The notes under the pieces were generated by a model. It ran no database searches. It saw only the letters and a program-made list of their open reading frames with translations, and was not told the origin of the DNA. Position numbers and translations under genes: made by a program. A stretch of DNA of 64,000 bases from Paludibacteraceae bacterium (GTDB taxonomy: Bacteria > Bacteroidota > Bacteroidia > Bacteroidales > Paludibacteraceae). The stretch lies in NCBI GenBank assembly GCA_045587145.1, contig JAZNBO010000038.1, forward strand, positions 4,275 to 68,274, written 5' to 3'. Numbering within the stretch: the first letter of the stretch is position 1; the number at the start of each line of letters is the position of its first letter. This document shows positions 1 to 64,000 of this stretch, piece after piece.

Positions 1-1
1 A

Positions 2-706
2 GATGCGATCAAGCACATGAGCGCGTTGGCAAGCAAAGTGCTCGGCATCGAGGTAAAAGCGTTGAAACTCAAATACCCACAAGGTGGTGAGAAGCAACTC
101 ATCGACGCTTGTATCCGTCGTCAAGTACCAAGTGGTGCACTACCAATCGAGGTAGGCGCTGTGGTGGATAACGTGGCAACTATATATGCCGTATATGAGG
201 CCGTACAAAAGAACAAACCACTCATCTCTCGCGTAATGACTGTCACAGGTAAGAGTCTTGCTAAACCAGGTAACTACGACGTGCGTTTTGGTACGCCATT
301 GACCGACGTTGTGGCTCTTGCAGGCGGTGTGCCTGAGGATACTGGTAAGGTAATCGGTGGTGGCCCAATGATGGGTCGCGCCATGAGCAACATCGATATG
401 CCAACCAACAAACGTGTGAGCGGATTGCTCTTCTTGCCAGAGGCAGAGAGTATGCGCGAGGAACTCACCAACTGCGTACGCTGTGGTAAGTGCGTGAACG
501 CTTGTCCTATGGGATTGGAACCATGGCTCTTGTCAAAACAAGCATGGCACAGCATGTGGGACGAGATGGAAGATCACAACATCATGGACTGCATCGAGTG
601 CGGTTGCTGCCAATTCACCTGTCCAAGTCACTTGCCATTGCTCGACTATGTACGCATGGGTAAAGCGAAAGTAGGAGGAATCATCCGCAGCAGAGCTGCT
701 AAGTAA
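2..706 (+). CDS. rnfC: Rnf complex subunit C, C-terminal part (5' end outside window)
   Basis: ORF open to window start; two 4Fe-4S motifs CVRCGKCVNACP and CIECGCCQFTCP; followed by rnfD-G-E-A. Confidence 0.85.
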   Translation, partial: DAIKHMSALASKVLGIEVKALKLKYPQGGEKQLIDACIRRQVPSGALPIEVGAVVDNVATIYAVYEAVQKNKPLISRVMTVTGKSLAKPGNYDVRFGTPLTDVVALAGGVPEDTGKVIGGGPMMGRAMSNIDMPTNKRVSGLLFLPEAESMREELTNCVRCGKCVNACPMGLEPWLLSKQAWHSMWDEMEDHNIMDCIECGCCQFTCPSHLPLLDYVRMGKAKVGGIIRSRAAK

Positions 707-803
707 AGTGTAGAGTGGTGTAGAATAGTTTAGAATGGTGTAGAATTGTACTATGCTACACAATACTACACAACGCTACACAATGCTAAACAAAATTGAA
801 AAA
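707..803. repeat. rnf intercistronic element copy A (4x GTGTAG-type hexamers, GTAC centre, 4-5x CTACAC-type hexamers, CAAAATTGAAAAA tail)
   Basis: Near-identical to 1810-1915 and 3151-3258; hexamers phased every 10 bp. Confidence 0.9.
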
Positions 804-813
804 TTTTTATATT

Positions 814-1809
814 ATGAAACCATTTATAGTATCTCCTGCACCTCACTTTCATAGCGGTGATAGCGTGCGGAAAAATATGTTGTTGGTGATCATCGCCCTG
901 CTGCCAGCTTACGTAGTGAGTGTGTTGGCATTCGGTTGGGGTGCACTCATCACCACAGCAATCAGCATCGCAGCATGTGTGCTGTTTGAGTGGCTGATTG
1001 CGAAATTTATCTTGAAACAAAAATCTACCATCTGCGACCTCTCTGCCGTACTGACTGGTTTGCTCCTCGCGTTCAACTTGCCAAGCAATTTGCCTTGGTG
1101 GATCGTAGTGATCGGCGCGTTGGTGGCTATCGGTGTGGCGAAGATGAGCTTCGGTGGATTAGGACAAAACCTCTTCAACCCAGCGTTGGTAGGTCGTGTA
1201 TTCTTGCTCATCTCTTTCCCTGCACAAATGACCACATGGCCAGTGCCACAAGGTTTTGCTACTTCTTATGTGGATGCAACCACTGGTGCTACTCCATTGG
1301 CAGCGTTGAAAGTGGCATTGCAAGGCAGTGATAGTATGCTTAACATTATCCCTAAGACTTGGGACGTACTCATCGGTTGGATGGGTGGTAGCTTGGGCGA
1401 GGTGAGTGCATTGCTCCTTCTTGCTGGTGGTATCTTCCTCATTATCACTCGCGTGATCACATGGCATATTCCAGTAAGTATCTTGGCTACTGTGGCATTG
1501 TTTGCTGCTGTGACAGGTTGGGCAGGCATGTTGCCAGAGGGCCTCTGCACATGCCAATACACTATGTTGAGTCTCTGCACTGGTGGTATGATGCTCGGTG
1601 CTTGGTTCATGGCGACAGACTATGTGACCTCTCCAATGAGCAACTGGGGTAAGATCATCTTCGGTATCGGCATCGGTCTGATCGTGATGGTGATTCGTAC
1701 ATGGGGCGCATACCCAGAAGGTATGTCGTTTGCTATCCTGATTATGAACGCTTGCGTTCCATTGTTGAACTTGATTCGTCCAAAACGCTTTGGCGAGAAG
1801 AAGAAATAA
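814..1809 (+). CDS. rnfD: Rnf complex subunit D (RnfD/NqrB family)
   Basis: Polytopic membrane ORF; APHFHSG N-terminus and TGATPL motif; ATG 814 preferred over TTG 796, which lies inside the repeat element. Confidence 0.9.
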   Translation: MKPFIVSPAPHFHSGDSVRKNMLLVIIALLPAYVVSVLAFGWGALITTAISIAACVLFEWLIAKFILKQKSTICDLSAVLTGLLLAFNLPSNLPWWIVVIGALVAIGVAKMSFGGLGQNLFNPALVGRVFLLISFPAQMTTWPVPQGFATSYVDATTGATPLAALKVALQGSDSMLNIIPKTWDVLIGWMGGSLGEVSALLLLAGGIFLIITRVITWHIPVSILATVALFAAVTGWAGMLPEGLCTCQYTMLSLCTGGMMLGAWFMATDYVTSPMSNWGKIIFGIGIGLIVMVIRTWGAYPEGMSFAILIMNACVPLLNLIRPKRFGEKKK

Positions 1810-1915
1810 AGCGCAAAGCGCCGTGTAGAGTGGTGTAGGATCGTTTAGAATAGTGTAGAATTGTACAACGCTACACAATACTACACAACGCTACACAATG
1901 CTAAACAAAATTAAA
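1810..1915. repeat. rnf intercistronic element copy B (with GCGCAAAGCGC mini-hairpin after the stop codon)
   Basis: Direct alignment by eye to copies A and C; only a few substitutions. Confidence 0.9.
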
Positions 1916-1921
1916 AAGATT

Positions 1922-2563
1922 ATGGCAAAATTAGTAAGTTCATTCAAGAATATGGCGCTCTCGCTAACCTGCATTGCACTAGTAGCAGCAGGAGCATTGG
2001 CGGGAGTGTATATGCTGACCATGGCGCCCATTGAGGCAGCTATGAAGGCAAAACAAGAAGCTGCTATCATGCAAGTATTGCCTCAGGTAGAAGGCTTGCA
2101 AGTAGCAGAAGCAGAAGATGCAAACGGCATCACTCTCTACAAAGCGTATGTAGGCGAAGAGTGGGTAGGTACAGCCGTTGAGGCAAGCACAGAGGGCAAC
2201 GCAAACATGCCTTTTGGTGGTACATTCCGCTTGATGGTTGGTTTTGATAACGTAGGCAACGTAGTAAACTATGTAGTACTTGAGCAAGCAGAGACCCCAG
2301 GTCTTGGTGCGCTGATGGTATCATGGTTCTGCAATGCGGATAAACCAGGACAAAACATCATTGGTAAGAATCCTGCTACCACCAACTTCACCGTAAGCAA
2401 AGATGGTGGCGATGTAGACGCAATCACTGCTTCTACTATCACATCGCGTGCGTTCCTTGAGGTAGTAGTGAAGGCTTACAACGCTATCGCTCAACAACCT
2501 ATGCCTATCGAGGCAACTAGCGGTGCAACACAATTAACAACTGAGGAAGGAGGCCAACAATGA
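1922..2563 (+). CDS. rnfG: Rnf complex subunit G (FMN-binding)
   Basis: N-terminal TM helix; FMN-attachment-like motif DAITASTITSRA; operon context; ATG 1922 preferred over ATG 1898 inside the repeat. Confidence 0.8.
   Translation: MAKLVSSFKNMALSLTCIALVAAGALAGVYMLTMAPIEAAMKAKQEAAIMQVLPQVEGLQVAEAEDANGITLYKAYVGEEWVGTAVEASTEGNANMPFGGTFRLMVGFDNVGNVVNYVVLEQAETPGLGALMVSWFCNADKPGQNIIGKNPATTNFTVSKDGGDVDAITASTITSRAFLEVVVKAYNAIAQQPMPIEATSGATQLTTEEGGQQ
2547..2553 (+). promoter_or_regulatory. Shine-Dalgarno-like AAGGAGG 6 nt upstream of the rnfE ATG
   Basis: AAGGAGG read directly; this is the only rnf junction without the repeat element and it has an ATGA stop/start overlap. Confidence 0.5.
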
Positions 2564-3150
2564 AAAATAAAGCATTAAGTACAGTATTAAACGGTATCTT
2601 GCGCGAGAACCCTGTGTTTGCGTTGGTACTCGGTATGTGTCCTACCTTGGCGACTACCACTTCAGCTATCAATGGTATGTCCATGGGACTTGCAACCACT
2701 TTTGTGCTCGTGTGCTCAAATGTGGTGATCTCACTTTTGAAAAACTTGATTCCAGATAAGGTACGTATCCCTGCATTCATCGTGGTGATTGCTACCTTCG
2801 TAACCATGGTACAATTGCTCATGCAAGCCTACTTGCCTTCTATTTATGATGTGCTCGGTTTGTTCATTCCGCTGATCGTAGTGAACTGTATCGTACTTGG
2901 TCGTGCAGAGGCTTTTGCAGCTAAGAACACCGTAGGATTGTCTGCTTTGGATGGCCTTGGCATGGGCTTGGGCTTTACCTTGGCATTGACTTTGATTGGT
3001 GCAGTACGTGAGTTGCTCGGTACAGGTTGCGTATTTGGCTTGAACCTCTATAGCGAGACTTATGGCATGCTCATCTTCGTATTGGCTCCTGGTGCGTTTA
3101 TCGTATTGGGCTACTTGATGGCATTGGTGCAGAAACTTTTGAAAAAGTAA
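2560..3150 (+). CDS. rnfE: Rnf complex subunit E
   Basis: 196-aa membrane protein; LGMCPTLATT motif typical of RnfE/NqrD. Confidence 0.9.
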   Translation: MKNKALSTVLNGILRENPVFALVLGMCPTLATTTSAINGMSMGLATTFVLVCSNVVISLLKNLIPDKVRIPAFIVVIATFVTMVQLLMQAYLPSIYDVLGLFIPLIVVNCIVLGRAEAFAAKNTVGLSALDGLGMGLGFTLALTLIGAVRELLGTGCVFGLNLYSETYGMLIFVLAPGAFIVLGYLMALVQKLLKK

Positions 3151-3258
3151 GGCGCATAGCGCCGTGTAGAGTGGTGTAGAATCGTTTAGAATAGTGTAGA
3201 ATTGTACAACGCTACACAATACTACACAACACTACACAATGCTACACAAAATTGAAAA
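3151..3258. repeat. rnf intercistronic element copy C (with GGCGCATAGCGCC mini-hairpin)
   Basis: Near-identical to copies A and B. Confidence 0.9.
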
Positions 3259-3268
3259 TTTTGATATT

Positions 3269-3862
3269 ATGGTATATTTCTTGATATTTATCTCTGCGAT
3301 ATTCGTTAATAATATCGTATTGAGCCAATTCTTGGGTATTTGCCCATTTTTGGGAGTAAGTAAGAAAATTAGCACAGCATTGGGTATGGGTGCAGCTGTA
3401 ACCTTCGTTATGGCATTGGCTACTTTGGTTACCTATTTGTTGCAACAGTTGCTCAACGCATGGGGACTTGGTTTCTTGCAAACTATATTGTTCATCTTGG
3501 TGATTGCCGCTTTGGTGCAAATGATTGAGATCGTATTGAAGAAGATCTCTCCTGCTTTGTATCAAGCATTGGGTGTGTTCTTGCCATTGATTACCACCAA
3601 CTGCTGCTTGCTTGGTGTGGCTATCATGGTAGCAACAGGTACTTATAAATTGCCTATGGGCGCTGAGCCAAGCATGTTGACTGGTTTGCTCTTCGCTATC
3701 GCAACCGCTTTGGGCTTTGCCGTAGCATTGGTATTGTTCGCAGGTATGCGCGAGCAATTGGCAATGGCTAAAGTGCCAAAAGCAATGCAAGGAACTCCTA
3801 TCGCCCTTTTGACTGCTGGTCTTTTGGCGATGGCATTCATGGGCTTTAGCGGTGTAGTATAA
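3269..3862 (+). CDS. rnfA: Rnf complex subunit A
   Basis: LGICPFLGVS motif; 6-TM-like profile; ATG 3269 preferred over ATG 3239 inside the repeat. Confidence 0.9.
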   Translation: MVYFLIFISAIFVNNIVLSQFLGICPFLGVSKKISTALGMGAAVTFVMALATLVTYLLQQLLNAWGLGFLQTILFILVIAALVQMIEIVLKKISPALYQALGVFLPLITTNCCLLGVAIMVATGTYKLPMGAEPSMLTGLLFAIATALGFAVALVLFAGMREQLAMAKVPKAMQGTPIALLTAGLLAMAFMGFSGVV

Positions 3863-3882
3863 GACTGTTTGTATATATAGCA

Positions 3883-3920
3883 ACAAAAACCACTTCATTA
3901 ATGAGGTGGTTTTTGTTTTG
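3883..3920. terminator. Bidirectional intrinsic terminator between rnfA and the MerR-family gene
   Basis: AAAAACCACTTCATTAATGAGGTGGTTTTT hairpin flanked by A and T tracts. Confidence 0.75.
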
Positions 3921-3933
3921 AAGATATGATATT

Positions 3934-4764
3934 TTACTTTATGTCTATCGGCACCTGTATTATTGACAACCATTTTTCAGGATCTTCTTGATTCCAGATA
4001 CCATCTATGTAGCATGTGCGTGGATGCCCAATCATTTGATAACCTTTTTCTTCCATATATTTGAACGCTTCCGCAAACGATTCATAAAATCGTTCGTATG
4101 GACCGATATGTTTCACACATAGTGCTTTCTCAACGGCAGGAAGACGTTTGAATTGTATGATGTGACTATCTTGCCCCATTTCAGCGACTTGTTCGCAATA
4201 CTCAATATCTATACTATCTGGAGAAAACTCTGTGCTATGTTCAATAGTAAAGCAATAACCTGGCATAGGGCATTGACATCCTAATCGTTGCATCTCTGGA
4301 CCGATTTTCTCTACGCACAACATTCCGAGCGCGCTATAATCAGGAATGACTTCTCGATGACTTGCTACGATGACTTCGGGCAATGATTCAATGTTATATT
4401 TCTCCATATGGTTATATTTTTCAGAAGTTTCTATCCAGTTTTTCAGTTGGTCTCGTCTATTTATTAGTTGTTTTAATTGTTCTTCTGTTTTGTTAATCTT
4501 TTCTGTTAGTTGTTTTATGCTTGGCATGTGTGAATCTTCTTCGAATACTTCTTTTATTTCTTCCAGCGAAAAGCCCAAGCGTTGAAGCTGACGAATAGCG
4601 TTCAACTTTTGCATTTGACAAATGGTATAATAGCGATAACCTGTCCATTCGTCCACTTCATCGGGTAAAAGCAAGCCCTTTTTTTCGTAGTGACGAAGTG
4701 TTTTTACGGTCACTTGCATCATTTGTGAAAACTCTCCGATTTTCAATTTCGTTTTTTGTTTCAT
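3934..4764 (-). CDS. MerR-family transcriptional regulator with C-terminal GyrI-like effector-binding domain (BmrR-like architecture)
   Basis: N-terminal HTH KIGEFSQMMQVTVKTLRHYEKKGLL plus coiled-coil, then a ~150-aa C-terminal domain. Confidence 0.8.
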   Translation of the reverse strand: MKQKTKLKIGEFSQMMQVTVKTLRHYEKKGLLLPDEVDEWTGYRYYTICQMQKLNAIRQLQRLGFSLEEIKEVFEEDSHMPSIKQLTEKINKTEEQLKQLINRRDQLKNWIETSEKYNHMEKYNIESLPEVIVASHREVIPDYSALGMLCVEKIGPEMQRLGCQCPMPGYCFTIEHSTEFSPDSIDIEYCEQVAEMGQDSHIIQFKRLPAVEKALCVKHIGPYERFYESFAEAFKYMEEKGYQMIGHPRTCYIDGIWNQEDPEKWLSIIQVPIDIK

Positions 4765-4846
4765 AATTTATTATTTTTAGAGTTATTATCTCTTGTTTTT
4801 GTAGTTATCGTTTGCGTATTTGTAATACGAAATAAGAAATTTTCTG

Positions 4847-4880
4847 CAAAGATAATACATGACCCTGGGTACGAGTCAAG
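4847..4880 (-). promoter_or_regulatory. Putative promoter of the MerR-family gene with palindrome ACCCAGGGT in the spacer
   Basis: Minus-sense TTGAC, then 20 nt, then TATCTTTG; palindrome at 4862-4870. Confidence 0.4.
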
Positions 4881-5115
4881 AAAATTTTCGTTTTTTTTCA
4901 TTTTTTTGCTAAAAATCCTCATTTTTTTCTTATTATTTTGTTTTTACCCACTTACTGCATATTTTTAAGATGCGTCAATTGTGTTGATGGAAAGACTCTA
5001 GTGTGATGCGATTTTTTACTCAACATTTGCGTATGTCAAAAAAAATAGTAATTTCGAGGGCACCTACCTCGAAGTTACAGTAAAAAATGTAGCCTATGGC
5101 AAAAAAGCGAGCTTT

Positions 5116-5150
5116 TTTTGCACATATACATTTTTTTTTGTACCTTTGCA
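5116..5150 (+). promoter_or_regulatory. Bacteroidota promoter (-33 TTTG / -7 TACCTTTG) for the yfhO-like gene
   Basis: TTTGCACATAT, 20-nt spacer, then TACCTTTG at 5141-5148. Confidence 0.7.
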
Positions 5151-5176
5151 CGCAAAATTGCTAAAACGAAAACAAT

Positions 5177-7750
5177 ATGAACATGAAAATAGATTGGAAG
5201 AAGATTCTGCCATACGCCGTGGCAATTGTGGCATTCGTGGCAGTGGCGATGATTTATTGCGCTCCTGTATTGGAGGGCAAAGTGCTAGTACAAGGTGATG
5301 TGAACAACTGGAAAGGTGCTGCACAAGAGGCACGTACTTTCTACGACGAGCATGGTACACGTACATGGTGGACCAACTCTATGTTTGGCGGTATGCCTAC
5401 CTACCAGATTACAGGTAGCTTGCCATCTGGTGAAGTGCGCAATGGTATGGCAAAGATCGCTCACCTCGGCATGGAAGGCGGATGGGAAGCCATCGGTATC
5501 ATCTTTGCCTACTTCTTCGGATTCTTCCTCTTGCTTCGTTGTTTTAAGGTCAATCCATGGCTGAGTATCATTGGTGGTTTTGCGATAGGATTCTCGACTT
5601 ATTTCTTTTTGATTATTCCTGCGGGACATATCACCAAGGCTATGGCACTTGGTTTCCTGGCACCCGTTATAGGTGGATTCTATGCTATCTTCCGCAAACA
5701 ATATTGGTTGGGCGCTCCACTCATGGTGCTATACGGTATTCTGAGTATCACTCTCCACCCACAGATGACCTATTATATCTTCATGCTTATTGGTATTATG
5801 GCATGTGCAGAATTGTACATCCATATCAAGGAGAAAGCGTGGAAAGACTTGGGTATATCTGTTGGCGTAGTAGCACTCAGTTTGTTGCTCATCGTGGGTA
5901 CCAAACTCAGTTGGCTCGAAATGAACCAAAACTACCTCAAAGAAACCATGCGTGGTGGACACTCGGAACTGAGAGGCGATGAGGCGAAAGGCGAAAAGGC
6001 GAAAGGCGGAGGTTTAGACTTGGACTACGCTACCGCATGGAGTTATGGTGTGGATGAAACAATGACTTTCCTTATCCCTAACTGGGAAGGTGGTGCGAGC
6101 GGATATAATGTGGGCGAGAAGTCGCAACTTTGCGAGACGATGAAACAGAATGGCGTACCCAAACGTTCTGCCGAACAGTTCTGTGGGCAAGTGCCTACCT
6201 ATCGTGGAGAGAAAGCCTTTACGAGTGGTCCTGTATATATGGGTGCTATTATTTGTTTCCTCTTTGTACTCGGATTGCTGATTGTGAGCGGTCCATACAA
6301 ATGGGCACTGCTTGTAGCTACACTATTCTCCGTTGCATTGGCATGGGGTAGAAATATGATGTGGCTCACAGAACTCTTCTTCAACTACTTCCCAATGTAC
6401 AACAAGTTCCGCGCCGTGGAGAGTATCCTTGTAGTGGCAGAGATCACAATGCCATTGCTCGGTATCATGGCATTGCAACAAGTAGTAGAGAAGAAAATAG
6501 CATGGGATAAGCTAAGAATAAGCATCCTTACCGCTGCTGGTATCACAGGTGGTTTATGCCTCATATTTGCTTTGTTTGGTGCTGCGGTAGATGTAACCAG
6601 TAGTTACGACGGCCAATGGGTAAGCCAAGTGCCTGCATGGCTCAAAGATGCTATCTACGATGAGCGTGTAGCCATGATCAAAGCTGATGCTTGGCGCTCA
6701 CTGATATTTATCGTACTTGGTGCAGGATTGGTATATTGGTATAGTTGGCAGGCTATGAGGCGAGAAGGCGATAAGGCAATGAGGAAATGGACTATTGGTT
6801 TTTATGCACTCCTCGCTGCGCTCGTGCTCGCCGATATGATTCCAGTGAATAAGCGTTTCTTTGGAAATAATAACTTTGTAAAAGCCAAAGATGCTGAACG
6901 ATATTTTGCTATTCAGCCATACGAGGAGCAGATTTTAGAGGATGAGTCGTATTACCGTGTATTGAACTTGGCGACAAATACTTTTAATGATGCACGCACA
7001 AGTTATCGATTGAAATCTATCGGTGGTTATTCGGCTGCAAAATTGCGTCGTTACCAAGATTTGATAGATGAGCATATTTCTAAAGAAATGAATCCGCTGA
7101 TGCAAACGGTGATGCGTACGCAGGGCTTTATGATACCAGATGAGAATGCTGGCAAGGATTTCCCTGTACTGAATATGCTCAATATGAAGTACGCAGTCAT
7201 GCCATTGCAAGGAGGACAGCAAGTACCCGTTATGAACCCGTATGCGATGGGCAATTGTTGGTTTGTGGACGAGGTAATATTGGTAGATACGCCTGATGAG
7301 GAGTGCGCTGCGTTGAGAACGTTGGATTTGCACAAACAGGCGGTGGCTGATAAGAAGTTTGCGGAGGTATTGGATATTACTAAACCCGAGGTGACACCAT
7401 TGATGGCATTTGATGAGAATGTGATCGAGTTGACCTCTTATGCGCCAAACTGCTTGGAGTATGCGGCTATGACCGAGCAAAACAAGGTGGCAGTATTCTC
7501 TGAGATTTACTATCCATATGATTGGCACTTGTATTTGGTAAATGCGAATGGCGAGCAAGTAGAAATTCCTCTTGCACGAGTGAATTATACTTTACGTGCA
7601 GCCGTTATCCCTGCGGGCGCACATCAATTGCGTATGGTCTTTGAACCACATGCTTTGAAGACCGATAAAGCATGCATGGCTATTCTTATTCTTGCATTGC
7701 TTCTGAGCGTAGGTGCTTTAACCTCTCCTTTGTGGAGAAAACAGAAATAA
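5177..7750 (+). CDS. YfhO-family polytopic membrane protein (GT-C-like glycosyltransferase candidate)
   Basis: 857 aa; many TM helices in the N-terminal two thirds, soluble C-terminal domain, final TM; N-terminus typical of Bacteroidota YfhO proteins. Confidence 0.7.
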   Translation: MNMKIDWKKILPYAVAIVAFVAVAMIYCAPVLEGKVLVQGDVNNWKGAAQEARTFYDEHGTRTWWTNSMFGGMPTYQITGSLPSGEVRNGMAKIAHLGMEGGWEAIGIIFAYFFGFFLLLRCFKVNPWLSIIGGFAIGFSTYFFLIIPAGHITKAMALGFLAPVIGGFYAIFRKQYWLGAPLMVLYGILSITLHPQMTYYIFMLIGIMACAELYIHIKEKAWKDLGISVGVVALSLLLIVGTKLSWLEMNQNYLKETMRGGHSELRGDEAKGEKAKGGGLDLDYATAWSYGVDETMTFLIPNWEGGASGYNVGEKSQLCETMKQNGVPKRSAEQFCGQVPTYRGEKAFTSGPVYMGAIICFLFVLGLLIVSGPYKWALLVATLFSVALAWGRNMMWLTELFFNYFPMYNKFRAVESILVVAEITMPLLGIMALQQVVEKKIAWDKLRISILTAAGITGGLCLIFALFGAAVDVTSSYDGQWVSQVPAWLKDAIYDERVAMIKADAWRSLIFIVLGAGLVYWYSWQAMRREGDKAMRKWTIGFYALLAALVLADMIPVNKRFFGNNNFVKAKDAERYFAIQPYEEQILEDESYYRVLNLATNTFNDARTSYRLKSIGGYSAAKLRRYQDLIDEHISKEMNPLMQTVMRTQGFMIPDENAGKDFPVLNMLNMKYAVMPLQGGQQVPVMNPYAMGNCWFVDEVILVDTPDEECAALRTLDLHKQAVADKKFAEVLDITKPEVTPLMAFDENVIELTSYAPNCLEYAAMTEQNKVAVFSEIYYPYDWHLYLVNANGEQVEIPLARVNYTLRAAVIPAGAHQLRMVFEPHALKTDKACMAILILALLLSVGALTSPLWRKQK
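5971..6012. repeat. GGCGAAAGG-type 7-8-bp array in frame inside yfhO (encodes GDEAKGEKAKGGG)
   Basis: GAGAGGCGATGAGGCGAAAGGCGAAAAGGCGAAAGGCGGAGG read directly. Confidence 0.85.
6751..6790. repeat. Degenerate GGCGAnAAGG-type array in frame inside yfhO (encodes AMRREGDKAMRKW)
   Basis: GGCTATGAGGCGAGAAGGCGATAAGGCAATGAGGAAATGG. Confidence 0.6.
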
Positions 7751-7772
7751 CCTAGCCTCTACACTGTACACC

Positions 7773-8675
7773 ATGATTACCCTAATCATTTGCACATATA
7801 ACCGCGAGAAGTATATTGGTCCGTTGTTGGAAAGCATCGCTAAGAACGACTATCCAACTTCGGATTATGAGATTGTATTGGTGGATAACAACTGCACCGA
7901 TAATACGCGAGGCGTATGTGAGCAGTTTGCCACAACTCATCCAGAGATTACGTTGCGCTATGTAGTGGAAACAGAACAAGGACTATCCGCTGCTCGTAAC
8001 AAGGGAATAAAAGAGGCAAAGGGTGATATTATCATCTATGTAGATGATGATGCACTGGTGGATACGGATTACATCCGCATCTATGCAGAGCATTTTGCGG
8101 CTTACCCAGAAACGATGGCCGCAGGTGGTCCTATAGAGCCATTGTATGAGACCGAAGAACCCAAGTGGATGTCGCCTTATACCAAAGCCCTACTGACTGC
8201 ATGGATGAACTATGGCGATAAAGTGCGCGAGTACCCTAATGGTCGTTATCCTGGTGGTGGAAATGCTGCGTACAGGAAAGTGGTGTTTGACCATGTGGGA
8301 TTGTTCAATACGGAACTGGGGCGTAAAGGTAGTGCACTTCTAGCGTCGGAAGAGAAGGATATCTTTGATAAAATGAAGGCACTAGGCATGCTGGTGCTCT
8401 ATTTGCCTACGCCAATGTTGCATCATATTATCCCACAAGCGAAATTAGAAGAAGACTATTTCAACCGCTTAACCTTACAGATTGGTCGTAGCGAGCGTAT
8501 GCGCACGTGCGCTATATCAAAAGGAAAATACCTTAAACGACTACTATCTGAAGGCATCAAATGGGGAGGTACACTTGCCCTACTATGTATATACACACTA
8601 CAAGGACACCCTATGAAAGGATGGAAATTGGTGCTCTTCCGTAGAAATGTAACAAAGGGATTATTGGGCGGTTAG
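7773..8675 (+). CDS. Family-2 glycosyltransferase
   Basis: ICTYNRE...VDNNCTDNT...YVDDDA (GT-A fold with DxD motif); 22 nt after yfhO. Confidence 0.85.
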   Translation: MITLIICTYNREKYIGPLLESIAKNDYPTSDYEIVLVDNNCTDNTRGVCEQFATTHPEITLRYVVETEQGLSAARNKGIKEAKGDIIIYVDDDALVDTDYIRIYAEHFAAYPETMAAGGPIEPLYETEEPKWMSPYTKALLTAWMNYGDKVREYPNGRYPGGGNAAYRKVVFDHVGLFNTELGRKGSALLASEEKDIFDKMKALGMLVLYLPTPMLHHIIPQAKLEEDYFNRLTLQIGRSERMRTCAISKGKYLKRLLSEGIKWGGTLALLCIYTLQGHPMKGWKLVLFRRNVTKGLLGG

Positions 8676-9868
8676 TCCAATAATTGAAGTTTCTTAAAAA
8701 CTAATTCACAACTATTCTTACCACTTGTCTCGCCCCAGAACTTATCCAATATCTTCTGGCGAGCAGTTGCGTCCATAGTGTAATCATTGGTAGAGATTAC
8801 TTGGATAAGTTCGTCGAAGGTATATACTTTTCTTCCGACAATATTATCTTGAATATCAAAGATAAACTCACGACTATTCACATACTCCTCGTAGTCATAA
8901 TGGAAAAGGATAATATGCTTTTTAGGCATAAGAACATAGTCATATAGGATTGACGAATAGTCGGTAATAAGCACATGGGTGTATGGTAAAATGCAATACA
9001 TATCCACATTACCATCAAGGAAAATAAGGTTGCTATATTCTACCGATTTGTCGATGATGGTATTGGCATGTGGTTTCATCAGTACGCACGCATTCTGCGC
9101 GGCTGCACATGCGTTCAAGGCATTGAGATCGAAGCCATTGGCAAAACACTCACGTTGTGAATCACGCCAAGTAGGCATATATACCAACACTGTATCGTAC
9201 TTTTGAATATGTGCTACCAACTGCTTGGTGCCCTGAGATTCGTATTTCTGGATGAACTGATTAACCTCTTCTAATGGTTTATTCAAGAGCATATTACGCG
9301 GACAACCCGTTTGAATACATTGCTCTTTGTTTATACGGAAAGACTGAGAGAATACTCCATCAAAGAAGTCAGTAGTAGATACCATGTAGTCTGGACGTCG
9401 GAATGGTGCAGGGTGATAGAAGGTATCGCGGATATCGCGCTCAACATAGCGTTTAGCCAAGTCACCTTTAGTGATACCAAACTCAATAGCTTTCATCGGT
9501 ACTCCGTGCCAAAGATTGACAATCTTAGCACTACCTGCAAGGCAGAATGCAATATCGGATGAATAGGAATTGACAAACCAGTATTTAGCTCGAAGCGCAT
9601 ACCATAGTCCTTTAATCGAAGCCACATAGTAAGCAGAATAGCCAAGGCTACGGATATGCTTCACGGTAGACTTTTTTGTGGAAACCCAAACGAGTTTGCG
9701 GTTTTTGATATGCTCGTTGGCGTATATAAACTGGTATTTGGAGTTGTCATTGAATCCTCCTCTATACGAACCAAAAACCAATATCTTACTCGTTCGGGGA
9801 ACGAGGTAAGATAATGGATAAACCATGTAACACAAGAGGTATGCTATGAACTTGGCAAACTGTTTCAT
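8672..9868 (-). CDS. CDP-glycerol/polyol-phosphate glycerophosphotransferase (TagB/TagF family)
   Basis: Hallmark motifs NLWHGVPMK, YMPTWRD and ITDYSSILYDY; the stop overlaps the GT2 stop by 4 nt (convergent genes). Confidence 0.8.
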   Translation of the reverse strand: MKQFAKFIAYLLCYMVYPLSYLVPRTSKILVFGSYRGGFNDNSKYQFIYANEHIKNRKLVWVSTKKSTVKHIRSLGYSAYYVASIKGLWYALRAKYWFVNSYSSDIAFCLAGSAKIVNLWHGVPMKAIEFGITKGDLAKRYVERDIRDTFYHPAPFRRPDYMVSTTDFFDGVFSQSFRINKEQCIQTGCPRNMLLNKPLEEVNQFIQKYESQGTKQLVAHIQKYDTVLVYMPTWRDSQRECFANGFDLNALNACAAAQNACVLMKPHANTIIDKSVEYSNLIFLDGNVDMYCILPYTHVLITDYSSILYDYVLMPKKHIILFHYDYEEYVNSREFIFDIQDNIVGRKVYTFDELIQVISTNDYTMDATARQKILDKFWGETSGKNSCELVFKKLQLLD

Positions 9869-11319
9869 TATTCTCCGCGCAGTTTGTGTAATGTCTCGTT
9901 GATAAGTGTACTGGATGTACCTTTGGTGTAAGGGAAATAGACAACTTGTGCACCTACAGCATTGAGGTCGGCCTCAATCTTGTTCCATTTGTCAGTACCC
10001 TTCCAATCATCGCCTACGAACATGACATCAAAATGGTATTTCTCCCAAGCTTCCATCTTGTTCATATTCTCTTGGGTTACTACTTCGTCCACATATTTGA
10101 TGGCAGCTACAATCTCTTTGCGCTCTACAAAAGGAATAACAGCTTGCTTGTGTTTGTAACTTACTAACTCGTCGGTTGATACACCTACGATAAGATAGTC
10201 ACATTGCGCTTTGGCTTTGCGGAGCAGGTTTAAATGCCCAATATGGAATAGGTCATACACACCTGTGGTATAACCTACCTTGATAGGCTCGAACATGTTG
10301 AGGAACTGTTCGAGGCAGTATAGTTGCCATTTCTGATTGCCAGTGAGTTGGTTCATGTCAATATCACGGCGGAACTCTGGGCGCTTAGGGCCACACCAAT
10401 CTTTGAAGTATGCATCTACAGGGCGAGGCATAGGCACCTTGTTTGGTACAGGAATCTCTGGATACTTAATCTGCATCAATTCACGCACGAGGTACTTGGA
10501 TTCGCCATTGCGCACACGATTCAAATCCAACTCATCTGCCATACGGAGCAAAGCGTATGGGTCGGTATATGGCATGCCAGCTGTCTTGAAAGCATTGTAG
10601 TAGGAACTCGATGACTCACGGCTGAATACATCGTCCATGAATTGAAGGAAGTTGATCTTCTCCCCTTGGCGATAACGTTCATAGAGATAGGACATGTCTT
10701 CTGGCTGCTTGAGTACTAATGCAGGATCAAGGAAGGTATAGCGTTTAGCAAAGTCCTCTACTGTCCAATCTTTGGATAATAATTGGTCCATACCGCCAAA
10801 GATAAGGTCACTACTTTCGCCAACGATTAATCGCGTTACACCATCCGCTTTCGCTTGAAGTGCTGCTTGATATAGTTGTGGTTCAATAGAGTGAACGGGA
10901 GCATGCTTGGAGCGCATAACAGGCCCAAGACAGTTTTGCACCGTGTTCCAATCGATATCCACATAATGCAGATTCAGACCATAATATTTGGCATAATATT
11001 CTGCACGGGCCAATTCCTCTTTTTGGTATTCGCCACCCAAGAAACGGAAGGTATAGGCATCACAACCAGGCATATAAGATGCCAAAATAGCAGAGTCCAT
11101 ACCGCCAGAAAGGCAGATACCTAATTTCTCACCTTTGAGGGAATCGAAAACCTTTTGGATAGCCTCATCTATTTCGGCAGCCGTGCGAACGTACGTAAAA
11201 TTCTTGCCATCAGGCAATGGTATATTCTCGTGATGAAGTCCTGGATAAAAATCCATGCCTTCACGCTCAATATAGCGGAAAGCAAGATAGGAACTCATAC
11301 AGAAGTTTTTGTTGTTCAT
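9868..11319 (-). CDS. Fusion: asparagine-synthetase-like PP-loop adenylating domain (no glutaminase domain) plus TagD-like cytidylyltransferase
   Basis: SGGMDS PP-loop at ~aa 70; C-terminal ~130 aa with GVYDLFHIGH (HxGH) nucleotidyltransferase motif. Confidence 0.75.
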   Translation of the reverse strand: MNNKNFCMSSYLAFRYIEREGMDFYPGLHHENIPLPDGKNFTYVRTAAEIDEAIQKVFDSLKGEKLGICLSGGMDSAILASYMPGCDAYTFRFLGGEYQKEELARAEYYAKYYGLNLHYVDIDWNTVQNCLGPVMRSKHAPVHSIEPQLYQAALQAKADGVTRLIVGESSDLIFGGMDQLLSKDWTVEDFAKRYTFLDPALVLKQPEDMSYLYERYRQGEKINFLQFMDDVFSRESSSSYYNAFKTAGMPYTDPYALLRMADELDLNRVRNGESKYLVRELMQIKYPEIPVPNKVPMPRPVDAYFKDWCGPKRPEFRRDIDMNQLTGNQKWQLYCLEQFLNMFEPIKVGYTTGVYDLFHIGHLNLLRKAKAQCDYLIVGVSTDELVSYKHKQAVIPFVERKEIVAAIKYVDEVVTQENMNKMEAWEKYHFDVMFVGDDWKGTDKWNKIEADLNAVGAQVVYFPYTKGTSSTLINETLHKLRGE

Positions 11320-12042
11320 TTATATATCTTCTTTGAATGTTATTTTCTTGTTTTGTTCTTCGCCGAGGACGATGTGGATAGGTATCTCTGGCAGATGGTT
11401 GAATATCACGCCACAGTCGTCGGTGGCGGGTAGATGAGCCTCTGCGCATGCTTCTGCACTTAGACTATCTACACCCAACGCTTTGGTATATGCTTCGGCG
11501 ATTATCTCTATACGGAAGGCCTGGGGCGTTTGAGCACGCATAATAGTAGAGCGTTGTGGGATACGGGCAACCTTGCCGTCTGCCATCTCATAGACCGTGT
11601 CAGTGCTTGGGATAGCTACCGTCACTGCCTCATGCTCCTTAAGCGCCTCGCATACACGAGCAATAATGTCTTGACTGACAAAGGGACGCGCAGCGTCGTG
11701 CAATAAAATGCCTACCCCCATCCCCTCCCTAAAGGGAAGGGAGTTGTCTTGGTTCATAATGGCACGAATAGCATTCACACTCGATTCCCAACGCTCTTTG
11801 CCGCCGGGGATAATGTGGCGGACTTTCTGCCATGCATTAGCCAAAAGCATTTGCTCGGCATAGGCAATATAATCGGGATGCATGACAATACAAACCTCAT
11901 CAATATGAGGTGATTGCTCAAAGGCACTCACAGCATGCTCCAGAACAGAACGACCATCAGCGAGGGGAAGCAGTTGTTTGGGGGTATTGCCCCCAACACG
12001 TGCTCCTATGCCTCCTGCTAATATGACGGCGATGTTATACAT
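11320..12042 (-). CDS. IspD/TarI-family cytidylyltransferase
   Basis: ILAGGIGARVGGNTPKQLLPL, HDAARPF and QTPQAF motifs; AGGIG form resembles TarI. Confidence 0.8.
   Translation of the reverse strand: MYNIAVILAGGIGARVGGNTPKQLLPLADGRSVLEHAVSAFEQSPHIDEVCIVMHPDYIAYAEQMLLANAWQKVRHIIPGGKERWESSVNAIRAIMNQDNSLPFREGMGVGILLHDAARPFVSQDIIARVCEALKEHEAVTVAIPSTDTVYEMADGKVARIPQRSTIMRAQTPQAFRIEIIAEAYTKALGVDSLSAEACAEAHLPATDDCGVIFNHLPEIPIHIVLGEEQNKKITFKEDI
11711..11746. repeat. C/G-rich palindromic insert in frame in the ispD-like gene (encodes SLPFREGMGVG)
   Basis: CCTACCCCCATCCCCTCCCTAAAGGGAAGGGAGTTG; placed just before the conserved HDAARP motif. Confidence 0.6.
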
Positions 12043-12091
12043 GTAGTGTGGTATAAGGTTGTGTAGTGTTGTTTAGAGTGGGGTAGAGTCG
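12043..12091. repeat. 10-bp-phased TAG-word array between the ispD-like start and the kdsC-like 3' end
   Basis: GTAGTGTGGTATAAGGTTGTGTAGTGTTGTTTAGAGTGGGGTAGAGTCG; supplies the kdsC-like C-terminus NDSTPL and its stop. Confidence 0.8.
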
Positions 12092-12585
12092 TTTTTTGCG
12101 GCGAGTATCATTTCGCAGAGTTCGCGGATAGCGCCGTCGCCGCCGTTTTTGGTGAGGTGGATAATGCCAGGGACGGCTTTGACTACGGCTACGGCGTTGG
12201 CTGGGCATGCGGCTACGCCTGCGTGCTGCAAGAGATCGAGGTCGTTGACATCATCGCCCACAAAGCATACATTCTCCAACGAAATGCCCAATTCGTTGCA
12301 AATCTCGTTCGCAGCATCGAGTTTGGTCATCTTCACGCCGTCCACTACGCGACCGACACCTGTGTATATATATTCCAAACCGAGTTTCTGACCGCGTTTC
12401 AAGCCAATGGCAGTGTTCTCGCTGGTGAGGATACCGCAAGGGATACCCGCTTTGCGCAAGAGTACAATACCCATGCCGTCATATACGCAGAAACGTTTGA
12501 ACTCGTCACCGCTCTCGGTGTAGTACATACCGCCGTCGGTCATGCAACCGTCCACGTCGGTGAGAAATAGTTTCACTTCGTTCAT
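12073..12585 (-). CDS. KdsC-family HAD phosphatase (sugar-acid phosphate phosphatase type)
   Basis: DVDGCMTDG nucleophile motif; GDDVNDLDLL motif IV; ~170 aa capless HAD. Confidence 0.75.
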   Translation of the reverse strand: MNEVKLFLTDVDGCMTDGGMYYTESGDEFKRFCVYDGMGIVLLRKAGIPCGILTSENTAIGLKRGQKLGLEYIYTGVGRVVDGVKMTKLDAANEICNELGISLENVCFVGDDVNDLDLLQHAGVAACPANAVAVVKAVPGIIHLTKNGGDGAIRELCEMILAAKNDSTPL

Positions 12586-12587
12586 TA

Positions 12588-12637
12588 TGTTTAGAGTTGT
12601 TTAGAATCGTTTAGAGTTGTTTAGAATTGTGTAAAAA
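12588..12637. repeat. Perfectly 10-bp-phased GTTTAGA(G/A)T array x4-5
   Basis: TGTTTAGAGT TGTTTAGAAT CGTTTAGAGT TGTTTAGAAT TGTGTAAAAA; encodes the GT4 C-terminus YTILNNSKRF and its stop. Confidence 0.9.
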
Positions 12638-13743
12638 GTATTTGCCATGCCAGACCAGGAGTAGCGGTCTTTCTGCTGAATCAGGTACTGGGTGTAGTCG
12701 GCTTGTCGATTGTTAGTGTAGTAGTCGGTGATGGCCTCGGCGATAGCATCTGCATTAGGTTTGACTGCATATCCCATCTTATGGTCGTGAACTATCTCGC
12801 CTAAGCCTCCTACATTGGTCACTAGCATTGGTTTCTCGAAATGGAACGCCACTTGTGTTACGCCACTCTGTGTGGCCGATTTATAAGGTTGCACAATCAA
12901 ATCAGCAGCACCAAAATACTTGCACAAGTCGGCATCTGCGATAAAGTCGTTTTTGATAATCACTCTATCAGCTAAATTGTTGTTAGCTATTTGTGCGCGG
13001 TATTTCTCCTCGTCCTCGTAGAACTCGCCTGCCACTATCAGTCGCAAGTCTGGTAGTAGGTCTTTTACTTTGCCAAAAGCATCAAGCAGAAGATCAAGCC
13101 CTTTGTATGCTCTAACCAAACCAAAGAAAAGCATATACTGCTTCTTAGGGTCAAGGTTGAGCGCTTGGCATGCCTCGTTTTTCTCCATCTGTGCACCATA
13201 GTGGTCATAGATAGGGTGGGGATATGATGTTTTTGGTTTGACGTGTTTGTCAAGCGAATCAATATCTCTCACCACACTCTCGGACAATGCCACAAAACCG
13301 TCGGTATTGCGCACATAGAATGGGGCAAGCAGTTTGTCGAGAATGTTTGGTTCGTGCGGTATCATATTGTGTACCAAAGCGATACAACGTGTTTTGCCAT
13401 TGCGTTTAGCGATGCGCTGGATGATGCCGTAGCATGGTGCGAAGAACGCCATCCAGTAGCAAGAGATGAGCAGGTCGGGCTGCATGCGGCGAATCTTATT
13501 GCCAACTTTCCACCAATTGAGAGGGTTGCAGGAATGGACTTGCTGCGTGATATGTAGGTCGGCAGGCTGTTGTTCGTTGGAGTATTGCGTTTTGCCAGGA
13601 AAGAGGAAGGACGGATATTGCAGGGTGAAAGTAATGACTTCCACCTCGTGTCCTTCTGCTTGCAGTTGGCGAGCAAGGCGTTCGTTGAACGCTGCTAATC
13701 CTCCGCGGAAAGGGTATGCTGTGCCGAGTAGGACGATATGCAT
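12601..13743 (-). CDS. Family-4 (GT-B) glycosyltransferase
   Basis: 380 aa; N-terminus HIVLLGTAYPFRGGLAAFNERLA; C-terminal EX7E-like region (GEIVHDHKMGY). Confidence 0.8.
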   Translation of the reverse strand: MHIVLLGTAYPFRGGLAAFNERLARQLQAEGHEVEVITFTLQYPSFLFPGKTQYSNEQQPADLHITQQVHSCNPLNWWKVGNKIRRMQPDLLISCYWMAFFAPCYGIIQRIAKRNGKTRCIALVHNMIPHEPNILDKLLAPFYVRNTDGFVALSESVVRDIDSLDKHVKPKTSYPHPIYDHYGAQMEKNEACQALNLDPKKQYMLFFGLVRAYKGLDLLLDAFGKVKDLLPDLRLIVAGEFYEDEEKYRAQIANNNLADRVIIKNDFIADADLCKYFGAADLIVQPYKSATQSGVTQVAFHFEKPMLVTNVGGLGEIVHDHKMGYAVKPNADAIAEAITDYYTNNRQADYTQYLIQQKDRYSWSGMANTFYTILNNSKRF

Positions 13744-13882
13744 AGTGTATGTTAATTAAAGACAACTTAGACAACTTCTGCGCGGCGCCAACATTGCGCC
13801 TTGCCAAGGATATAATTTTTTTATAATTCGTGCCGCTGAGCAGTGTTGGCGAAGCGGAATTGTTGTTTGTGTTGTCTTCTTA

Positions 13883-14911
13883 TTATTTATTAAAAGCGTT
13901 CCAACCTTGGGCTTTGAGGGCGATTTCTTCACCATTTCTACCGATAAGGTTGATACCATGCTCGGGTTTGGTGATATGCCCAACGAGATATACGTCCTCC
14001 AATGGAATAAGTTTCTCGTAGTCGTCCAATGAACAGGTGAACAGTAGTTCGTAGTCTTCACCACCATTGAGGGCGCAAGTCACGATATTGAGGTTCATCT
14101 CCTCAGCGAGGGCTGCGGCTTGATAATCAATAGGCAGTTTATCTTCGTATACGGAACAACCAACATTAGACTGTGTACAGATGTGCATGAGTTCGCTACT
14201 GAGTCCGTCGGAGATATCCATCATAGCAGTTGGCTTGATACCTGCCTCGTGCAACTGTTTAATGATGTCGCGACGCGCTTCTGGTTTGAGTTGGCGTTCG
14301 AGCAGATACTCGCGACCTTCAAAAGCAGGGGTAGCGTTCTCATTGGCGTTCATGACGATGCGCTCGCGTTCGAGAAGTTGCAGACCCATATACGCTGAGC
14401 CAAGATTGCCAGTGACACAGATAAGATCATTCACTTTTGCGCCATTGCGATAGACGATGTCGGATTCGTATGCTGTACCGAGGCCGGTAATGGAGATTGT
14501 CAAACCTGTCATAGAAGCAGAAGTGTCGCCACCTACGAGATCCACACCGTAGCGTTCGCAAGCAAGACGGATACCGCTATACAGTTCTTCGAGATCTTCT
14601 ACGGAGAATCGTTTGCTAATGCCAAGAGACACGGTTATTTGTGTAGGGGTGGCGTTCATAGCGTAAATATCGGAGAAGTTGACCACGGCTGCTTTGTAAC
14701 CGAGATGTTTGAGGGGCACATATTCGAGGTTGAAGTGTATACCTTCGAGTAGAAGGTCGGTAGTGACGAGTGTACGTTTGCTGTTAAAATTGAGGACAGC
14801 GGCATCGTCTCCGATGCCCTTTTGGGTGGATTCCTGTACGTGTTGAATGTCTTTGGTCAGGTGCTTGATTAGTCCAAACTCGCCTAATGTGGAAATATCT
14901 GTTTTAGCCAT
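13883..14911 (-). CDS. thiL: Thiamine-monophosphate kinase
   Basis: GEFGLI...GIGDDAAV and GGDT motifs; PurM-like fold; 342 aa. Confidence 0.85.
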   Translation of the reverse strand: MAKTDISTLGEFGLIKHLTKDIQHVQESTQKGIGDDAAVLNFNSKRTLVTTDLLLEGIHFNLEYVPLKHLGYKAAVVNFSDIYAMNATPTQITVSLGISKRFSVEDLEELYSGIRLACERYGVDLVGGDTSASMTGLTISITGLGTAYESDIVYRNGAKVNDLICVTGNLGSAYMGLQLLERERIVMNANENATPAFEGREYLLERQLKPEARRDIIKQLHEAGIKPTAMMDISDGLSSELMHICTQSNVGCSVYEDKLPIDYQAAALAEEMNLNIVTCALNGGEDYELLFTCSLDDYEKLIPLEDVYLVGHITKPEHGINLIGRNGEEIALKAQGWNAFNK

Positions 14912-14949
14912 AATTATAATCGTTAAACCCTACTAGGGCAATTAAACGT

Positions 14950-14984
14950 GCAAAGGTACGTTTTTTTTGGCATATATGCAAGAA
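14950..14984 (-). promoter_or_regulatory. Bacteroidota promoter for thiL
   Basis: Minus-sense CTTGCATATATG, spacer, then TACCTTTG (plus-strand CAAAGGTA at 14951-14958). Confidence 0.65.
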
Positions 14985-15126
14985 AAATCGGAGATTTTTA
15001 AGAAATGAGGCTCAACTATTCGATTTTAGCTGTGCAATGACAGATCCGCGCAGTGTAGCGTAATGCATTGTTTTTTAATGAAAAATAGTCTTTCTATACG
15101 TATAAAATCGCCTTTTGAGGCAATTT

Positions 15127-15160
15127 TCTTGCATATCTCACAAAAAATCACTACCTTTGC
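15127..15160 (+). promoter_or_regulatory. Bacteroidota promoter for the 101-aa lipoprotein gene
   Basis: CTTGCATATC, 20 nt, then TACCTTTG at 15152-15159. Confidence 0.65.
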
Positions 15161-15229
15161 CGCCGATTTGCTAAAGTGAGCAACTATATAAAATAAACAA
15201 TACAATACCAATCTATTAAAATTTAACAA

Positions 15230-15535
15230 ATGAAAAAGATTTCATTTGCAATCTTTGCAGTGGCTGCTCTTGCATTGACAAGTTGCGAGAAAAAAGGTGC
15301 TGACATCATGAGTCTTGATGCTACCAAATTAGACAACACCGAGTACACATGCTGGAAGTTTACAGTAGAAAACGCAGGTGTGTTGAATGGTACGATGTAT
15401 TCTTGGGACACCGAAGCGAATCTTGTCCTCGTGCTGCAAGAACTGTATAAAACAAGTGGTAATAAGGCCGTCATTACTTATGATCGCACTCCTGCTGATG
15501 ATAAAGAGGGTTGCGAAGCTAAGAACGATTTTTAA
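15230..15535 (+). CDS. Small lipoprotein of unknown function
   Basis: Lipobox-type signal peptide MKKISFAIFAVAALALTSC; own promoter and terminator. Confidence 0.6.
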   Translation: MKKISFAIFAVAALALTSCEKKGADIMSLDATKLDNTEYTCWKFTVENAGVLNGTMYSWDTEANLVLVLQELYKTSGNKAVITYDRTPADDKEGCEAKNDF

Positions 15536-15570
15536 AGATACTGAAAAATACGTTCACTCAATGATCAAAC

Positions 15571-15600
15571 AGAAAAATCGCCTCAATTGGCGATTTTTCT
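15571..15600. terminator. Intrinsic terminator after the lipoprotein gene
   Basis: AGAAAAATCGCC-TCAATT-GGCGATTTTTCT. Confidence 0.8.
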
Positions 15601-15631
15601 TGCGTATATAAGAATTTTTTAGTACCTTTGC
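15598..15631 (+). promoter_or_regulatory. Bacteroidota promoter for ruvA
   Basis: CTTGCGTATAT, 20 nt, then TACCTTTG at 15623-15630. Confidence 0.7.
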
Positions 15632-15713
15632 ACGCTTTTTCCATGCGTGCGCGGTCGCGTATGTGTGTAAGGAAATGAAAAACGATATCGCAAGAATGGC
15701 TTAAAACTCTATT

Positions 15714-16352
15714 ATGATTGAATATATAAAAGGAAATTTAGCGGATTTGACACCTACATACGCAGTGATTGAGGCTGCCGGAGTGGGGTACGCTATCAAC
15801 ATCGCTTTGCCAAGTTACTCGGCACTCGTAGGCAAAGAAAATACCGAAACAAAACTATTCGTGACAGAAATTATTCGTGAAGATACACATGACCTGTTCG
15901 GCTTTTTCACACGCGGTGAGCGTGAACTCTTTCTCATGCTGATGACCGTCAGCGGTATCGGTGCAAACACTGCACGTATGATCATGTCAGCTTACACCGC
16001 AGCAGAGATACGACAAATAATAGCCACAGGCAATGCACGCGCCCTCTCACAAGTGAAAGGACTTGGACCAAAAACCGCACAGCGCATTATCGTAGATTTG
16101 AAAGATAAAGTGTTGAAGGTTGATTTGGGCACAGACGCCCAAAACGGTTCAGGCTCGTTCGGCGCAGCAGATTCTGCTGCTGTGCAAAGTGGTGTAGAGT
16201 TGTGTGGCGAAGTGAAACAAGAGGCCGTCAGCGCACTGACGATGCTGGGCTTTGCTGCTGCGGCAAGCGGAAAGGTGGTGGACAAAATCCTCGGCGCAGA
16301 ACCTGATGCAAGCGTAGAAAAAGTGATCAAGCAAGCGTTGAAGATGTTATGA
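15714..16352 (+). CDS. ruvA: Holliday junction branch migration complex subunit RuvA
   Basis: MIEYIKG...GVGY N-terminus; HhH motifs (VSGIGANTA, VKGLGPKTAQRI). Confidence 0.9.
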   Translation: MIEYIKGNLADLTPTYAVIEAAGVGYAINIALPSYSALVGKENTETKLFVTEIIREDTHDLFGFFTRGERELFLMLMTVSGIGANTARMIMSAYTAAEIRQIIATGNARALSQVKGLGPKTAQRIIVDLKDKVLKVDLGTDAQNGSGSFGAADSAAVQSGVELCGEVKQEAVSALTMLGFAAAASGKVVDKILGAEPDASVEKVIKQALKML

Positions 16353-16395
16353 TTGGTGTAGGGTTGTTTAGAATTGTTTAGAGTAGTTTAAAGAG
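16353..16395. repeat. 10-bp-phased GTGTAG/GTTTAG array after the ruvA stop
   Basis: TTGGTGTAGGGTTGTTTAGAATTGTTTAGAGTAGTTTAAAGAG. Confidence 0.8.
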
Positions 16396-16410
16396 AAAAG
16401 GAAAGGTATA

Positions 16411-19400
16411 GTGAAAAAACTGATAATCATATTACTGGCGATTGGCAATGGACTATTGGCAATTGCGCAAGAAGATTCGTTGGCAATGGTAGTAGATACT
16501 GCCATCATGGCACCTATGCAAGTAAAAGGAGTAGGAGTGAACAACTACGACGACTTGAATAGAGTGCATAGTAGTTTGGATCTGCAAGACCCGGAGAATG
16601 TCAATACAACGATCGAGTATGACCCCCTAACCGGTGGTTACGTCGTGCGCACGCGCATGGGCGATGTGGAGATTGCTACTCCCTACATGATGACTGCAGA
16701 GGAGTATCGTACCTACTCCGAAAAACAAGAGATGGGGAAATTCTGGCAAGGGAAAATCAGCGAAGTAGAACACGATAACGAGAGCAAATTTGATATTACC
16801 GATATGAAATTCAATATCGGACCTGCCGATAAAGTTTTTGGTCCTGGCGGCGTACAAGTGAAACTGCAAGGATCGGCTGAACTGCTCTTTGGTTTTAAAC
16901 ACCAATTCATAGACAACCCCGCGCTGACACAACGTTCGCGAAACAACAATATCTTTGACTTTGACGAGAAAATCCAATTGAGCGTGAACGGAAAAGTAGG
17001 TGAGAAACTGAACTTCAACATGAGTTACAACACCGAAGCATCGTTCAGCTTTGACCAACAGAACCTAAAACTGAACTTCAAGGGTCAAGAAGATGATATT
17101 ATCCAATCCTTAGAGGCGGGTAATGTATCCATGACCCTAAACAACAGTTTGATACGCGGTAGTAGCGCACTATTCGGCGTGAAAGCAGATATGAAATTCG
17201 GCAAACTGCGTGTGCAAGCATTGGTGTCGCAGCAGAACTCAGAAAGCCAAACTGTCAGCAGTAAAGGCGGTGCACAGACAACGAACTTTGAGGTGCCAAT
17301 TGACAGTTACGATGAGAATCGACATTTCTTCCTGAGTTACTATTTCCGTGATAACTATGAGCAAGCAATGAAAGCATTGCCATACATCGCGAGCGGCGTG
17401 ACTATCAATCGCATTGAGGTGTGGGTGACAAATAAGCGAGCAAACTACGACGAGGCACGCAATATCGTAGCATTGACCGACTTGGGAGAGTACGACCCAG
17501 TGCATATCCAAAACATACAGTGGAACACTGTATCAGGTGCGCGCACTCCATATAACAAAGCCAATACTCTCTACGAGGTATTGACACAAAGCAATCCTGC
17601 GGTACGTGACATTCAGCAGGTGAGCAGCGTGATGCAATCCATAGGAATGGACGTGAGCGAAGACTATGAGAAAATAGAATCAGCACGCCTATTAAGCAGT
17701 AGTGAATATACACTGAATGCAGCATTAGGTTACATCTCTCTGAAAGCAGCGTTGAACCAAGATGAGGTCTTGGCAGTAGCATACGAATATACCTACGCTG
17801 GACAAGTATATCAAGTGGGTGAGTTCTCAACCGATGCCGGAGAATCGCTGAAAGCACCCAACGCCCTGCTGCTGAAAATGCTGAAAAGTAGCAACAATGC
17901 ACCTATCGCAAAAAACAAAGGCACATGGGACCTCATGATGAAAAACATCTATTCCATCGGAGCAAGTCAGATGAGTAGCGATAAGTTTGAGTTATACGTG
18001 CAATACCGCAACGACTCTGTGGGTACGGATATGCAGTACCTCATGGAAGGTGCTATCAAAGGCAAACAGTTGATTCGCGTAATGGGCATGGATAGATTGG
18101 ATTCGCGCAACAATGCCTCACCCGATGGACGATTTGACTATGTGGAAGGATACACAGCATTGTCGTCTTCGGGACGAATCATTTTCCCCGTATTGGAGCC
18201 TTTTGGTAGTCACTTGAAACGCGAGATCGGTGATCCGAAGGTGGCAGAAAAATATGTCTTCCAAGAGTTGTATGACTCCACCCTAGTGAGCGCGCAAGAA
18301 TATACCGAGAAGAATAAGTTTGCCTTGGTCGGTAAATACAAAGGCTCATCGGGTAACGAGATTCGCCTAAACGCAATGAACGTTCCCCGCGGAAGTGTGG
18401 TGGTAACAGCCGGTGGCGCGACTCTGATAGAGAACGTGGATTACACCGTGGACTATACCATGGGAACCGTGACGATATTGAATCAGTCCATCTTGGAGTC
18501 TGGAACGAATGTCGATGTAAAATTGGAGAATCAAGCCCTATTCTCTATGCAACGTAAATCACTATTCGGTGCGAACTTGCAATATGAGTTTAATAAGGAC
18601 TTTACGATTGGCGGTACCATTATGCACTTGAACGAACGTCCAATCACGACCAAAGTTAATACAGGTAGCGAGCCGTTGGCAAATACTGTGTGGGGCGTGA
18701 ATGCGAATTGGAAGACGGAAATGCAATGGCTGACCCTGCTCATTGACAAAGTGCCATGGATCAATGCTACCGCACCTTCTACCTTCCAAATCAATGCGGA
18801 GTTTGCTCACCTGATACCAGGTCACACCAAAGAAGTGGGACAAGTAGGTACAGCATACATTGACGACTTTGAAGCAACTAAGACCAACATCGATATTCAT
18901 TATCCAAGTTATTGGCGATTGGCTTCTACACCGCGTTCGGATAATTTCCCTGAGTATGCATTGAGCGATTCCGTAGCCTACAACAAGAATCGTGCGCTTT
19001 TGGCGTGGTACACAGTGGACCCTATCTTTGGTAAACCAAGTAGCAACACGCCTAAACACATTAAGGATAACATAGAACTCATGTGCGACCATCGCACACG
19101 TACTGTGTATGAGCAAGAGGTGTACCCTAACAAACAAGTGATGGCAAATGCCGATACACGATTGCCCGTACTGAACCTGAGTTACTACCCCGATGAGCGT
19201 GGTCCGTACAATATCTCTGCTGATGAGATAGGTCGTGACGGTAAATTGACAAATCCACAAGATCGTTGGGGTGGTATCATGCGAAAGTTGGATAACACCG
19301 ATTTTGAGAAAGCCAATATAGAGTATATCGAATTTTGGTTAATGGACCCATTCTTGACCAATCCAGATGCGGCATATACAGGTGGTGACTTATACATAGA

Positions 19401-22400
19401 CTTAGGTGATATAAGCGAAGATATTCTGCGCGATGGCAAGAAGAGCTTTGAGCATGGATTACCATTGAATGAGGCAGATGAAAAACAGACAGAGAGTACC
19501 GTTTGGGGACGTATGTCACGCACTACAAGCACTGTGGTGGCGTTTGCCAATGAGGCAGGAGCGAGAAGCAAACAAGACGTCGGCATAGATGGATTGACCA
19601 CCATACAAGAGATGGATCCGATGTATCTCTATTACAATGGTCGCAACCCGTATGTGGAATATCTCAAAGCCTTGGAAGCGAAAGTGGATCCTGCGGTATG
19701 GGAGATGTGGGATACAGATGAGTTTTCTCCAAGAAGAGACCCCGCAGGTGATAACTACCACTACTACCGTGGTGATGACTACGACGAGCAAGAAACACCA
19801 ATCCTATTGCGCTATAAACGCTATAATGGTACAGAGGGTAACTCGCCAGAAGCGCAGGAGAATGAACGCTATGGTAGTGCATCAACCCTGTATCCTGATA
19901 TAGAGGATATTAACAATGATAATACACTCAACGATGGCGAGCGTTTCTATCGTTATCGTATCTCGTTGCGTCCACAAGATATGCAACGCGTAGGACAACA
20001 ACACATTGCTAGCATCATGGAAACGACAGTGAAACTGCGCAACGATGAGATGGCAACGGTGAAGTGGTATCAATTTAAGATTCCATTGAAAGGCGATAGT
20101 GCAACTGTACAGAAAGTGGGTAATATCCGCAATTTCAAGTCAATTCGTTTTGCGCGAATCTTTATGACCAATTTCAGACAAGAGACACACATACGTTTTG
20201 CATCGTTCGACTTGGTGCGTGGCGAGTGGCGTAACTATACCAAAGGTTTGTATCAAGATGTGGCCAATAATCAATACAATATAGCCAATCCTTATACTTC
20301 GGTGGGTACATTGGACGTACAGGCAGTGAATATAGAAGAGAACTCTAACCGTACACCTGTAAACTATGTGTTACCCCCTGGTATATCGCGTCAGACAGAC
20401 CCAGGACAAGCACAATTGATTGCACAAAATGAGCAAGCAATGGTGCTAAAACTGAACTATTTGCCAGTGAAAGACGCACGCGCTGTGTACAAGAATGTGA
20501 CATACGATATGCGACAATACAAACGCTTGCAGATGTTTGTACACGCAGAGTGTATGCCAGACTTTGAACCAATACAAGATAATGAACTCACATGCTTTAT
20601 CCGTTTGGGTTCGGATTTGAAGAACAACTACTACGAGTATGAAATACCATTGTCACTCACACCAGAAGGATTCTATAACGACAATAGTGCGGAAGATAGA
20701 TTGAAAGTGTGGTTGGAGAAGAATACCTTTGATTTCCCATTGAGCGTCTTCACCGATGCAAAGATGGCTCGCAACAAATCGAAACGTGCTGGCAATACCA
20801 ATGTGGGTAATACCATACCGTATGTAGTATACGACCCTGAGAAGTTGGATAATAAGATTACAGTCTTAGGTAATCCAACCTTAGAAGATGTGCAAGCCAT
20901 CATGATTGGTGTGCGCAACAACAGTAATCGCGAGGTGAGCGGTGAAGTATGGGTCAATGAGCTGCGTCTCAGTCAGTTTAATGAGCAGGGCGGTGTGGCT
21001 GCTATGGCAAATGCGGCACTAAGCGTGAGCGATATTGCACAAGTGAACGTGGCAGGACGTTTGGAGACCGCAGGATATGGTTCGATAGAATCAAACGTGT
21101 TGGACCGCAACATGGAGAATATGTATCAACTATCCGTGAGTGCTGCATTAGAGGCCGGACGTCTCTTCCCTGAGAAAGCAAAACTGCAAATACCGCTGTA
21201 TGTATCATATACCAATGAGACATTGTCGCCTAACTACGATCCATTGGATACGGATATAAAACTCTCGGAGAGTTTGGAGAATTATGAGACAAAAGCAGAA
21301 CGCGATTCTATCAAAGAAATGGCGAACACGGTACAAGAGGCTACTAGTTTCTCGGTGACAAATATGAAACTAGATATCCATTCTAAAAAGCAGAATATGT
21401 TCTATGACCCAGCTAACTTCTCTGTATCGGCAAGCTATAACAAGCAAAATCAACATACTCCTGAGATAGAGCAAGATATTGTGACCGATCAAAAGGGTTC
21501 GTTCAACTATTCATTTAACTTCAACCCAAAGCCTTGGGAACCATTTAAGAATGTGAAAGGGGTGGACAAAGTGAAGTTCTTGAAGGAGATGAACTTCTAC
21601 TATCTACCCCAATCCTGGGCGTTCAATACCACTATGCACCGTACTTACACCCATTTGAAGATGCGTGATTTCAGCGTGGAAGCGACCGGTGCAGCGGATA
21701 TGGATCTGACATTCTCCAAAGACTTTACATGGGATCGCAATTTCGACTTTAAGTACGACTTGACGAAGAACATGAAGTTCACATTCCAAACCGCAATGAA
21801 CTCAACCGTAGATGAAGGATACTACACGCCAGAGATAATTCGTGATTATGCCTTCACCAATGATTATTACGAGGCATGGAAAGATACTATCCAACGCAGT
21901 TTGGCAACATGGGGAAATCCATATACGTATCAACAACTTTTTTCCGCTTCGTGGAATATACCATTCAATCGTATCCCTTACTTAGAGGCTCTGACAGCCA
22001 ACGGCTCGTACAATGCAACCTACAATTGGAATAGGACAATGCAATCTTCTTCTGCAGCAGAAACAACCAACTTGGGTAATGTTGTAAGCAGCACACGAGC
22101 TTGGCAAGTGGACGGAGGCTTGAATTTTGAAACATTGTACGGCAAGTCTAAATACTGGAAGCAGATGACACAACGCTTCAATCAACGTGCACGTCGTCGT
22201 CCATTCCGTTCAAAGAGTTACGATGAGGTTGTTACACTGGTGGCAGGCGAACCTAAGGAAATTAATCACCGTTTGGGCAGTGAGACAGTAGAGGTGATGG
22301 CTACAACAGAGAGTGGTAAACCGGTGAAAGTAAAAGTGCAGTCCACCACATCTACGCAAGTAACGATTGTGTCAAAGAGCAATGTAGAAAATGTGAAACT

Positions 22401-23874
22401 GACTGTTAAAACTACGGATCAAAATCAGCGTAGTGCAGCAGAAAAAGCGATGGATATGGCAGCATACTTTGGTACGATGTTGCGTAAAGTACAGGTGACT
22501 TATCGCAATACCAATTCGCTCACCTTGCCTGGCTTCGCTCCACAGGCGGGATTTATGGGACAGAATAAGTATAATGACTTGTACGCCCCTGGATTTGACT
22601 TCGCGTTCGGATTCTTCGATGATGGTTTTGTGGAGAAAGCTAAGAATAATGGTTGGCTCTCTGGCGATACGACCGTGGTGCAACCTGCCACACGCACAAT
22701 GACCAACGACTTTGATGTGAAAGTGACAGTCGAACCATTCCCTGGTTTCAAGATTCAAGTGAATGGTAAGCGCTATGCGGCAGAGTCATCATCTATTATT
22801 TACTCGTTCGACCAATTGCAGGAGAATATGACAGGATCGTTCAATATCACGCAAGTGGCTATCGGTACTGCCTTCCAAAAGATTGGTTCGGTGGACGAAA
22901 ACTTTGCATCGGAGGTGTTTGACCAATTCTTGAATAACCGCGATATTATGACCAATCGTGTGCAACAACAGTATGAGGGTATGAACTATCCAAATGCAGG
23001 CTTTATACCAACCGAGTTGCGCGGTAAGAAATATGATCGCAAGTATGGTACAGTGGGAAATAATACAGCCGATGTGTTGGTACCTGCGTTCTTAGCGGCA
23101 TACACAGGACGCGACCCATATAGTGTGAAACTGAATCCGTTTATGAGTTTGCTACAAGTATTACCTAACTGGTCTGTGACATTCGATGGTTTGGGCAAAC
23201 TGCCATGGATGCGTGATAATTTCAAGTCGGTGAATATCACTCATGCTTATACCTGTAAGTACGCTATTGGTAGTTATTCAAGTTATTCTACTTGGACACC
23301 TGCTGGCGAATTGAGCAACAAGCATGTCGGCTTCGTGCGCGATGTGGAGACTGAGAACCCAATCCCTTCTTCAGCATACGACATTTCGTCGGTGACACTG
23401 TCGGAGAGTTTCTCCCCATTGATTGGTTTGAACATGACAATGAAGAACTCGCTCTCTGCAAAGGTGGAATATCGCAAGCAACGCAATGTGTCGCTGAATA
23501 TCAACTCTGTACAAATCAGCGAGGGACATACCAATGAGTTTGTGATTGGTGCAGGATATACGATAAAGGATTTGAGTTTCATTGCTAAGTCAGGCGATAG
23601 CCAAAAGAAAGTTAGCAACGACTTGAAACTGAACGTAGATGTTAGTTATAAGGATATCAAGACCCTATTGCGTAAGGTAGAAGAAGGTATTACACAGGCA
23701 AGTTCAGGTAATAAAGTGTTTGGTATAAAGATTAGTGCAGATTACGTGCTATCTCAGAAGATAAATCTGCAACTCTTCTATGATCACCAAGGTACTACAC
23801 CGCTTATCTCGTCGTCTTACCCAACTAAGGCAGACAATTTTGGTATCAATATCAAATTGATGCTGACGAGATAA
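16411..23874 (+). CDS. sprA: T9SS translocon SprA/Sov
   Basis: 2487-aa signal-peptide protein, size and beta-rich composition as SprA; ruvA-sprA neighbourhood; GTG start. Confidence 0.8.
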   Translation: MKKLIIILLAIGNGLLAIAQEDSLAMVVDTAIMAPMQVKGVGVNNYDDLNRVHSSLDLQDPENVNTTIEYDPLTGGYVVRTRMGDVEIATPYMMTAEEYRTYSEKQEMGKFWQGKISEVEHDNESKFDITDMKFNIGPADKVFGPGGVQVKLQGSAELLFGFKHQFIDNPALTQRSRNNNIFDFDEKIQLSVNGKVGEKLNFNMSYNTEASFSFDQQNLKLNFKGQEDDIIQSLEAGNVSMTLNNSLIRGSSALFGVKADMKFGKLRVQALVSQQNSESQTVSSKGGAQTTNFEVPIDSYDENRHFFLSYYFRDNYEQAMKALPYIASGVTINRIEVWVTNKRANYDEARNIVALTDLGEYDPVHIQNIQWNTVSGARTPYNKANTLYEVLTQSNPAVRDIQQVSSVMQSIGMDVSEDYEKIESARLLSSSEYTLNAALGYISLKAALNQDEVLAVAYEYTYAGQVYQVGEFSTDAGESLKAPNALLLKMLKSSNNAPIAKNKGTWDLMMKNIYSIGASQMSSDKFELYVQYRNDSVGTDMQYLMEGAIKGKQLIRVMGMDRLDSRNNASPDGRFDYVEGYTALSSSGRIIFPVLEPFGSHLKREIGDPKVAEKYVFQELYDSTLVSAQEYTEKNKFALVGKYKGSSGNEIRLNAMNVPRGSVVVTAGGATLIENVDYTVDYTMGTVTILNQSILESGTNVDVKLENQALFSMQRKSLFGANLQYEFNKDFTIGGTIMHLNERPITTKVNTGSEPLANTVWGVNANWKTEMQWLTLLIDKVPWINATAPSTFQINAEFAHLIPGHTKEVGQVGTAYIDDFEATKTNIDIHYPSYWRLASTPRSDNFPEYALSDSVAYNKNRALLAWYTVDPIFGKPSSNTPKHIKDNIELMCDHRTRTVYEQEVYPNKQVMANADTRLPVLNLSYYPDERGPYNISADEIGRDGKLTNPQDRWGGIMRKLDNTDFEKANIEYIEFWLMDPFLTNPDAAYTGGDLYIDLGDISEDILRDGKKSFEHGLPLNEADEKQTESTVWGRMSRTTSTVVAFANEAGARSKQDVGIDGLTTIQEMDPMYLYYNGRNPYVEYLKALEAKVDPAVWEMWDTDEFSPRRDPAGDNYHYYRGDDYDEQETPILLRYKRYNGTEGNSPEAQENERYGSASTLYPDIEDINNDNTLNDGERFYRYRISLRPQDMQRVGQQHIASIMETTVKLRNDEMATVKWYQFKIPLKGDSATVQKVGNIRNFKSIRFARIFMTNFRQETHIRFASFDLVRGEWRNYTKGLYQDVANNQYNIANPYTSVGTLDVQAVNIEENSNRTPVNYVLPPGISRQTDPGQAQLIAQNEQAMVLKLNYLPVKDARAVYKNVTYDMRQYKRLQMFVHAECMPDFEPIQDNELTCFIRLGSDLKNNYYEYEIPLSLTPEGFYNDNSAEDRLKVWLEKNTFDFPLSVFTDAKMARNKSKRAGNTNVGNTIPYVVYDPEKLDNKITVLGNPTLEDVQAIMIGVRNNSNREVSGEVWVNELRLSQFNEQGGVAAMANAALSVSDIAQVNVAGRLETAGYGSIESNVLDRNMENMYQLSVSAALEAGRLFPEKAKLQIPLYVSYTNETLSPNYDPLDTDIKLSESLENYETKAERDSIKEMANTVQEATSFSVTNMKLDIHSKKQNMFYDPANFSVSASYNKQNQHTPEIEQDIVTDQKGSFNYSFNFNPKPWEPFKNVKGVDKVKFLKEMNFYYLPQSWAFNTTMHRTYTHLKMRDFSVEATGAADMDLTFSKDFTWDRNFDFKYDLTKNMKFTFQTAMNSTVDEGYYTPEIIRDYAFTNDYYEAWKDTIQRSLATWGNPYTYQQLFSASWNIPFNRIPYLEALTANGSYNATYNWNRTMQSSSAAETTNLGNVVSSTRAWQVDGGLNFETLYGKSKYWKQMTQRFNQRARRRPFRSKSYDEVVTLVAGEPKEINHRLGSETVEVMATTESGKPVKVKVQSTTSTQVTIVSKSNVENVKLTVKTTDQNQRSAAEKAMDMAAYFGTMLRKVQVTYRNTNSLTLPGFAPQAGFMGQNKYNDLYAPGFDFAFGFFDDGFVEKAKNNGWLSGDTTVVQPATRTMTNDFDVKVTVEPFPGFKIQVNGKRYAAESSSIIYSFDQLQENMTGSFNITQVAIGTAFQKIGSVDENFASEVFDQFLNNRDIMTNRVQQQYEGMNYPNAGFIPTELRGKKYDRKYGTVGNNTADVLVPAFLAAYTGRDPYSVKLNPFMSLLQVLPNWSVTFDGLGKLPWMRDNFKSVNITHAYTCKYAIGSYSSYSTWTPAGELSNKHVGFVRDVETENPIPSSAYDISSVTLSESFSPLIGLNMTMKNSLSAKVEYRKQRNVSLNINSVQISEGHTNEFVIGAGYTIKDLSFIAKSGDSQKKVSNDLKLNVDVSYKDIKTLLRKVEEGITQASSGNKVFGIKISADYVLSQKINLQLFYDHQGTTPLISSSYPTKADNFGINIKLMLTR
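16437..16468. repeat. GGCnATTGG-type array encoding the sprA signal-peptide h-region (LLAIGNGLLAIAQ)
   Basis: GGCGATTGGCAATGGACTATTGGCAATTGCGC; same word family as 51309-51345. Confidence 0.6.
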
Positions 23875-23877
23875 CAT

Positions 23878-23912
23878 CGTGCCTTTACACCTTACACTAT
23901 TCACTATAAACT
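23878..23912. repeat. C/A-strand word array (CCTTTACAC CTTACAC TATTCAC TATAAAC) just upstream of the ATPase start
   Basis: Reverse complement matches GTGTAAGGTGTAAAGGCACG at 28364-28386. Confidence 0.65.
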
Positions 23913-23915
23913 AAA

Positions 23916-24398
23916 ATGTTTAAGGTTGGTATTATCGGCCCTGAGTCCACAGGCAAGAGTACGCTTGCACAGTATTTGGCCACTCAACATGGTGGATTGT
24001 TCGTTTCCGAGCATGCGCGCGTATATTTAGAGGAGCGAGCGCGCGAGCACGGGAGCGCATACGCGTACACGCGCGAAGATGTGTTGCGCATAGCAGAATA
24101 TCAGGTAGAACAACTTCGTGAACTGTCTCAGCAAGAGGGAGTGGCGTTTTTTGATACAGAACTGATAATCACAAAAGTGTGGTTTGAGCACAAATATGGT
24201 GAGTGTCCTTCGTTTGTAGAAGATGCCTTGCACCAATATCCGATGGACGTGTACTTGTTGTGTTATCCCGATTTGGAGTGGGAACCTGACCCCGTGCGCG
24301 AGAACCCTAATATACGCGAGTACCTATTTGATTGGTATGAGCGTGAGATTCAAGCATTAGACATACCGTATTATATTGTTCGGCATAGTGTAGGGTAG
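23916..24398 (+). CDS. P-loop ATPase/kinase (NadR C-terminal-domain-like)
   Basis: Walker A GPESTGKST; 160 aa. Confidence 0.55.
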   Translation: MFKVGIIGPESTGKSTLAQYLATQHGGLFVSEHARVYLEERAREHGSAYAYTREDVLRIAEYQVEQLRELSQQEGVAFFDTELIITKVWFEHKYGECPSFVEDALHQYPMDVYLLCYPDLEWEPDPVRENPNIREYLFDWYEREIQALDIPYYIVRHSVG

Positions 24399-24452
24399 GG
24401 TTGTATAGGGTAGTGTAGGATGGTGTAGAGTTGTATAAGGTAGTGCAAGATG
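24387..24452. repeat. 10-bp-phased GTGTAGG/GTATAGG array; supplies the last codons (HSVG) and stop of the ATPase gene
   Basis: AGTGTAGGGTAGGGTTGTATAGGGTAGTGTAGGATGGTGTAGAGTTGTATAAGGTAGTGCAAGATGG. Confidence 0.8.
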
Positions 24453-24470
24453 GAAATAGTATAAATAACA

Positions 24471-24497
24471 AAGAAGACCGCTATTAGCGGTCTTCTT
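24471..24497. terminator. Bidirectional terminator hairpin (ATPase gene and tRNA-Arg)
   Basis: AAGAAGACCGC-TATTA-GCGGTCTTCTT. Confidence 0.8.
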
Positions 24498-24500
24498 CTG

Positions 24501-24574
24501 TGATCCGTGCAGGATTCAAACCTGCAACCCCCACATCCGTAGTGTGGTACTCTATTCAGTTGAGCTAACGGACC
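24501..24574 (-). tRNA. tRNA-Arg (anticodon ACG), no encoded CCA
   Basis: Hand-folded cloverleaf: acceptor GGTCCGT/ACGGATC, anticodon stem CCACA/TGTGG, loop CTACGGA, T arm GCAGG-TTTGAAT-CCTGC; 74 nt. Confidence 0.85.
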
Positions 24575-24579
24575 ATTGC

Positions 24580-24632
24580 TTTTCAAAAGCGAGTGCAAAG
24601 GTACTGCTTTTTTTTGATATGACCAAATATTT
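24580..24632 (-). promoter_or_regulatory. tRNA-Arg promoter plus conserved leader
   Basis: Minus-sense AAAATATTTGGTCATAT, spacer, then GTACCTTTGCACTCGCTTTTGAAAA; the 25-nt string is identical to 58809-58833. Confidence 0.75.
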
Positions 24633-24698
24633 TGGCAAAAAAATGCAAAATAACCTCAAATTACTCCTTTTTTGTAGTTCTCAATGAGCAAAAAGGGA

Positions 24699-25238
24699 CT
24701 ATTTTCTCAAAGTGTAGAGAGATGGAAGGTTACGCCCTTTCTCGTCGAAGTCCAATCCATAACCTAAAACAAATTTGGTAGGGATAGATTTGCCAATGTA
24801 TTTAGGTGTAGCGTCTGGGAATTGCAGCGAGTCAGGTTTGAAGAGGAAGGAAGTCAGTTCGACTGAGGCTGCACCTTCTTCTTTGAGTTGTTGGATAAAA
24901 CCATGCATAGTAAGACCCGTGTCCACAATATCTTCGATGACAATCACGTCGCGACCTTTGACAGTGGTTTGCAGCGGAATCAACATATTTACTTTGCCTG
25001 TTGTGGCTGTACCTTCGTAGGATTTGAGACGAACGAAAGTGATTTCAGCAGGTAGGGTAATGTGTTTAAACAGATCGGAAGCATACACAAATGCACCATT
25101 CAGGACACAGATGAAAAGTGGTTCGCGACCTGCATAGTCTGTGTTGATACGTTCTGCCACTTCGGATACGATTGTGGCAATCTCTTGTTGGGATAAATAC
25201 TCATCAAAGATGAGATTATTGACAGTAACACTCTGCAT
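24699..25238 (-). CDS. hpt: Hypoxanthine phosphoribosyltransferase
   Basis: PRPP-binding motif VIVIEDIVDTGLT; 179 aa. Confidence 0.9.
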   Translation of the reverse strand: MQSVTVNNLIFDEYLSQQEIATIVSEVAERINTDYAGREPLFICVLNGAFVYASDLFKHITLPAEITFVRLKSYEGTATTGKVNMLIPLQTTVKGRDVIVIEDIVDTGLTMHGFIQQLKEEGAASVELTSFLFKPDSLQFPDATPKYIGKSIPTKFVLGYGLDFDEKGRNLPSLYTLRK

Positions 25239-25264
25239 GGTTGAAGAATAATTTCAAATTAAAG

Positions 25265-25300
25265 CACAAAAGTACTGCTTTTTCGGGATATTTGCAAGTG
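25265..25300 (-). promoter_or_regulatory. Bacteroidota promoter for hpt
   Basis: Minus-sense CTTGCAAATATC, spacer, then TACTTTTG. Confidence 0.6.
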
Positions 25301-25344
25301 AAAATATATTTTACAAAGAAAAATATATCATAAAATGTATTTCT

Positions 25345-25378
25345 TTTTGCGTAATTGAAAAAAAAGTAGTACCTTTGT
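25345..25378 (+). promoter_or_regulatory. Bacteroidota promoter for the phosphoglucomutase gene
   Basis: TTTTGCGTAATT, spacer, then TACCTTTG at 25370-25377. Confidence 0.65.
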
Positions 25379-25390
25379 AGGCGATAAAGT

Positions 25391-25442
25391 AGGCAATAGG
25401 TGATGGGCAATAGGTGATGGGCTATTGGTTATTGGCTATGGT
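25391..25442. repeat. GGCAATAGG/GGCTATTGG 8-bp-type array in the pgm 5' UTR
   Basis: AGGCAATAGGTGATGGGCAATAGGTGATGGGCTATTGGTTATTGGCTATGG. Confidence 0.85.
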
Positions 25443-25475
25443 AGATAAGAGATAATAATTTAAAGAAATACAACA

Positions 25476-27251
25476 ATGAAAAACGAAGAATTGGAAAAAG
25501 TATTGGCAGTTGCTGAGCAATGGACCAAAGCGCCTTATGATGTGGAGACACAAGAGGCAGTGAAAGCAATGATTGAGGCGGAGGATAAGACCGAACTTAT
25601 TGATAGCTTCTATCGTACCTTGGAGTTTGGTACAGGTGGATTGCGTGGCATCATGGGTCCTGGTACCAACCGTATGAATCAATATGTGGTGGCACAAGCT
25701 ACACAAGGTTATGCCAACTATATGTTAAAAGTGCAAAAAGAAGGTGGATTCGAGACTCTGAAAGGTGACACCGTGAGCGTTGTAGTAGGTCATGACTGCC
25801 GAAACAATGGTCGTTTGTTTGCAGAAACAGTAGCAAAAGTGTTTGCTGCAAATGGTATCAAAGTGTATCTCTTCGAGAGCTTGCGCCCAACACCAGAGGT
25901 AAGTTTCGCTATTCGCCACTTGTCAGCACAAGGTGGTGTGAACGTAACAGCAAGTCACAACCCAAAAGAGTATAATGGCTACAAAGCATATTGGGAGGAC
26001 GGAAGTCAAGTACTTCAACCACACGATCAAGGTATCATTGATGAGGTGAATAAAGTAACTATGGCAGATGTGAAGATGTCTGGCAATGAGCACCTTATTG
26101 AGATTATCGGTGGCGAGATGGACTACGATTATATGCAAGCGGTTAAGACCGTTATGATTGATCAAGAGAGTATCTTACGCCAAAAAGACCTCAATATCGT
26201 TTATACCCCTCTCCATGGCGCAGGTCGTCAAATTATCCCAATGTGCTTGCGCTCTTGGGGTTTCGAGAATATTCACGTAGTACCTGAGCAAATGGTTATC
26301 GATGGCAATTTCTCTACCGTGCAAAGTCCTAATCCAGAGAATGTGGAGGCTATGACTATGGGTATGAATCTCGGTACTGAACTCAATGCTGATTTGGTGA
26401 TCGCTTCTGACCCAGATGCTGACCGTTTGGCTATTGTATGTCGCAACGATAAGGGTGAGTGGACCATTATCAATGGTAATCAAACCTGTATGATGTACTG
26501 CTATTACATCATTAACAATATGAAGAAACTCGGCAAACTTCGCCCAGAGCACTACCTCGTTAAAACAATCGTTACTAGCGAGTTAATCCGCAAAATGGCA
26601 GATGCTCAAGGTGTAACTTTGACCGACGAATACACTGGCTTCAAGTGGATTGCTAACCGTATCCGCGAGTGGGAAGGCACACGCAAATATATTGGTGGTG
26701 GCGAAGAGAGTTTCGGTTTCTTGCCTTACGATGCAGTACGCGATAAATGTTCGCCTTCTGCTATCTGCCTCATTTGCGAGATTGCTGCATACGCAAAGGA
26801 CAACGGCATGACTCTCTATGACTATCTTTTGAATATCTATATGGAGTATGGTTTCCAACGTGAGACTACTATTAACGTGGTTCGTCCTGGAAAATCAGGT
26901 GCGGAGGAGATTCAAGCTATGATGGTGAACTTCCGTCAAAATCCTCCTATGGAGATTGCAGGTGATAAGGTAGTGAAGATTAAAGACTTTGGTACCCTCG
27001 TTCAAAAAGAGGTTGTGAATGGCGAGTGGGTGGAGACACCTATCGTGATGGCACTTGGCGCAAAGAGCAATGTACTGCAATACTTCACCGAAGGTGGCAT
27101 GAAGATTTCTGTTCGCCCAAGTGGTACAGAGCCAAAGATTAAGTTCTACTTCGAGATTCCTGCTGTGATGGAGACCCCTGCGGATTACGACAAAGCAACC
27201 GCAGAAGCAGAGGCAAAAGTGCCTGCCATTAAAGCAAGCATGGGAATTTGA
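25476..27251 (+). CDS. Phosphoglucomutase/phosphomannomutase-family phospho-sugar mutase
   Basis: Active-site TASHNPKEYNGYK; metal loop ASDPDADR; 591 aa. Confidence 0.9.
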   Translation: MKNEELEKVLAVAEQWTKAPYDVETQEAVKAMIEAEDKTELIDSFYRTLEFGTGGLRGIMGPGTNRMNQYVVAQATQGYANYMLKVQKEGGFETLKGDTVSVVVGHDCRNNGRLFAETVAKVFAANGIKVYLFESLRPTPEVSFAIRHLSAQGGVNVTASHNPKEYNGYKAYWEDGSQVLQPHDQGIIDEVNKVTMADVKMSGNEHLIEIIGGEMDYDYMQAVKTVMIDQESILRQKDLNIVYTPLHGAGRQIIPMCLRSWGFENIHVVPEQMVIDGNFSTVQSPNPENVEAMTMGMNLGTELNADLVIASDPDADRLAIVCRNDKGEWTIINGNQTCMMYCYYIINNMKKLGKLRPEHYLVKTIVTSELIRKMADAQGVTLTDEYTGFKWIANRIREWEGTRKYIGGGEESFGFLPYDAVRDKCSPSAICLICEIAAYAKDNGMTLYDYLLNIYMEYGFQRETTINVVRPGKSGAEEIQAMMVNFRQNPPMEIAGDKVVKIKDFGTLVQKEVVNGEWVETPIVMALGAKSNVLQYFTEGGMKISVRPSGTEPKIKFYFEIPAVMETPADYDKATAEAEAKVPAIKASMGI

Positions 27252-27269
27252 TAATAACTCTCTAAACTA

Positions 27270-27299
27270 AAAAAATGCACTCGGAAGGGTGCATTTTTT
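27270..27299. terminator. Intrinsic terminator after the mutase gene
   Basis: AAAAAATGCACTC-GGAA-GGGTGCATTTTTT. Confidence 0.8.
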
Positions 27300-27373
27300 G
27301 TTGTGGGGGGAGGTTGTTGAAAGGTGTTGAAAGTCTGTGAGATGTGAGGAGGAAGTCATGGTGATTATTCGGT

Positions 27374-27421
27374 GAAGTTCCTATGAAGTTCCTATGAAGA
27401 TCCTATGAAGTTCCTATGAAA
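27374..27421. repeat. Tandem 11-bp repeat GAAGTTCCTAT x4 (third copy GAAGATCCTAT)
   Basis: Read directly. Confidence 0.95.
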
Positions 27422-27459
27422 GCAAGGGGCAGATAAGAGGCAAAATGAGAGAATAGGAA

Positions 27460-27496
27460 ATTAAGAATTATGAATTTTGTATTAAGAATTATGAAT
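27460..27496. repeat. Direct repeat ATTAAGAATTATGAAT x2 (21-bp period)
   Basis: Read directly. Confidence 0.9.
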
Positions 27497-27506
27497 AAGG
27501 ATGAGG

Positions 27507-28349
27507 CTATAACTCAATATGGTGAGCGGTGATAGGTTCGGAGAGGAAGATGGATGCCGACTCGGAGAATTTTGTGGCAGACTCAGTGGTGAGGTAGGTG
27601 ACAGCTTGTTTTTCTCCCTTTTGAGCGTGCTCAGCGATGTCGGGATGGCGTAGAAGGTAGTCTTGCAGGCTGTTGGCTACGATTGCCCCTTGTGCAATAA
27701 CAGATATGTGGCTATTGGCGATTGGCGATTGGCTATGGGAAATGGAAGAAAGAAAGGCTTCAATCTTGGGTTGGAGTAGGGGGTAGTGGGTGCAGCCGAG
27801 AATGATAGTGTCAATCAGTGGATCGCGAGTGAGGAGCTCGGTGAGGTATTTCTCAACGAAATAATCAGCACCAGAATGCAGATGTTCACCTGATTCAATC
27901 AGAGGTACCCACATCGGACACGCTTGTTGGGTGATGGTTAGGGTGGGGTCCTGTTTAAGCAACTCGATGATATAACTCTCGGAGGCTACCGTGCCAGGGG
28001 TAGCAAGAACGCCAATATGCTTGGTGCGAGTGCGCTGCGGTACAACTTCTACCGTAGGGCGGATAACACCTAAGACACGAAGCTCATCAGGATTGATATT
28101 GCGCTGTTGGATAGTGCGAAGTGCCTTAGCACTAGCCGTATTACAAGCGAGAATGATAAGATTGCAGCCTTGTTGGTGGAGATAATTAACAGCTTGAAGG
28201 GTATATTCGTAAATGACATCAAATGAGCGTGTTCCGTATGGCGCACGAGCATTATCGCCCAGGTAGAGATAATCGTACTGGGGGAGATGTTGGCGAATGT
28301 GATTGAGAATCGTTAGTCCGCCGTAACCACTGTCAAATATACCTATCAT
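27507..28349 (-). CDS. murI: Glutamate racemase
   Basis: IGIFDSGYGGLT, LACNTAS and LGCTHYP motifs; ATG 28349 preferred, since the tracked ORF's 41-aa N-terminal extension runs through the promoter. Confidence 0.9.
   Translation of the reverse strand: MIGIFDSGYGGLTILNHIRQHLPQYDYLYLGDNARAPYGTRSFDVIYEYTLQAVNYLHQQGCNLIILACNTASAKALRTIQQRNINPDELRVLGVIRPTVEVVPQRTRTKHIGVLATPGTVASESYIIELLKQDPTLTITQQACPMWVPLIESGEHLHSGADYFVEKYLTELLTRDPLIDTIILGCTHYPLLQPKIEAFLSSISHSQSPIANSHISVIAQGAIVANSLQDYLLRHPDIAEHAQKGEKQAVTYLTTESATKFSESASIFLSEPITAHHIEL
27709..27739. repeat. GGCTATTG/GGCGATTG 8-bp array in frame inside murI (encodes HSQSPIANSHIS)
   Basis: TGGCTATTGGCGATTGGCGATTGGCTATGGG. Confidence 0.85.
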
Positions 28350-28352
28350 TTG

Positions 28353-28386
28353 ATGTAAAGTGTAAGGTGTAAAGTGTAAAGGCACG
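28353..28386. repeat. 7-bp TGTAAAG/TGTAAGG array in the murI 5' leader
   Basis: ATGTAAAGTGTAAGGTGTAAAGTGTAAAGGCACGG. Confidence 0.85.
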
Positions 28387-28397
28387 GATTTTTCGCC

Positions 28398-28435
28398 GCA
28401 AAGGTACAAAAAATAAATAAAATGCGCAAATAATT
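28398..28435 (-). promoter_or_regulatory. Bacteroidota promoter for murI
   Basis: Plus-strand CAAAGGTA at 28399-28406; the -33 region overlaps the dnaN -33. Confidence 0.65.
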
Positions 28436-28466
28436 TGCATAAATGGTATTTTTTTTGTAACTTTGC
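28432..28466 (+). promoter_or_regulatory. Bacteroidota promoter for dnaN
   Basis: ATTTGCATAAATGG, spacer, then TAACTTTG at 28458-28465. Confidence 0.7.
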
Positions 28467-28505
28467 AGGCAAAATTAAAAAGTATATAATTAAAACTAGA
28501 AGAAT

Positions 28506-29627
28506 ATGAAATTTAATGTATCAAGCTCGAAATTGTTTGCTCAATTGCAAGCAGTGAGTCGTGTGATTGCTGCAAAAAATAGTTTGCAGATTTTGGAAGC
28601 CGTGTTGTTTGATCTCGAAGGCGATGTACTGACCTTAACCGCGTCTGATAGCGAGACAACTATCCGTACTTCTTTGACCGTGGAAGACGCACAAGGTGCA
28701 GGAAAAGTGGCTGTGGGTGGCAAATTGCTATTGGAAACATTGAAAGAGTTCTCTGAGCAACCGCTGACATTCCAAATAAATGAACAAAACTTTGGTTTGA
28801 ATATTACTAGCGCAAATGGTACATATAGTTTCGTAGGTGCCAATGGCTTGGAGTATCCAGAAATGCCTGTGGAAGATGGAGATAATACATTCTCAATGCC
28901 TTCTAACGTGCTGCTTGATGCTATCAATAAAACGATATTCTGCACCGCAGAAGATCCATTGCGCCCAGTGATGAATGGTATCTATTTTGATCTCAATGAG
29001 GAGAAGATAGCATTGGTAGCGACAGATGCACATCGTTTGGTTCGTTATACCAATGAAAGCGTAAAGGGTTCGCAAGCAGTAAGTTTTATTTTGCCAAAAA
29101 AACCTGCACAATTGCTCAAACAAGTGCTGCAAAAAGAGGCTGAGGAAGTGAAAGTGACCTTTGGTCAAAAAAACGCCAAGTTTGAGTTTGGCTCAACGGT
29201 GATGATTTGCCGCCAAATTGAGGGCCGTTTCCCTAATTACAATGCAGTAATCCCACAAAACAATACAAACAAGGTGTTGGTAGATCGTCAAACAATCGTC
29301 AATGCTTGCAAACGTGTAGCCGTATTTGCACACACGGGTACTAGTTTGTTGAAATTGGCGTTGAGCGAGAACCAAATCAAGATTTCAGCACAAGATATTG
29401 ACTTCTCTACTTCGGCAGAGGAAACAATTAGTTGTGATTACAACGGAATGCCAATGGCAATCGGTTTTAAGGCTCCTTTCTTGATTGAGATCTTGTCGAA
29501 TGTGGCTTCACAAGAAGTGGTGCTTCAATTGGCTGACCCTGCTCGTGCTGGTTTGATCTTGCCAGCTGAGAATGAAGAGGGACAAGATTTGTTGATCCTA
29601 TTAATGCCAATGCTTTTGAACGATTGA
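28506..29627 (+). CDS. dnaN: DNA polymerase III beta sliding clamp
   Basis: 373 aa; MKFNVSSSKLFAQLQAVSRVI N-terminus; three-domain length; LMPMLLN C-terminus. Confidence 0.9.
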   Translation: MKFNVSSSKLFAQLQAVSRVIAAKNSLQILEAVLFDLEGDVLTLTASDSETTIRTSLTVEDAQGAGKVAVGGKLLLETLKEFSEQPLTFQINEQNFGLNITSANGTYSFVGANGLEYPEMPVEDGDNTFSMPSNVLLDAINKTIFCTAEDPLRPVMNGIYFDLNEEKIALVATDAHRLVRYTNESVKGSQAVSFILPKKPAQLLKQVLQKEAEEVKVTFGQKNAKFEFGSTVMICRQIEGRFPNYNAVIPQNNTNKVLVDRQTIVNACKRVAVFAHTGTSLLKLALSENQIKISAQDIDFSTSAEETISCDYNGMPMAIGFKAPFLIEILSNVASQEVVLQLADPARAGLILPAENEEGQDLLILLMPMLLND

Positions 29628-30418
29628 TGAAATTGCAATTAACTCGCCCGTTGGTATTCTTTGATTTGGAAACGACGGGACTAAATATCGCATCTGACAG
29701 GATTGTCGAACTGAGTTATTATAAGGTCTTTCCTAACGGCACATCGGAGGGAAAGACCTTCCGTGTCAAACCTGTGCAAATGATGTTAGGACAAGAAGTG
29801 CAGTTGCATATCTCGGAAGAGGCGAGTGCAGTGCATGGTATTTATGATGAGGATTTAGTGAATTGCCCTACGTTCAAGGAAATTGCTCCGGAGTTAGTAA
29901 GAGTGCTAGAAGATGCTGATTTGGCGGGATATAACTCCAATCACTTTGACTTGCCTTTGCTGGCGGAAGAGATGATGCGAGCAGGTGTGGACATTGATTT
30001 GAAGAAGAAAAAGATGGTAGACGTGTTTACCATTTTCCAACGTCAAGAACCACGCAACTTGGTGGCAGCATACAAGTTCTACTGCGGAAAGGATTTGACC
30101 AACGCACACTCAGCCGATGCTGATACAATGGCTACATACGAGGTGTTGATGGCGCAGTTGGAGAAGTATGATATACCTATGGATGTAGATGGACTGGCGG
30201 AGTTTACTGCTGGAAATGCCCGTTTGGCGGACTTTGCAGGACGTATTGCGTATGATGCGCAAGGTGTGGAGATATTCAACTTTGGAAAATATAAGGGCCA
30301 ACGTGTAGTAGATGTGTTCCGTCGTGATATAGGCTATTACGGTTGGATTCAGCAGGGAGACTTCCCTCAATATACAAAGAATGTCTTTACGCGTATCTAT
30401 CTTAGTATGCGCAAATAA
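29624..30418 (+). CDS. DnaQ-like 3'-5' exonuclease (Pol III epsilon family)
   Basis: Exo motifs FFDLETTGL, GYNSNHFDLPLL and HSADADTMATYEV; ATGA overlap with dnaN. Confidence 0.8.
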   Translation: MMKLQLTRPLVFFDLETTGLNIASDRIVELSYYKVFPNGTSEGKTFRVKPVQMMLGQEVQLHISEEASAVHGIYDEDLVNCPTFKEIAPELVRVLEDADLAGYNSNHFDLPLLAEEMMRAGVDIDLKKKKMVDVFTIFQRQEPRNLVAAYKFYCGKDLTNAHSADADTMATYEVLMAQLEKYDIPMDVDGLAEFTAGNARLADFAGRIAYDAQGVEIFNFGKYKGQRVVDVFRRDIGYYGWIQQGDFPQYTKNVFTRIYLSMRK

Positions 30419-30453
30419 CCATTCTATACAACCCTATATTACCCTATATAACA
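30419..30453. repeat. 10-bp-phased CTATACA/CTATATA array (C/A strand) just upstream of the rnz start
   Basis: CCATTCTATACAACCCTATATTACCCTATATAACA. Confidence 0.75.
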
Positions 30454-31236
30454 TTGAATAATACTCTCACCATATTAGGTTGCGGTAGCGCGATGCCGAC
30501 GTTTCAGAACTCGCCCTCTGGGCAGATTGTTGAATTGTGCGACAAGTCGTTTTTGGTGGACTGTGGAGAAGGTACACAGTTAAAAATGCGACAATTAGGA
30601 GTGAAGACAGCACGGTTGTACACAGTGTTGATTTCGCATCTGCATGGCGATCACTGCTTCGGATTGATAGGGTTGATTTCTACATTGGGTATGATGGGTA
30701 GGACGCAGCCATTGCATATTTATGCGCATGGCGATTTGGAAAAACTATTGCGCCCCTGGTTGGACTATCATTGTCAAGATATGTCGTATGAGATTGTCTT
30801 TCACACCATTAACCCACGTAAGCGTGAGGTGATTTTTGAAGATAGAACACTGACGATTGAGACGATTCCGTTGAAACATAAGGTGCCGACTTGTGGGTTC
30901 TTGTTTACGGAACATCACCGAGATAGCGAACCTCGCAAACGCTATGCTTATTGTTCGGATACGGCATATAGAGAGCAGATTGTGGAGCAGATTGCAGGAG
31001 TCGAGGTGCTATATCATGAGGCAACCTATACAGAAAAAGATGCGGATAAATGCAAGAAATATACCCATTCGACAGCTAAGCATGCAGCGCAAATAGCTAA
31101 ATTGGCGGAGGTAAGAAAGTTGATTATAGGGCATTTTAGTGCTCGCGAAGATGACCATACAGTATATTTGAACGAGGCGCAAGAGGTTTTTGCCAATACC
31201 ATATTGGCAGAAGAATGTAAGATAATAGAAATATAA
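30454..31236 (+). CDS. rnz: RNase Z-like MBL-fold hydrolase, short form lacking the flexible-arm segment
   Basis: LGCGSAMPT, SHLHGDH and GHFSARE motifs; 260 aa; TTG start. Confidence 0.7.
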   Translation: MNNTLTILGCGSAMPTFQNSPSGQIVELCDKSFLVDCGEGTQLKMRQLGVKTARLYTVLISHLHGDHCFGLIGLISTLGMMGRTQPLHIYAHGDLEKLLRPWLDYHCQDMSYEIVFHTINPRKREVIFEDRTLTIETIPLKHKVPTCGFLFTEHHRDSEPRKRYAYCSDTAYREQIVEQIAGVEVLYHEATYTEKDADKCKKYTHSTAKHAAQIAKLAEVRKLIIGHFSAREDDHTVYLNEAQEVFANTILAEECKIIEI

Positions 31237-32595
31237 ATGGCAAAAGTTTCAACGCAATATATCTGTTCCAACTGCGGAGCTAAAGCTCCTCAGATGATTG
31301 GTCGTTGCCCTGTGTGTGGCGAGTGGGGGACATACGAAGAGGAGGTGAGCACAACTGTTTCCACAAAGAAGGGCGGCGTGGGCCTGCGACGAGGCGCGAC
31401 TGCACAGCGTTTGCATGAATTGGATGCGAAAGAGGAAATGCGAATAGATATGCATTCTTCGGAGTTGAATCGCGTGTTGGGTGGTGGATTGGTTCCTGGC
31501 AGCTTGGTGTTGTTGGGCGGAGAACCAGGAATAGGAAAGTCCACGTTGGCATTACAAGTGTTGCTGAAGATGGGGGAGAAAAAGACGCTTTATGCCAGTG
31601 GCGAGGAGAGCGCTAAGCAACTGAAACTGAGAGCAGAACGCTTGTCGGGAGATGCATCGAATTTGTATATTCTAGCAGAGACTTCGTTGGAGCGCATATT
31701 GGATAGCGTGACGGATATTCAGCCCGAGATAGTGGTGGTGGATAGTATTCAGACAATTGGCACAGAGGCTATTGAGGCAAGCATTGGAAGTTTGAGCCAA
31801 GTGCGTGAGTGCGCTGCTCGTATCCTGCAATATGCCAAAGAGAAGAATGTGCCTTTCATCATTGTTGGACATATTAACAAAGAAGGTTCGTTAGCTGGTC
31901 CCAAAGTGTTGGAACATATTGTGGATACAGTTTTGCAGTTTGAAGGCGACCAGCATTATGTGTATCGCATTCTACGGGCACAGAAAAACCGTTTCGGTAG
32001 TACGAGCGAGTTAGGTATCTTCCAAATGCAGCAAGATGGTTTGCGCGAAGTGGTTAATCCGAGCGAGTTGCTTTTGTCGAATAATCGTGAAGGTCTTTCG
32101 GGAATTGCTATTGCAGCGGCCGTAGAGGGAGTACGTCCGTTGTTGATTGAGGTTCAGGCATTGGTGGCAAGTGCAGCGTATGGAACACCACAACGCAGTA
32201 GTACCGGTTTTGATGGAAAGCGACTGAATATGTTGTTGGCAGTATTGGAGAAGCGTGTGGGATTCAAATTGATGCAGAAAGATGTGTTTGTGAATATCGC
32301 AGGTGGATTACGAGTGAATGATCCTGCAATAGATTTAGCAGTATTGGCGGCGGTGCTTTCATCGAATATGGATATAGCGTTAGACGAAGAAGTTTGCGTG
32401 ACGGGTGAGGTGGGATTGGCCGGTGAGATACGTCCGGTTAATCGTATTGATCAACGAATTAGAGAGGCGGAAAAGCTTGGTTTTCAGCAGATTATTGTTC
32501 CTGCAGGGCAGAAGTATAATGCGCACGACTTGAAGATAAAAGTAGTGGAAGTAAGTCGCGTGGCAGAGGCCCTCAAAATTTTATTCAAAAAATAA
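31237..32595 (+). CDS. radA: DNA repair protein RadA
   Basis: N-terminal Zn finger CSNCG...CPVCG; Walker A GGEPGIGKST; KNRFG motif; Lon-like C-terminus. Confidence 0.95.
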   Translation: MAKVSTQYICSNCGAKAPQMIGRCPVCGEWGTYEEEVSTTVSTKKGGVGLRRGATAQRLHELDAKEEMRIDMHSSELNRVLGGGLVPGSLVLLGGEPGIGKSTLALQVLLKMGEKKTLYASGEESAKQLKLRAERLSGDASNLYILAETSLERILDSVTDIQPEIVVVDSIQTIGTEAIEASIGSLSQVRECAARILQYAKEKNVPFIIVGHINKEGSLAGPKVLEHIVDTVLQFEGDQHYVYRILRAQKNRFGSTSELGIFQMQQDGLREVVNPSELLLSNNREGLSGIAIAAAVEGVRPLLIEVQALVASAAYGTPQRSSTGFDGKRLNMLLAVLEKRVGFKLMQKDVFVNIAGGLRVNDPAIDLAVLAAVLSSNMDIALDEEVCVTGEVGLAGEIRPVNRIDQRIREAEKLGFQQIIVPAGQKYNAHDLKIKVVEVSRVAEALKILFKK

Positions 32596-32638
32596 TTTGC
32601 ATATATCAAAAAAAAGTAGTACCTTTGCAGGTCAAATC
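32596..32638 (+). promoter_or_regulatory. Bacteroidota promoter for the beta-barrel/uppS/bamA gene string
   Basis: TTTGCATATAT, spacer, then TACCTTTG at 32630-32637. Confidence 0.7.
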
Positions 32639-32670
32639 TGTATAAATATTAAAAACAATTAATAGTCGTT

Positions 32671-33468
32671 ATGAAAAAGAGTACATTTATTCTTGTGTTG
32701 CTGATGGCATTCGCTCCATTGTTGGTGAATGCGCAAACGCAAAACGTAGAGTTAGGATTGCAAGTTGGTGCAGGTTTCTTTTTAGGAAATACGAATCCTG
32801 CTGATGGTTATACACGTAGCAATGAGTTTGCTTGGATGCGTGATTCGGAAACTATGCCTGCGTTTGAAACATTTGGCGGAATAGTACGTTATCGTTTTGA
32901 TTATCGTTGGGCATTGCAAGCACAAGCTATGCGTCAACGTATGCGTTTTAAAGAGAGTACGGAAAACAAAGACTTGTATTTCTACAATGGAATGTGGAAT
33001 GTGGACTTGATGGCAGAGTTTAATTTCTTGAAATATGGCTTTGTGGAGAATCGCAATGCGAAAATTTATACGATAACTCCGTATGCAGCAGTGGGTATTG
33101 GTACTACTCTCTATAACAAAACGGCTACTTATCGTTGGGGATTGAATGACGGAAAGCGTAATACACCTTTCCCTGCGGTTAAAGCTAAGGACTTGGCGGG
33201 TGCATTGTATATTCCATTTGCTGCTGGTTTGAAATTGCGTATGGCGGCTAATTGGCAATTAAAGTTGGCTTGCCAATATAATTTGTATGTGTTGAATGGT
33301 AATCTTGATGGCAATACCGCGGGTACAGAAGCATATCCAAAGGGCGCTGGTGTGTCGTTTGATGGTACTCAATACAAAGCAGCAAGTACGCATAACATAG
33401 CTGTTACATTAGGAGTAATCTATAACCTCCCATCTAATGGTAAAGGTGGTGCAATGGTTAATTATTAA
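32671..33468 (+). CDS. Outer-membrane beta-barrel protein (DUF6089-like), paralog 1
   Basis: Signal peptide; alternating aromatic/hydrophobic beta-strand pattern; position upstream of uppS-bamA. Confidence 0.55.
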   Translation: MKKSTFILVLLMAFAPLLVNAQTQNVELGLQVGAGFFLGNTNPADGYTRSNEFAWMRDSETMPAFETFGGIVRYRFDYRWALQAQAMRQRMRFKESTENKDLYFYNGMWNVDLMAEFNFLKYGFVENRNAKIYTITPYAAVGIGTTLYNKTATYRWGLNDGKRNTPFPAVKAKDLAGALYIPFAAGLKLRMAANWQLKLACQYNLYVLNGNLDGNTAGTEAYPKGAGVSFDGTQYKAASTHNIAVTLGVIYNLPSNGKGGAMVNY

Positions 33469-33500
33469 TAGCGATTATTAATCCTCGTGGTAAATTAATA

Positions 33501-34289
33501 TTGTTGGTGCTGTGGTGGGGCGTTATGAGTCCTGCCATTGCGCGTGCTTCTATCACTGAGTTTCCTTGCGAAATAGGTGTGCAAGTAGGTTGCGGATATT
33601 ATGTGGGTGATGCTACGAAGATGATTTTCGCTACTCCTCGTGAGGTGTATGGTGTGCAAGCTCGATACAATTTCGATTCGCGTTGGGCAATGCAAATCAA
33701 AGCGCAACGCCATCGAATCGTGTATTCTTACACGCCCGAACCAACAACGGAAGTGCCTGCACCATTGAGTACGAAGTTTCAAAATCCAATGTGGAATTTT
33801 GATGTGACTGCTGAGTACAACTTCTTCCGTTTTGGACTTCATCCTTACGACTCTCGTGTTAAGCATGTTACCCCATTTATTGCTTTGGGAATTGGATTGA
33901 CAATGGTGAATAAGGAGGCAACAATCTATTCGTTGAAAGATTTAGTTTATCCACGTGTACAACTTAAAAAAGATGAGGGCGAGAAGGGAATTGATTTTGG
34001 AGGTTTCTATATCCCTATTTCCATTGGTGTGAAGTGGAGATTTGCTCCTCGTTGGCAACTGCAGGCGTGTTGGCAACACCAAATATATTTAAAAGATAAT
34101 ATTGAAGGATATATGCCTGGTTTGGATAAGATAAATGAAAAAGATCCATATCCGCATGCTATTTTGAACAATGCTGACGGTCTTAATGGTGTGAATATCC
34201 TTAATAACGACTTGACGTCCACGTTGACTGTAGGTGTTGTTTTTGAGTTCGGTCGTCGAGAAAAGCAGTGTTATTTTTGTGAAGATTAA
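33501..34289 (+). CDS. Outer-membrane beta-barrel protein (DUF6089-like), paralog 2
   Basis: Shares motifs with paralog 1 (RYxFDxRWA(L/M)Q, MWNxD..AE(F/Y)NF, PxxxGxKxRxAxxWQL); TTG start. Confidence 0.5.
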
Positions 34290-34302
34290 TGTTTCAAAAG
34301 AT

Positions 34303-35043
34303 ATGAGTTATAAAACCCAAATACAACCCAATCGTATTCCGCGGCATATTGCTATTATTATGGATGGCAATGGTCGTTGGGCGAAGCGCCAAGGTTTGGC
34401 TCGTATGTTTGGCCATCGCCAGGGCGTAGAGACGGTCCATCGTATTACAGAGGTGGCGGCTGAATTGGGGATAGAGTACCTCACATTGTATGCTTTTTCC
34501 ACTGAGAATTGGAACAGGCCTAAGGAGGAGGTTGATGCTCTAATGTCTTTATTAGTAGATACGATTGCTAAGGAGACTCCCACCTTGATGAAGAACAATA
34601 TCCGTCTTTCAACCATAGGTGATTTGGCTCGTCTGCCTGAAAATGCGCAACAAAAGTTCCGTGATTGTATGGAAGAAACTAGCAAGAATACGGGACTGAA
34701 TCTAGTGATTGCACTTAGTTATAGTGCGCGTTGGGAGATAATTCAAGCAACTCGCAATATCGCTTTGGCATTGCAACAAGGTACAATACTATTGGAGGAT
34801 ATCAATGAGGAACTCATTACTTCATCTTTGACTACCAAGCAAATGCCTGACCCCGATTTGCTGATTCGTACTAGTGGAGAGTTGCGCATCAGTAACTTCC
34901 TATTATGGCAGTTAGCGTACGCTGAATTGTATTTTACCGATTGCTTATGGCCTGAATTTACGGAAGAAGAATTTTATCGTGCCATCGTCGATTATCAACA
35001 TCGAGAAAGAAGATTTGGAAAGACCAGTGAACAAGTTCGTTAG
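34303..35043 (+). CDS. uppS: Di-trans,poly-cis-undecaprenyl-diphosphate synthase
   Basis: [22 protein letters not shown] and [15 protein letters not shown] motifs; ATG 34303. Confidence 0.9.
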
Positions 35044-37654
35044 TATATTAATCTGTATGAGTTTTTTGTTGCCAATGGCAGCACAAAACGATAGTGTATC
35101 AGTAGCGACTGATACTGTTTCTGTTGTAGAAGAGTTGCCCGTTATCGAATATACCATGCAGCGCAAGACATACGAGATTGCAGGTATTACTGTATCGGGA
35201 GCCGAGAGTTACGAAGATTTTGTGCTGATTGGTTTCTCGGGTTTGGCGGTAGGCGATAAAATTGAAGTGCCTGGCGATCAGATTACAAAGTCACTCCAAC
35301 GTTTTTGGAAACAGGGTTTATTCTCTGATGTCAAATTCAAAGCGCAAAAAATAGAGGGTGATAAGATTTGGTTGGAGATTGCGCTCAAACAACGTCCTCG
35401 TATTTCTGCTGTGTCGTATAATGGTTTGAAGAAGAGTGAAATAGAGGATGTGGAAGTGAAAATTGGTATTCAGAAGAATGGACAAATGACCCCTAACCTT
35501 GAGGATAGAGCAAATAAGGTTATTGTCAAGTATTTGGAGGAAAAGGGTTTCCATGATGCTACGGTCAAAGTACTTCAATTTGATGATAAAGACAATCCTG
35601 GGTATGTCAAGGTGGCAGTGAATGTAGATAAAAAGGCTAAGACACGTGTAGGAAAAATCTATATCATAGGCAATGAAGCTCTTACTGATAATCAGGTTAA
35701 CTTTGCGATGAAGAAGACCAATGATAATAACATTATTAACTTCTTCCGTCCAAAGAAATTTGTGGCTTCTGAGTTTGAGAACGATAAAAAAACAGTCATT
35801 GAGAAATATAACGAAATAGGTTATCGTGATGCTATTATTCTGTCGGATAGTGTCGTTCGCTCGCTAGAAGACTCTACACGTGTAGATGTTTATCTTACTG
35901 TGAATGAGGGTAAAAAATACTTCTTTGGTGACATTAAGTGGGTGGGTAATACCGTTTATCCATACGATTATTTGAATGCGGTGTTAGGCATCAAACAAGG
36001 TGACGTATATAACTTGAAGGAACTCAATAAACGTTTGAACGAAGATGATGATGCGGTGTCTAAGTTGTATACTGATCAAGGTTATCTCTTTTTTAGTGTA
36101 GATCCTGTGGAGGTGCGTATCAATGAGGACTCCATAGATTTTGAGATGCGCATGTACGAAGGACAGCCAGCTACCATCAACACGATTAAAATAGAAGGTA
36201 ACACGCGCGTGTACGAGCACGTGGTACGCCGTGAACTTTATACGAAACCTGGACAACTTTATAGTCAATCCGATATTATGCGTTCGCTCCGTGAGTTGGC
36301 GCAAATGGGTCACTTTGATCAAGAGAACCTGGTACCAGATATTCAGCCAAATCCAGAGAATGGAACAGTTGATGTTACCTACAAATTGGAAACAAAATCT
36401 AGCGACCAAATTGAGTTCTCACTCGGTTGGGGTGCTACGGGTCTTATTGGTACATTGGGATTGAAATTTAGTAACTTTGCTATTCAAAATCTTTTCAATC
36501 CTAAGAGTTATCGCATCGTGCCACAGGGTGAGGGACAAACCTTTAGTATCAATGCTCGCACCAATGGTGTGTACTATACTTCTGCATCGGTGAGTTTCTT
36601 GGAACCTTGGTTGGGAGGAAAACGACCTAATTCGTTGAGTACAAGTATTTTCTTTGCTTCGCAAACGGGTTATTCGGACCGCTATTATCAAGCGTACCAA
36701 AATCTCTATAACACTTATTATAGTTATTATTCTTATTCGGGCAACTCTAACTATTTGCAGCAATTGCAGGAGTCTGAAGCGGACCCTAATAAGTATCTCC
36801 GTACTTTGGGTGTGAGTGTGGGTTATGGTAAACGATTGAGTTGGCCTGATGATTATTTCTCTTTCTACGGAGAATTGAATTATCAATTATATATGATGAA
36901 GGATTGGCCATACATGATTCTCACAGACGGAAACAGCCATAACTTAGCACTTAATCTGCAACTTTCGCGTTCAAGTATTGACAATCCTATTTACACACGT
37001 CGAGGTTCGCAATTCACTATTGGTTTGAAGATTACGCCTCCATACTCGCTTATTAGAGGAACAACTGATGCTCAGTTTGAGCAAATGACTACTAGTGAGA
37101 AGTATAACTTGCTAGAATATCACAAGTGGCGTTTCTCGGGTAAGGTATTTACTCCGCTCACTCCTGACTCTAAGTTAGTATTGATGGCACGTGCTGATTT
37201 CGGATACTTAGGTCACTACAATAAGAATGTGAAATCGCCTTTCGAGAGTTTCTACATGGGTGGTGATGGTATGTCTAGTTATTCTAGTTATTCTACGGAA
37301 TATATCTCCATGCGTGGTTATCAATCTGGTTCACTCACACCTTATGATCCTGCCACGGGACGAAACATGGGATATGTATATAATAAGTTCACGATGGAGC
37401 TTCGTTACCCAATTGCTTTGGAGCAGAATGCTACCATTTGGGCGTTGGCCTTCGTAGAAGCGGGTAACTGTTTTGCAGACATCAAGGATTATAATCCATT
37501 CAATCTTAAACGTTCTGCTGGTGTAGGTGTGCGCCTCTTCCTGCCAATGTTTGGACTGATGGGTATAGACTGGGGTTGGGGATTCGACCCAATCAATGGG
37601 TCTAATCAGTATGGTGGTTCGCAATTCCACTTTGTACTTGGACAAGAATTATAA
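35027..37654 (+). CDS. bamA: Outer membrane protein assembly factor BamA
   Basis: Signal peptide, POTRA-repeat region and C-terminal barrel ending in aromatic-rich strands; GTG 35027 (or ATG 35057) rather than the tracked 34979. Confidence 0.9.
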
Positions 37655-37668
37655 TATCATTATAAACA

Positions 37669-38190
37669 ATGAAACGACTTTTATTTAGTGCGATATTGCT
37701 TCTCGGTTTCTGTTCGCCTGTTCTAATGGCGCAGAAGTTCGCGGCTGCATATTTAGATATGCAATATATCTTGAAAAATTTACCTCAGTACGAAACCGCT
37801 AACGAACAATTGGCGATGATTTCCAAGCGTTGGCAAAAGGAGATTGATAATGCTCAACAGGAGGTACAGATTCTTGTTTCGAACTATCAGACGGAGCAAA
37901 TCTTTCTTTCTGCTGATATGAAGAAAAAACGCGAAGATGAAATTTTGGAGAAGGAACAACAGGTTCTTGAACTCAAGCGTAAGTATTTTGGTGAGAATGG
38001 TGAGTGGTACAAGAAGCGTGAGTCCTTGCTCAAACCTATCCAAGAGGAAATCTATAATGCTGTTCAGGAGATTGCTACTGAGAAGAAATACGATATTGTC
38101 AAAGATCGTTCAGCTGATCCTAGTTTGATTTATATGTCTAGTAGATTGGATATTTCCGACCAGGTATTGGAAAAATTGGGAGCAAAATAA
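37669..38190 (+). CDS. OmpH/Skp-family periplasmic chaperone 1
   Basis: Signal peptide plus coiled-coil-rich ~170 aa directly after bamA. Confidence 0.8.
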   Translation: MKRLLFSAILLLGFCSPVLMAQKFAAAYLDMQYILKNLPQYETANEQLAMISKRWQKEIDNAQQEVQILVSNYQTEQIFLSADMKKKREDEILEKEQQVLELKRKYFGENGEWYKKRESLLKPIQEEIYNAVQEIATEKKYDIVKDRSADPSLIYMSSRLDISDQVLEKLGAK

Positions 38191-38222
38191 CTGTATAATA
38201 TTAACAAAAAAAAGATACTACA

Positions 38223-38714
38223 ATGAAAAAAATCATTCTTATGCTTGCTTTGGTTTTGCCAATGCTTGCAAGCGCACAAAAACTCGGACACATCAATTCA
38301 CAAGAACTTTTGGCTTCTATGCCTGAATTGAAAACAGTACAATCTAAGTTAGACACATTGGCTGGTCAGTATGAGACTCAGTTTGCTAATATGCAAGAGG
38401 AGTTCAATAAGAAGGTTGCTGATTTTCAAAGAGATCAAGCTACTATGACAGCGGGTGTACGTGATTTCCGTCAACAAGAGATTGCAGAGATGGAGCAACG
38501 TATCTATCTCTTCCGTCAAACTGCACAAGAGGATATCCAAAAGAAACAACAAGAGTTCCTCTTGCCTATCCAACAAAAGATGATGGATGCTATCAAGAAG
38601 GTAGGTGCAGAGCAAGGTTGTGCTTACGTTTTGGAAGCAATGACTTTGCACTATATTGCTCCTGATGCTCTTGATCTTATGCCACTCGTTAAGAAGGAGT
38701 TGGGTATCCAATAA
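38223..38714 (+). CDS. OmpH/Skp-family periplasmic chaperone 2
   Basis: Signal peptide plus KLGHINSQELL motif; coiled coil. Confidence 0.8.
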   Translation: MKKIILMLALVLPMLASAQKLGHINSQELLASMPELKTVQSKLDTLAGQYETQFANMQEEFNKKVADFQRDQATMTAGVRDFRQQEIAEMEQRIYLFRQTAQEDIQKKQQEFLLPIQQKMMDAIKKVGAEQGCAYVLEAMTLHYIAPDALDLMPLVKKELGIQ

Positions 38715-38839
38715 TGGCAGACGGCTATTTGGAATCTCACTATGCTGACTACGAAAAACGTAAGGCAGCATGGCTCAAAAAAAAGAATAAAAACAAGCCT
38801 CGTCCCTTGGTTGAAAAACCAGAGGACGAAGCGTTGTAA
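38714..38839 (+). CDS. Candidate 41-aa basic small protein (MADGYLESHYADYEKRKAAWLKKKNKNKPRPLVEKPEDEAL), below the ORF-track cutoff
   Basis: ATG overlaps the skp-2 stop (TAATG); uninterrupted 41 codons. Confidence 0.35.
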   Translation: MADGYLESHYADYEKRKAAWLKKKNKNKPRPLVEKPEDEAL

Positions 38840-38878
38840 ATACAACTCTATACAATTCTATACAACTATGGTACAACA
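38839..38878. repeat. 10-bp-phased CTATACAA array spanning the MFS start codon
   Basis: AATACAACTCTATACAATTCTATACAACTATGGTACAACA. Confidence 0.75.
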
Positions 38879-40241
38879 ATTAAAACAAACTCTTCGCGAT
38901 TCAGCTATTGCACGTTGGACAGTTCTTGTCCTTGTGGCATCGATGATGTTCTTTGCATATATGTTTGTGGACATTCTCTCTCCGTTGGCTTCTGTTCTCA
39001 ATGACACACTCGGTTGGGATCAAGGTGTCTTCGGAACGTATGCCTCTGCGGAGTATATTCTTTGTGTCTTCGGTTTCCTCATTTTTGCAGGAATCATTCT
39101 GGATAAGATGGGCGTTCGCTTCACGGGCTTGCTTTCTGCGGGCTTGATGGTGCTTGGCGCATCAATCAAGTATATTGGTATCTCCGACTGGTTTGATGCT
39201 AACAATATCGTTTGGCTCAACTCTTGGTGGACGGCTATGCCAGGTTCTGCTAAGATGGCTGCATTCGGCTTTATGATTTTCGGTTGTGGTTGCGAGATGG
39301 CTGGTACAACTGTAAGTAAGATTCTTGCTAAGTGGTTCAAAGGCAAAGAGATGGCGCTTGCTATGGGACTTGAAATGGCTATCGCACGTATTGGTGTGTT
39401 TGCTGCCATGGCGTTTTCTCCTGCTATCAGCGAGCATTTTGCTGTGAATGGCAATCCATCAGTAGTTGCTTCGCTGTTGTTTGCGGCTCTTCTGCTCGTA
39501 GTTGGCTTGCTCAACTTCTTCGTATTTACTATTATGGATACCAAGTTTGACAAGCAACTTGTGGCTATTGGTGAGGCAACTGAGATGAAAGATCCAGAGG
39601 ATGAGTTCCATGTGTCTGATCTTGGTAAGATTTTCAGCAGCAAGATGTTCTGGATTATTGCACTCTTGTGCGTGTTGTACTATTCTGCTATTTTCCCATT
39701 CCAACGCTTTGCTACCAACTTCCTTGAGGAGACTTTGGCGATTAGTAATGCTGAGGCATCTGGTCTATTTAAGTGGTTCCCTATCTTGGCAATGGTACTT
39801 ACTCCATTCCTCGGTATGTTCATTGATTATAAGGGAAAAGGTGCTTCTATGATGATGATTGGTGCGATTATTATGGTTATTTGCCATAGTATTTTCGCAT
39901 TTGTATTGCCTGCATTCCCAAGTAAAGGACTTGCTCTCTGTACTATTTTGGTGTTGGGCGTGAGCTTCTCGTTGGTGCCTGCGTCAATGTGGCCATCTGT
40001 TCCAAAGATTATCGATGAGAAGATTTTAGGTTCTGCATATTGCCTCATTTTCTGGGTGCAAAACATTGGTTTGTGTCTTGTACCTATGCTGATTGGTAAA
40101 CTCCGTGTTTCTACCGATGGTTATGTAGTGCCTATGATTGTCTTTGCATCATTTGGTGTGATCGCTTTTGTATTGAGCCTTGCATTGAAGGTGGAGGATA
40201 AGAAGAAAGGCTATGGATTGGAGCTTCCTAATAAGAAATAA
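38868..40241 (+). CDS. MFS-type transporter
   Basis: ~12 predicted TM segments; ATG 38868 preferred, since the tracked 42-aa N-terminal extension is basic and non-membrane and overlaps the small ORF. Confidence 0.7.
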   Translation: MVQQLKQTLRDSAIARWTVLVLVASMMFFAYMFVDILSPLASVLNDTLGWDQGVFGTYASAEYILCVFGFLIFAGIILDKMGVRFTGLLSAGLMVLGASIKYIGISDWFDANNIVWLNSWWTAMPGSAKMAAFGFMIFGCGCEMAGTTVSKILAKWFKGKEMALAMGLEMAIARIGVFAAMAFSPAISEHFAVNGNPSVVASLLFAALLLVVGLLNFFVFTIMDTKFDKQLVAIGEATEMKDPEDEFHVSDLGKIFSSKMFWIIALLCVLYYSAIFPFQRFATNFLEETLAISNAEASGLFKWFPILAMVLTPFLGMFIDYKGKGASMMMIGAIIMVICHSIFAFVLPAFPSKGLALCTILVLGVSFSLVPASMWPSVPKIIDEKILGSAYCLIFWVQNIGLCLVPMLIGKLRVSTDGYVVPMIVFASFGVIAFVLSLALKVEDKKKGYGLELPNKK

Positions 40242-41514
40242 GGAGTCCATCCTTGTGAGTACGGATACACGCAATCTGCCTGCAGGTTGCGTGTTCTTTG
40301 CGCTTCATGGGGCGAATTTTGATGGCAATAAGTTTGCTAAGCAGGCACTCGAAAGCGGTGCTACATTGGCAGTGATTGATAATCCTGAATATGCATTGGC
40401 AGAAGGAACTCTATTGGTACCCAATACGTTGCTGGCTTTGCAAGATTTGGCACGCGCATGGCGTCGTGAATTAGGACTACCTATCATCGGTATTACTGGT
40501 ACCAACGGCAAGACAACCACCAAAGAGCTCTTGGCAGCAGTTCTTTCCACGAAATATAATATCCACTATACGCAGGGAAACCTCAATAATCAAATAGGTG
40601 TACCCCTTACCTTATTACAAATCTCGCGTGCGCACGAGATGGCTATCGTGGAGATGGGTGCTTCACATCCGGGTGATATTAAAGAACTCGTGGATATAGC
40701 AGAGCCTAACTATGGGTTGATTACTAATGTCGGTCGCGCTCATTTAGAAGGATTTGGCTCGTTTGAAGGCGTGCAACGCACCAAGCAAGAACTCTACGAC
40801 TACCTCGTTGCTCATAATGGTACTATCTTCCGCAATGTCGACAACACTTACCTCATGCGCATGCATGAGAATGCTCTTGCCTCTCGCCTTAGCGGGGTCC
40901 CCGAAAACGCTTGTGGCGTTTTGGGGTGCTCTTCGCCTCTCGCCAGCGGGGTCCCCGAAAAATCTGCTGATTTTTGGGGTGCTCTATCGCCTATTACCTA
41001 CACCACAGGCACAATGCCATCTGGCACAAATCTTGTTGGAGGATATAATGCGGAGAATGTGTCTGCTGCTTTGTGTGTAGGTGCGTATTTTGGGGTTTCG
41101 AAGGAGCAAGCGTTGGAGGCTGTTCGCCGTTATGTGCCAACAAATAATCGTTCACAAGCCATGCAAACGGCTAACAACCAGTTGATAGTAGATGCTTATA
41201 ATGCGAATCCGACATCTATGCAGGCGGCTATCAACGCATTCAAAGGCGATACATACATTCTTGGTGCGATGCGTGAGTTGGGAGAATACTCGCACTTGGA
41301 ACACCAGAATGTGGTGAATATGTTGGCTGAGCGCAAGGCTGATTGGGTCTTTCTCGTAGGAGAAGAGTACTTGCAGACGACATCGCCATATCCTGTGTAT
41401 GAGAATGTAGAGCAATTACATGAATACTTGGAGGCGAATCCGCTGAAAGGTAAAAATATCCTTCTCAAAGGCTCTCGCTCTACTAAAATGGAAAAATTGT
41501 TAGATATACTATAA
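40213..41514 (+). CDS. murF: UDP-N-acetylmuramoyl-tripeptide--D-alanyl-D-alanine ligase
   Basis: VSTDTR, GITGTNGKTTTKE, DAYNANP and LKGSR motifs. Confidence 0.85.
   Translation: MDWSFLIRNKESILVSTDTRNLPAGCVFFALHGANFDGNKFAKQALESGATLAVIDNPEYALAEGTLLVPNTLLALQDLARAWRRELGLPIIGITGTNGKTTTKELLAAVLSTKYNIHYTQGNLNNQIGVPLTLLQISRAHEMAIVEMGASHPGDIKELVDIAEPNYGLITNVGRAHLEGFGSFEGVQRTKQELYDYLVAHNGTIFRNVDNTYLMRMHENALASRLSGVPENACGVLGCSSPLASGVPEKSADFWGALSPITYTTGTMPSGTNLVGGYNAENVSAALCVGAYFGVSKEQALEAVRRYVPTNNRSQAMQTANNQLIVDAYNANPTSMQAAINAFKGDTYILGAMRELGEYSHLEHQNVVNMLAERKADWVFLVGEEYLQTTSPYPVYENVEQLHEYLEANPLKGKNILLKGSRSTKMEKLLDIL
40873..40991. repeat. In-frame tandem 54-bp module (2 full units plus a partial third), each unit containing a terminator-like hairpin
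   Basis: GCTCTTGCCTCTCGCC..GCGGGGTCCCCGAAAACGC-TTGT-GGCGTTTTGGGGT and GCTCTTCGCCTCTCGCC..GCGGGGTCCCCGAAAAATC-TGCT-GATTTTTGGGGT, then GCTCTATCGCC. Confidence 0.9.
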
Positions 41515-41518
41515 GACT

Positions 41519-42421
41519 ATGACTGAAAACACAACGAACAAAAATACTACAAAGATAGTGCTGATTTCTCTTGTGGCAGCGTTGGCTGTTGTTTCTATCT
41601 TGCTTGTTTTGATGAATGTACAACAAAAGACGGAGATTAAGGAGATTGTGGAGCAGATGGAGTTTGAAAAAGAGCAGTTAGAAGACGAGTATGAAGAGTT
41701 GGCTGTTCAGTTTGATGGTTATCAAACGCAGGATATCCACAACGATTCGTTGGTGGAACTTCTTTCGCAAGAGCAACAGCGTGTACAAGACCTGTTGGAA
41801 GAGTTGCGTATTACTAAGGTGACTAATGCCCGTCGTATAGCTGAACTCAAAAAGGAGTTAGCGACTGTTCGTCAGGTCATGGTTGGTTATGTGCACCAGA
41901 TAGATTCACTTGATCGAACGAATAAGAAATTGGTGGCAGAAAATCAGCAAGTGAAGAAGCAGTACCAGGAGGTGGCTCGTCAGGCGCAACAACTCGAAGA
42001 GGAGCGCACTCAGTTGGCGGAGGTAGTTTCTCGTGCTTCGATGTTGGAGATTACGCATTTTGAGATGGTTCCGCTTAACAAACGCGATCGTAAAACAACG
42101 ATATACAATCAGATACAGAAACTACAATTTGACTATACCGTAGGTCGCAATATCACCAATAAACCCGGTGTGAAAACACTCTATATGCGTCTCACTCGCC
42201 CTGATGGTGAGATCATGCAGAAGAGTGTCAGCGATGTTTTCCGCTTTGAGAATAGCGAGATTGCCTATTCGGTCTCAAAGGATTTTGAGTATGCAGGTGA
42301 GGAGATTTCGGGTTCGCTTTATTGGTTGGTTGAGGAGATCCTGCAAATAGGTTGGTACAATGCTGATTTCTTTGTAGACGGCGAATTAATTGGGTCATTC
42401 CCTTTCCAGATAAAGCAATAA
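41519..42421 (+). CDS. Membrane-anchored coiled-coil protein of unknown function
   Basis: N-terminal TM (IVLISLVAALAVVSILLVL), long E/Q/K-rich coiled coil, ~110-aa C-terminal globular domain. Confidence 0.5.
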   Translation: MTENTTNKNTTKIVLISLVAALAVVSILLVLMNVQQKTEIKEIVEQMEFEKEQLEDEYEELAVQFDGYQTQDIHNDSLVELLSQEQQRVQDLLEELRITKVTNARRIAELKKELATVRQVMVGYVHQIDSLDRTNKKLVAENQQVKKQYQEVARQAQQLEEERTQLAEVVSRASMLEITHFEMVPLNKRDRKTTIYNQIQKLQFDYTVGRNITNKPGVKTLYMRLTRPDGEIMQKSVSDVFRFENSEIAYSVSKDFEYAGEEISGSLYWLVEEILQIGWYNADFFVDGELIGSFPFQIKQ

Positions 42422-42451
42422 ATAGAATAAAATCGTAAGTTTTTATTAAAA

Positions 42452-42486
42452 AATTTGCGTATATCAGAAAAAAGCAGTAATTTTGC
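42452..42486 (+). promoter_or_regulatory. Bacteroidota promoter for rpsO
   Basis: ATTTGCGTATAT, spacer, then TAATTTTG at 42478-42485. Confidence 0.7.
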
Positions 42487-42580
42487 ACGCTTTTTTAAGA
42501 AAGCATATAGATGTGACATCGTTTGGATTATAACATCATGCGAGGTCATTATTGTTTAACTAATTAAATATCAATTACAA

Positions 42581-42850
42581 ATGTATTTGACATCTGAGAA
42601 AAAAGCAGAACTCTTTGCTAAGTATGGCAATGACGCTAAGAACACTGGTTCTGCAGAGAGCCAAATCGCTCTGTTCACTTTCCGTATTAACCACTTGACC
42701 GAGCACCTCAAGAAGAACCACAAGGACTTCGGTACTGAGCGCGCTTTGACAATGTTGGTAGGTAAGCGTCGTCGTTTGTTGGATTACTTGAAGGCAAAAG
42801 ACATCGAGCGTTATCGTGCTATCATCAAAGAGTTGGGTATCCGTAAGTAA
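42581..42850 (+). CDS. rpsO: 30S ribosomal protein S15
   Basis: 89 aa; GSAESQIALFT...HLKKNHKD...LVGKRRRLLDYL. Confidence 0.95.
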   Translation: MYLTSEKKAELFAKYGNDAKNTGSAESQIALFTFRINHLTEHLKKNHKDFGTERALTMLVGKRRRLLDYLKAKDIERYRAIIKELGIRK

Positions 42851-42869
42851 TTACCTGCTCAACAAAGTA

Positions 42870-42902
42870 AGACAGTCAATCATACGATTGGCTGTTTTTT
42901 TA
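42870..42902 (+). terminator. rpsO intrinsic terminator
   Basis: ACAGTCAATC-ATAC-GATTGGCTGT followed by a T tract. Confidence 0.8.
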
Positions 42903-42930
42903 TTTGGTATAACTCTACAAAAAAGCAAGG

Positions 42931-42962
42931 CTATCCACCGCTTATCCACCGCTTATCCACCC
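42931..42962. repeat. 11-bp tandem repeat (C/T)TATCCACCGC x3
   Basis: Read directly. Confidence 0.9.
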
Positions 42963-43012
42963 GATAGAGGGGAGGAGATTATAAAGGCATGGCTACTTGG
43001 TTCTTCGAGAAT

Positions 43013-43050
43013 AAAACAAAAACTGCCAAACTTTCGTTGACAGTTTTTTT
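43013..43050. terminator. Bidirectional terminator-like hairpin (candidate distal glyQS terminator)
   Basis: AAAAACTGCCAA-ACTTTCG-TTGACAGTTTTTTT. Confidence 0.6.
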
Positions 43051-43058
43051 GTTATATA

Positions 43059-43108
43059 TAGCCTATCGCCTATCGCCAATAGCTAATAGCCAATAGCCTA
43101 TCGCCAAT
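43059..43108. repeat. GCCTATCGCC/AATAGCC 8-bp-type array (complement orientation of the GGCnATnGG family)
   Basis: TAGCCTATCGCCTATCGCCAATAGCTAATAGCCAATAGCCTATCGCCAAT. Confidence 0.85.
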
Positions 43109-43113
43109 AATCC

Positions 43114-43150
43114 AACCTCCTCCCCCAGGGGGGGGGAGGTCGGGAGGGGT
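43114..43150. other. C-run/G-run palindrome just 3' of the glyQS stop
   Basis: CCTCCTCCCCC-AGG-GGGGGGGAGG, then TCGGGAGGGGTC. Confidence 0.6.
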
Positions 43151-43151
43151 C

Positions 43152-44696
43152 TTATTTCAGTTTCTTAAATGTCTCACGCATATTGCATGCCTTGCTGAGG
43201 ATAGCGTGGAGGTCCTCAATCTTCACGCGCTCTTGCGCCATCGTATCGCGGTGGCGGATAGTTACGCAGTTGTCATTCAAAGTGTCGTGATCCACAGTGA
43301 TACAGAATGGTGTACCTACCGCATCTTGACGGCGATAACGCTTACCGATAGAGTCCTTCTCATCGTAGTTGGTGTGGAAGTCATACTTCAACATATCCAC
43401 GATCTCACGCGCTTTCTCTGGCAGACCATCTTTCTTCACCAATGGCATAACACAAGCTTTAACAGGAGCCAAAACAGCAGGCAAGTTCAACACTACGCGA
43501 GTGTCACCACCCTCAAGTACCTCTTCCTTATACGCACCGCACATCACACTCAGGAACATACGATCCACACCAATACTGGTCTCAATCACGTATGGGGTGT
43601 AGCTCTTGTTGAGTTCTGGATCGAAGTACTCGATCTTTTTGCCACTATATTGTGCGTGTTGGCTGAGGTCGAAGTCGGTACGGCTGTGGATACCCTCTAC
43701 CTCCTTGAATCCGAATGGCATTTGGAACTCGATATCGGTAGCTGCGTTAGCGTAGTGAGCGAGTTTATCGTGGTCGTGGTAGCGGTAGTTCTCATCACCC
43801 ATACCGAGAGCCTTATGCCATTTGAGGCGGAACTCCTTCCAGTACTCAAACCACTTCATCTCCTCGCCTGGACGAACGAAGAACTGCATCTCCATTTGCT
43901 CGAACTCGCGCATACGGAAGACGAATTGGCGAGCCACAATCTCATTACGGAAAGCCTTACCAATCTGTGCAATACCGAAAGGAATCTTCATACGACCCGT
44001 CTTTTGTACATTGAGGTAGTTCACGAAGATACCTTGTGCAGTTTCAGGACGGAGATAAATCTTCATCGCACCATCGGCAGTAGAACCCATCTCGGTAGAG
44101 AACATGAGGTTGAACTGACGAACATCGGTCCAGTTGCGTGTACCTGAAATAGGGCAAACGATTTCCTCATCAAGGATGATTTGTTTGAGTTCCTCGAGGT
44201 TGCTGTCGTTGAGCGCAGTAGCAAAACGCTCGTGGAGGGCGTTGCGTTTCTCTACATTAGCTTTTACACGTTCGTTGGTTTGCTTGAACATCTCCTCATC
44301 AAAGCTCTCGCCGAAGCGTTTGCGCGCCTTAGCTACCTCTTTCTCAATCTTCTCGTCGTACTTAGCGAGTTGATCCTCGATGAGTACGTCTGCGCGGTAG
44401 CGTTTCTTGCTATCCTTATTGTCAATGAGTGGATCATTGAATGCGTCCACGTGACCAGATGCTTTCCAAGTAGTAGGGTGCATAAAGATACTTGCATCAA
44501 TACCTACGATATTCTCGTGGAGCATGGTCATTGCATCCCACCAGTATTTCTTGATGTTGTTCTTGAGTTCTACACCGTTTTGACCGTAATCATACACGGC
44601 GCCAAGTCCGTCGTAAATCTCGCTGCTTGGAAAAACAAATCCGTACTCCTTGCAGTGTGCGACTAATTTTTTGAAGGTTTCTTCTTGTGTTGCCAT
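43152..44696 (-). CDS. glyQS: Glycine--tRNA ligase (dimeric class II GlyQS type)
   Basis: 514 aa; FRNEI(V/S)xR motif 2 (AFRNEIVARQF); C-terminal anticodon-binding domain. Confidence 0.95.
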   Translation of the reverse strand: MATQEETFKKLVAHCKEYGFVFPSSEIYDGLGAVYDYGQNGVELKNNIKKYWWDAMTMLHENIVGIDASIFMHPTTWKASGHVDAFNDPLIDNKDSKKRYRADVLIEDQLAKYDEKIEKEVAKARKRFGESFDEEMFKQTNERVKANVEKRNALHERFATALNDSNLEELKQIILDEEIVCPISGTRNWTDVRQFNLMFSTEMGSTADGAMKIYLRPETAQGIFVNYLNVQKTGRMKIPFGIAQIGKAFRNEIVARQFVFRMREFEQMEMQFFVRPGEEMKWFEYWKEFRLKWHKALGMGDENYRYHDHDKLAHYANAATDIEFQMPFGFKEVEGIHSRTDFDLSQHAQYSGKKIEYFDPELNKSYTPYVIETSIGVDRMFLSVMCGAYKEEVLEGGDTRVVLNLPAVLAPVKACVMPLVKKDGLPEKAREIVDMLKYDFHTNYDEKDSIGKRYRRQDAVGTPFCITVDHDTLNDNCVTIRHRDTMAQERVKIEDLHAILSKACNMRETFKKLK

Positions 44697-44705
44697 AATT
44701 GCGTG

Positions 44706-44761
44706 GTTCAGTGCGCCTTCGGCGCGTTCAGTATTGTTTAATATAGTTCAGCTTTGTTCAG
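44706..44761. repeat. GTTCAG hexamers at 44706, 44726, 44746 and 44756 (10/20-bp phasing) in the glyQS leader, enclosing GCGCC-TTCG-GGCGC at 44713-44725
   Basis: Coordinates counted directly. Confidence 0.8.
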
Positions 44762-44788
44762 TAATTGGCATAAAACACCAATTTGGGT

Positions 44789-44823
44789 GCAAAGGTAGTG
44801 TTTTTTTTGCAGATATGCAAGAA
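44789..44823 (-). promoter_or_regulatory. Bacteroidota promoter for glyQS
   Basis: Plus-strand CAAAGGTA at 44790-44797; minus-sense CTTGCATATCTGC upstream. Confidence 0.7.
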
Positions 44824-44855
44824 AAGAAGAATTTTCTTTGAAAATCTTACGAATT

Positions 44856-44889
44856 ACTTGTGCATATACGTTTTTTTTTGTAACTTTGC
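44856..44889 (+). promoter_or_regulatory. Bacteroidota promoter for murC-ftsQAZ
   Basis: CTTGTGCATATAC, spacer, then TAACTTTG at 44881-44888. Confidence 0.7.
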
Positions 44890-44923
44890 AGGCTGCTAAA
44901 AATGTGCAGTAAAAAAGAGATAG

Positions 44924-46306
44924 ATGCAATCGGTAGATACATATTACTTCTTGGGTATTGGTGGCATAGGCATGAGTGCTCTGGCTCGCTATTTTGCGGC
45001 TAAGGGTTTTCGTGTTTTGGGCTATGACCGCACTCCTTCGCCTCTGACACAGATGCTCGAAGCAGAGGGGATAGAGGTACAGTACGACGATAGTCTAGAT
45101 AGGGTAAAGCAACTCTCTGGCAACAAGACTATTGTAGTACGCACGCCTGCTGTGCCCGAGGATATGCCGGTATATGTATGGTTACGCGCTAATGGTTTTA
45201 CTATCCTCAAACGGGCTGAAGTATTGGGCTCAATTACCCGTCAGCAGAAAGCCCTCTGTGTGGCTGGTACGCATGGCAAGACGACCACTAGCACCATATT
45301 GGCGCATATACTATATCCATCGCATATCGGCACAAGTGCTTTTCTCGGAGGTATTGCCAATAACTATGACACTAACCTTTTGCTCAGTGCAAAGAGTGAC
45401 TACGTAGTAGTTGAAGCAGATGAGTTTGACCGCTCCTTCCATCACCTTACACCTCATATATCCGTCATCACAAGCATGGACCCTGACCATTTGGATATCT
45501 ACGGCACCGAAGATGCCTATCGTGAGAGTTTTGCGCATTATGCATCGTTGGTGGAAAGTGCATTGGTGGTAAAAAGTAGTGTGAAGTGTAAAGTTGAGAG
45601 TTTAAAGGCAAAGGTTTACACCTACGCGGTGAATGAACAAACTGATTTCTACGCGGACAATGTGCGTATGGAGGACGGGCAGATATATTTTGACTTCCAT
45701 ACCCCTGAGAGTGTCATCAAAGACTTGCAGTTGGGCGTACCTATATGGGTAAATATTGAGAATAGCGTGGCTGCTATGGCTGTAGCATGGCTTGTGGGGG
45801 CTACTGAGGAGGAGTTGCGAGAGGGTGTAAGCAGTTTCGCAGGTGTCTATCGTCGATTCAATATACATCTGAATACACCGCAAGTCACCTATATAGATGA
45901 TTACGCCCATCACCCACAAGAATTGGCTGCTACCATTGAATCGGTTAGGCGATTATATCCCGACCGCTATGTGATAGGCGTTTTTCAACCACACCTATAT
46001 TCTCGCACACAGGACTTTGGAGATGATTTTGCACAAGTATTAGACCGTTTGGATGAGGTGGCGTTGCTGCCCATCTATCCTGCACGTGAACTGCCTATCC
46101 CAGGTGTCACGAGCGAATGGTTATTAGAAAAAATGCAAGTGAAAAGAGCATTGGTATTGCCTTCTATATTGCCCAAATACCTGCGCGAGCGATTGAAGAA
46201 CTGCCTCATAGCGGATAAAAAAGTGGTAGTAATCACCATGGGCGCAGGAGATATAGAACGCCAAGTAAATGAGATAACCCATAAACTAACATATAAAATA
46301 CTTTAA
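44924..46306 (+). CDS. murC: UDP-N-acetylmuramate--L-alanine ligase
   Basis: FLGIGGIGMSALA and AGTHGKTTT motifs. Confidence 0.95.
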   Translation: MQSVDTYYFLGIGGIGMSALARYFAAKGFRVLGYDRTPSPLTQMLEAEGIEVQYDDSLDRVKQLSGNKTIVVRTPAVPEDMPVYVWLRANGFTILKRAEVLGSITRQQKALCVAGTHGKTTTSTILAHILYPSHIGTSAFLGGIANNYDTNLLLSAKSDYVVVEADEFDRSFHHLTPHISVITSMDPDHLDIYGTEDAYRESFAHYASLVESALVVKSSVKCKVESLKAKVYTYAVNEQTDFYADNVRMEDGQIYFDFHTPESVIKDLQLGVPIWVNIENSVAAMAVAWLVGATEEELREGVSSFAGVYRRFNIHLNTPQVTYIDDYAHHPQELAATIESVRRLYPDRYVIGVFQPHLYSRTQDFGDDFAQVLDRLDEVALLPIYPARELPIPGVTSEWLLEKMQVKRALVLPSILPKYLRERLKNCLIADKKVVVITMGAGDIERQVNEITHKLTYKIL

Positions 46307-46308
46307 TT

Positions 46309-47040
46309 ATGAAAATCAGAACTATTATTTCGGTCGTGAGTGCCGTATTGCTGGTAGCAACGCTATCCGTTGTTGCCTGTTGGGCCGCTCAGCGACCTGT
46401 GCAATCACCCTATGCATGGCTCAGGGTGGAGGTTACCGACAGTTTGGACCGTCGGTTTGTAGAGAGTGATGAACTGCGCCGAATGTTGCAGCGCGAAGGA
46501 CTTGTGCCAAAGGGACTATCTATGGAAGAGATTTCTTGTCAAGCCATAGAAGATTGTCTCATGAAACATGATATGGTTCGAACAGCTGAGTGCTTTAAGT
46601 TGGTCAATGGAGGTGTTTGTGTGCGCGTGACTCAGCGTGTGCCTGCTTTGTATGTGATGAGCAACGAGGGCGCGTATTATGTGGATACCGACCGAGAGAT
46701 TATGCCTGTTCGCAGAACGATTGACGTGGAAGTGCCTCGCTTCAAAGGGGCAGTAGGCAAACGTGCTGCTACTGAGGAGTATTTTGATTTTGCTTTGTGG
46801 CTAACCAATGACCGCTATTGGAAATCACGTATCCAAGATGTGCAAGTGGTGAATCCCAAGCATTTGGTACTGATGCAGAAAGACAATAAAGGGAAGATAA
46901 TCTTAGGCGACTTGTCGGAATACGAGAAGAAGATGGCCAAATTGCAAAAGGTATATACCAAGTGTCTTGATGAGATAGGTTACAAAGATTACCGCGAATA
47001 TGACTTGCGTTATAAGGGACAAGTAATTGGAAGGAAGTAA
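46309..47040 (+). CDS. ftsQ: Cell division protein FtsQ
   Basis: Single N-terminal TM plus POTRA-like domain; position between murC and ftsA. Confidence 0.8.
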   Translation: MKIRTIISVVSAVLLVATLSVVACWAAQRPVQSPYAWLRVEVTDSLDRRFVESDELRRMLQREGLVPKGLSMEEISCQAIEDCLMKHDMVRTAECFKLVNGGVCVRVTQRVPALYVMSNEGAYYVDTDREIMPVRRTIDVEVPRFKGAVGKRAATEEYFDFALWLTNDRYWKSRIQDVQVVNPKHLVLMQKDNKGKIILGDLSEYEKKMAKLQKVYTKCLDEIGYKDYREYDLRYKGQVIGRK

Positions 47041-47063
47041 TTTAGAGTTGAAAGGAAAGGATT

Positions 47064-48347
47064 ATGGCAAAAACGAAAATAGAATCAACCGTACCCCACC
47101 CATTGGTGGCTATCGAATTGGGTAGCTACGGAGTGCGCTCAATGGCGGTGGAACGCACTGCCGAAGGTTGGCTACGTGTGTTGGGCGTGGAGGCTTCTAA
47201 TAGGAACACTAGCGTGGAGCGTGGTGTGATAACCAACACAAGCAATGCTAGTTATGGTATCAGCGAGAGCTTGAAATTGCTCGCTAATCGTATTCAGCAC
47301 CCACAACTTACCAAGGCGTTTGTGGCATTAGGAGGGCGCTCAATGAAGGTAGTGGAAGTGGTATCACGCAGAAACCAAGTGCATAAAAAGGAGATACAAC
47401 AGTATCTTCTTGATGAAATGGATGCTGAGTGCAAACAGAAAATAGAAAAGCACAACCCTCAGGTGGCAGTATTAGCATTGATCCCATACGCCTACGTGTT
47501 GGACGGTGTAGCGCAAGATGAAGTGCCAACTCCTACACAAAGGGTTGCGGAAATAGAGGTGAAATATGTGGCATTCGTGGGTGTCAAAGAGTTAGAGCAG
47601 AAGGTACTTGACAGCTTTGTGCGTGTCCCAAAACACATTGAGCATACATACGCCCGTCCCGATGCACTGCTTTGTGCTTTAGCTACCGATGAGGACTTGA
47701 AGAATGGTTGCGCCATTTTAGATATGGGTGCACAGACTACCACCCTCACAGTCTTCAAAGATAATAAGTATGTGTACAATAAAGTTGTTTCGCAAGGCGG
47801 CTATGATGTCACACGCGATATAGAACTTTTAGGTATCAGTTTCGCGTATGCAGAACGCCTGAAATGCAATTATGGTAGTACATTCGTGGAGGAAGGTTCG
47901 GCGAATAGGTGTGTTCGTGTACCCGACCCCAATGCACCCGAGGGGATAGTGGTGTTGCGTTATAGTGATGTGGTGAATGCCATAGTAGGACGTCTCCACC
48001 AAACCTTAGCTCCGCTGATGAGCGATTTGCAGGCATACGAGAATAGTATCGGCGTTCTCTATATCACAGGTGGTGCATCAATGCTTAGCGGTATGCCTGA
48101 GTTTGTACAAGAACAGACTGCTGTTCCTGTCGTGTATGGCTCGCACGCTGCTTGGCTGACCAGTGATACGCCAGACGAGTTTTGTGCGCCTAACTACTCT
48201 TCGCTGATTGGTACGCTTATTTTGGGTGCGCTCTATCGCGACACACACCCTATGGCAGAGCCAGTAGATGACTTGCGCAAACGAATAGAAAAAATCACCA
48301 AGAATGCCCAAACAAGCATCTTGGATATGTTTACAGAACAATACTAA
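47064..48347 (+). CDS. ftsA: Cell division protein FtsA
   Basis: Actin-fold ATPase motifs (IELGSYGVR, DMGAQTTT, ITGGASML). Confidence 0.9.
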   Translation: MAKTKIESTVPHPLVAIELGSYGVRSMAVERTAEGWLRVLGVEASNRNTSVERGVITNTSNASYGISESLKLLANRIQHPQLTKAFVALGGRSMKVVEVVSRRNQVHKKEIQQYLLDEMDAECKQKIEKHNPQVAVLALIPYAYVLDGVAQDEVPTPTQRVAEIEVKYVAFVGVKELEQKVLDSFVRVPKHIEHTYARPDALLCALATDEDLKNGCAILDMGAQTTTLTVFKDNKYVYNKVVSQGGYDVTRDIELLGISFAYAERLKCNYGSTFVEEGSANRCVRVPDPNAPEGIVVLRYSDVVNAIVGRLHQTLAPLMSDLQAYENSIGVLYITGGASMLSGMPEFVQEQTAVPVVYGSHAAWLTSDTPDEFCAPNYSSLIGTLILGALYRDTHPMAEPVDDLRKRIEKITKNAQTSILDMFTEQY

Positions 48348-48368
48348 ATCAACTATAAATCAATAACT

Positions 48369-49622
48369 ATGTACGATGTGATTAACGATTTGGGTTTGGA
48401 GATTACCCAAGATACTATTATCAAAGTGATGGGCGTTGGTGGTGGCGGCTGCAATGCGGTTAACTACTTGTATTCTCAGGGGATAACAGATGTATCTTTT
48501 TTGGTATGCAATACCGATAAACAGTGCTTGAACGGCAGCAGTGTACCTGCTAAATTACAGTTAGGTCCTGGCTGGGGAGCAGGTGGCAAACCCGAAGTAG
48601 CACAGCAGTATGCGGAAGAGAGTCGTGATCGTATCCGCGAAGCGCTCAACGATGGCACACAGATGCTTTTCATTACTGCTGGTATGGGTGGAGGAACAGG
48701 AACTGGTGCCTCATCTATTGTAGCAGAAGTAGCACGTGAGATGAATATCCTCACGGTAGGTATCGTGACTATACCATTCTCTTTTGAGGGACCTGTGAAG
48801 ATTAAAAAGGCTATGACCGGTGTGGCTAAATTGGCAGAACATGTAGATGCTATATTGGTCATCAATAATCAAAAACTCTTGCATATCTACCCTGACTTTT
48901 CGATGCTCAATGCCTTCAAGAAGTCGGATGATGTCGTGGCGAATGCCGCTCGTTCAATAGCGGAGATTATCACTATTCCTGGTTATATCAATACTGACTT
49001 TGCTGATGTCTATAATACGCTCAAAAATGGCAATGTGGCAATTATGAGCGTAGGTAGTGCCAATGGAGAGGAGCGTATCACACAGGCTATTCATGAGGCA
49101 CTACACTCACCGCTAGTCAATAATGATGTGCATGGCGCTAAGCGTATGCTGCTTCAATTGTATTGTTCAGAGGAGCATTTTATCGTGGCTTCGGAGATGG
49201 ATCAAGTACACGCCTTTGTTCATGAGATGGGCGAAGAAGTAGAAGTGCAATGGGGTATCTCGATTGATAATAAACTGGAGGACAAGGTGCGTGTTACAGT
49301 GATAGCTACTGGTTATGAGGTTTCTGATATTCCTGGATTAGACGATGCTGTTGGTAAGAAGACGGTAGAAGAGGCTATTGATAGTTTCTACAAAACTACC
49401 GCTCCTAAAGCGGAAGCACAGGAGGAACCACAACCTGCTGCGCCAGAACCTGTGGTGCTACAAGAAGGGGATATCGTCATTGATTTGACCGAGGATTTAG
49501 AGACCCCTGCGCCTACCGTAGAACAACCACGTTCTGTCTTTACGCCTCCTGCTACGCCAAAAGTTGAACCTAAGAATACAGGTTTATCAGGTATCGCGAG
49601 TTGGATGCGTGGTCGCAGATAG
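48369..49622 (+). CDS. ftsZ: Cell division protein FtsZ
   Basis: GVGGGGCNAVN and tubulin signature GGGTGTG; disordered P/E-rich linker and C-terminal peptide. Confidence 0.95.
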   Translation: MYDVINDLGLEITQDTIIKVMGVGGGGCNAVNYLYSQGITDVSFLVCNTDKQCLNGSSVPAKLQLGPGWGAGGKPEVAQQYAEESRDRIREALNDGTQMLFITAGMGGGTGTGASSIVAEVAREMNILTVGIVTIPFSFEGPVKIKKAMTGVAKLAEHVDAILVINNQKLLHIYPDFSMLNAFKKSDDVVANAARSIAEIITIPGYINTDFADVYNTLKNGNVAIMSVGSANGEERITQAIHEALHSPLVNNDVHGAKRMLLQLYCSEEHFIVASEMDQVHAFVHEMGEEVEVQWGISIDNKLEDKVRVTVIATGYEVSDIPGLDDAVGKKTVEEAIDSFYKTTAPKAEAQEEPQPAAPEPVVLQEGDIVIDLTEDLETPAPTVEQPRSVFTPPATPKVEPKNTGLSGIASWMRGRR

Positions 49623-49641
49623 TGACTGAATAGTTGTCGTT

Positions 49642-50382
49642 ATGTCGCTCCGTTTATTCTCATCTCTTGGGCAGGCGGTATTGGAAGTCCTTTTTCCTAA
49701 TTGTTGTCCTGTTTGCGGAAATAAATTAGTTGATGATGAGCGTGTTGTTTGTAGCGACTGTTTGGCATCAATCCCTCGTACCGAGCATGCTCTATTAGAG
49801 CAAAATGGTATAGACTTACTCTTTTTAGAGTTGATAAATAAAGAAAGACGTACTGTGCGTTATGAGCGCGGTGCGTCTTTTGCATATTATAACCGTGACA
49901 GAGGAATGACTTTGCGCACGCTCATTGAGCGCGGAAAGTATGGTCTTCATCCTAATCCACAAATTTTCTATTTGTTAGGTCGATTAGCAGCGCAGGAGTA
50001 TATTGATGCAGATCTTTTTGATAACGTGGACTATATAGTACCAGTGCCGCTACATACACGCCGTTTGCGTGAACGTGGATTCAATCAGGCGGAGTGGATT
50101 TGCCGTGGTATGAGTGAAGTGCTACATATTCCGATGGATACGGAGCATTTGATTCGCACGCGCAACAATCCCCACCAATCGAAGTCGCAGTTCAGTCAAC
50201 GCAACGAAAATGTGAAGGATATTTTCTCAGTACGTTATCCTGAGGAGTGGAAGGATAAGCATATCCTTCTCGTGGATGACGTCATTACTTCGGGTTCAAC
50301 GGTATTTTCATGTATGCAAAAAATGACGCCTATCCGAGGTTGTCGGATAAGCGTCTTTGCGCTCGGCTGGGCACATAAATAA
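49642..50382 (+). CDS. ComF-family phosphoribosyltransferase-domain protein
   Basis: N-terminal CPVCG...CSDC zinc ribbon; PRT motif ILLVDDVITSGST. Confidence 0.8.
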   Translation: MSLRLFSSLGQAVLEVLFPNCCPVCGNKLVDDERVVCSDCLASIPRTEHALLEQNGIDLLFLELINKERRTVRYERGASFAYYNRDRGMTLRTLIERGKYGLHPNPQIFYLLGRLAAQEYIDADLFDNVDYIVPVPLHTRRLRERGFNQAEWICRGMSEVLHIPMDTEHLIRTRNNPHQSKSQFSQRNENVKDIFSVRYPEEWKDKHILLVDDVITSGSTVFSCMQKMTPIRGCRISVFALGWAHK

Positions 50383-50423
50383 CCTTGCCTTTCGCCTTTA
50401 GCCTTTCGCCTTTAATCTCTTTA
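50383..50423. repeat. CCTTTCGCC array (complement of GGCGAAAGG); supplies the DedA C-terminus KRLKAKG and its stop
   Basis: CCTTGCCTTTCGCCTTTAGCCTTTCGCCTTTAATCTCTTTA. Confidence 0.85.
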
Positions 50424-51153
50424 CCACTGTTTTTACCACGAAGTACACAATGACTATGCCCAGCAGTGCCATAACGGCGATGCTCAGCTCATGACTGTAC
50501 TCATGAATTAGATCCATTTGTCCGTGTGCAATATAACCGAGCAATGCCAAAACAATATTCCAAATACTTGCTCCCAAGAAGGTATAAAAGATAAACTGAC
50601 CAAAGTTCATCTTACTCAGTCCCGCAGGGATACTTATTAGTTGGCGAATACCTGGTATTAGACGTCCTACAAAAGTGGAAATCTTGCCATGATCGTTGAA
50701 ATAGTCCTCTGCTTTCTTCACTTTCTCCGAAGACAACAAACAGAGATGTCCGATCTTGCTATCTGCAAACGCGTAGATGATAGGACGACCGAGCCATAAA
50801 GCTAAAAAGTAGTTGATAATAGCACCGAGCAAAGCACCTATCGTACCGAAGAGTACAATGAGTAGCACATTGAGAGGATAGCTGTTGGTTGCATGCAAAC
50901 TGCTATCTTCTTTCCCTGCTACGTATGCTGCGGGAGGAATAACAATCTCGCTTGGGAAAGGAATAAATGATGATTCTACCGTCATCAATAGCGTGATGCT
51001 CAAATAGTTCATGTTGTTAGCATACCAATTCTCTACTTGCATCACAAGGCTTTCGTCTCGTGGGATTGTAGTAGTGCTGTCATTAACTATTTGCGCATTT
51101 ACGCTAAGGATGGTGGTTGCAAATAATACAAATAAAATAATTACTTTCTTCAT
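50398..51153 (-). CDS. DedA/VTT-domain membrane protein
   Basis: FIPFPSE...PPAAY...GRLIPGIRQLISIPAG motifs. Confidence 0.8.
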   Translation of the reverse strand: MKKVIILFVLFATTILSVNAQIVNDSTTTIPRDESLVMQVENWYANNMNYLSITLLMTVESSFIPFPSEIVIPPAAYVAGKEDSSLHATNSYPLNVLLIVLFGTIGALLGAIINYFLALWLGRPIIYAFADSKIGHLCLLSSEKVKKAEDYFNDHGKISTFVGRLIPGIRQLISIPAGLSKMNFGQFIFYTFLGASIWNIVLALLGYIAHGQMDLIHEYSHELSIAVMALLGIVIVYFVVKTVVKRLKAKG

Positions 51154-51173
51154 GTATAATTTGGATCGTTAAT

Positions 51174-52193
51174 CTATATTTCCCATTGTTCGAGGGTAGT
51201 GGTGAGTTGGTCGAATGTCTTTACCTTACTCTTTTCACGAACTTCATTAATCTGCTGATTGACAGCAGCGTCGTATGCCTCCGTTTCTACGCGGCGAATG
51301 ACACCGAGGGCGATTGGCAATTGGCAATTGGCAATTGGCGATGGGTCTTCTTGTCCCATCATAGCAAGCATGCGATGGAGGGTAGGGTCTTGCAGTGTGG
51401 CATCGTGGGTGAGTACGCGTGGGTCTTCGGCTGGCACTACGATGAGTTGAGGAATCAATCCCTGTGAGTAGTCTAATGCTAAGCCTTTGTCTTTCGCTTT
51501 GCCGAAAATCATTTTTTCTCCATGGCGCAGAATGATACTGCGTTCAGCACGCTCTTCGCGGTCTGCAATCCATGAGTGGGTACCATTGTTGAAAATCACG
51601 CAGTTTACCAAACACTCAATCACACTAGCACCTTTGTGTTGAGACGCCTGTACCATGCAGTCCACTGTGGTAGGCATATCTACGTCCAATGTGCGAGCGA
51701 AGAACGTACCGCGTGCGCCAAATACCAATTCGGCAGGAATAAAGGGACGCTCTACGGTACCAAATGGACTGGACTTGCTGACAAATCCCTTGGGTGAAGT
51801 AGGTGAGTATTGACCTTTGGTCAAACCATAAATGCGGTTGTTGAAGAGGCAGATGTTCAAATCTACATTGCGGCGGATCTCATGGATAAAGTGATTACCA
51901 CCAATAGCGAGGCAGTCGCCATCGCCTGTCATTTGCCAAACGCTGAGTTCTGGGTGGCTGGTTTTTACGCCAGTAGCAATAGCTCCACCGCGACCATGAA
52001 TGGTATTAAAGCCGTAGGTGTTGAGGTAGTGAGGCATACGAGATGAACAACCGATACCTGATATCACGGCTACTTGGTGTGTTGGTACGCCTACTTGTGC
52101 CATGGCTTTTTGTAACGCCATGCAGATAGCATGATCACCACAACCAGGGCAGAACTTTACATATTGATTACTCTTAAATTGACTTGCTTCCAT
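51174..52193 (-). CDS. korB: 2-oxoglutarate/2-oxoacid:ferredoxin oxidoreductase beta (TPP-binding) subunit
   Basis: CPGCGDH and TGDGDCLAIGGNH motifs; ATG 52193 lies 2 nt after the korA stop, so the tracked longer ORF overlaps korA. Confidence 0.85.
   Translation of the reverse strand: MEASQFKSNQYVKFCPGCGDHAICMALQKAMAQVGVPTHQVAVISGIGCSSRMPHYLNTYGFNTIHGRGGAIATGVKTSHPELSVWQMTGDGDCLAIGGNHFIHEIRRNVDLNICLFNNRIYGLTKGQYSPTSPKGFVSKSSPFGTVERPFIPAELVFGARGTFFARTLDVDMPTTVDCMVQASQHKGASVIECLVNCVIFNNGTHSWIADREERAERSIILRHGEKMIFGKAKDKGLALDYSQGLIPQLIVVPAEDPRVLTHDATLQDPTLHRMLAMMGQEDPSPIANCQLPIALGVIRRVETEAYDAAVNQQINEVREKSKVKTFDQLTTTLEQWEI
51309..51345. repeat. GGCAATTG 8-bp array in frame inside korB (encodes SPIANCQLPIA)
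   Basis: GGCGATTGGCAATTGGCAATTGGCAATTGGCGATGGG. Confidence 0.9.
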
Positions 52194-52195
52194 AA

Positions 52196-54049
52196 TTATC
52201 GATTTTGTATAAAGTTGATAATTCTTTTTATGACAAAAGGTTGAGCGGTAATTTCGTTGTATTGCTCCAGATGTAGTCCTTCGAACTTCGAGCGCAAGTA
52301 GGCTGCAAATTGTCCTTGATTGAGCTCGCACACAATCACACGCTTATATTTGCGCAATACCTCTTCTGTGTTAGCAGGTAGTGGGTTGATATAATTGAAC
52401 TGTGCCAATGCGCAACCCGTAGCTTCTGCAGCAGCGTGCAAGTGGCCTTCGGTGCTTCCCCAACCCACGAGCAGTGTGTCGCTATCAGCGTTGCCTTGTA
52501 CTTGTAGCAGAGGTATCTGCTGACCGATCTGTTGTATTTTAGCTTGGCGAATCTTCACCATTCGCTCGTGGTTCTCTGGGTTGGTAGAGATAATACCCTT
52601 CTCTGCATCGCGCTCAAGACCTATATTGCGGTGCTCATACCCTTCCATGCCTGGATACGCCCAATAGCGCACACCGCGCTCATCACGCAATGCAGGGTTA
52701 TAGTTACCTTTGAGTTCCTCGGGTACTCCTTGTGGCTCAATGGTAGGCAGATCACTCAGCTGTGGTATGCGCCAGAGTCCAGTACCATTCGCCAGGAAGG
52801 TGTCAGTCAATAGTACTACAGGCGTCATGTTCTCTAGTGCAATCTTGCAAGCCTGATATGCATAGTCGAAGCAGTTTGCTGATGTGGAGGCAGCTATCAC
52901 CACGGCTGGGCATTCGCCATTGCGTCCGTAGATAGCTTGCATGAGGTCTGTTTGTTCGGTTTTGGTAGGCAGACCCGTAGAAGGTCCACCACGTTGAACA
53001 TCAATAACGACAAGTGGCAACTCTGCCATCACAGCCAATCCGATAGCTTCGCCTTTGAGACTCAGACCTGGACCAGATGTGCTAGTAGCAGCCAAATCGC
53101 CAGCGAAAGCAGCACCGATAGCGGTACATACGCCGGCAATCTCATCTTCAGCTTGTACTACCATTACACCCATATCCTTGCGAGCAGCAAGTTCGTGCAT
53201 AATATCTGTGGCAGGAGTAATAGGGTAGGAACCCAAGAATAGTCGCTTTCCGCATTTTTCTGCTGCGGCGATGAGTCCCCAAGCTGTAGCTTTGTTGCCT
53301 GCGATAGAGGTATATGTGCCTTTTGGGAGCTCGCGGGATTTCTCAACGTTCATGGTTTGGATATTGAGCGCGAGGTTGTTGCCATAGTTATAGCCATCGG
53401 TGAGCACCTTGACATTGGGGGCGATGAGTTGTGGTTTCTTGTGGAATTTGCTCTCCAAAAAAGCAATAGCTTTGTCCACAGGACGGTTGAAAAGCCAACA
53501 AACCAATCCCAATGCAAACATATTTCGCGATTTAAGGATAGACTTATTGTCTAATCCCATGTCCTTGAGGCTATCTTTGGTAAGTTGAGTGAGGGCTACA
53601 GGGATAATCTGTACCGATTCGGGTAATCCCAACTCTGTAAATGGATTGTCGGTTTGATAGAGTGCTTTCTCCAAATCTTTAGCAGAAAGAGAGTCGGTGT
53701 CCACGATAATGACAGCATCGCGTTTGAACATCGAATCGCTGGCTTCCCACTTTGCGCCTGCTTGGTTGAATTTGCTACCTAAGGCACATACTTTGAGGGC
53801 AGCAGCGTTCATGGCTACTAACACATCGGCTTGATCACCAGGGGTATAGACACCCGTACCTAATTGAACTTGGAAACCGCTGACACCACCCAAAGTGCCT
53901 TGAGGGGCGCGAATTTCGGCAGGAAAATCGGGCAGCGTACTAATCTCGTTGCCTAGTATTGCACTCAATGAGGAGAACATTGTACCGGTAAGTTGCATAC
54001 CGTCTCCTGAGTCACCGCAAAAGCGGATTACTATACGTTGTTTTTGCAT
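52196..54049 (-). CDS. korA: 2-oxoglutarate/2-oxoacid:ferredoxin oxidoreductase alpha subunit
   Basis: 617 aa; N-terminal gamma-like domain fused to the alpha (pyrimidine-binding) domain; GSYPITPAT motif. Confidence 0.85.
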   Translation of the reverse strand: MQKQRIVIRFCGDSGDGMQLTGTMFSSLSAILGNEISTLPDFPAEIRAPQGTLGGVSGFQVQLGTGVYTPGDQADVLVAMNAAALKVCALGSKFNQAGAKWEASDSMFKRDAVIIVDTDSLSAKDLEKALYQTDNPFTELGLPESVQIIPVALTQLTKDSLKDMGLDNKSILKSRNMFALGLVCWLFNRPVDKAIAFLESKFHKKPQLIAPNVKVLTDGYNYGNNLALNIQTMNVEKSRELPKGTYTSIAGNKATAWGLIAAAEKCGKRLFLGSYPITPATDIMHELAARKDMGVMVVQAEDEIAGVCTAIGAAFAGDLAATSTSGPGLSLKGEAIGLAVMAELPLVVIDVQRGGPSTGLPTKTEQTDLMQAIYGRNGECPAVVIAASTSANCFDYAYQACKIALENMTPVVLLTDTFLANGTGLWRIPQLSDLPTIEPQGVPEELKGNYNPALRDERGVRYWAYPGMEGYEHRNIGLERDAEKGIISTNPENHERMVKIRQAKIQQIGQQIPLLQVQGNADSDTLLVGWGSTEGHLHAAAEATGCALAQFNYINPLPANTEEVLRKYKRVIVCELNQGQFAAYLRSKFEGLHLEQYNEITAQPFVIKRIINFIQNR

Positions 54050-54076
54050 GGTTGTTGTTAATTTTAAAAAAACGCT

Positions 54077-54112
54077 GCAAAATTACTACTTTTTTTGCAA
54101 ATATGCAAATTT
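54077..54112 (-). promoter_or_regulatory. Bacteroidota promoter for korAB
   Basis: Plus-strand CAAAATTA at 54078-54085 (minus-sense TAATTTTG); -33 lies within the palindromic TTTGCAAATATGCAAA. Confidence 0.65.
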
Positions 54113-54126
54113 TTTATTACCTTTGC
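54094..54126 (+). promoter_or_regulatory. Bacteroidota promoter for lepA
   Basis: TTTGCAAATATGCAAAT, spacer, then TACCTTTG at 54118-54125. Confidence 0.7.
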
Positions 54127-54188
54127 ACCCGATTATAAATTAGGAGTAGAATGGGCTATAGCTTATTATGATTGTAAATTAGGATTTT

Positions 54189-55964
54189 ATGAAGAATATA
54201 CGTAACTTTTGTATTATTGCTCACATTGATCATGGCAAGTCAACTTTGGCGGATCGTTTGATAGAATACACTGCTACAGTGGATAAACGCTTGATGGAGA
54301 ATCAGGTGTTAGATGATATGGACTTGGAAAAAGAGCGTGGTATCACCATCAAGTCACATGCTATCCAAATGCAATACAAGGGCTATACCCTTAACCTCAT
54401 TGACACTCCCGGACACGTGGATTTCTCCTACGAGGTGAGTCGTAGTATTGCTGCATGCGAGGGCGCACTCTTGATTGTGGATGCTTCGCAGGGCGTTCAA
54501 GCACAGACAATTTCTAATCTCTATATGGCATTGGAACATGATTTGGAAATCATACCTGTGATGAACAAGTGCGACATGGATTCCGCAATGCCAGAGAAAG
54601 TGGAAGATGAAATCATTGATCTGTTGGGTTGCAAGCGAGAGGAGATATTGCGTTGTTCCGCTAAGACTGGTGATGGTGTGCCAGAAATCTTGGACGCAAT
54701 CATTGAGCGTATTGCTCCACCAGTAGGCGACCCAGAGGCTCCACTACAATGCTTGGTGTTTGACTCTGTATTCAATCCATTCCGCGGAATCATTGCTTAT
54801 TTCAAGGTAGTAAATGGTACGATGCGTACAGATGACCGTGTGCGTTTCTTCAATACAGGTAAGGAGTACGATGCTGACGAAATAGGTGTGCTGAAGTTGA
54901 ATATGCAACCTACGAAGGAGATTTCAGCAGGTAATGTAGGATATATCATTTCGGGTATCAAAACTTCTACTGAGGTAAAAGTGGGTGATACTATCACGCA
55001 CGTAGCTCGTCCTTGTGCTGAGGCAATTGAAGGCTTTGAGGAAGCGAAACCAATGGTGTTTGCCGGTGTGTACCCTATTGAGGCTGAAGATTATGAGGAT
55101 TTGCGCGCTTCCTTGGAAAAATTGCAACTTAATGACGCTGCGCTCACCTTCACTCCCGAATCATCAGTAGCCTTGGGATTTGGTTTCCGCTGCGGATTCT
55201 TGGGATTGTTGCACATGGAGATTGTGCAAGAGCGTTTGGACCGCGAGTTTGATATGGACGTTATCACCACAGTGCCTAACGTAAGTTACAATGTATATAC
55301 AAAGGACGGCGAGAAAGTGGAGGTGCATAACCCTGCAGGTATGCCTGACATAACTGCTATAGACCATATAGAAGAACCTTATATCCGCGCTAGCGTTATT
55401 ACGACTAGTAACTTTATTGGTCCAATCATGACACTATGTCTTGGCAAACGCGGTGAGTTGGTGAAACAAGAGTATATCTCGGGTGACCGAATGGAAATCC
55501 TTTACGATATGCCACTTGGTGAAATCGTGATAGACTTCTACGATAAGTTGAAATCCATCTCCAAAGGCTATGCTTCGTTTGACTGGCATCACAATGGTTT
55601 CCGCCCAAGTAACTTGGTGAAATTGGATATTCTGCTCAATGGTGAACAGGTGGATGCACTTTCTACATTGACTCACCGTGACAATGCGGAAAGTTTTGGT
55701 CGTCGTATGTGCGAGAAACTGAAAGAATTGCTTCCTCGTCAACAGTTTGATATTGCTATTCAAGCTGCTATTGGAGCAAAGATTATTGCTCGTGAGACGG
55801 TTAAGCAAGTGCGCAAGGACGTGTTGGCTAAATGTTATGGTGGTGACGTGAGTCGTAAGCGCAAACTCTTGGAGAAACAGAAGAAAGGTAAAAAGCGCAT
55901 GAAGCAAATCGGTAATGTGGAAGTGCCACAAAAGGCTTTCTTGGCTGTGTTGAAGTTGGATTAA
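54189..55964 (+). CDS. lepA: Elongation factor 4
   Basis: [19 protein letters not shown] and NKCD GTPase motifs; LepA C-terminal domain. Confidence 0.95.
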
Positions 55965-55967
55965 GAG

Positions 55968-56015
55968 GATTGGGGCTATTGGCTATTGGTTATTGGCTAT
56001 GGGCGAGGGGATAGG
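55968..56015. repeat. GGCTATTGG 8-bp array after the lepA stop
   Basis: GATTGGGGCTATTGGCTATTGGTTATTGGCTATGGGCGAGGGGATAGG. Confidence 0.85.
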
Positions 56016-56087
56016 CACGATTTTTGTATAAGCCAGCGGTGAAAAAGATAAAATAGTGAATTATTAATGATTAACTGATAATAAATC

Positions 56088-57407
56088 ATGGAGCAGATTG
56101 TACATAGTGCATGGAGCATGATTCCTTTTGGAATGATGCTGTTGATTATCGCCATTGCACCACTGATCGTGGCAGAGTGGTGGGACAAAAACAAACACAA
56201 GTTGGCGGTATCGCTATTGTTGGCTATCCCGACTGCCGTGTGTCTGGTCATGGGTGGTATGGCAAAAGAGCTGGAACACCAACTCTTGTCTGACTACATA
56301 CCGTTCATTGTATTGCTATTGGCTTTGTATGTTATTACTGGTGGAATCCACCTGTCTGGTGACATATTGGCTAAGCCATGGGTGAATACATCATTCTTGG
56401 CAATAGGATGGGTGTTGGCCAGTATCATGGGTACAACGGGTGCTGCCATGCTGCTGATTCGTCCGTTGTTGACCACCAATCAACAACGTGAACACAAGGT
56501 GCATACCGTATTGTTCTTCATCGCCTTGGTAGCTAACTGTGGTGGTTTGTTGACCCCACTGGGTGACCCACCATTGTTTATGCTCTTCTTGCGTGGTGCC
56601 GAGTTTACGTGGTTCTTGTCGCTCTTCCCACAATGGCTATTTACGGGTGCTGTATTGCTGTTGCTGTACTATTTGGTTGACTCCTTCTATTATAAGAAAG
56701 AGCATCATACTGCGTTGGAAGCCGATGCGCGCGAGCATAAACCATTGAATATTCAAGGTAAGACCAATCTGGTGTATCTGGTAGGTGTGATATTGTCTGT
56801 GGCATTTATTCACTCGGGAACTATTCCACAAATGGCTAATGCAAACTCTCCCTTGTGGATACGTTATATGCGCGAGTTGGTGCTGCTACTCTTGATGGCT
56901 ATGAGTCTACACACCACCAAACGTCATGTTCGTTATAGACTGAATAAGTACTCTTGGGCGCCTATTAATGAGGTGGCGGTGTTGTTCTTTGGTATCTTTG
57001 TGACGATGACACCTGCATTGGCGTATCTGAATGAAAACGCAGCATCATTAGGCTTGGCTCATACATGGCAGTTCTATTATGCAACAGGTGGATTGTCCAG
57101 TTTCTTGGACAACACGCCTACGGCGGTGGCTTTTCATAGTGTAGCTACGGGATTGACACCAGATCAAATGGCGGTATTTGGCGGTGGTATGGTGGCTGGT
57201 ATACCTGAAGTATTGTTGAAAGCGATATGTTTAGCTTCTGTGTTCTTCGGTGCTATGACCTATATTGGTAATGGACCAAACTTCATGGTAAAAGCTATCG
57301 CAGAGGAGAATGGTATTAAGATGCCATCGTTCTTTGGTTACATGTGGCGATTCTCTTTGATAGTGCTGTTGCCTGTGTATATTTTGGTGCAGTTGATATT
57401 CTTGTAA
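56088..57407 (+). CDS. Ion transporter of the ArsB/NhaD/CitMHS permease superfamily (sodium:proton antiporter-like)
   Basis: 439 aa; ~11-12 TM; the call rests on family-level resemblance only. Confidence 0.6.
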   Translation: MEQIVHSAWSMIPFGMMLLIIAIAPLIVAEWWDKNKHKLAVSLLLAIPTAVCLVMGGMAKELEHQLLSDYIPFIVLLLALYVITGGIHLSGDILAKPWVNTSFLAIGWVLASIMGTTGAAMLLIRPLLTTNQQREHKVHTVLFFIALVANCGGLLTPLGDPPLFMLFLRGAEFTWFLSLFPQWLFTGAVLLLLYYLVDSFYYKKEHHTALEADAREHKPLNIQGKTNLVYLVGVILSVAFIHSGTIPQMANANSPLWIRYMRELVLLLLMAMSLHTTKRHVRYRLNKYSWAPINEVAVLFFGIFVTMTPALAYLNENAASLGLAHTWQFYYATGGLSSFLDNTPTAVAFHSVATGLTPDQMAVFGGGMVAGIPEVLLKAICLASVFFGAMTYIGNGPNFMVKAIAEENGIKMPSFFGYMWRFSLIVLLPVYILVQLIFL

Positions 57408-57408
57408 T

Positions 57409-57445
57409 TAGGCGACGAGGCGAAAGGCTATTAGGCGAGAAGCAA
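57409..57445. repeat. GGCGAnGAGGCGAAAGGC array after the permease stop
   Basis: TAGGCGACGAGGCGAAAGGCTATTAGGCGAGAAGCAA. Confidence 0.8.
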
Positions 57446-57471
57446 GAAATAGCGGCTTTGCCGCATGCCCC

Positions 57472-57503
57472 AGCCTTTTACCTCTAACCTTTAATCTTTA
57501 AAC
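57472..57503. repeat. 7-bp CCTTTAA-type array upstream of the yqeY start
   Basis: CAGCCTTTTACCTCTAACCTTTAATCTTTAAA. Confidence 0.75.
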
Positions 57504-57513
57504 AGATAATAAT

Positions 57514-57966
57514 ATGAATCTTTTCGAACAAATCAGCGAGGACATCAAGAAAGCGATGCTCGCAAAGGATAAAGTGGCGTTGGACGCGCTGCGTGGTATA
57601 AAGAAAGAGTTCTTGGAGGCCAAGACCGCCAAAGGCGGCGATGGCGAGTTGCACGATGACCGTGCCTTGCAGATTCTGCAAAAGATGGTGAAGCAACGCA
57701 AAGAGGCAGCCGAGATGTTCCGTGCTGCCAATCGCCCAGAACTGGCAGAGGATGAGATGGCGCAATGTGCTGTCATTGAGCGCTATCTGCCTGCTATGAT
57801 GAGCGAAGAGGAATTGAAGACTGTTTTGGCAGAGATTATTGCGCAAGTAGGTGCTACTGGTCCACAGGATATGGGTAAGGTGATGGGCGTTGCAACAAAG
57901 CAGTTGGCAGGCAAAGCAGAAGGCAAAACCATTAATATGGTAGTACGTCAATTGCTAACAAAGTAA
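57514..57966 (+). CDS. GatB/YqeY-domain protein
   Basis: 150 aa; MNLFEQISEDIKKAMLAKDK...LRGIKKEF typical of the YqeY family. Confidence 0.85.
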   Translation: MNLFEQISEDIKKAMLAKDKVALDALRGIKKEFLEAKTAKGGDGELHDDRALQILQKMVKQRKEAAEMFRAANRPELAEDEMAQCAVIERYLPAMMSEEELKTVLAEIIAQVGATGPQDMGKVMGVATKQLAGKAEGKTINMVVRQLLTK

Positions 57967-57968
57967 TT

Positions 57969-58583
57969 GTGTTTAAGATTTTTCAGAAAGCAATATTTGC
58001 CGGTATATGCATTGGTATTGCTGGCTGGGGTTTCCTAGTGGATAAAACACTGGGAATGTTCCTTTTTATTTTTGGACTGGCAACGGTGGTGTCGTATGAG
58101 GCTAAACTCTATACGGGAGTGTCGGGCTTCTGTCAGAACTTGAGCGATATAAAGCAATTGGTCGCAATTATTCTGCCAGGAAACATTATAGGTTGCTTGT
58201 TAGTGGCACTGATGAGTATGTTTACCACCTTACCTGTACATGAAGCGGCATGCGGTGTGTTAACCTCCCGATTGGCGAGTGGACCGCTGGCATGCGGCGT
58301 GTTGGGCATAGGTTGTGGTATATTAATGACAAGTGCCGTGGCTTTTGCTAAAAAAGGTAAGGAGTTTGGTTATTGGGTGCCTTTGCTTTTCGCTGTACCA
58401 TTGTTCATTCATTGCGGTTTTCCGCACTGTATAGCGGATGCATTCTACTATTTGACTGCTGCGGACTACATCATAGAGCAACCTCAAGTGTTGTGGTGCT
58501 ATCTGATGACGGTAATCGGTAACTTTGTAGGGTGTAATGTGCCAAGAATGAATTATTTTGCAGAAAAATGCACTAAAAAGTAG
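57969..58583 (+). CDS. Small polytopic membrane protein, formate/nitrite-transporter-like
   Basis: GFPHCIADAFYY resembles the FNT GFEHS(I/V)ANM motif; only 204 aa; GTG start. Confidence 0.4.
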   Translation: MFKIFQKAIFAGICIGIAGWGFLVDKTLGMFLFIFGLATVVSYEAKLYTGVSGFCQNLSDIKQLVAIILPGNIIGCLLVALMSMFTTLPVHEAACGVLTSRLASGPLACGVLGIGCGILMTSAVAFAKKGKEFGYWVPLLFAVPLFIHCGFPHCIADAFYYLTAADYIIEQPQVLWCYLMTVIGNFVGCNVPRMNYFAEKCTKK

Positions 58584-58784
58584 TTTTTTTTGTAAAATAT
58601 TTGGTCATATATGCGGGTTGAAACCCTCCATTTATCGAACAGTAGTACCTTCGGACGCCGCCTTGCGATTTGTTCGATTTTTACAAGAAAATCTCACAAA
58701 TGGAGCAATTCCCCCGAAGTTACGTTTGCTAAATGCTGCAAATATGCACTTTTTTACTATAAAAATGCATTTTTTCATAAAAAA

Positions 58785-58833
58785 ATTTGCATATTTGCAT
58801 TTTTTGTAGTACCTTTGCACTCGCTTTTGAAAA
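58785..58833 (+). promoter_or_regulatory. tRNA-Leu promoter plus conserved leader
   Basis: TTTGCATATTTGCA, spacer, then GTACCTTTGCACTCGCTTTTGAAAA (25 nt identical to the tRNA-Arg leader). Confidence 0.75.
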
Positions 58834-58840
58834 AGAGCAT

Positions 58841-58924
58841 GCCCAGATGGCGGAATCGGTAGACGCGCTGGTCTCAAACACCAGTAGGTTCACCCCTGTG
58901 CCGGTTCGACCCCGGCTCTGGGTA
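58841..58924 (+). tRNA. tRNA-Leu (anticodon CAA), long variable arm, no encoded CCA
   Basis: Acceptor GCCCAGA/TCTGGGT; anticodon stem CTGGT/ACCAG with loop CTCAAAC; T arm CCGG-TTCGACC-CCGG. Confidence 0.9.
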
Positions 58925-58926
58925 CA

Positions 58927-58958
58927 AAGGCCGCCTAACAAAAGTTAGGTGGCCTTTT
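58927..58958 (+). terminator. Terminator-like hairpin after tRNA-Leu
   Basis: AAGGCCGCCTAAC-AAAA-GTTAGGTGGCCTTTT. Confidence 0.7.
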
Positions 58959-59056
58959 AAATTGAGAATTATTTATTAACCCATAAAAAGGTCAGGCGGG
59001 AGACTTAAACATCCGCTATCACTCGGAACGGGCTAACTGCCTGGAGAGACAAAGAG

Positions 59057-59063
59057 AAGGAGG
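59057..59063 (+). promoter_or_regulatory. Strong Shine-Dalgarno AAGGAGG 8 nt upstream of the rpsU ATG
   Basis: Read directly; matches the known SD-dependent autoregulation of bS21 in Bacteroidia. Confidence 0.75.
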
Positions 59064-59071
59064 TGTATGCA

Positions 59072-59266
59072 ATGATCATTGTACCAGTAAAGGAAGGCGA
59101 GAACATCGAGCGCGCGATTAAGAAATTCAAACGCAAATTTGACAAGACCGGTGTAGTGAAAGAGCTTCGTCGTCGTCAACAATTCTCAAAACCATCAGAG
59201 ATCAAGCGTGAGAAAATGATGCACGCAATCTATGTGCAATCTTTGCATGCGCATGATGGCGAGTAA
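59072..59266 (+). CDS. rpsU: 30S ribosomal protein S21
   Basis: MIIVPVKEGENIERAIKKFKRKFDKTGV; ATG 59072 preferred over GTG 59063. Confidence 0.95.
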   Translation: MIIVPVKEGENIERAIKKFKRKFDKTGVVKELRRRQQFSKPSEIKREKMMHAIYVQSLHAHDGE

Positions 59267-59287
59267 TTCGTAAGAAAGCGAAGATAA

Positions 59288-59320
59288 TAAAAAAGCATAC
59301 CGATGGGTGTGCTTTTTTTT
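59288..59320 (+). terminator. rpsU intrinsic terminator
   Basis: AAAAAAGCATACC-GAT-GGGTGTGCTTTTTTTT. Confidence 0.8.
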
Positions 59321-59370
59321 GTTGTGTAGAATGGTATAGTATGGTGTATGGTTGTGTGGGGTAGTGCAAA
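59321..59370. repeat. 10-bp-phased GTGTAG/GTATAG array after the rpsU terminator
   Basis: GTTGTGTAGAATGGTATAGTATGGTGTATGGTTGTGTGGGGTAGTGCAAA. Confidence 0.8.
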
Positions 59371-59420
59371 AATTGTGAATAATATAGCAATTATTAATAA
59401 TTGAGCGATAAATGGATACA

Positions 59421-59456
59421 AAATTTGCTTAATCAATAGAAATGTATTAACTTTGC
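59421..59456 (+). promoter_or_regulatory. Bacteroidota promoter for the 205-aa secreted protein gene
   Basis: AAATTTGCTTAATC, spacer, then TAACTTTG at 59448-59455. Confidence 0.6.
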
Positions 59457-59483
59457 ACCAAAATTAAGAATATAGTATTAGGT

Positions 59484-60101
59484 ATGAAAAAGAATTTTAC
59501 ACGTTTTTTTGCACTCGTGACGAGTGTGGTACTGCCAAGTATGGCAATGGCTGAATTAGCCTATAATGTTCCTTTCACAGAGACAGATTGGAATGATGAG
59601 ACAACAATTGTAGCAGATGAAGGCGATAATGAGTGGTCGAGTAAGCATGGTATATGTTTGGGCAATAATGTACTCGGAGGATTTGACTATGACGATAAAT
59701 ACGTGGTAATAGCATTGGCGAACAATGCTACTCCTACTCGTGTTACTGCCACTACAAAAACACGCGATACTGCTGGATTGAATACAGGTGCTACTCGTGT
59801 GTACTTCTCGGTATCTGTGAGTGCAGATAATGAGAATTTTGCAGAAGTATGGACATCAGAGAGCAAGAAGAATGATATAGATGTCACTTTGCCTGCGGAT
59901 ACACGCTATCTGAAAGTATTGTATAGCGGTAATTTTGCTGGTTGTGTGGAAGGACTGATTGTATATGGCGAAGTGGTGGAAACTGGAGTAGAAGACTTGA
60001 TTGCACCCCAAAGCACTGCTGTGAAAGTGATGATGAACGGACAGATTTACATTGTAAAAGATAATCAAATGTATGACTGCTTGGGCAGAATGGTAAAGTA
60101 A
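59484..60101 (+). CDS. Secreted protein with jelly-roll/CBM-like domain and short C-terminal beta-hairpin tail
   Basis: Signal peptide MKKNFTRFFALVTSVVLPSMAMA; C-terminus KVMMNGQIYIVKDNQMYDCLGRMVK. Confidence 0.5.
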   Translation: MKKNFTRFFALVTSVVLPSMAMAELAYNVPFTETDWNDETTIVADEGDNEWSSKHGICLGNNVLGGFDYDDKYVVIALANNATPTRVTATTKTRDTAGLNTGATRVYFSVSVSADNENFAEVWTSESKKNDIDVTLPADTRYLKVLYSGNFAGCVEGLIVYGEVVETGVEDLIAPQSTAVKVMMNGQIYIVKDNQMYDCLGRMVK

Positions 60102-60120
60102 TCTCAACTACTGAAATAGA

Positions 60121-60160
60121 AAGAAATAGGGCGTATCATAATAGATGCGCCCTATTTCTT
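60121..60160. terminator. Bidirectional terminator between convergent genes
   Basis: AGAAATAGGGCGTATC-ATAATA-GATGCGCCCTATTTCT. Confidence 0.8.
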
Positions 60161-60187
60161 TACCCAAATCTAATGACCGATTTGGGT

Positions 60188-60655
60188 TTATGCTTGTGTG
60201 CGGCTTGTCCTCCGCTTCAATATAGGATAAAGGATTGCGAGCATTAGGATAAAGAGCAGTGCGTCCCAATCAAGGTGGAGAGGAGCAAACTGAGGCGGAG
60301 CGATAGTGCCATTGTTATTGGTTGTGGTACTATTGTTTTGCGGAGTAGTGGGAATAAACCCTGTCTCGTCGGACAAGACGCCACCGCCCAATGTAGATGC
60401 TACCGTTTTGATAGAACCATTGGCAATGCATATAGGAGCAGTGGAATAAGCATGGTCTGAGGACGATGTGGCGTATTGGCTATTTGAGCGCATAAATGAA
60501 TTGCTTCCCGAAGAATAGGGGGTAGCAATGCTTATGTCGCCACCACCTCCATACGAACGGTAGGTACTTGACGAAGTAGTGAAGATTTGCGCCCTAGCCG
60601 ATGAGAAATGTATCATCGGACATAGCACTAGCAATATGATATAAATTCTTTTCAA
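60188..60655 (-). CDS. S/T/G/N-rich secreted protein with C-terminal TM helix and basic tail
   Basis: Signal peptide; low-complexity body; C-terminus LLFILMLAILYPILKRRTSRTQA; 40 nt downstream of the adhesin gene. Confidence 0.45.
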   Translation of the reverse strand: MKRIYIILLVLCPMIHFSSARAQIFTTSSSTYRSYGGGGDISIATPYSSGSNSFMRSNSQYATSSSDHAYSTAPICIANGSIKTVASTLGGGVLSDETGFIPTTPQNNSTTTNNNGTIAPPQFAPLHLDWDALLFILMLAILYPILKRRTSRTQA

Positions 60656-60695
60656 ATCAAACAGTCTAATATATTTTTTGTCTTATTGGTGGTTA

Positions 60696-63600
60696 TTATT
60701 TCTTTATCACCTTGTATGTGTAATTATTGATGCGTATTAAATATACGCCTGCGGATAGGTGGGATAAGTTGTAAGTATATGGAGTGTCGGATATAGCTTG
60801 TGTGAGAATGTGCGCACCACTAACATTGTAAATCTGCAATGTACTGTTGGCTGGTGTGCCTGTGATATGCAAAACATTGTTATCCATCCAAATGCTGACA
60901 TTGTTAATATCTTCGGTGTCAGTAGGCGAGTTGTTACCACCCTTAGGAGAGAGGAGTAGGCGGAAACGGTGATCGTTGATAGATAGAGCAGTCGCCGTGA
61001 AGGTATATGGCATGTCCTGTTGCATAGCTACGATAGTGTCCTGCTCAAGGTCTTCGAGATAGAGCATATCTCCAATGAGTGAACTGAAAGATAGAGTGTA
61101 TTGCGTGTCGGAACCTGCTTGGAAACCGATATACATACTATCAATATAATTAGAGCAAGACACTTCCATCTTACCAAATGATTCGGTTGTGTAGATATTG
61201 GTTAGTCCCGTCACTGTTTGGTTAGGAGCATCGTAACCATTGTCGTAATCAGGGGTGGTCTCATCGGATTGGATAATGTATAGTCGGTCCGCACCGCTAT
61301 TAGCACTATTGAGTTGGAGACGTATGCGGCGGAAAGAGCTACGCTGCATTTGCTCTTGTGCCTGAATGCGTTGTGGCTTGCGCATTGGCTCGTGCATGTC
61401 AGTAGTGATGTTGGTGTTGGTTCCTGCTTTCCAAACGTGCTTGTCGTAGTTAAGGCGAATCTTCGCTCCGTCGGCATTGGCGATGACATATATACCTTGC
61501 ATAGGAGGTAAGGTGGTAATCTCTGCACCGTCCATATATGATGATGAGAATGCTGGCACAGCGCAATACTGACCTGGGGTATTGTTGCCGTTAGAGCCCT
61601 TGCTCTGTTCCGTATCGTATTTGTTCCAATCGTTCCATGAACCTGAATTGAAGATATAGAAGGTCTTTTCTAGATCACCTTCAAAGTCTTCTGGTGTGAA
61701 GTTCTTGGCGTCAATAGGTGCCATGAAGCTATTGGCAAAGAGGTTGTTGCCGTTCATTCCACTTGAAGTCTTGGTGAGCGTGATGGTTTGGTTTTGATTG
61801 ATAGGCTCTGCGATAAGCTCGTAAGTAGGCTTCCCGTATTGGGTAATAGCATAACCAGCGAATGGTTCGAGGGTGAGGGTTCCAGTTTTGTTGATCCAGT
61901 TTTGTGGTTCACTCCATTGGTAGAGCCATGTGATATAGTCCACAGTGAATTGGCAATTAGCACCTGGTGCACCAATGTACTGCCAAGTAGCATCTTTATT
62001 CGCTCCATCATCAAGGGTAGATTTGGTTTGGTAGCGGACGGTAGTCTTAGGCATCGTACCTGTGTACTCTGGTGATATGCGCAGGAAGCCAGCACCTGTT
62101 TTGAGGTTATCGATGATGAGGCTGCTACCATCGGTAGCGGCACCTGTGACACCCTGTGCTCCTACGGAGAGTCCGCCTGTGGAAGTGATGTGAATACTAC
62201 CTAAATTACCATTCTCGCCCATAGCAAATGTGATACCTGCGATAGAAATGGTTTCCGTAAGTACAGTAGAAGCTTGAATGGTGACTGCCTCGTGTTCGTA
62301 TGGCAGGCGACAGATATTCCAGTTGTTAGTATTATTCCAATCTTCATCTTCTGTTCCCATGAAAATAGGGTTAATAGCGATTTGGAAAGTGTAGATTATC
62401 TCAAATGGTTCGTAGTTGTTGCTACCGTCGTTGCTTCCTTTGAGTTGGATTGTACCATTTTGGAATAGTGTGAGCGTACCATCCACGAAGTCAGCATATT
62501 GGTTACCTTCAATTACTTCCCATGTGATAGAAAGGTCGGCAGTCGTCTTTTCTGGGAAATGAATGTGTCCGCAATGCTCAATAATTTCTGGTGCGTCCCA
62601 ATTGAGTTGTTGCAATCCTTTTTGAATATTTTGCGCACGAAGGATAACCACCTTTTCCATTCCTGAATTAAAATCAGTAAAGGTTACGGTTTCTTGCATG
62701 TTTTCACCTAATTGTGAAGGTGTCCAGAATACTTGAATGTTTTGTGTGCCGAACTCACCGCATTCACCAAAACTGCTTGGGGTTGCTACCACATCGGTGG
62801 AAGATACAACAGGTGAGAGTGTGGACTTGATATTGGAATACGCAATTGTAAACGTTTGCTCTTCGCGGCTACCCACGTGTATCTGTCCGAAGTCAATAAC
62901 ATCTGGACCTTCAATAAATTGTGCAGGGTGTACTTTTATGTTTTGTAAGAATTGGTAGCCCTGTCCACCTGAGTTACGCGCAAAGCGAATGTGTGTAGCG
63001 GTGCGTGAGAGTGGAATACTATCTATATTTACTTTGTCCTCAGCAGGGTAAATAGTGGTGATTGTATTCCAACTATTGCCTCCATCGGTGGATTCTTCTA
63101 CTCGAATTTCTGCTGCGTAGTATTGAATAGCCAAATCCCAAGACTCACCATAATGTTCTACCAATACATAGCCTGGAATGCCTTTATTGAGGTCGAGTGG
63201 CATAGCTTCTTTAATGATTTCATTTAGACTGTATTGGAAGAATTGTATTGGTCCATTCTCATCAAGCAACAGCACATCTTCGCAACCTGCTGTTTCTGGG
63301 CGAACAATGACAGGTACTGTAAGTGTAGCAGCAGCAAAGTCATCGGTATCAGGCACATGCGCTGTGAGGGTAGTTTTACCTACAGAGTGAATAGTCAAAA
63401 GACTACCACTCACGGACACGATACTGGTGTTCGCGCTTTGGTATGTCAGTTTGGCTGTTTGCTCAGGGCTATAAACGATTTGTCCGTTTTCGGTTTGCAC
63501 ATAGACTTGCGCTGTTAGCGTAATGGTCTGATTGTTATCGCTTTTTACCAAATCGCTCAATGGGTCGTTCCAAATGATATATTGTAATCGTTTGTCTGTA

Positions 63601-64000
63601 ACAATAAAGGTTTTGGTTATGGATTCAGCAGGATTCCATAGTTCGTTACCAGTTTGCGTTGCAGTAATAGTGGCTTCGCCTTCTCCCATAGGAATGAGTG
63701 TTGTACCATCGCTGCTAATGGCAATAACACTTGAGTTGTCAGATAGGTATTTAATGGTCAGTCCACTGGTAGAGTAGGCAGCATCGGAGATATCACCACC
63801 ATTCAATGGAATGAGAGGTTTTTCTACTGCTTCAAAATCAGCGCGCCAACGGAGTGTTTGTTTCAGCTTGTAGGCAGAAGCAATCAATTGCACAGTGTCT
63901 TTATGTCCATGTTCATCGCTGATGATAATCATCGCATCTTCGTTGGTGGCGTGCGGAACAGAAGAAGTATATGTGACATCAATCTGTCTTGCGCCATGAT
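60696..64000 (-). CDS. Giant T9SS cargo/adhesin with Ig-like repeats and type-A C-terminal sorting domain (5' end outside window)
   Basis: Frame stays open upstream of the tracked Met to position 64000; BIG2-like segments (GEATITATQTGNELW, GKTTLTAHVP); C-terminus LQIYNVSGAHIL...AGVYLIRINNYTYKVIKK. Confidence 0.75.
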   Translation of the reverse strand, partial: HGARQIDVTYTSSVPHATNEDAMIIISDEHGHKDTVQLIASAYKLKQTLRWRADFEAVEKPLIPLNGGDISDAAYSTSGLTIKYLSDNSSVIAISSDGTTLIPMGEGEATITATQTGNELWNPAESITKTFIVTDKRLQYIIWNDPLSDLVKSDNNQTITLTAQVYVQTENGQIVYSPEQTAKLTYQSANTSIVSVSGSLLTIHSVGKTTLTAHVPDTDDFAAATLTVPVIVRPETAGCEDVLLLDENGPIQFFQYSLNEIIKEAMPLDLNKGIPGYVLVEHYGESWDLAIQYYAAEIRVEESTDGGNSWNTITTIYPAEDKVNIDSIPLSRTATHIRFARNSGGQGYQFLQNIKVHPAQFIEGPDVIDFGQIHVGSREEQTFTIAYSNIKSTLSPVVSSTDVVATPSSFGECGEFGTQNIQVFWTPSQLGENMQETVTFTDFNSGMEKVVILRAQNIQKGLQQLNWDAPEIIEHCGHIHFPEKTTADLSITWEVIEGNQYADFVDGTLTLFQNGTIQLKGSNDGSNNYEPFEIIYTFQIAINPIFMGTEDEDWNNTNNWNICRLPYEHEAVTIQASTVLTETISIAGITFAMGENGNLGSIHITSTGGLSVGAQGVTGAATDGSSLIIDNLKTGAGFLRISPEYTGTMPKTTVRYQTKSTLDDGANKDATWQYIGAPGANCQFTVDYITWLYQWSEPQNWINKTGTLTLEPFAGYAITQYGKPTYELIAEPINQNQTITLTKTSSGMNGNNLFANSFMAPIDAKNFTPEDFEGDLEKTFYIFNSGSWNDWNKYDTEQSKGSNGNNTPGQYCAVPAFSSSYMDGAEITTLPPMQGIYVIANADGAKIRLNYDKHVWKAGTNTNITTDMHEPMRKPQRIQAQEQMQRSSFRRIRLQLNSANSGADRLYIIQSDETTPDYDNGYDAPNQTVTGLTNIYTTESFGKMEVSCSNYIDSMYIGFQAGSDTQYTLSFSSLIGDMLYLEDLEQDTIVAMQQDMPYTFTATALSINDHRFRLLLSPKGGNNSPTDTEDINNVSIWMDNNVLHITGTPANSTLQIYNVSGAHILTQAISDTPYTYNLSHLSAGVYLIRINNYTYKVIKK

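What the first reader, a model, noticed from the sequence alone, without database searches (positions are those of the whole stretch)
707..3258. Three near-identical ~100-bp intercistronic elements partition the rnf operon
The rnfC/D, rnfD/G and rnfE/A junctions (707-803, 1810-1915, 3151-3258) are filled by the same sequence, with only a few substitutions between copies.

Architecture of each copy:
- In copies B and C, a GC mini-hairpin (GCGCAAAGCGC or GGCGCATAGCGCC) sits right after the stop codon.
- Four GTGTAG/GTTTAG hexamers follow, phased every 10 bp.
- A GTAC centre follows.
- Four to five copies of the reverse-complement word CTACAC/CTAAAC follow, also phased every 10 bp.
- The element ends in CAAAATTGAAAAA, 10-25 nt before the most plausible ATG.

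The two arms can pair only as 6-bp helices separated by 4x4 internal loops. One-helical-turn phasing is as compatible with a DNA- or RNA-binding protein array as with a simple hairpin.

The only rnf junction without the element (rnfG/E) has an ATGA overlap plus a canonical AAGGAGG (2547-2553). That is otherwise rare in this SD-poor genome. So every internal cistron has either an SD or this element. This points to a role in translation (re)initiation, mRNA processing or differential subunit stoichiometry. I do not recognise this element from described REP/BIME/MITE families.
Basis: seen in the sequence. Interest (0 to 1): 0.7.

Follow-up and report, generated by a model that had tools for sequence, protein, structure and literature searches.

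The report
Swappable hairpin repeat cassettes between rnf genes
The three look-alike ~100-base spacers in this gut bacterium's rnf operon are real copies of one hairpin-forming repeat cassette, but close relatives carry no spacer or quite different cassettes at the same gene junctions, so it is a fast-moving, dispensable element of the REP/ERIC kind and not an essential expression signal.

Summary
Three copies, 93-96% identical, fill the rnfC/D, rnfD/G and rnfE/A gaps. Each has four phased GTKTAG decamers, a GTAC centre, four inverse CTAMAC decamers and an A-rich tail.

The element is not specific to rnf biology. Its 3' arm is the ordinary decamer repeat of uncultured ruminant-gut Paludibacteraceae. 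That repeat normally occurs as a one-armed array on the sense strand just upstream of start codons (27 arrays against 1 in the opposite orientation).

The palindromic form is dispensable and highly polymorphic:
- Strains with an identical RnfE protein carry an empty 13-nt junction with GGAGG, which is the ancestral state.
- Other such strains carry unrelated cassettes of the same design: stop codon, hairpin, A-rich tail, ATG.
- There is no target-site duplication.
- Copy C carries sequence derived from the rnfD/G junction, so it arose by copying from copy B.
- Copy A is 99% identical between species whose flanking genes are about 85% identical, which points to spread by recombination.

Base pairs show no covariation, and nothing matches in Rfam.

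Best reading: a new family of REP/ERIC-like intercistronic hairpin cassettes. It probably loops out of the mRNA and leaves an unstructured, Shine-Dalgarno-free start region. Any effect on expression is modulatory and untested.

The parts
707..813 (+). Copy A, the whole rnfC/rnfD spacer. 5' arm 708-747 (4 x GTKTAGARTN), centre GTACTATG 748-755, 3' arm 756-795 (4 x CTAMACAAYR), unpaired A/U-rich tail 796-813, then the rnfD ATG at 814.
   Evidence: RNA fold MFE -28.9 kcal/mol, z -3.8. Orthologous copies in L069 (92.5% identical) and L106 (99.1% identical).
1810..1921 (+). Copy B, the whole rnfD/rnfG spacer. GC mini-hairpin GCGCAAAGCGC 1811-1821, 5' arm 1823-1862, centre GTACAACG 1863-1870, 3' arm 1871-1910, short tail 1911-1921, then the rnfG ATG at 1922.
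   Evidence: 112/112 identical to L201 and present in L069. Absent from L119, L120, L204 and L205, which have TAAGGAGGATAGRAYTATG instead.
3151..3268 (+). Copy C, the whole rnfE/rnfA spacer. GC mini-hairpin GGCGCATAGCGCC 3151-3163, 5' arm 3164-3203, centre 3204-3211, 3' arm 3212-3251, tail 3252-3268, then the rnfA ATG at 3269.
   Evidence: MFE -34.2 kcal/mol, z -4.6. The site is empty in L069 and holds an unrelated 'family 2' cassette in L199-L208 and L120. The mini-hairpin is identical to that of L069 copy B.
2547..2563 (+). rnfG/rnfE junction without the element: AAGGAGG at 2547-2553 and the ATGA stop/start overlap at 2560-2563. There is no non-coding gap here.
   Evidence: Tight or overlapping G/E junctions occur in nearly all of about 80 relatives.
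12043..12092 (-). One-armed array of the same decamer family. It is CA-rich on the sense (-) strand and ends at the ATG (12042) of the downstream gene.
   Evidence: An orthologous array of different length lies at the same junction in L006.
12586..12630 (-). One-armed array (CTAAACNNNN x 4 on the sense strand). The upstream ORF stops at a TAA inside a CTAAAC unit, and the next ATG follows 3 nt after the array.
38839..38867 (+). Short array of a related decamer (ATACAAYTCT x 3) that runs straight into an ATG at 38868.
   Evidence: The true start codon of this gene was not verified.
16353..16397 (+). Array of the same decamer in the opposite, GT-rich sense orientation, directly after a stop codon. 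It is an exception to the orientation rule.
24383..24454 (+). GT-rich decamer array that overlaps the stop codon of a + strand gene and is followed by a terminator hairpin. Another exception to the orientation rule.
59314..59365 (+). GT-rich decamer array between a terminator and a promoter. It is kept, with a length change, in the orthologous place in L004.
57408..57513 (+). Unrelated cassette of the same design at another co-directional junction: AGGCGAN repeats, a central GC hairpin, CCTTTAA-type repeats, then an A-rich tail and the ATG.
   Evidence: Fold z -2.0.
13744..13882 (-). Another unrelated palindromic cassette between two - strand genes. Here the CA-rich arm comes first and the GU-rich arm second.
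   Evidence: Fold MFE -41.1 kcal/mol, z -5.0.

Best explanation
**What it is.** The three elements are copies of one family of fast-evolving, dispensable intercistronic repeat cassettes. The host is an uncultured ruminant-gut Paludibacteraceae (Bacteroidales).

**How it is built.**
- The 3' arm is this lineage's ordinary decamer repeat, CTAMACMAYN on the sense strand. That repeat normally stands as a one-armed, G-poor array directly upstream of start codons.
- The 5' arm is an inverted copy of that array.

**How it most likely works (inferred).**
- The element is transcribed as part of the rnf polycistronic mRNA.
- The two arms fold into an imperfect hairpin of about 85 nt.
- The hairpin begins 1-14 nt after the stop codon. 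In copies B and C the GC mini-hairpin comes first.
- The hairpin ends 15-32 nt before the next AUG.
- The inserted bases are therefore looped out. The stop and start codons stay close in space. An unpaired tail that is A/U-rich and G-poor serves as the Shine-Dalgarno-independent start region typical of Bacteroidota.
- Any effect is modulatory, not required. Like a REP or ERIC element, the hairpin could act as a barrier to 3' exonucleases or as a processing point, or it could tune coupling between neighbouring cistrons.

**How it spreads.** It spreads by recombination and not by cut-and-paste transposition. This includes copying between junctions of the same operon (B to C) and homologous recombination between strains and species.

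**Shown versus inferred.**
- Shown: the anatomy, the folding potential, the presence/absence and replacement polymorphism, the lack of a target-site duplication, the orientation bias and the identity peaks between species.
- Inferred: co-transcription, hairpin formation in vivo, and any effect on mRNA stability or translation.
For: **1. Family context.**
- The same decamer forms one-armed arrays at other gene junctions in the window.
- It also does so in many Paludibacteraceae MAGs.
- Among 51 non-edge one-armed arrays, 27 have a long-ORF ATG within 60 nt downstream in the CA-rich orientation, against 1 in the GT-rich orientation.
- The upstream ORF often stops at a TAA inside a CTAAAC unit.

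**2. Dispensability and replacement.**
- L119, L120, L204 and L205 have a 13-nt rnfD/G junction.
- L069 has a 4-nt rnfE/A junction.
- L199-L208 encode an identical RnfE and are 92-98% identical in rnf coding DNA. They carry four other cassette families at the same junctions.

**3. A shared design despite unrelated sequences.** About 20 cassettes all show a hairpin starting 0-9 nt after the stop codon, z-scores of -2 to -12, and an A-rich tail before the ATG.

**4. Mode of spread.**
- There is no target-site duplication.
- GGAGGATAG of the ancestral D/G spacer, which is widespread in relatives, survives as GGCGCATAG in copy B. The same sequence is present in copy C at a different junction.
- Element A is 99.1% identical between the window and L106. 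Its flanks are 96% and 93% identical, against 79-89% further away. L069 shows a similar peak.

**5. Signals that are absent.** The elements contain no sense-strand terminator and no Bacteroidetes-type promoter.

**6. Genome context.** Leaders in this genome are A-rich (42%), G-poor (14%) and SD-poor (2 of 47 genes). This agrees with published work on Bacteroidetes (PMC3155529, PMC6847099, PMC7797042).
Against: - No base pair shows covariation: 25 pairs were predicted and none has a compensatory change.
- Substitutions avoid paired columns (2/50 against 6/24, p = 0.012). They avoid the hexamers equally (2/48 against 8/36, p = 0.016). The hexamers are also conserved in one-armed arrays, so this conservation cannot be credited to pairing.
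- The very high identity of elements A and B across species could reflect strong purifying selection, meaning a real function, instead of recent transfer.
- In about 1.45 Mb of related DNA, the full palindromic family-1 form scored highly only in and next to rnf operons. One divergent relative lies elsewhere, in L013. This is odd for a freely dispersing selfish repeat, although the sample is biased.
- No transcript, structure-probing or translation data exist for this organism.
- Copy C has a B-type body and an A-type tail, so its history is not a simple copy of B.
Confidence: 0.55

Rival explanations
1. Translation module. The CA-rich decamer arm plus the A-rich tail is a selected, Shine-Dalgarno-independent ribosome landing pad, for example for ribosomal protein S1. 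The complementary GU-rich arm masks it. A ribosome terminating on the upstream cistron melts the outer helices and so couples translation of neighbouring Rnf subunits.
For: - CA-sense arrays end a median of about 9 nt before start codons, with an orientation ratio of 27 to 1.
- The hairpin starts 1-14 nt after the stop codon, within reach of a terminating ribosome.
- The cassettes replace an ancestral GGAGG junction.
- All alternative cassettes keep an unpaired A-rich tail.
- Published work shows that Bacteroidetes initiation depends on unstructured A-rich leaders (PMC6847099, PMC3155529).
- A similar idea was proposed for TAACTGA repeats (PMC4679880).
Against: - Empty or very short junctions work in conspecific strains.
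- The 15-32-nt tail next to the AUG is unpaired anyway, so masking of the arm may not matter.
- GT-sense arrays also exist (window 16353, 24383, 59314).
- One cassette has the opposite arm order (13744-13882).
- No direct evidence is available.
Confidence: 0.2
2. True REP/REPIN-type or MITE-type mobile DNA. A trans-acting transposase, such as a RAYT/IS200-family Y1 enzyme that recognises GTAG next to hairpins in single-stranded DNA, moves the element and inserts it into intercistronic gaps.
For: - Every hexamer of the 5' arm contains GTAG.
- The left arms of cassette families 2 and 3 are tandem 'GT(T)AGAYC + 5-bp GC stem-loop' units, which look like GTAG-tagged REPs (definition in PMC3733652).
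- Insertion without a target-site duplication fits IS200/IS605-type chemistry.
- The distribution among strains is patchy.
Against: - The family-1 units are non-palindromic decamers, and GTAG lies inside the long stem.
- In copies B and C the GC stem-loop sits on the wrong side of the tag for a canonical GTAG REP.
- Copy C carries junction-specific flanking sequence from the D/G site. This is expected for gene conversion and not for excision of a defined element.
- An exploratory tblastn with an IS200 transposase sequence recalled from memory found nothing in 1.48 Mb. This is weak negative evidence only.
- GTAG REPs were not reported in Bacteroidetes (PMC3733652).
Confidence: 0.12
3. DNA-level array. 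The hexamers, phased one helical turn apart, bind a DNA-binding protein such as a regulator or a nucleoid protein, or they bend the DNA. They would then act on transcription or chromosome structure and not on RNA.
For: - The period is exactly 10 bp in both arms.
- Some arrays lie next to terminators or promoters and not next to start codons (24383-24454, 59314-59365).
Against: - The strong strand bias relative to the downstream gene (27 to 1) is not expected for a symmetric DNA site.
- Unit number varies from 3 to 15.
- Neighbouring junctions use periods of 7, 8 and 11 and unrelated motifs.
- The sites are dispensable.
Confidence: 0.05
4. Control of transcription polarity. The C-rich, G-poor 3' arm is a Rho loading (rut-like) site with YC dinucleotides every 10 nt. 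The 5' arm sequesters it, so Rho terminates within the operon only when folding or translation fails.
For: The 3' arms have 22-31% C and 6-14% G, against 33-36% G in the 5' arms. This rival rests on inference from general knowledge of rut sites.
Against:
- One-armed CA arrays sit inside many operons without a masking arm.
- Cassettes of other families have A/U-rich arms without C enrichment.
Confidence: 0.05

Closest known systems
ERIC/IRU elements and REP/BIME clusters of Enterobacteria and Pseudomonas
   Same: - They are imperfect palindromes of tens to about 130 bp in transcribed intergenic regions, often between co-directional genes.
- They show presence/absence and type polymorphism between strains.
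- They are thought to act as RNA hairpins that alter the stability of mRNA segments.
- There are multiple families per genome, and they form clusters and tandem arrangements (PMC3733652, PMC2817692).
   Different: - There is no sequence similarity.
- The arms here are built from phased 10-nt tandem repeats instead of a single GC-rich stem.
- The whole stop-to-start spacer is replaced.
- No RAYT has been linked to these elements.
- GTAG REPs have not been reported in Bacteroidetes (PMC3733652).
- Spread appears to be by gene conversion or recombination.
TAACTGA heptamer direct repeats of Beggiatoaceae, cyanobacteria and some Bacteroidetes (MacGregor 2015, PMC4679880), and cyanobacterial STRR heptamers
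   Same: - They are short direct repeats whose period is not a multiple of 3.
- They are mostly intergenic and in 'forward' orientation, ending a few nt upstream of start codons.
- They give stop codons in all three frames and sometimes overlap the end of the upstream ORF.
- They differ in length between strains by whole units.
- Their function is unknown, and a role in translation has been suggested.
- These properties match the one-armed decamer arrays and the 3' arm of the rnf elements.
   Different: - The motif and period are different (10 nt, CTAMACMAYN).
- The rnf elements add an inverted copy of the array, making a long hairpin. That paper reports only one indirect repeat.
Correia/NEMIS elements of Neisseria and other MITEs, including the P. 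gingivalis MITE with an internal minisatellite (PMC4596501)
   Same: - They are small non-autonomous repeats that are co-transcribed with neighbouring genes.
- They form hairpins and have a variable presence between strains.
- In P. gingivalis there are tandem repeats inside the element.
   Different: MITEs have defined terminal inverted repeats and target-site duplications. No duplication is seen here, and the element's boundaries coincide with the stop and start codons.
Rickettsia palindromic elements (RPE) and intragenic REPs
   Same: A family-1-like palindrome lies in frame inside the 3' tail of rnfB in L200. It replaces about 20 residues of a low-complexity linker. This resembles palindromic repeats that are tolerated inside genes.
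   Different: The three copies in the window are strictly non-coding. There is no sequence relation.
Plastid intercistronic expression elements (IEE; PMC2230500)
   Same: This is a resemblance in concept only. A short intercistronic RNA element punctuates a polycistronic mRNA and allows stable, translatable downstream units.
   Different: The organism, sequence and mechanism differ (the plastid element works through binding of PPR proteins). The resemblance is functional only and is untested.

Membership tests
GTAG-tagged REP / BIME (REPIN-RAYT systems) | The unit is a 20-40-bp GC-rich palindrome (stem 5-13 bp) with an unpaired GTAG tetranucleotide at one end. | tested here: not met
   Family-1 units are 10-nt non-palindromic repeats, and GTAG lies inside the long stem. 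Only copies B and C have a 4-5-bp GC stem-loop, and it lies 5' of GTGTAG, the wrong side for the canonical arrangement. Cassette families 2 and 3 in relatives do resemble the definition.
GTAG-tagged REP / BIME (REPIN-RAYT systems) | Association with a RAYT (Y1/IS200-like) transposase gene. | tested here: inconclusive
   An exploratory tblastn with an IS200 TnpA sequence recalled from memory found no hit in 1.48 Mb of window plus loci. No complete genome was available.
GTAG-tagged REP / BIME (REPIN-RAYT systems) | High copy number, dispersed through extragenic space. | tested here: inconclusive
   Decamer arrays are frequent: at least 9 in 64 kb, and many in related MAGs. The full palindromic family-1 form scored highly only at rnf loci in 1.45 Mb of biased sampling.
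MITE | Target-site duplication flanking the insertion. | tested here: not met
   Filled and empty sites were compared at rnfE/A (window against L069) and at rnfD/G (window and L069 against L119 and L120). No duplicated bases were found.
MITE | Terminal inverted repeats that match those of an autonomous IS element. | not testable with these tools
   The whole element is an inverted repeat. No candidate parent IS was present in the sequences held.
Short direct repeats upstream of start codons (TAACTGA type, PMC4679880) | Tandem units with a period that is not a multiple of 3, in forward orientation and ending within a few nt to tens of nt of a start codon. | tested here: met
   For one-armed arrays the orientation ratio is 27 to 1, with distances of 1-54 nt (median about 9). 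The rnf 3' arms end 15-22 nt before the ATG.
Short direct repeats upstream of start codons (TAACTGA type, PMC4679880) | The TAACTGA motif itself. | tested here: not met
   The unit here is CTAMACMAYN.
Intrinsic (Rho-independent) terminator | A GC-rich hairpin directly followed by a U-run on the transcribed strand. | tested here: not met
   No sense-strand hit lies inside the elements. Only the GC mini-hairpins of copies B and C, read on the antisense strand, are followed by a T-run, and that T-run comes from lysine codons.
Any Rfam family | A score at or above the family's gathering threshold. | tested here: not met
   There were no matches at gathering threshold apart from two tRNAs elsewhere in the window. 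In the permissive search the only matches were far below threshold, to animal miRNA-precursor hairpins (22 bits against 56-70).
Structured cis-regulatory RNA (generic) | Base pairs supported by compensatory changes. | tested here: inconclusive
   Of 25 predicted pairs, none has a change on both sides. Nearly all pairs are invariant among the 6 copies.

The most novel reading that the evidence does not exclude
The G-poor decamer arrays, and the analogous 7-8-nt repeats at rnf junctions of relatives, could be a selected and evolvable substitute for the Shine-Dalgarno sequence in Bacteroidota. They would be repeat-built ribosome landing pads whose strength is set by unit number. The palindromic versions would be coupling switches that hide the pad until the upstream cistron is translated. 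Whole cassettes would be exchanged between strains and species by a homing-like gene conversion, which leaves the identity peaks seen around element A.
Probability: 0.15. Interest if true: 0.8.

Novelty: new variant of a known kind. Interest (0 to 1): 0.55.

Why it matters
How Bacteroidota start translation of internal cistrons without Shine-Dalgarno pairing is still poorly understood. This locus offers natural allelic series at the same operon junctions within one species. The alleles are an ancestral GGAGG junction, one-armed repeat leaders, and at least five unrelated hairpin cassettes. Together they form a ready-made experiment on how spacer structure affects coupling, mRNA stability and subunit balance in a membrane complex.

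The locus also extends REP/ERIC-like intercistronic palindromes to uncultured gut Bacteroidales, with an unusual construction in which the arms are made of phased tandem repeats. The evidence points to spread by recombination and not by transposition.

If the cassettes turn out to be neutral passengers, the finding is mainly a caution against reading function into conserved-looking intercistronic repeats.

Tried and rejected
- **Rfam.** Searches at gathering and at permissive thresholds found nothing relevant.
- **Plasmids.** BLAST of copy A against the plasmid collection gave no match.
- **Integron attC.** The GTTAGA/TCTAAC words of family 2 fit the core and inverse-core consensus, but they are in the wrong order. 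These are also conserved core-metabolism genes in fixed order and not gene cassettes. Rejected on reasoning.
- **Internal promoter or terminator.** There is no TAnnTTTG motif in the sense direction inside the elements and no sense-strand terminator.
- **Covariation and covariance model.**
  - The covariation analysis was uninformative because the pairs are invariant.
  - The covariance model R1 found no further high-scoring full copies beyond the rnf region. It found only divergent relatives in L013, at the L069 rnfA 3' junction, and weak hits in Saprospiraceae and Chitinophagaceae.
- **A 'GT arm first, CA arm second' rule.** It holds 17 to 0 for GTKTAG/CTAMAC palindromes. Two points limit it:
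  - A palindrome reads the same on both strands, so the order says nothing about the sense strand.
  - The cassette at window 13744-13882 has the opposite order.
  I therefore do not use it as evidence of function.
- **Exact-protein look-ups.** Two other window proteins next to one-armed arrays were not on record. Strain-level polymorphism of those arrays could only be seen in two cross-species comparisons.
- **IS200/RAYT search.** It used a sequence recalled from memory and was negative, which is weak evidence.
- **DNA uptake sequence.** This idea was considered and dropped because uptake sequences are dispersed single motifs and not tandem arrays. It was not tested.

Full report
**Observation**

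The window begins inside rnfC and continues through rnfD, rnfG, rnfE and rnfA. Identical or near-identical genes on public contigs carry the expected Pfam families: RnfC_N, NQR2_RnfD_RnfE, FMN_bind and Rnf-Nqr. RnfB and an RseC_MucC protein lie upstream.

The three spacers 707-813, 1810-1921 and 3151-3268 fill the space between stop and start codon exactly. They align over their whole length. Each contains the following parts:
- four GTKTAG hexamers at 10-nt spacing
- a GTAC centre
- four CTAMAC hexamers at 10-nt spacing
- an A-rich tail

Copies B and C also begin with a GC mini-hairpin.

Core identities are 93-96.5%, so chance is excluded. As RNA the sense strand folds into a long imperfect hairpin with MFE -28.5 to -34.2 kcal/mol and z-scores of -2.6 to -4.6. 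The arms are repeats, so alternative pairing registers exist. The rnfG/E junction has AAGGAGG and an ATGA overlap, as reported. SD-like words are rare in the window (2 of 47 starts), and leaders are A-rich and G-poor.

**The element belongs to a much larger repeat family**

The same decamer occurs as one-armed tandem arrays at other junctions in the window:
- 12043-12092
- 12586-12630
- 16353-16397
- 24383-24454
- 59314-59365
- a related unit at 38839-38867

The hits were heavily enriched in gut Paludibacteraceae MAGs, with related GTTTAG arrays in Chitinophagaceae and Saprospiraceae. The window's best DNA matches are Paludibacteraceae MAGs from ruminant gut.

I examined 51 one-armed arrays away from contig edges. 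In 27 a long ORF starts within 60 nt downstream when the array is read CA-rich. In only 1 does this happen when it is read GT-rich. The upstream ORF often ends at a TAA inside a CTAAAC unit. The typical state is therefore a G-poor repeat leader directly upstream of a start codon at a co-directional junction.

This is the behaviour described for TAACTGA heptamer repeats in Beggiatoaceae, cyanobacteria and some Bacteroidetes (PMC4679880). The function of those repeats is also unknown. The rnf elements are this array (the 3' arm) plus an inverted copy of it (the 5' arm).

**Comparison of rnf operons**

A metagenome scan with RnfE returned 80 rnf loci. In most of them the junctions are short:

| Junction | Usual spacer length (nt) |
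|---|---|
| C/D | 6-60 |
| D/G | -8 to 30 |
| G/E | overlapping, or fewer than 17 |
| E/A | 1-44 |

The D/G junction in the wider family is almost always TAA-GGAGG-N6-8-ATG. That is the ancestral state.

Family-1 palindromes occur only in these places:
- the window
- L201, at D/G, identical to the window copy
- L069, at C/D, at D/G, and as a divergent copy between rnfA and the next gene
- L106, at C/D
- L200, as a family-1-like sequence lying in frame inside the rnfB tail

L069 has an empty E/A junction, TAAGATTATG. L119, L120, L204 and L205 have the empty D/G junction.

Ten contigs that encode exactly the window's RnfE are 92-98% identical to the window in rnf coding DNA. They hold entirely different cassettes at the same junctions:
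- a GTTAGA/TCTAAC family, at up to three junctions in one strain
- a GTAGAT/ATCTAC family
- an AT-rich family
- a GTTCAACATN/TGAACA family with the same decamer-arm design
- a short one-armed repeat

More distant relatives show further examples. One is a 294-nt TTAATTGG/CCAATTAA palindrome with z -12. Many others are one-armed 7-8-nt repeats.

All of the long cassettes share one design. The hairpin starts 0-9 nt after the stop codon, and an unpaired A-rich tail precedes the ATG. Two more cassettes of this kind lie elsewhere in the window, at 57408-57513 and 13744-13882.

**How the element spreads**
- Filled and empty sites show no target-site duplication.
- The left half of the GC mini-hairpin (GGCGCATAG) is the mutated remnant of the ancestral D/G spacer GGAGGATAG. 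The same sequence sits at the E/A junction in copy C, identical to L069 copy B. Copy C therefore carries sequence specific to the D/G junction and must derive from a B-type copy by ectopic copying. Its tail is A-type, so its history is mosaic.
- Element A is 106/107 identical between the window and L106. The adjacent 100 nt are 96% and 93% identical, and the rest of rnfC/D is 79-89% identical. The comparison with L069 shows a similar peak.

This pattern fits recent introgression of the cassette with short flanking tracts. The alternative is unusually strong constraint on the element. The data here cannot separate the two.

**Tests of specific functions**
- Rfam has nothing relevant.
- RNAalifold finds 25 pairs and no compensatory change.
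- Substitutions avoid paired columns (p = 0.012). They avoid the hexamers to the same degree (p = 0.016), and the hexamers are conserved in one-armed arrays too. The case for a selected RNA structure is therefore open.
- The elements have no sense-strand terminator and no Bacteroidetes promoter.
- An exploratory search for a Y1 transposase found nothing. This is weak evidence.
- The strand bias of the arrays argues for an RNA-level or translation-level constraint and against a DNA-binding site.

**Interpretation**

The best-supported account is that these are dispensable, rapidly turning-over intercistronic hairpin cassettes. They resemble REP, ERIC and BIME elements in behaviour but not in sequence or unit structure. 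They are tolerated because the hairpin loops the insert out and because each cassette supplies an unstructured A-rich start region. They spread by gene conversion and homologous recombination.

A modulatory role remains plausible but untested. Candidates are an exonuclease barrier, a processing point, or tuning of translational coupling in an organism that lacks Shine-Dalgarno initiation.

rnfG/E lacks the element simply because it has no non-coding gap.

**Limits**
- No complete genome of the source organism could be examined.
- The locus sample is biased towards arrays and towards rnf operons.
- No expression data exist for this organism.

Noticed in passing
L200:1078-1193 (rnfB 3' end): A family-1-like palindrome (GTGTAG units, then CTAAAC/CTACAC units) lies in frame inside the C-terminal low-complexity tail of RnfB. 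It replaces about 20 residues found in other strains, and the final EEEAKA* and the ATGA overlap with rnfC are kept. This is reminiscent of Rickettsia palindromic elements inside genes.
   Followed up: partly
L119-L141 rnfD/G junctions; window 2547-2553: A canonical GGAGG sits 6-8 nt upstream of the rnfG ATG and is conserved across many Paludibacteraceae-like relatives. AAGGAGG precedes rnfE in the window. This is notable in a phylum whose ribosomes are reported not to use Shine-Dalgarno pairing. It may relate to re-initiation at tightly coupled junctions.
   Followed up: partly
window 1810-1822 and 3151-3163, minus strand: Read on the antisense strand, the GC mini-hairpins of copies B and C are followed by T-runs that come from the lysine codons at the ends of rnfD and rnfE. 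They score as terminator-like sites and could stop antisense transcription.
   Followed up: no
window 27373-27420: Four and a half tandem copies of the 11-mer TGAAGTTCCTA lie in a gap between convergent genes. From memory, GAAGTTCCTAT equals the first 11 bases of the yeast FLP recognition repeat. This is probably a coincidence.
   Followed up: no
window 40872-40992 and 42911-42971: A 54-nt unit with a GGGGTCCCCGAAAA...TTTTGGGG hairpin is present in 2.2 tandem copies. A separate repeat has the unit TATCCACCGCT. Both have 86-100% matches in other Paludibacteraceae loci (L062, L065, L101), so they are further dispersed repeat families.
   Followed up: no
L135, L137, L141, L142 (rnfC/D junction): These relatives have 500-800 nt between rnfC and rnfD, enough for an inserted gene. 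The content was not examined.
   Followed up: no
L147:2157-2452: A 294-nt rnfE/A spacer is made of about 10 TTAATTGG-type units followed by about 15 CCAATTAA-type units. It is predicted to form a hairpin with MFE -87 kcal/mol and z -12, the most extreme example of the cassette design.
   Followed up: partly
window 23875-23915 and 28350-28386: Two unrelated genes on opposite strands have near-identical leaders (CGTGCCTTTACAC followed by CTTTACA-type repeats) directly upstream of their ATGs. This is another small leader-repeat family.
   Followed up: no
L163, L166-L168, L170, L171 (rnfE/A, 93 nt); L157, L162, L164, L165 (78 nt): Human-gut Bacteroidales relatives carry a conserved rnfE/A spacer with an A-rich arm, a GC hairpin and a T-rich arm. 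It looks like a bidirectional intrinsic terminator inside the operon.
   Followed up: no

Follow-up and report, generated by a model that had tools for sequence, protein, structure and literature searches.

In an uncultured gut Paludibacteraceae bacterium, intergenic gaps are filled by fast-changing arrays of 10-base units, and the guanine-free C/A strand of these arrays is almost always the mRNA strand just 5' of the start codon; the whole leader of at least 27 genes is made up by arrays. The genome is a MAG of 1.9 Mb, 14% of which is non-coding, and because it is a MAG the copy numbers of long arrays may be collapsed. Genome-wide counts rest on gene starts that are the output of a simple home-made gene caller.

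Repeat arrays in the window and in the genome

The anatomy of the arrays is established from the following features of the window, i.e., the whole 64-kb stretch of DNA that was analyzed:

708..746, + strand: G/T arm, GTGTAG/GTTTAG x4 with a 10-nt period, beginning 1 nt past the rnfC stop (704-706)
753..793, + strand: C/A arm, CTACAC x3 + CTAAAC, separated by 20 nt of A/T-rich leader from the rnfD ATG (814)
1810..1908, + strand: second rnf module, with GC hairpin (1810-1822), G/T arm (1823-1861) and C/A arm (1865-1908); rnfG ATG at 1922
3151..3249, + strand: third rnf module, with GC hairpin (3151-3163), G/T arm (3163-3202) and C/A arm (3206-3249); rnfA ATG at 3269
12043..12088, - strand: C/A array directly next to the start of the IspD-like cytidylyltransferase gene (ATG, 12042)
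12588..12631, - strand: C/A array, CTAAAC x4, ending 2 nt 5' of the ATG (12585) of the HAD/KdsC-like gene and containing the stop of the upstream ORF (12601-12603)
16355..16393, + strand: exception, G/T array in mRNA sense, separated by 3 nt from the preceding ruvA stop and by 17 nt from the sprA GTG (16411) that follows
23882..23915, + strand: C/A words CTTTACAC, CTTACAC, TATTCAC and TATAAAC (period about 7-8), occupying the spacer between sprA and the AAA_28 ATPase gene as far as the ATG (23916) of the latter
24386..24445, + strand: G/T array spanning the ATPase stop (TAG, 24396-24398), followed by a terminator-like hairpin (24473-24495)
25378..25441, + strand: exception, phosphoglucomutase-family gene with G-rich heptamer arrays in its 5'UTR, directly 3' of a -7 box (25370-25377) and 35 nt from the ATG (25476)
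28354..28382, - strand: C/A heptamer array, CTTTACA x4, 4 nt 5' of the murI ATG (28349)
30419..30453, + strand: C/A words CTATAC and CCTATA, from a stop to the start codon (TTG, 30454) of the rnz-like gene with metallo-beta-lactamase fold
38840..38867, + strand: C/A decamers, CTATACAAYT x3, spanning the gap between the upstream stop and the MFS transporter ATG (38868)
59321..59366, + strand: G/T array immediately 3' of the rpsU terminator hairpin (59295-59320)

The preliminary description had placed C/A arrays before nine starts, and all nine were found there, with words in mRNA sense that end 0-22 nt before the start. The six G/T arrays that it put 3' of the rnfC, rnfD, rnfE, ruvA and ATPase stops and of the rpsU terminator are likewise present, as are the two exceptions, i.e., G/T-type arrays 5' of sprA and of the phosphoglucomutase-family gene; its gene names hold, with Pfam in agreement for all.

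Genome-wide, GTNTAG/CTANAC words form 51 arrays with sharp 10-bp phasing (112 GTNTAG pairs at spacing 10 vs. about 3 at adjacent spacings), 38 of them intergenic (p = 3e-22), and a reversed-pattern control gave 0 matches across 61 genomes. Among TRF rows with a score of at least 40, period 10 occurred 92 times vs. 2 in the shuffled genome and period 7 occurred 255 times vs. 0. Periods 7, 8, and 11 equal or exceed period 10 in frequency: the 10-bp phasing is nothing special. Many unrelated word families stand side by side in the one genome.

Orientation relative to start and stop codons

The bias in orientation that the preliminary description had reported on the start side is established by genome-wide enumeration. 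Among decamer arrays at most 40 nt upstream of starts in our own gene calls, C/A sense outnumbered G/T sense by 27 to 2 (p = 1.6e-6), or by 27:3 once one start had been corrected by eye; in a second, sister species (G007) the ratio was 13:1. Since 16 arrays precede plus-strand genes and 11 precede minus-strand genes, the rule is tied to the gene strand and not to contig strand or replichore. For all skewed arrays, the ratio of C-rich to G-rich was 39:16 at 0-10 nt from the start vs. 52:69 beyond 100 nt (Fisher p = 6e-4), and this dependence on distance argues against a general transcription-strand mutation bias. Heptamer families displayed a weak bias (ACACTTT, 15 vs. 8), and three G/T-sense arrays lie directly before starts, namely at sprA, C40:7986, and C14:20751.

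The companion claim that G/T arrays follow stops is true of the cases in the window, but does not extend to decamers genome-wide: at most 40 nt past a stop, C/A exceeds G/T by 14:7, because most arrays occupy the entire spacer. For skewed arrays of period 7-11, the 10 nt immediately 3' of stops held 60 G-rich vs. 37 C-rich ones (p = 0.025). Where arrays of opposite skew are adjacent, the order is G then C in 25 cases and the reverse in 1 (p = 8e-7; no gene calls used), including arms built from different word families. Decamer G/T arrays are thus mainly the 5' arm of two-part modules, a G-rich arm and then a C-rich arm, and their position after stops mostly follows from this architecture, not from an independent rule.

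Transcribed position and composition of the leaders

At first-in-operon genes a -7 box (TAnnTTTG) was found 26-43 nt upstream of the arrays, including an array of 31 units and 306 nt, and the murI array lies within the 5'UTR as judged from the -7 box TACCTTTG at 28399-28406. Being located 3' of such Bacteroidota boxes or between cistrons, the arrays are placed within mRNA by their sequence context. Array leaders contain 46% A and have G and C fractions of 0.03 and 0.30, as compared to 0.16 and 0.17 in ordinary leaders; therefore, their composition is not inherited from the latter. Start codons number 0.48 per 60 nt in array leaders, 2.65 in ordinary leaders and 6.0 when the array is inverted in silico, with predicted MFE values of -1.8, -10.2, and -14.0 kcal/mol, respectively. 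Starts in the genome have a Bacteroidia-type context (A at -3, -6, and -12 to -14; no SD), and A is retained by 89% of array leaders at -13 and by 63% at -3. Structure and upstream adenines tune initiation in F. johnsoniae, where the vicinity of starts is depleted of AUG (PMC6847099); single-stranded CA-repeat tails of 16-18 nt strongly raise translation in E. coli (PMC5934652); ACA motifs enhance translation (PMC3879156). The composition of the array leaders fits both the SD-independent initiation preferences of Bacteroidia (PMC6847099) and the CA-rich standby sites of E. coli (PMC5934652).

Proposed origin and role of the arrays

With moderate confidence, and arguing from sequence patterns, we propose that the arrays are slippage-driven repeats which are filtered by SD-independent initiation and act as a ribosome landing site. 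They would be young, clade-restricted tandem repeats, prone to slippage and built of 7-11-nt units (CTA[A/C/T]AC plus about four variable bases in the decamer), which colonized 5'UTRs and the junctions between stops and starts in a single sub-clade of an uncultured genus of Paludibacteraceae and would be transcribed within mRNA. As initiation in Bacteroidia dispenses with an SD and depends on an unstructured, A-rich, AUG-poor stretch before the start, only the guanine-free strand, which offers neither ATG, GTG, or TTG nor a pairing partner, would survive beside start codons. The C/A array may then be a working leader, i.e., a long single-stranded standby site for the 30S subunit, probably via protein bS1, whereas the G/T strand, which has TAG in every frame and is rich in start codons, would be tolerated only close to stops as the 5' arm of two-part modules, or in 3' regions. 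That initiation-driven selection caused the bias, and that the arrays are helpful rather than merely harmless, is what we infer.

The hypervariability of the arrays is established by comparison with relatives. One spacer carries about 2, 5-6, 12, 15, or 20 units before an identical downstream protein, and orthologous spacers in sister species have different words or no array, so that the module of the preliminary description is not a fixed one. At the DUF3467 junction, a 2-unit seed grows to 12-20 units while the 3'-most unit is constant. Upstream of proS, sister species have the words CTATAC, TTGAAC, AGTTAAAC, or AATCGTAAAT, or a compact TAATG overlap, and all expanded versions are G-poor (purine-G-poor) in sense; array-free species read ...CGTAAACAATAT...TAATG and already contain the unit TAAACAATA, one sister species has just two units, and many lack any spacer. 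Since copy number ranges from about 2 to 20 and many relatives have no spacer, a specific positive role of the arrays is not required. The recurrence of one word at dozens of loci, and the species-specific words, find no account in a role as landing site.

Orientation might alternatively reflect origin, if a sense-strand junction (stop plus A-rich leader) was tandemly duplicated or leader cassettes were copied, the arrays being otherwise neutral or selfish. The unit pre-existing at the array-free proS junction with its two-unit sister, the growth of the DUF3467 seed, and the gain of the rnf module by further spacers of the same operon all speak for such an origin, which we nonetheless consider unlikely: G about equals C in ordinary leaders, so that random leader amplification would not yield 27:3, the bias weakens farther away from the start, word families that are unrelated and belong to different species are without exception G-poor beside it, and the G-then-C order of 25:1 spans arms of differing word families.

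Two-part modules and the rnf operon

Four modules lie in the one rnf operon, which encodes a stoichiometric membrane complex, with predicted folds of -27 to -28 kcal/mol (z-scores -2.8 to -4.3). Their C/A arm is no free leader, given its predicted pairing with the G/T arm of the palindrome-like module. The rnfC-rnfD module is 91-100% identical in three sister species vs. 63-66% at 4-fold sites. The rnfG-side module is present in L006, while L009 has AAGGAGG in its place, and the rnfE-rnfA site is empty in both (TAAgattATG); comparison of this empty site with the filled one revealed no target-site duplication. Sister species differ by addition of the module to new spacers within the same operon, and in general modules differ in presence among relatives while copies are near-identical. 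The rnf modules, with a C/A arm that is predicted to be paired and conservation far above neutral, are not accounted for by a landing site alone.

Two-part modules might be coupling hairpins, in which the terminating ribosome melts the G arm and frees the C/A arm and start, or mRNA-stability hairpins that shield the upstream cistron in the manner of REP elements in E. coli operons. The rnf folds, the location of four modules in one operon for a stoichiometric complex, and their conservation well above neutral sites are in line with this, as is the G arm beginning at most 18 nt past the stop in 12 of 20 modules of co-directional spacers, although so short a distance is equally expected from a module that fills its spacer. 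Contrarily, prediction gave the sense RNA of the modules a weaker fold than the antisense (13 vs. 6, Wilcoxon p = 0.04), which also speaks for the landing-site reading, arms of heptamer modules fit their own partner no better than those of other modules (permutation p = 0.65), and some modules lie in 5'UTRs without any upstream cistron; we therefore hold the hairpin role to be rather doubtful.

Trans-acting factors and DNA-level elements

It is improbable, in our estimation, that the words are sites for a trans factor, be it a repeat-reading RNA-binding protein or a G/U-rich sRNA from G/T arrays that pairs with CUACAC leaders, as GcvB acts on C/A-rich enhancers, so that the genes would form one post-transcriptional regulon. 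Between species, the 6-nt words are constant and the 4-nt spacers vary, sister species use their own word in both arms within an unchanged architecture (GTTCAA/CTGAAC vs. GTGTAG/CTACAC), the rnf modules exceed 4-fold sites in identity as given above, and the G/T array with terminator-like hairpin in the ATPase 3'UTR (24386-24495) is a candidate sRNA source. However, copy number at one gene varies from about 2 to 20, orthologous spacers do not consistently carry an array, the genes downstream have housekeeping roles unrelated to one another, one genome holds many unrelated word families, and no candidate factor was identified.

A DNA- or transcription-level element, i.e., RAYT-mobilized REP/REPIN- or MITE-like arms, helically phased protein sites, or C-rich Rho loading sites imposing polarity, is very improbable: this genome (G000) has one RAYT-like gene (PF01797, 26 bits, above cut-off) flanked by GC hairpins (CTCGCGGGGAAGCCGCGAGCAyAtgACC) that resemble the heptamer-module core (AGCGGCAAAGCCGCATATTACC, about 35 copies), modules differ in presence as near-identical copies, and C/A arrays are rut-like in being unstructured with C>G, but the RAYT-like protein falls under the NCBIfam RayT cut-off (49.9 vs. 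80 bits) and was found in many array-free relatives and not in the four most array-rich ones (G007, G008, G012, and G013), the rnfE-rnfA site displays no target-site duplication, the coexistence of periods 7, 8, 10, and 11 nt leaves helical phasing no common factor, orientation tracks the gene and not the contig strand, and strong Rho sites before proS, murI, and the rnf genes would be costly.

Comparison with known systems

Proteobacterial REP/BIME and REPIN-RAYT elements, as well as MITEs, which may carry minisatellites, e.g., in Porphyromonas gingivalis (PMC4596501), are similarly dispersed intercistronic palindrome-like modules that differ in presence between close relatives, and a RAYT-like gene with flanking GC hairpins is shared with REPIN-RAYT. 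Here, however, the arms are variable tandem arrays instead of fixed inverted repeats, polarity is strictly G-then-C with stop-to-start placement, no target-site duplication was seen at the rnfE-rnfA site, and RAYT-like gene and arrays do not co-occur across the genus. With the CA-rich/ACA enhancers and standby sites of enterobacteria (Yang et al., 2014, PMC3879156; Sterk et al., 2018, PMC5934652) the arrays share a stretch of at least 16-18 nt directly 5' of the initiation region that is single-stranded, rich in CA and poor in G, and by this analogy array leaders most likely work in the same manner. Those enhancers are short, unique or synthetic and act with an SD, whereas the arrays are natural, 30-300 nt long, and belong to an SD-blind lineage.

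Cyanobacterial STRR heptamers are comparable tandem repeats. Long simple sequence repeats (LSSR), a sporadic lineage-specific excess of prokaryotic repeats whose units measure 5-11 bp (Mrazek et al., 2007, as summarized in PMC4679880), resemble the arrays in that, according to that summary, heptamers are commonest, location is mostly intergenic, units that are not a multiple of 3 lie outside genes, and an origin by slippage is assumed; for LSSR, the summary reports neither G-then-C modules nor a rule that ties strand and position to start and stop codons.

Of the systems compared, the arrays come closest to the TAACTGA heptamer direct repeats found in marine Beggiatoaceae, in some Cyanobacteria, and in five Bacteroidetes, one of them Paludibacter propionicigenes; a role in translation and the binding of S1, Csp, or CsrA were put forward for these as a hypothesis (MacGregor, 2015, PMC4679880). 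Both are intergenic tandem repeats, overwhelmingly 'forward' to the start codon and mostly ending a few nucleotides from it, with no Shine-Dalgarno site and unrelated downstream genes; some Bacteroidetes have long arrays, and the neighbors of the same genes in close relatives are without repeats. The present family differs in its unit, a 10-mer CTA[ACT]AC plus 4 variable bases besides many 7-11-nt families, in its guanine-free strand, in the large share of 3' arms of G-arm-then-C-arm modules, in its confinement to a sub-clade of one genus, and in its documented strain-level copy-number series. The CTA[ACT]AC decamer leaders are a variant of a kind of repeat leader that is already in the literature, where its role is a proposed one.

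Strand rule around start and stop codons

The preliminary description held that, in mRNA sense, C/A-rich words of the CTA[ACT]AC type precede start codons and that the complementary G/T-rich words (GTNTAG type) follow stop codons. All arrays named there were recovered on reading the sequence, and its gene names were upheld by Pfam. C/A words in mRNA sense end 0-22 nt ahead of the start at nine genes of the window, namely rnfD, rnfG, rnfA, an IspD-like gene, a HAD/KdsC-like gene, an AAA_28 ATPase gene, murI, a metallo-beta-lactamase-fold (rnz-like) gene and an MFS transporter gene, and G/T words were read 3' of the stops of rnfC, rnfD, rnfE, ruvA and the ATPase gene as well as 3' of the rpsU terminator. 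Both exceptions listed are genuine: a G/T array lies ahead of sprA, and G-rich heptamers occupy the 5'UTR of the phosphoglucomutase-family gene.

Tandem arrays in the window
Period 10 (TRF): 708-746, 753-793, 1823-1861, 1865-1908, 3164-3202, 3206-3249, 12588-12630, 16364-16390, 24396-24441, 38840-38867
Period 7 (TRF, many more in the window), examples: 5974-6008, 25392-25439, 27709-27733, 43057-43109, 50387-50414, 51309-51339, 55974-56004
Period 11, examples: 27373-27420, 42932-42961

At 12601-12603, the stop of a glycosyltransferase ORF (12601-13743, minus strand) falls within a CTAAAC array, which thus provides the last residues and stop of this ORF and also the leader of the next gene. With Rfam 15 at gathering score, the window yielded two tRNAs only and the arrays matched no RNA family; the identical-protein look-up for the KdsC-like gene gave no match.

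The strand rule was then assessed over the whole genome, a MAG of 1.90 Mb in 41 contigs with 44% GC, using gene starts from our own gene caller; the loci nearest to its rnfD are those of uncultured Paludibacteraceae MAGs obtained from the guts of ruminants and horses. Within 40 nt upstream of starts, the mRNA strand was C/A in 27 cases and G/T in two (p = 1.6e-6), or 27:3 (p = 8e-6) with one start corrected by eye (exception at C14:20751, contig and position in this genome). The 27 C/A-led starts belong to 16 plus-strand and 11 minus-strand genes, often on the same contig, and therefore the rule follows the gene and not the replichore; replication-strand bias is ruled out, since within one and the same contig the plus-strand array type changes with the strand of the gene. 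The rule was reproduced in another species (G007, 247 kb), with 13 C/A and one G/T array near starts. When all skewed arrays of period 7-11 are taken together, those far from starts do not share the bias (near versus far upstream, Fisher p = 6e-4). This loss of bias with distance speaks against the strongest rival explanation, namely that the orientation was fixed by the origin of the repeats. The distance from array end to ATG had a median of 9 nt (range -19 to 33) and was usually 1-15 nt before the ATG, and near-start arrays often begin a few bases 3' of the upstream stop; running from just past the stop to just before the ATG, they therefore make up the entire spacer.

The part of the claim that concerns stops stood only in a modified form: it failed for decamers (C/A 14, G/T 7) and was modestly supported for all skewed arrays of period 7-11, which in the first 10 nt after stops were G-rich in 60 and C-rich in 37 cases (p = 0.025), as compared to 39 C-rich and 16 G-rich in the last 10 nt before starts (p = 0.003). 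This bias was mirrored at 51-100 nt and absent beyond 100 nt.

Genome-wide abundance of tandem repeats

Genome-wide enumeration of hexamer arrays with 10-bp phasing, the check proposed in the preliminary description, gave 51 decamer arrays of at least three words; GTNTAG pairs at spacings of 10, 20, 30 and 40 nt numbered 112, 81, 59 and 41, respectively, against about 3 at neighbouring spacings. Of these arrays, 38 are intergenic, non-coding sequence being 14% of the genome (p = 3e-22). Enrichment by spacer type is mild: divergent spacers hold 2 of the 38, where their length would lead one to expect 19% (p = 0.036), and convergent spacers one (not significant). Helical phasing of 10 bp as the key feature is ruled out, since periods of 7, 8 and 11 nt are equally or more common and the genome is full of short tandem arrays of such other periods: TRF rows with a score of at least 40 numbered 255 versus 0 for period 7, 92 versus 2 for period 10 and 103 versus 5 for period 11 in the real versus the shuffled genome. 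An array is held by 23% of the spacers of at least 20 nt. Heptamer arrays number in the hundreds, with the main families ACACTTT, AATAGCC, AAGGTGT, AAAGGCG and AGAGGCG, of which AATAGCC and AGAGGCG often lie within genes with one sense preferred (16:1 and 13:2). Period-11 arrays are as common as decamers and comprise unrelated units such as TGAAGTTCCTA and TATCCACCGCT.

In all 13 genic decamer arrays the C/A strand is the sense strand. This is forced, because the G/T strand closes reading frames: it closes all three in 44 of the 51 arrays, while the C/A strand leaves at least one open in 46. In the ORFs as called, the 13 internal arrays would add 10-residue peptide repeats, e.g., LHNPTQPYTT.

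ORF-internal decamer arrays (contig and position in the genome)
C17:8151-8236
C39:16662-16717
C20:48587-48632
C38:87457-87502
and nine more

A spread of the repeats through lost mismatch repair is ruled out, MutS (MutS_I domain) being intact in array-rich and array-free relatives alike; MutL_C was intact in the array-rich genomes, to which that search was confined.

Two-part modules

A G-rich array followed by a C-rich array within 40 nt was found 25 times and the opposite order once (p = 8e-7). As the G-then-C order reads alike on both strands, this result does not depend on gene calls, and it is these modules that give rise to the mirrored skew at starts and stops. The arms of a module are often drawn from different word families. 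Three module copies lie at the rnf genes in the window; between rnfB and rnfC, immediately upstream of the window, there is a fourth. Heptamer modules share a conserved centre, AGCGGCAAAGCCGCATATTACCAGCCT, in about 35 copies, which is mostly found in one orientation relative to genes. This core is part of a composite intercistronic element made up of (AGGCGAN or AGGTTAR)n, AGCGGCAAAGCCGCATATTACCAGCCT, (CCTYTAA or CTTTACA)n, a short leader and ATG.

Composite elements with core AGCGGCAAAGCCGCATATTACCAGCCT, outside the window (contig and position in the genome)
C11:4223-4318
C24:27054-27153
C24:56927-57004
C28:19766-19867
C4:6035-6132
and others

A further and less probable rival explanation is that the modules are kept as coupling or stability hairpins. 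For the four rnf modules, the predicted folding energies are -27 to -28 kcal/mol (z-scores -2.8 to -4.3). In heptamer modules, no co-variation between arms was detected, the own partner matching no better than the arms of other modules (permutation p = 0.65). Moreover, in co-directional spacers the predicted stability of the sense RNA was below that of the antisense RNA in 13 of 19 untied modules and above it in 6 (p = 0.04). Selection for a stable hairpin in the sense RNA is therefore not supported, and a strong mRNA hairpin is apparently not what is kept.

Predicted position in the mRNA and composition of the leaders

At first-in-operon genes, a -7 box of the Bacteroidota type (TAnnTTTG) was found 26-43 nt upstream of the arrays, including the murI array of the window and a 31-unit array of 306 nt (C17:65052); these promoter sequences indicate that the arrays lie within the mRNA. 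The array-led leaders are nearly free of guanine and start codons and are predicted to be almost unstructured (see the following table), the exception being rnf-type C arms, which are predicted to be paired.

Properties of array-led leaders, other leaders and leaders with the array inverted in silico, in this order; MFE was computed over -60..+21 relative to the start
G fraction: 0.03; 0.16; 0.25
C fraction: 0.30; 0.17; 0.08
A fraction: 0.46; 0.36; 0.29
Start codons per 60 nt: 0.48; 2.65; 6.0
MFE (kcal/mol): -1.8; -10.2; -14.0

The start context of the genome, on our own gene calls, is of the Bacteroidia type, with A at -3, -6 and -12 to -14, 9-15% G upstream and without Shine-Dalgarno sequences. 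Strong SD-like sequences (GGAAGGAGG, GAGGAGG, AAGGAGG), unusual for Bacteroidia, were seen 6-9 nt ahead of the rnfE and rnfC starts of the present genome and ahead of rnfG in most relatives at the rnf locus (L001-L015). At rnfG, a repeat module has taken the place of this sequence in the present genome and in L006.

SD-like sequences
Window 2543-2553
C38, about 3625-3640 (upstream of rnfC)

Turnover and conservation among relatives

Of the 61 genomes searched within the genus, which are non-independent samples, 19 contain the pattern CTANAC-N4-CTANAC-N4-CTANAC, and about ten of these, the closest relatives by the proS locus, contain it heavily. Its four-word version was not found in 16 genomes of other families, and the reversed-pattern control gave zero matches everywhere searched. 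As arrays are found in many assemblies, they are real. Orthologous spacers of G007 and the present genome are completely different, though the proteins encoded next to them share 74-98% identity. Ahead of one identical 101-aa DUF3467 protein, the arrays count about 2, 5-6, 12, 15 and 20 units in independent assemblies, one of which has a scaffold gap within the array. The arrays are hypervariable minisatellites.

At the proS junction, most species show the compact overlap TAATG, while five units are present in this genome, six in G012 and two in G049; other species carry TTGAAC, AGTTAAAC or AATCGTAAAT words. In its ancestral state the junction (loci L110-L129) is the stop-start overlap TAATG. 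In array-bearing species the upstream gene has become a few codons shorter, and the TAA that now stops it forms the first word of the array, so that the arrays reshape the ends of genes. It is plausible that TAAACAATA, already within the compact junction sequence, acted as the seed of the array.

The rnf locus behaves differently. In three sister species the rnfC-rnfD module retains 91-100% identity, with differences confined to the 4-nt spacers and words unchanged, whereas 4-fold sites of rnfD are only 63-66% identical. New modules are gained as well: the rnfE-rnfA site carries a 115-nt module in the present genome but TAAgattATG in L006 and L009, and the module found there in L002 has the same architecture with GTTCAA/CTGAAC as its words. 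The reading preferred below does not account for this combination of conserved modules, copy-and-paste and words peculiar to a species.

Proposed origin and role of the arrays

The ribosomes of Bacteroidia ignore Shine-Dalgarno sequences, and their choice of start sites and loading onto them are still under study. On the most economical reading, slippage-driven repeats would settle at stop-start junctions and in 5'UTRs, where selection on SD-independent initiation would keep only the G-free, start-codon-free and unstructured strand beside starts. Since they form the whole leader of housekeeping genes, the arrays would serve as the ribosome landing site; there they may enhance translation, tune it in a graded manner through copy number, or simply be harmless. 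Initiation in Bacteroidia depends on low structure and upstream adenines, with AUG depleted near starts (PMC6847099), and ACA motifs are translation enhancers (PMC3879156).

A more far-reaching proposal, which we regard as improbable, is that the species-specific 6-nt word might be read in trans by a repeat-reading RNA-binding protein or by G/U-rich small RNAs from G/T arrays, with array-led housekeeping genes forming a co-evolving post-transcriptional network whose gain would be set by copy number. If true, the arrays would be more than tolerated filler, dozens of housekeeping genes being co-regulated post-transcriptionally.

The least probable rival explanation invokes DNA-level mobile elements or Rho sites. 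The filled and empty rnfE-rnfA sites (TAA[module]ATTATG versus TAAgattATG) show no clear target duplication, and a RAYT transposase driving the decamer arrays is ruled out, as the RAYT-like gene and the arrays do not co-occur among the 61 genomes. The gene was not found in G007, G008, G012 and G013, each with 78-158 word triplets. In the present genome it is flanked by three copies of the GC hairpin CTCGCGGGGAAGCCGCGAGCAyAtgACC; G045 holds a 99% identical copy, and relatives have 1-10 paralogues, with none in the most array-rich species.

RAYT-like gene
C6:2269-3288 (locus L109), minus strand, 339 aa, N-terminal Y1/HUH domain, long C-terminal extension

The clade offers dozens of natural leaders consisting solely of guanine-free repeats, as well as arrays that range from about 2 to 20 units ahead of identical proteins. 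Together they amount to a ready-made experiment on the way in which length, composition and lack of structure of the leader set translation in SD-independent initiation. The arrays are also of use in annotating these MAGs, where they mark true start codons and the ends of genes.

Comparison with known systems

The arrays do not form a REP/REPIN-RAYT system, given the RAYT-like protein below the NCBIfam cut-off (49.9 versus 80 bits) and its lack of co-occurrence with the repeats, nor are they MITEs, as unit type and number of the arms vary and target-site duplication is not clear. Phase-variation repeats toggle a gene by frame or promoter spacing when unit number changes, typically in surface or virulence genes; here the arrays, which vary in copy number, lie in untranslated leaders of housekeeping genes (proS, murI, rnf) downstream of the -7 box, and graded tuning of expression is conceivable. 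With head-to-tail units of 5-11 bp beyond chance and strain-variable copy number at the same locus, the arrays are of the LSSR/VNTR type (LSSR survey of Mrazek et al., 2007, as summarised in PMC4679880). They also provide, on structure prediction, the single-stranded C/A stretch of at least 16-18 nt before the initiation region that characterizes CA-rich standby sites; tails of CA repeats, 16-18 nt long and single-stranded, give the ribosome a strong standby site in E. coli (PMC5934652).

The closest precedent is the TAACTGA heptamer repeats of Beggiatoaceae, cyanobacteria and five Bacteroidetes including Paludibacter propionicigenes, which are mostly intergenic, directed towards the start codon and end a few nt from it without an RBS, their function being untested in that study (MacGregor, 2015; PMC4679880). 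The present arrays are likewise intergenic, point towards the start and end within a few nt of it. The strand rule first seen for TAACTGA thus extends to other repeat families and to a stop-proximal G-rich partner, a pattern that points to a general constraint and not to a peculiarity of one heptamer. However, the units differ: they are CTA[ACT]AC with four further nt, or heptamers, e.g., CTTTACA and CCTYTAA. The arrays are an analogue of the TAACTGA repeats and not a member of that family, from which they are set apart by their two-part modules with G-then-C order, their restriction to one clade and the series of copy numbers recorded here.

Follow-up and report, generated by a model that had tools for sequence, protein, structure and literature searches.

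An AsnB-like::TagD-like fusion and a TagF-family phosphotransferase in a putative glycan-decoration cassette of a gut Paludibacteraceae genome

Organization of the locus

Does a Gram-negative member of the Bacteroidota that carries TagF-, TagD- and YfhO-like genes side by side produce a teichoic-acid-like polymer, or do these genes serve another kind of surface glycan? The question is raised by a 64,000-nucleotide stretch of DNA (GCA_045587145.1, JAZNBO010000038.1:4275-68274; hereafter the window) from a gut Bacteroidales (Paludibacteraceae) genome. This genome is a MAG with a completeness of 91%, and statements that a gene is its only copy therefore carry some risk. An earlier note on this DNA had pointed to the Prevotellaceae, which was wrong, as the nearest relatives are Paludibacteraceae MAGs from ruminant guts, with a 98% identical fusion protein.

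The coordinates and strands given in that note for eight ORFs were all confirmed (Table 1), all ORFs of the locus are intact, and Pfam and NCBIfam upheld the domain calls for the IspD-like, KdsC-like HAD, GT4 and GT2 proteins. The convergent GT2 and TagF-like ORFs do overlap by 4 nt ('ttag', positions 8672-8675), but the statement that no terminator separates the two arms has to be revised, as an inverted repeat straddles both stop codons. The start codon of the TagF-like gene overlaps the stop codon of the fusion gene by 1 nt. The window also encodes SprA of the T9SS, and both KdsB and KdsC are encoded in the genome.

We interpret the region, with a probability of about 0.6, as a composite, in which the housekeeping genes thiL, kdsC and ispD and a semi-conserved GT4 gene adjoin a variable glycan-decoration cassette that is exchanged horizontally and adds a CDP-activated phospho-substituent. 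The cassette would here comprise the AsnB-like::TagD-like fusion, the TagF-like phosphotransferase and a soluble GT2, with the YfhO-family GT-C protein bordering its far side.

Table 1. Features of the locus (positions counted from the first nucleotide of the window)
Feature	Position	Strand	Basis or remark
YfhO-family GT-C-fold membrane protein, 857 aa	5177..7750	+	homologues' PF09586 matches, AlphaFold model, Foldseek; borders variable region
Soluble GT2 glycosyltransferase, cassette-linked, 300 aa	7773..8675	+	Glycos_transf_2, E 7.9e-32
Inverted repeat, 11-bp stem, 5-nt loop	8659..8685	.	spans convergent stop codons of GT2 and TagF-like
TagF-family (Glyphos_transf) phosphotransferase, core gene, 398 aa, single domain	8672..9868	-	Pfam E 1.8e-54
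AsnB-like::TagD-like fusion, core gene, 483 aa	9868..11319	-	Pfam Asn_synthase + CTP_transf_like
TagD-like cytidylyltransferase domain of fusion, residues 346-483	9871..10284	-	alignment to 1coz, 2b7l
AsnB-like synthetase domain of fusion, residues 1-345	10285..11319	-	PP-loop LSGGMDSA at residues 70-77
IspD, probably housekeeping flanking anchor	11320..12042	-	Pfam IspD, E 2.1e-41
KdsC-family HAD phosphatase, probably flanking anchor outside module	12073..12585	-	TIGR01670 above cut-off
GT4 glycosyltransferase, semi-conserved with thiL-kdsC-ispD block	12601..13743	-	Glycos_transf_1 + Glyco_transf_4

Flanking genes

The IspD-like gene had been assigned to a CDP-ribitol (TarI) branch. However, it is the sole strong IspD match in a genome that also contains IspF, and each of five same-genus genomes without the module has one orthologue, with ispD kept close to thiL and kdsC. 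Checked against the TarI/TarJ family, the protein scored 130 bits with NF001183 (cut-off 166), and no TarJ was reported within the window. Its score below cut-off as an IspD is explained by variable loop insertions. The KdsC-like protein exceeds the cut-off of TIGR01670 (124 versus 106.95 bits) and stays below that of the KDN-9-P phosphatase model (169 versus 180). Contrary to its earlier inclusion in the toolkit, it is encoded by the genome's only KdsC-family gene, which is conserved in the same-genus genomes, and KdsB lies on another contig.

Being single-copy and located beside thiL in module-less congeners, both genes look like housekeeping ones: the first probably encodes the MEP-pathway cytidylyltransferase and not TarI, the second probably a Kdo-8-P phosphatase outside the module. 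The GT4 gene has orthologues (70-73%) in two of the five same-genus genomes without the module. On this reading the locus would yield no CDP-ribitol and, instead of a whole toolkit clustered in one place, it combines housekeeping anchors with a cassette that can be swapped.

YfhO-family protein and GT2

The large membrane protein can be placed among YfhO-family GT-C proteins only indirectly, by homologue transitivity and fold. It has no Pfam match of its own, and a threshold as loose as E<=1 revealed no PF09586 match anywhere in the genome; 53 of 55 diverse full-length homologues (32-53% identity to the 857-aa protein) do match the profile, with a best E of 2e-17. The protein has about 10 hydrophobic segments and a beta-rich C-terminal domain, and its AlphaFold model (pLDDT 91.6) gave the GT-C enzymes AftD, ArnT, AglB, PglB and EmbC as top Foldseek matches. 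All of 63 homologues keep D41, which lies in the first external loop.

The proposed pair of a CsbB-type GT2 plus YfhO fared less well. The GT2 gene follows the YfhO-like gene after 22 nt, but no membrane helix or hydrophobic segment was predicted in its product, which is therefore not of the CsbB type; it is more similar to the soluble GT2 enzymes than to GtrB, ArnC or CsbB (the ArnC model gave only 24.9 bits). GtrA-family genes occur only on other contigs (C24, C17, C35). Thus, the CsbB/GtcA/YfhO system for teichoic-acid glycosylation in Bacillus and Listeria shares with this locus the YfhO family and GT-C fold, but not the membrane-anchored GtrB/CsbB-type GT2 or the GtrA/GtcA flippase. Moreover, the YfhO-like gene also borders a different cassette in a module-less same-genus genome (G022). 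LicD-type alleles of the cassette carry a 65% GT2 homologue on the strand of the fusion gene.

TagF-like phosphotransferase

The product of the TagF-like gene, the only Glyphos_transf gene of the genome, matches PF04464 with 185.6 bits (E 1.8e-54) over profile positions 3-360 of 367, and its sequence matches in the PDB are TarL, Bcs3, TagF and Cps3D. It remains below the equivalog cut-offs for TarF (110.6 versus 550 bits), TarL (73.9 versus 1000) and TarB (39.7 versus 500). The sequence contains the motifs 'LWHG' and 'KPH', which might include counterparts of the catalytic histidines of TagF; TarL carries Asn at the first aligned position. The central observation of the earlier note, that a Gram-negative member of the Bacteroidota encodes a TagF-family phosphotransferase adjoining a TagD-type cytidylyltransferase, was borne out, and in a diderm host these neighbours predict a phosphodiester-linked substituent on a surface glycan.

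Three known systems offer a comparison. In Bacillus and Staphylococcus, TagD/TarD and TagB/TarF/TagF likewise combine a TagD-fold HxGH cytidylyltransferase with Glyphos_transf enzymes, of which TagB/TarF, similar in size to the TagF-like protein, add one or few units. In contrast to the wall-teichoic-acid system, the cytidylyltransferase is here fused to an AsnB-like adenylating domain, reaches 101 bits with TIGR01518 (cut-off 165) and reads YTKGTSST at a TagD motif, the host is diderm, and both the TagO/TagA primer set and the TagGH exporter are absent from the locus. Bcs3 of Haemophilus influenzae b (E 1.8e-14) and Cps3D of Actinobacillus (E 8.5e-9) have sequence-related TagF-like domains (PDB 8a0c, 8qoy) and act in diderm bacteria on CDP-activated polyol phosphates. 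However, these polymerases consist of several domains, exceed 1100 aa and belong to ABC-transporter capsule loci, whereas the single-domain TagF-like protein has no exporter nearby and is interchangeable with LicD. The LicD family (phosphocholine and related additions) takes its place immediately behind the fusion, both in sister genomes and in Firmicutes, although the window carries the TagF-like gene and not LicD. This exchange suggests that both enzyme types share the role of transferring a phospho-head group from CDP donors and, together with the single domain, favours decoration over a polymer.

It is unlikely that the genes form one teichoic-acid-like pathway, in which TagD and TarI would supply CDP-glycerol and CDP-ribitol, TagF would polymerise polyol phosphate and a CsbB-type GT2 with YfhO would glycosylate the product outside the membrane. 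The co-directional, tight run of TagF-like, TagD-like and IspD/TarI-like genes, the YfhO family with its GT-C fold and the close spacing of the GT2 gene agree with such a pathway. Opposed to it are the single, conserved IspD candidate, the lack of a reported TarJ in the window, the helix-free GT2, the absence of a GtrA-type flippase from the locus contig and the small TagF-like protein that can be replaced by LicD.

AsnB-like::TagD-like fusion

Pfam recognized Asn_synthase (residues 64-242, E 6.5e-15) and CTP_transf_like (350-473, E 1.3e-17) in one 483-aa protein, as had been claimed, and the AlphaFold model (pLDDT 89) allowed structural comparison of both parts. The C-terminal domain aligns with TagD (2b7l, 1coz) at a TM of 0.86-0.88 and 38-40% identity in Foldseek. 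It keeps HxGH (FHIGH), the KxK motif and GDDW, while the RTEGISTT motif of TagD is altered as described above. The Tyr of the altered motif is invariant in 36 homologues; the R-to-Y change also occurs in unpaired TagD-like genes of the family and is not specific to AsnB pairing. The best NCBIfam match is glycerol-3-phosphate cytidylyltransferase, although the score with TIGR01518 (101.3 bits, cut-off 165.4) is below the equivalog level.

For the N-terminal domain, no significant sequence match to solved structures was found, but Foldseek matched its fold with probability 1.0 to 1ct9, 9b6c, 7ylz and 1q15; the proteins matched were AsnB, human ASNS, TsnB9 and carbapenam synthetase. The PP-loop SGGMDS is invariant in the homologues, as are, among 47 of them, C7, R15, S71, D75, H143, E146, D171, R270, K275, R279, K294, R299, R313, E315 and K330. 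The Ntn glutaminase domain with its Cys nucleophile is absent, the Asn_synthase match starting only at residue 64, and the score with the asparagine synthetase B model TIGR01536 is 40 bits (cut-off 267). With beta-lactam synthetase, carbapenam synthetase and TsnB9, this domain has in common its synthetase fold, the SGGxDS PP-loop and a Lys/Arg pair that is conserved. Unlike these glutaminase-less members of the AsnB superfamily, to which its identity is only 13-17%, it lacks any N-terminal domain and is always partnered with a cytidylyltransferase.

Distribution and variants of the cassette

The AsnB-like part is accessory, being present in about 10 of 121 genomes of the family and in none of the five same-genus genomes. 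The AsnB-like protein is 59-76% identical across phyla. The gene following the fusion in 79 related loci is of the TagF type in 24 and of the LicD type in 34; two further loci (L013 and L039), scored as lacking a phosphotransferase, were found to carry divergent versions. The pairing of fusion and phosphotransferase thus recurs in at least 60 of the 79 loci, in several phyla. With this recurrence, the intact ORFs and the overlapping gene ends, it is very improbable that unrelated genes merely came together here by chance or that the neighbourhood is decaying and has no common product, even if housekeeping and accessory genes are mixed at the locus.

Sister Paludibacteraceae genomes have the fusion, LicD, GT4 and GT2 at the same chromosomal site. 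In Firmicutes, Selenomonadaceae and one Elusimicrobium MAG, TagD and the AsnB-like protein are encoded in this order by adjacent, often overlapping genes, and a single Selenomonadaceae locus (L068) has them fused in this same order, the reverse of that in the window. The pair of Clostridium transplantifaecale lies with LicD inside a Wzx/Wzy polysaccharide locus. In other genomes of the family, the TagD-like domain (47-52% identical) is fused to a short-chain dehydrogenase instead, in one case with a TagF-like gene directly after it. TagD-like genes of 52-60% identity also stand beside LicD or TagF-like genes with no AsnB-like gene within about 4 kb (L090, L091). Finally, in one same-genus genome the site is occupied by another amide-forming set (aminotransferase, HAD and TupA-type ATP-grasp) plus a TagF-like gene; this set presumably resembles the Campylobacter HS:2 glucuronamide enzymes, which act on a sugar.

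The logic of the fusion, a precursor-forming enzyme joined to an activating cytidylyltransferase, is that of the bifunctional CDP-alditol synthases of the Bcs1 and TarIJ type, and it is paralleled within the same bacterial family by the dehydrogenase::TagD-like fusion. The partner here is an ATP-dependent amide-forming domain of the AsnB type and not a reductase, and the cytidylyltransferase is TagD-type, not IspD-type. No paper describing the AsnB-like/TagD-like module was found in the literature.

Proposed function

Most likely, the cassette serves to decorate a glycan with a CDP-activated phospho-substituent. The 1-nt overlap, the recurring phosphotransferase partner and the LicD version at the same site suggest that the module works as a unit, and by analogy with the dehydrogenase::TagD-like fusion, the fused partner may feed the TagD-like domain. 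In the cytoplasm, the AsnB-like domain would adenylate and then amidate the carboxylate of a small phosphorylated metabolite, our leading guess being the conversion of 3- or 2-phosphoglycerate to phosphoglyceramide. To judge from family chemistry, the TagD-like domain would join the phospho-alcohol with CTP to give a CDP-activated head group. On the inner face of the membrane, the TagF-like enzyme would then pass the phospho-head group from this donor to a sugar within a lipid-linked glycan. The size of this enzyme and its exchange for LicD suggest that one or a few units are added and not a long polymer of the teichoic type. For export, the finished glycan (candidates are LPS core, O-antigen or capsule) would depend on machinery encoded elsewhere; Wzx and Wzy are indeed missing from the window, as stated earlier, and the genome's only Wzx (PF01943) and Wzy_C (PF04932) matches are on other contigs.

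The substituent may therefore bear an amide, e.g. as glyceramide phosphate, but plain CDP-glycerol is also a possible product. TagD-like genes without an AsnB-like neighbour indicate that the cytidylyltransferase can work alone. HldE, a fusion of non-consecutive steps of heptose activation, illustrates that fusion is no proof of consecutive steps. It is conceivable, though somewhat doubtful, that the TagD-like domain makes ordinary CDP-glycerol, from which TagF or LicD adds glycerol phosphate, and that the AsnB-like domain acts elsewhere in this glycan pathway, in a step of its own, by amidating, for instance, a uronic acid or another glycan carboxylate; the fusion would then reflect co-regulation or a complex and not substrate channelling. 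The identity to authentic TagD, the best NCBIfam match, the unpaired TagD-like genes and the amide-forming set of the congener are in line with this explanation. However, the TagD-AsnB adjacency is very tight, crosses phyla and includes fusions in both orders, the parallel dehydrogenase fusion has a partner that plausibly makes the substrate, and the high cross-phylum identity of the AsnB-like protein would be unusual if differing glycans had to be recognised.

Returning to the amide-bearing head group, a more speculative possibility is that the AsnB-like/TagD-like pair represents a widespread way of making a new head group that is CDP-activated and bears an amide, and that enzymes of the TagF and LicD types install it on the surface glycans of gut bacteria belonging to several phyla. 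CDP-glyceramide, formed from phosphoglycerate, ATP, ammonia and CTP, would be the leading candidate. Nature offers a precedent for a three-carbon phosphate substituent with an amide, namely D-glyceramide 2-phosphate in the O-antigen of Providencia alcalifaciens O22 (Ovchinnikova et al. 2012, as cited in PMC6222762). If true, the CDP-glyceramide route would explain the biosynthetic origin of glyceramide-phosphate substituents such as that of the P. alcalifaciens O22 O-antigen.

Organization of the locus and its host

Every ORF reported in the earlier note was reproduced at its coordinates by the ORF listing, and Pfam and NCBIfam searches supported the Glyphos_transf, Asn_synthase, CTP_transf_like, IspD, KdsC-family HAD, GT4 and GT2 assignments. 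The 4-base overlap of the convergent GT2 and TagF-like ORFs was also found ('ttag', 8672-8675). The claim that no terminator lies between the two arms was not sustained, as an inverted repeat spans both stop codons; a hairpin is thus present there, and it may act as a two-way transcription stop. Since the ORFs are intact and the pairing of the fusion with a phosphotransferase gene is recurrent, chance juxtaposition or a pseudogene was rejected. Taken as a whole, the earlier observation was partly confirmed and its interpretation partly supported.

Features of the locus and of related loci
Feature	Position	Strand	Remarks
YfhO-like GT-C membrane protein	5177-7750	+	857 aa; ORF listing
GT2	7773-8675	+	300 aa; ORF listing, Pfam/NCBIfam
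Inverted repeat	8659-8685		AT-rich, 11-bp stem; spans stop codons of GT2 and TagF-like genes
TagF-like (Glyphos_transf)	8672-9868	-	398 aa; Pfam E 1.8e-54
AsnB-like::TagD-like fusion	9868-11319	-	483 aa; Asn_synthase and CTP_transf_like in a single protein
IspD-like	11320-12042	-	240 aa; Pfam/NCBIfam IspD
KdsC-family HAD	12073-12585	-	170 aa; TIGR01670 above cut-off
GT4	12601-13743	-	380 aa; Pfam/NCBIfam
thiL	13883-14911	-	flank; ruvA further out
MerR/GyrI regulator and rnf genes			opposite flank from thiL; Pfam/NCBIfam
SprA, type IX secretion translocon	16411-23874	+	2487 aa; Pfam SprA_N E 2.7e-198
Dehydrogenase::TagD-like fusion	L093 3989-5359	-	followed by TagF-like and Caps_synth glycosyltransferase
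Dehydrogenase::TagD-like fusion	L092 1548-2699	-	adjoins radical-SAM and UbiA-family genes
Alternative cassette of G022 (class I/II aminotransferase, HAD, TupA-type ATP-grasp, TagF-like)	L086 6874-10766	-

The presence of SprA in the window and of KdsB in the genome identifies the host as a diderm member of the Bacteroidota; its nearest relatives are ruminant-gut MAGs assigned to Paludibacteraceae, and not to Prevotellaceae. TagF-like enzymes such as Bcs3 and Cps3D are already known in diderm bacteria, Bacteroides among them, and a Glyphos_transf match was likewise obtained in the control genome of Bacteroides thetaiotaomicron, so a teichoic-like locus in a Gram-negative genome is in itself unsurprising.

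IspD and KdsC as probable housekeeping genes

The TarI/IspD-like cytidylyltransferase had been linked to a CDP-ribitol branch. It is the sole strong IspD match in the genome (1.9 Mb, 91% complete), and IspF is encoded on another contig, which indicates that the MEP pathway is in use. A single IspD-like orthologue (56-66% identity) is found in each of the five same-genus genomes (99-100% complete), all of which lack the fusion. A single conserved IspD together with IspF leaves no dedicated TarI and no evidence of CDP-ribitol. The window protein falls just under the TIGR00453 cut-off because these orthologues carry low-complexity insertions of variable length, one immediately ahead of the HDAARP motif and another in a loop further on, ranging from 0 to ~30 residues even between close relatives.

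Similarly, the HAD phosphatase, previously counted among the teichoic-acid genes, is the only KdsC-family gene of the genome (KdsB being located elsewhere), and in 5/5 same-genus genomes kdsC lies within ~2 kb of the IspD-like orthologue. In all three of these genomes whose retrieved stretch reaches thiL, this gene adjoins ispD/kdsC, in varying order. In a sister genome (L008), a gene for a HipA_C-domain kinase of toxin-antitoxin type (8264-9202, +) is located between kdsC and ispD. Annotation thus calls for caution, as the IspD- and KdsC-like genes beside the glycan cassettes at this site are probably housekeeping anchors rather than teichoic-acid genes.

The YfhO-like protein and the neighboring GT2

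The assignment of the 857-aa protein to the YfhO family is right, but only indirectly. Direct assignment failed, as the protein gave zero Pfam matches even at E<=10, and the PF09586 (YfhO) profile gave none across the whole genome; homologue transitivity and fold were used instead. A search of 1.8 billion representatives recovered 4746 relatives, and 53 of 55 full-length homologues (32-53% identity) match Pfam YfhO (best E 2e-17). The AlphaFold model, built on 63 sequences (pLDDT 91.6, pTM 0.91), has as its top Foldseek matches the GT-C glycosyltransferases AftD, ArnT, AglB, PglB and EmbC, and the first loop contains a residue, D41, that is the same in all homologues aligned. Judged by its homologues and predicted fold, the protein is a YfhO-family GT-C.

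A CsbB-type identity of the adjacent GT2 is not supported: it is devoid of a hydrophobic segment, it matches soluble GT2 enzymes best, and it reaches 25 bits with the ArnC model. Three GtrA-family genes are present in the genome, none of them on the window's contig. The YfhO-like gene flanks the variable region in most loci, and a divergent paralogue is co-directional within the cassette operon in a few (L013, L033 and L042). These positions make some functional link to the glycan plausible, one that is not confined to the AsnB/TagD module.

The AsnB-like::TagD-like fusion and its relatives

In the AlphaFold model of the fusion (pLDDT 89), Foldseek identified the C-terminal domain as TagD-like (TM 0.86-0.88, 38-40% identity) and the N-terminal domain as the synthetase fold of asparagine synthetase B, common to TsnB9 and carbapenam synthetase. 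The fold search was required for the AsnB-like domain, as sequence comparison with PDB gave only spurious matches (E>0.01). Pfam detected no glutaminase domain in the fusion, and an alignment of 47 homologues shows no variation in the PP-loop or in a set of charged residues. The stand-alone AsnB-like protein is named by NCBI only as 'asparagine synthase-related protein', and our literature search returned nothing relevant on a characterised AsnB-like/TagD pair or on CDP-glyceramide biosynthesis; the module appears to be uncharacterised.

Relatives of the fusion (59-81% identity) occur on contigs labelled Lachnospiraceae, Oscillospiraceae, Clostridium, Selenomonadaceae, an Elusimicrobium MAG and a 'Tenericutes' MAG. 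In Firmicutes-type loci (<77% identity) TagD precedes AsnB-like as separate, often overlapping genes, while one Selenomonadaceae locus has them fused in this order, the reverse of that in the window. In several Firmicutes loci (L053, L062, L066, L067, L077 and L078) a single TagD-like gene is accompanied by two AsnB-like paralogues, in tandem or close together, that are 38-58% identical to the domain in the window. In Clostridium transplantifaecale the AsnB-like/TagD-like pair, with LicD, lies between glycosyltransferases, Wzy and Wzx. Loci L030 and L031 (titles Firmicutes bacterium CAG:95 and Acidaminococcaceae) contain fused genes 80-81% identical to that of the window, with a Bacteroidales-like LicD neighbor, in bins labelled Firmicutes; either the transfer is very recent or the contigs were mis-binned. 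The exact fusion sequence was absent from the contig index look-up.

In other family genomes a TagD-like domain (47-52% identical) is fused to a short-chain dehydrogenase, once with a TagF-like gene directly after it. This arrangement parallels the reductase-cytidylyltransferase CDP-alditol synthases and, by analogy, suggests that the substrate of the cytidylyltransferase is produced by its fusion partner.

A swappable cassette

Comparison of 79 related loci showed that the core of the locus is a swappable cassette. The thiL-GT4-kdsC-ispD-fusion block is conserved in Paludibacteraceae and the gene after the fusion is variable: directly downstream stands a TagF-like gene in 24 loci and LicD in 34, two seeming exceptions carrying divergent Glyphos_transf or LicD genes. 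At the same site, L008 carries the fusion, LicD, GT4 and GT2, convergent on the YfhO-like gene, and the same-genus genome G022 carries GT4, aminotransferase, HAD, TupA-type ATP-grasp, TagF-like, GT2 and YfhO-like genes. The G022 set is reminiscent of the enzymes behind the HS:2 glucuronamide (serinol or ethanolamine) of Campylobacter jejuni. Across a sample of the whole family, ~10 of 121 genomes contained the AsnB-like part, and 0/5 of the same-genus ones did. Wzx- and Wzy/ligase-type genes are found on other contigs only.

Proposed function

From the observed domain identities, gene coupling and cassette behavior, we infer the following enzymatic steps. The AsnB-like domain would adenylate and amidate a small phospho-acid, the TagD-like domain would turn the amidated product into CDP-X, and the TagF-like enzyme (LicD in other alleles) would move phospho-X to a glycan at the cytoplasmic face. 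As the module has no need for further conserved genes, it probably draws its substrate from central metabolism. To name phosphoglyceramide as the specific product is a guess, and rather unlikely to be right; its shape would be nearly that of glycerol-3-phosphate, and the O-antigen of Providencia alcalifaciens O22 is known to bear D-glyceramide 2-phosphate, as cited in PMC6222762.

In the main rival explanation, plain CDP-glycerol is the product of TagD, and the AsnB-like enzyme serves another step of the pathway. This remains viable, since LicD or TagF-like genes are also adjoined by related TagD-like genes that lack an AsnB-like partner. Moreover, the altered RTEGISTT motif is not specific to AsnB-paired copies: its R-to-Y change was rejected as a pairing marker, as unpaired TagD-like genes of the family carry Tyr or His there. 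Many family genomes also have a conserved small TagD-like gene with HxNH (e.g. FHVNH) for HxGH and PYGxGxSS for RTEGISTT (survey, L094-L103).

Because the TagF-like enzyme is small, has a single domain and is exchanged with LicD, we favor a decoration over a long polymer as the predicted product. Phosphodiester-linked substituents (glycerol phosphate, phosphocholine, ribitol phosphate) are major determinants of glycan recognition by phages, antibodies and innate lectins. The cassette is mobile, with interchangeable TagF or LicD delivery and movement among Bacteroidota, Firmicutes and other gut phyla. If the proposed steps are true, three mobile genes installing a new head group would constitute fresh glycan chemistry, which could be tested simply in vitro.
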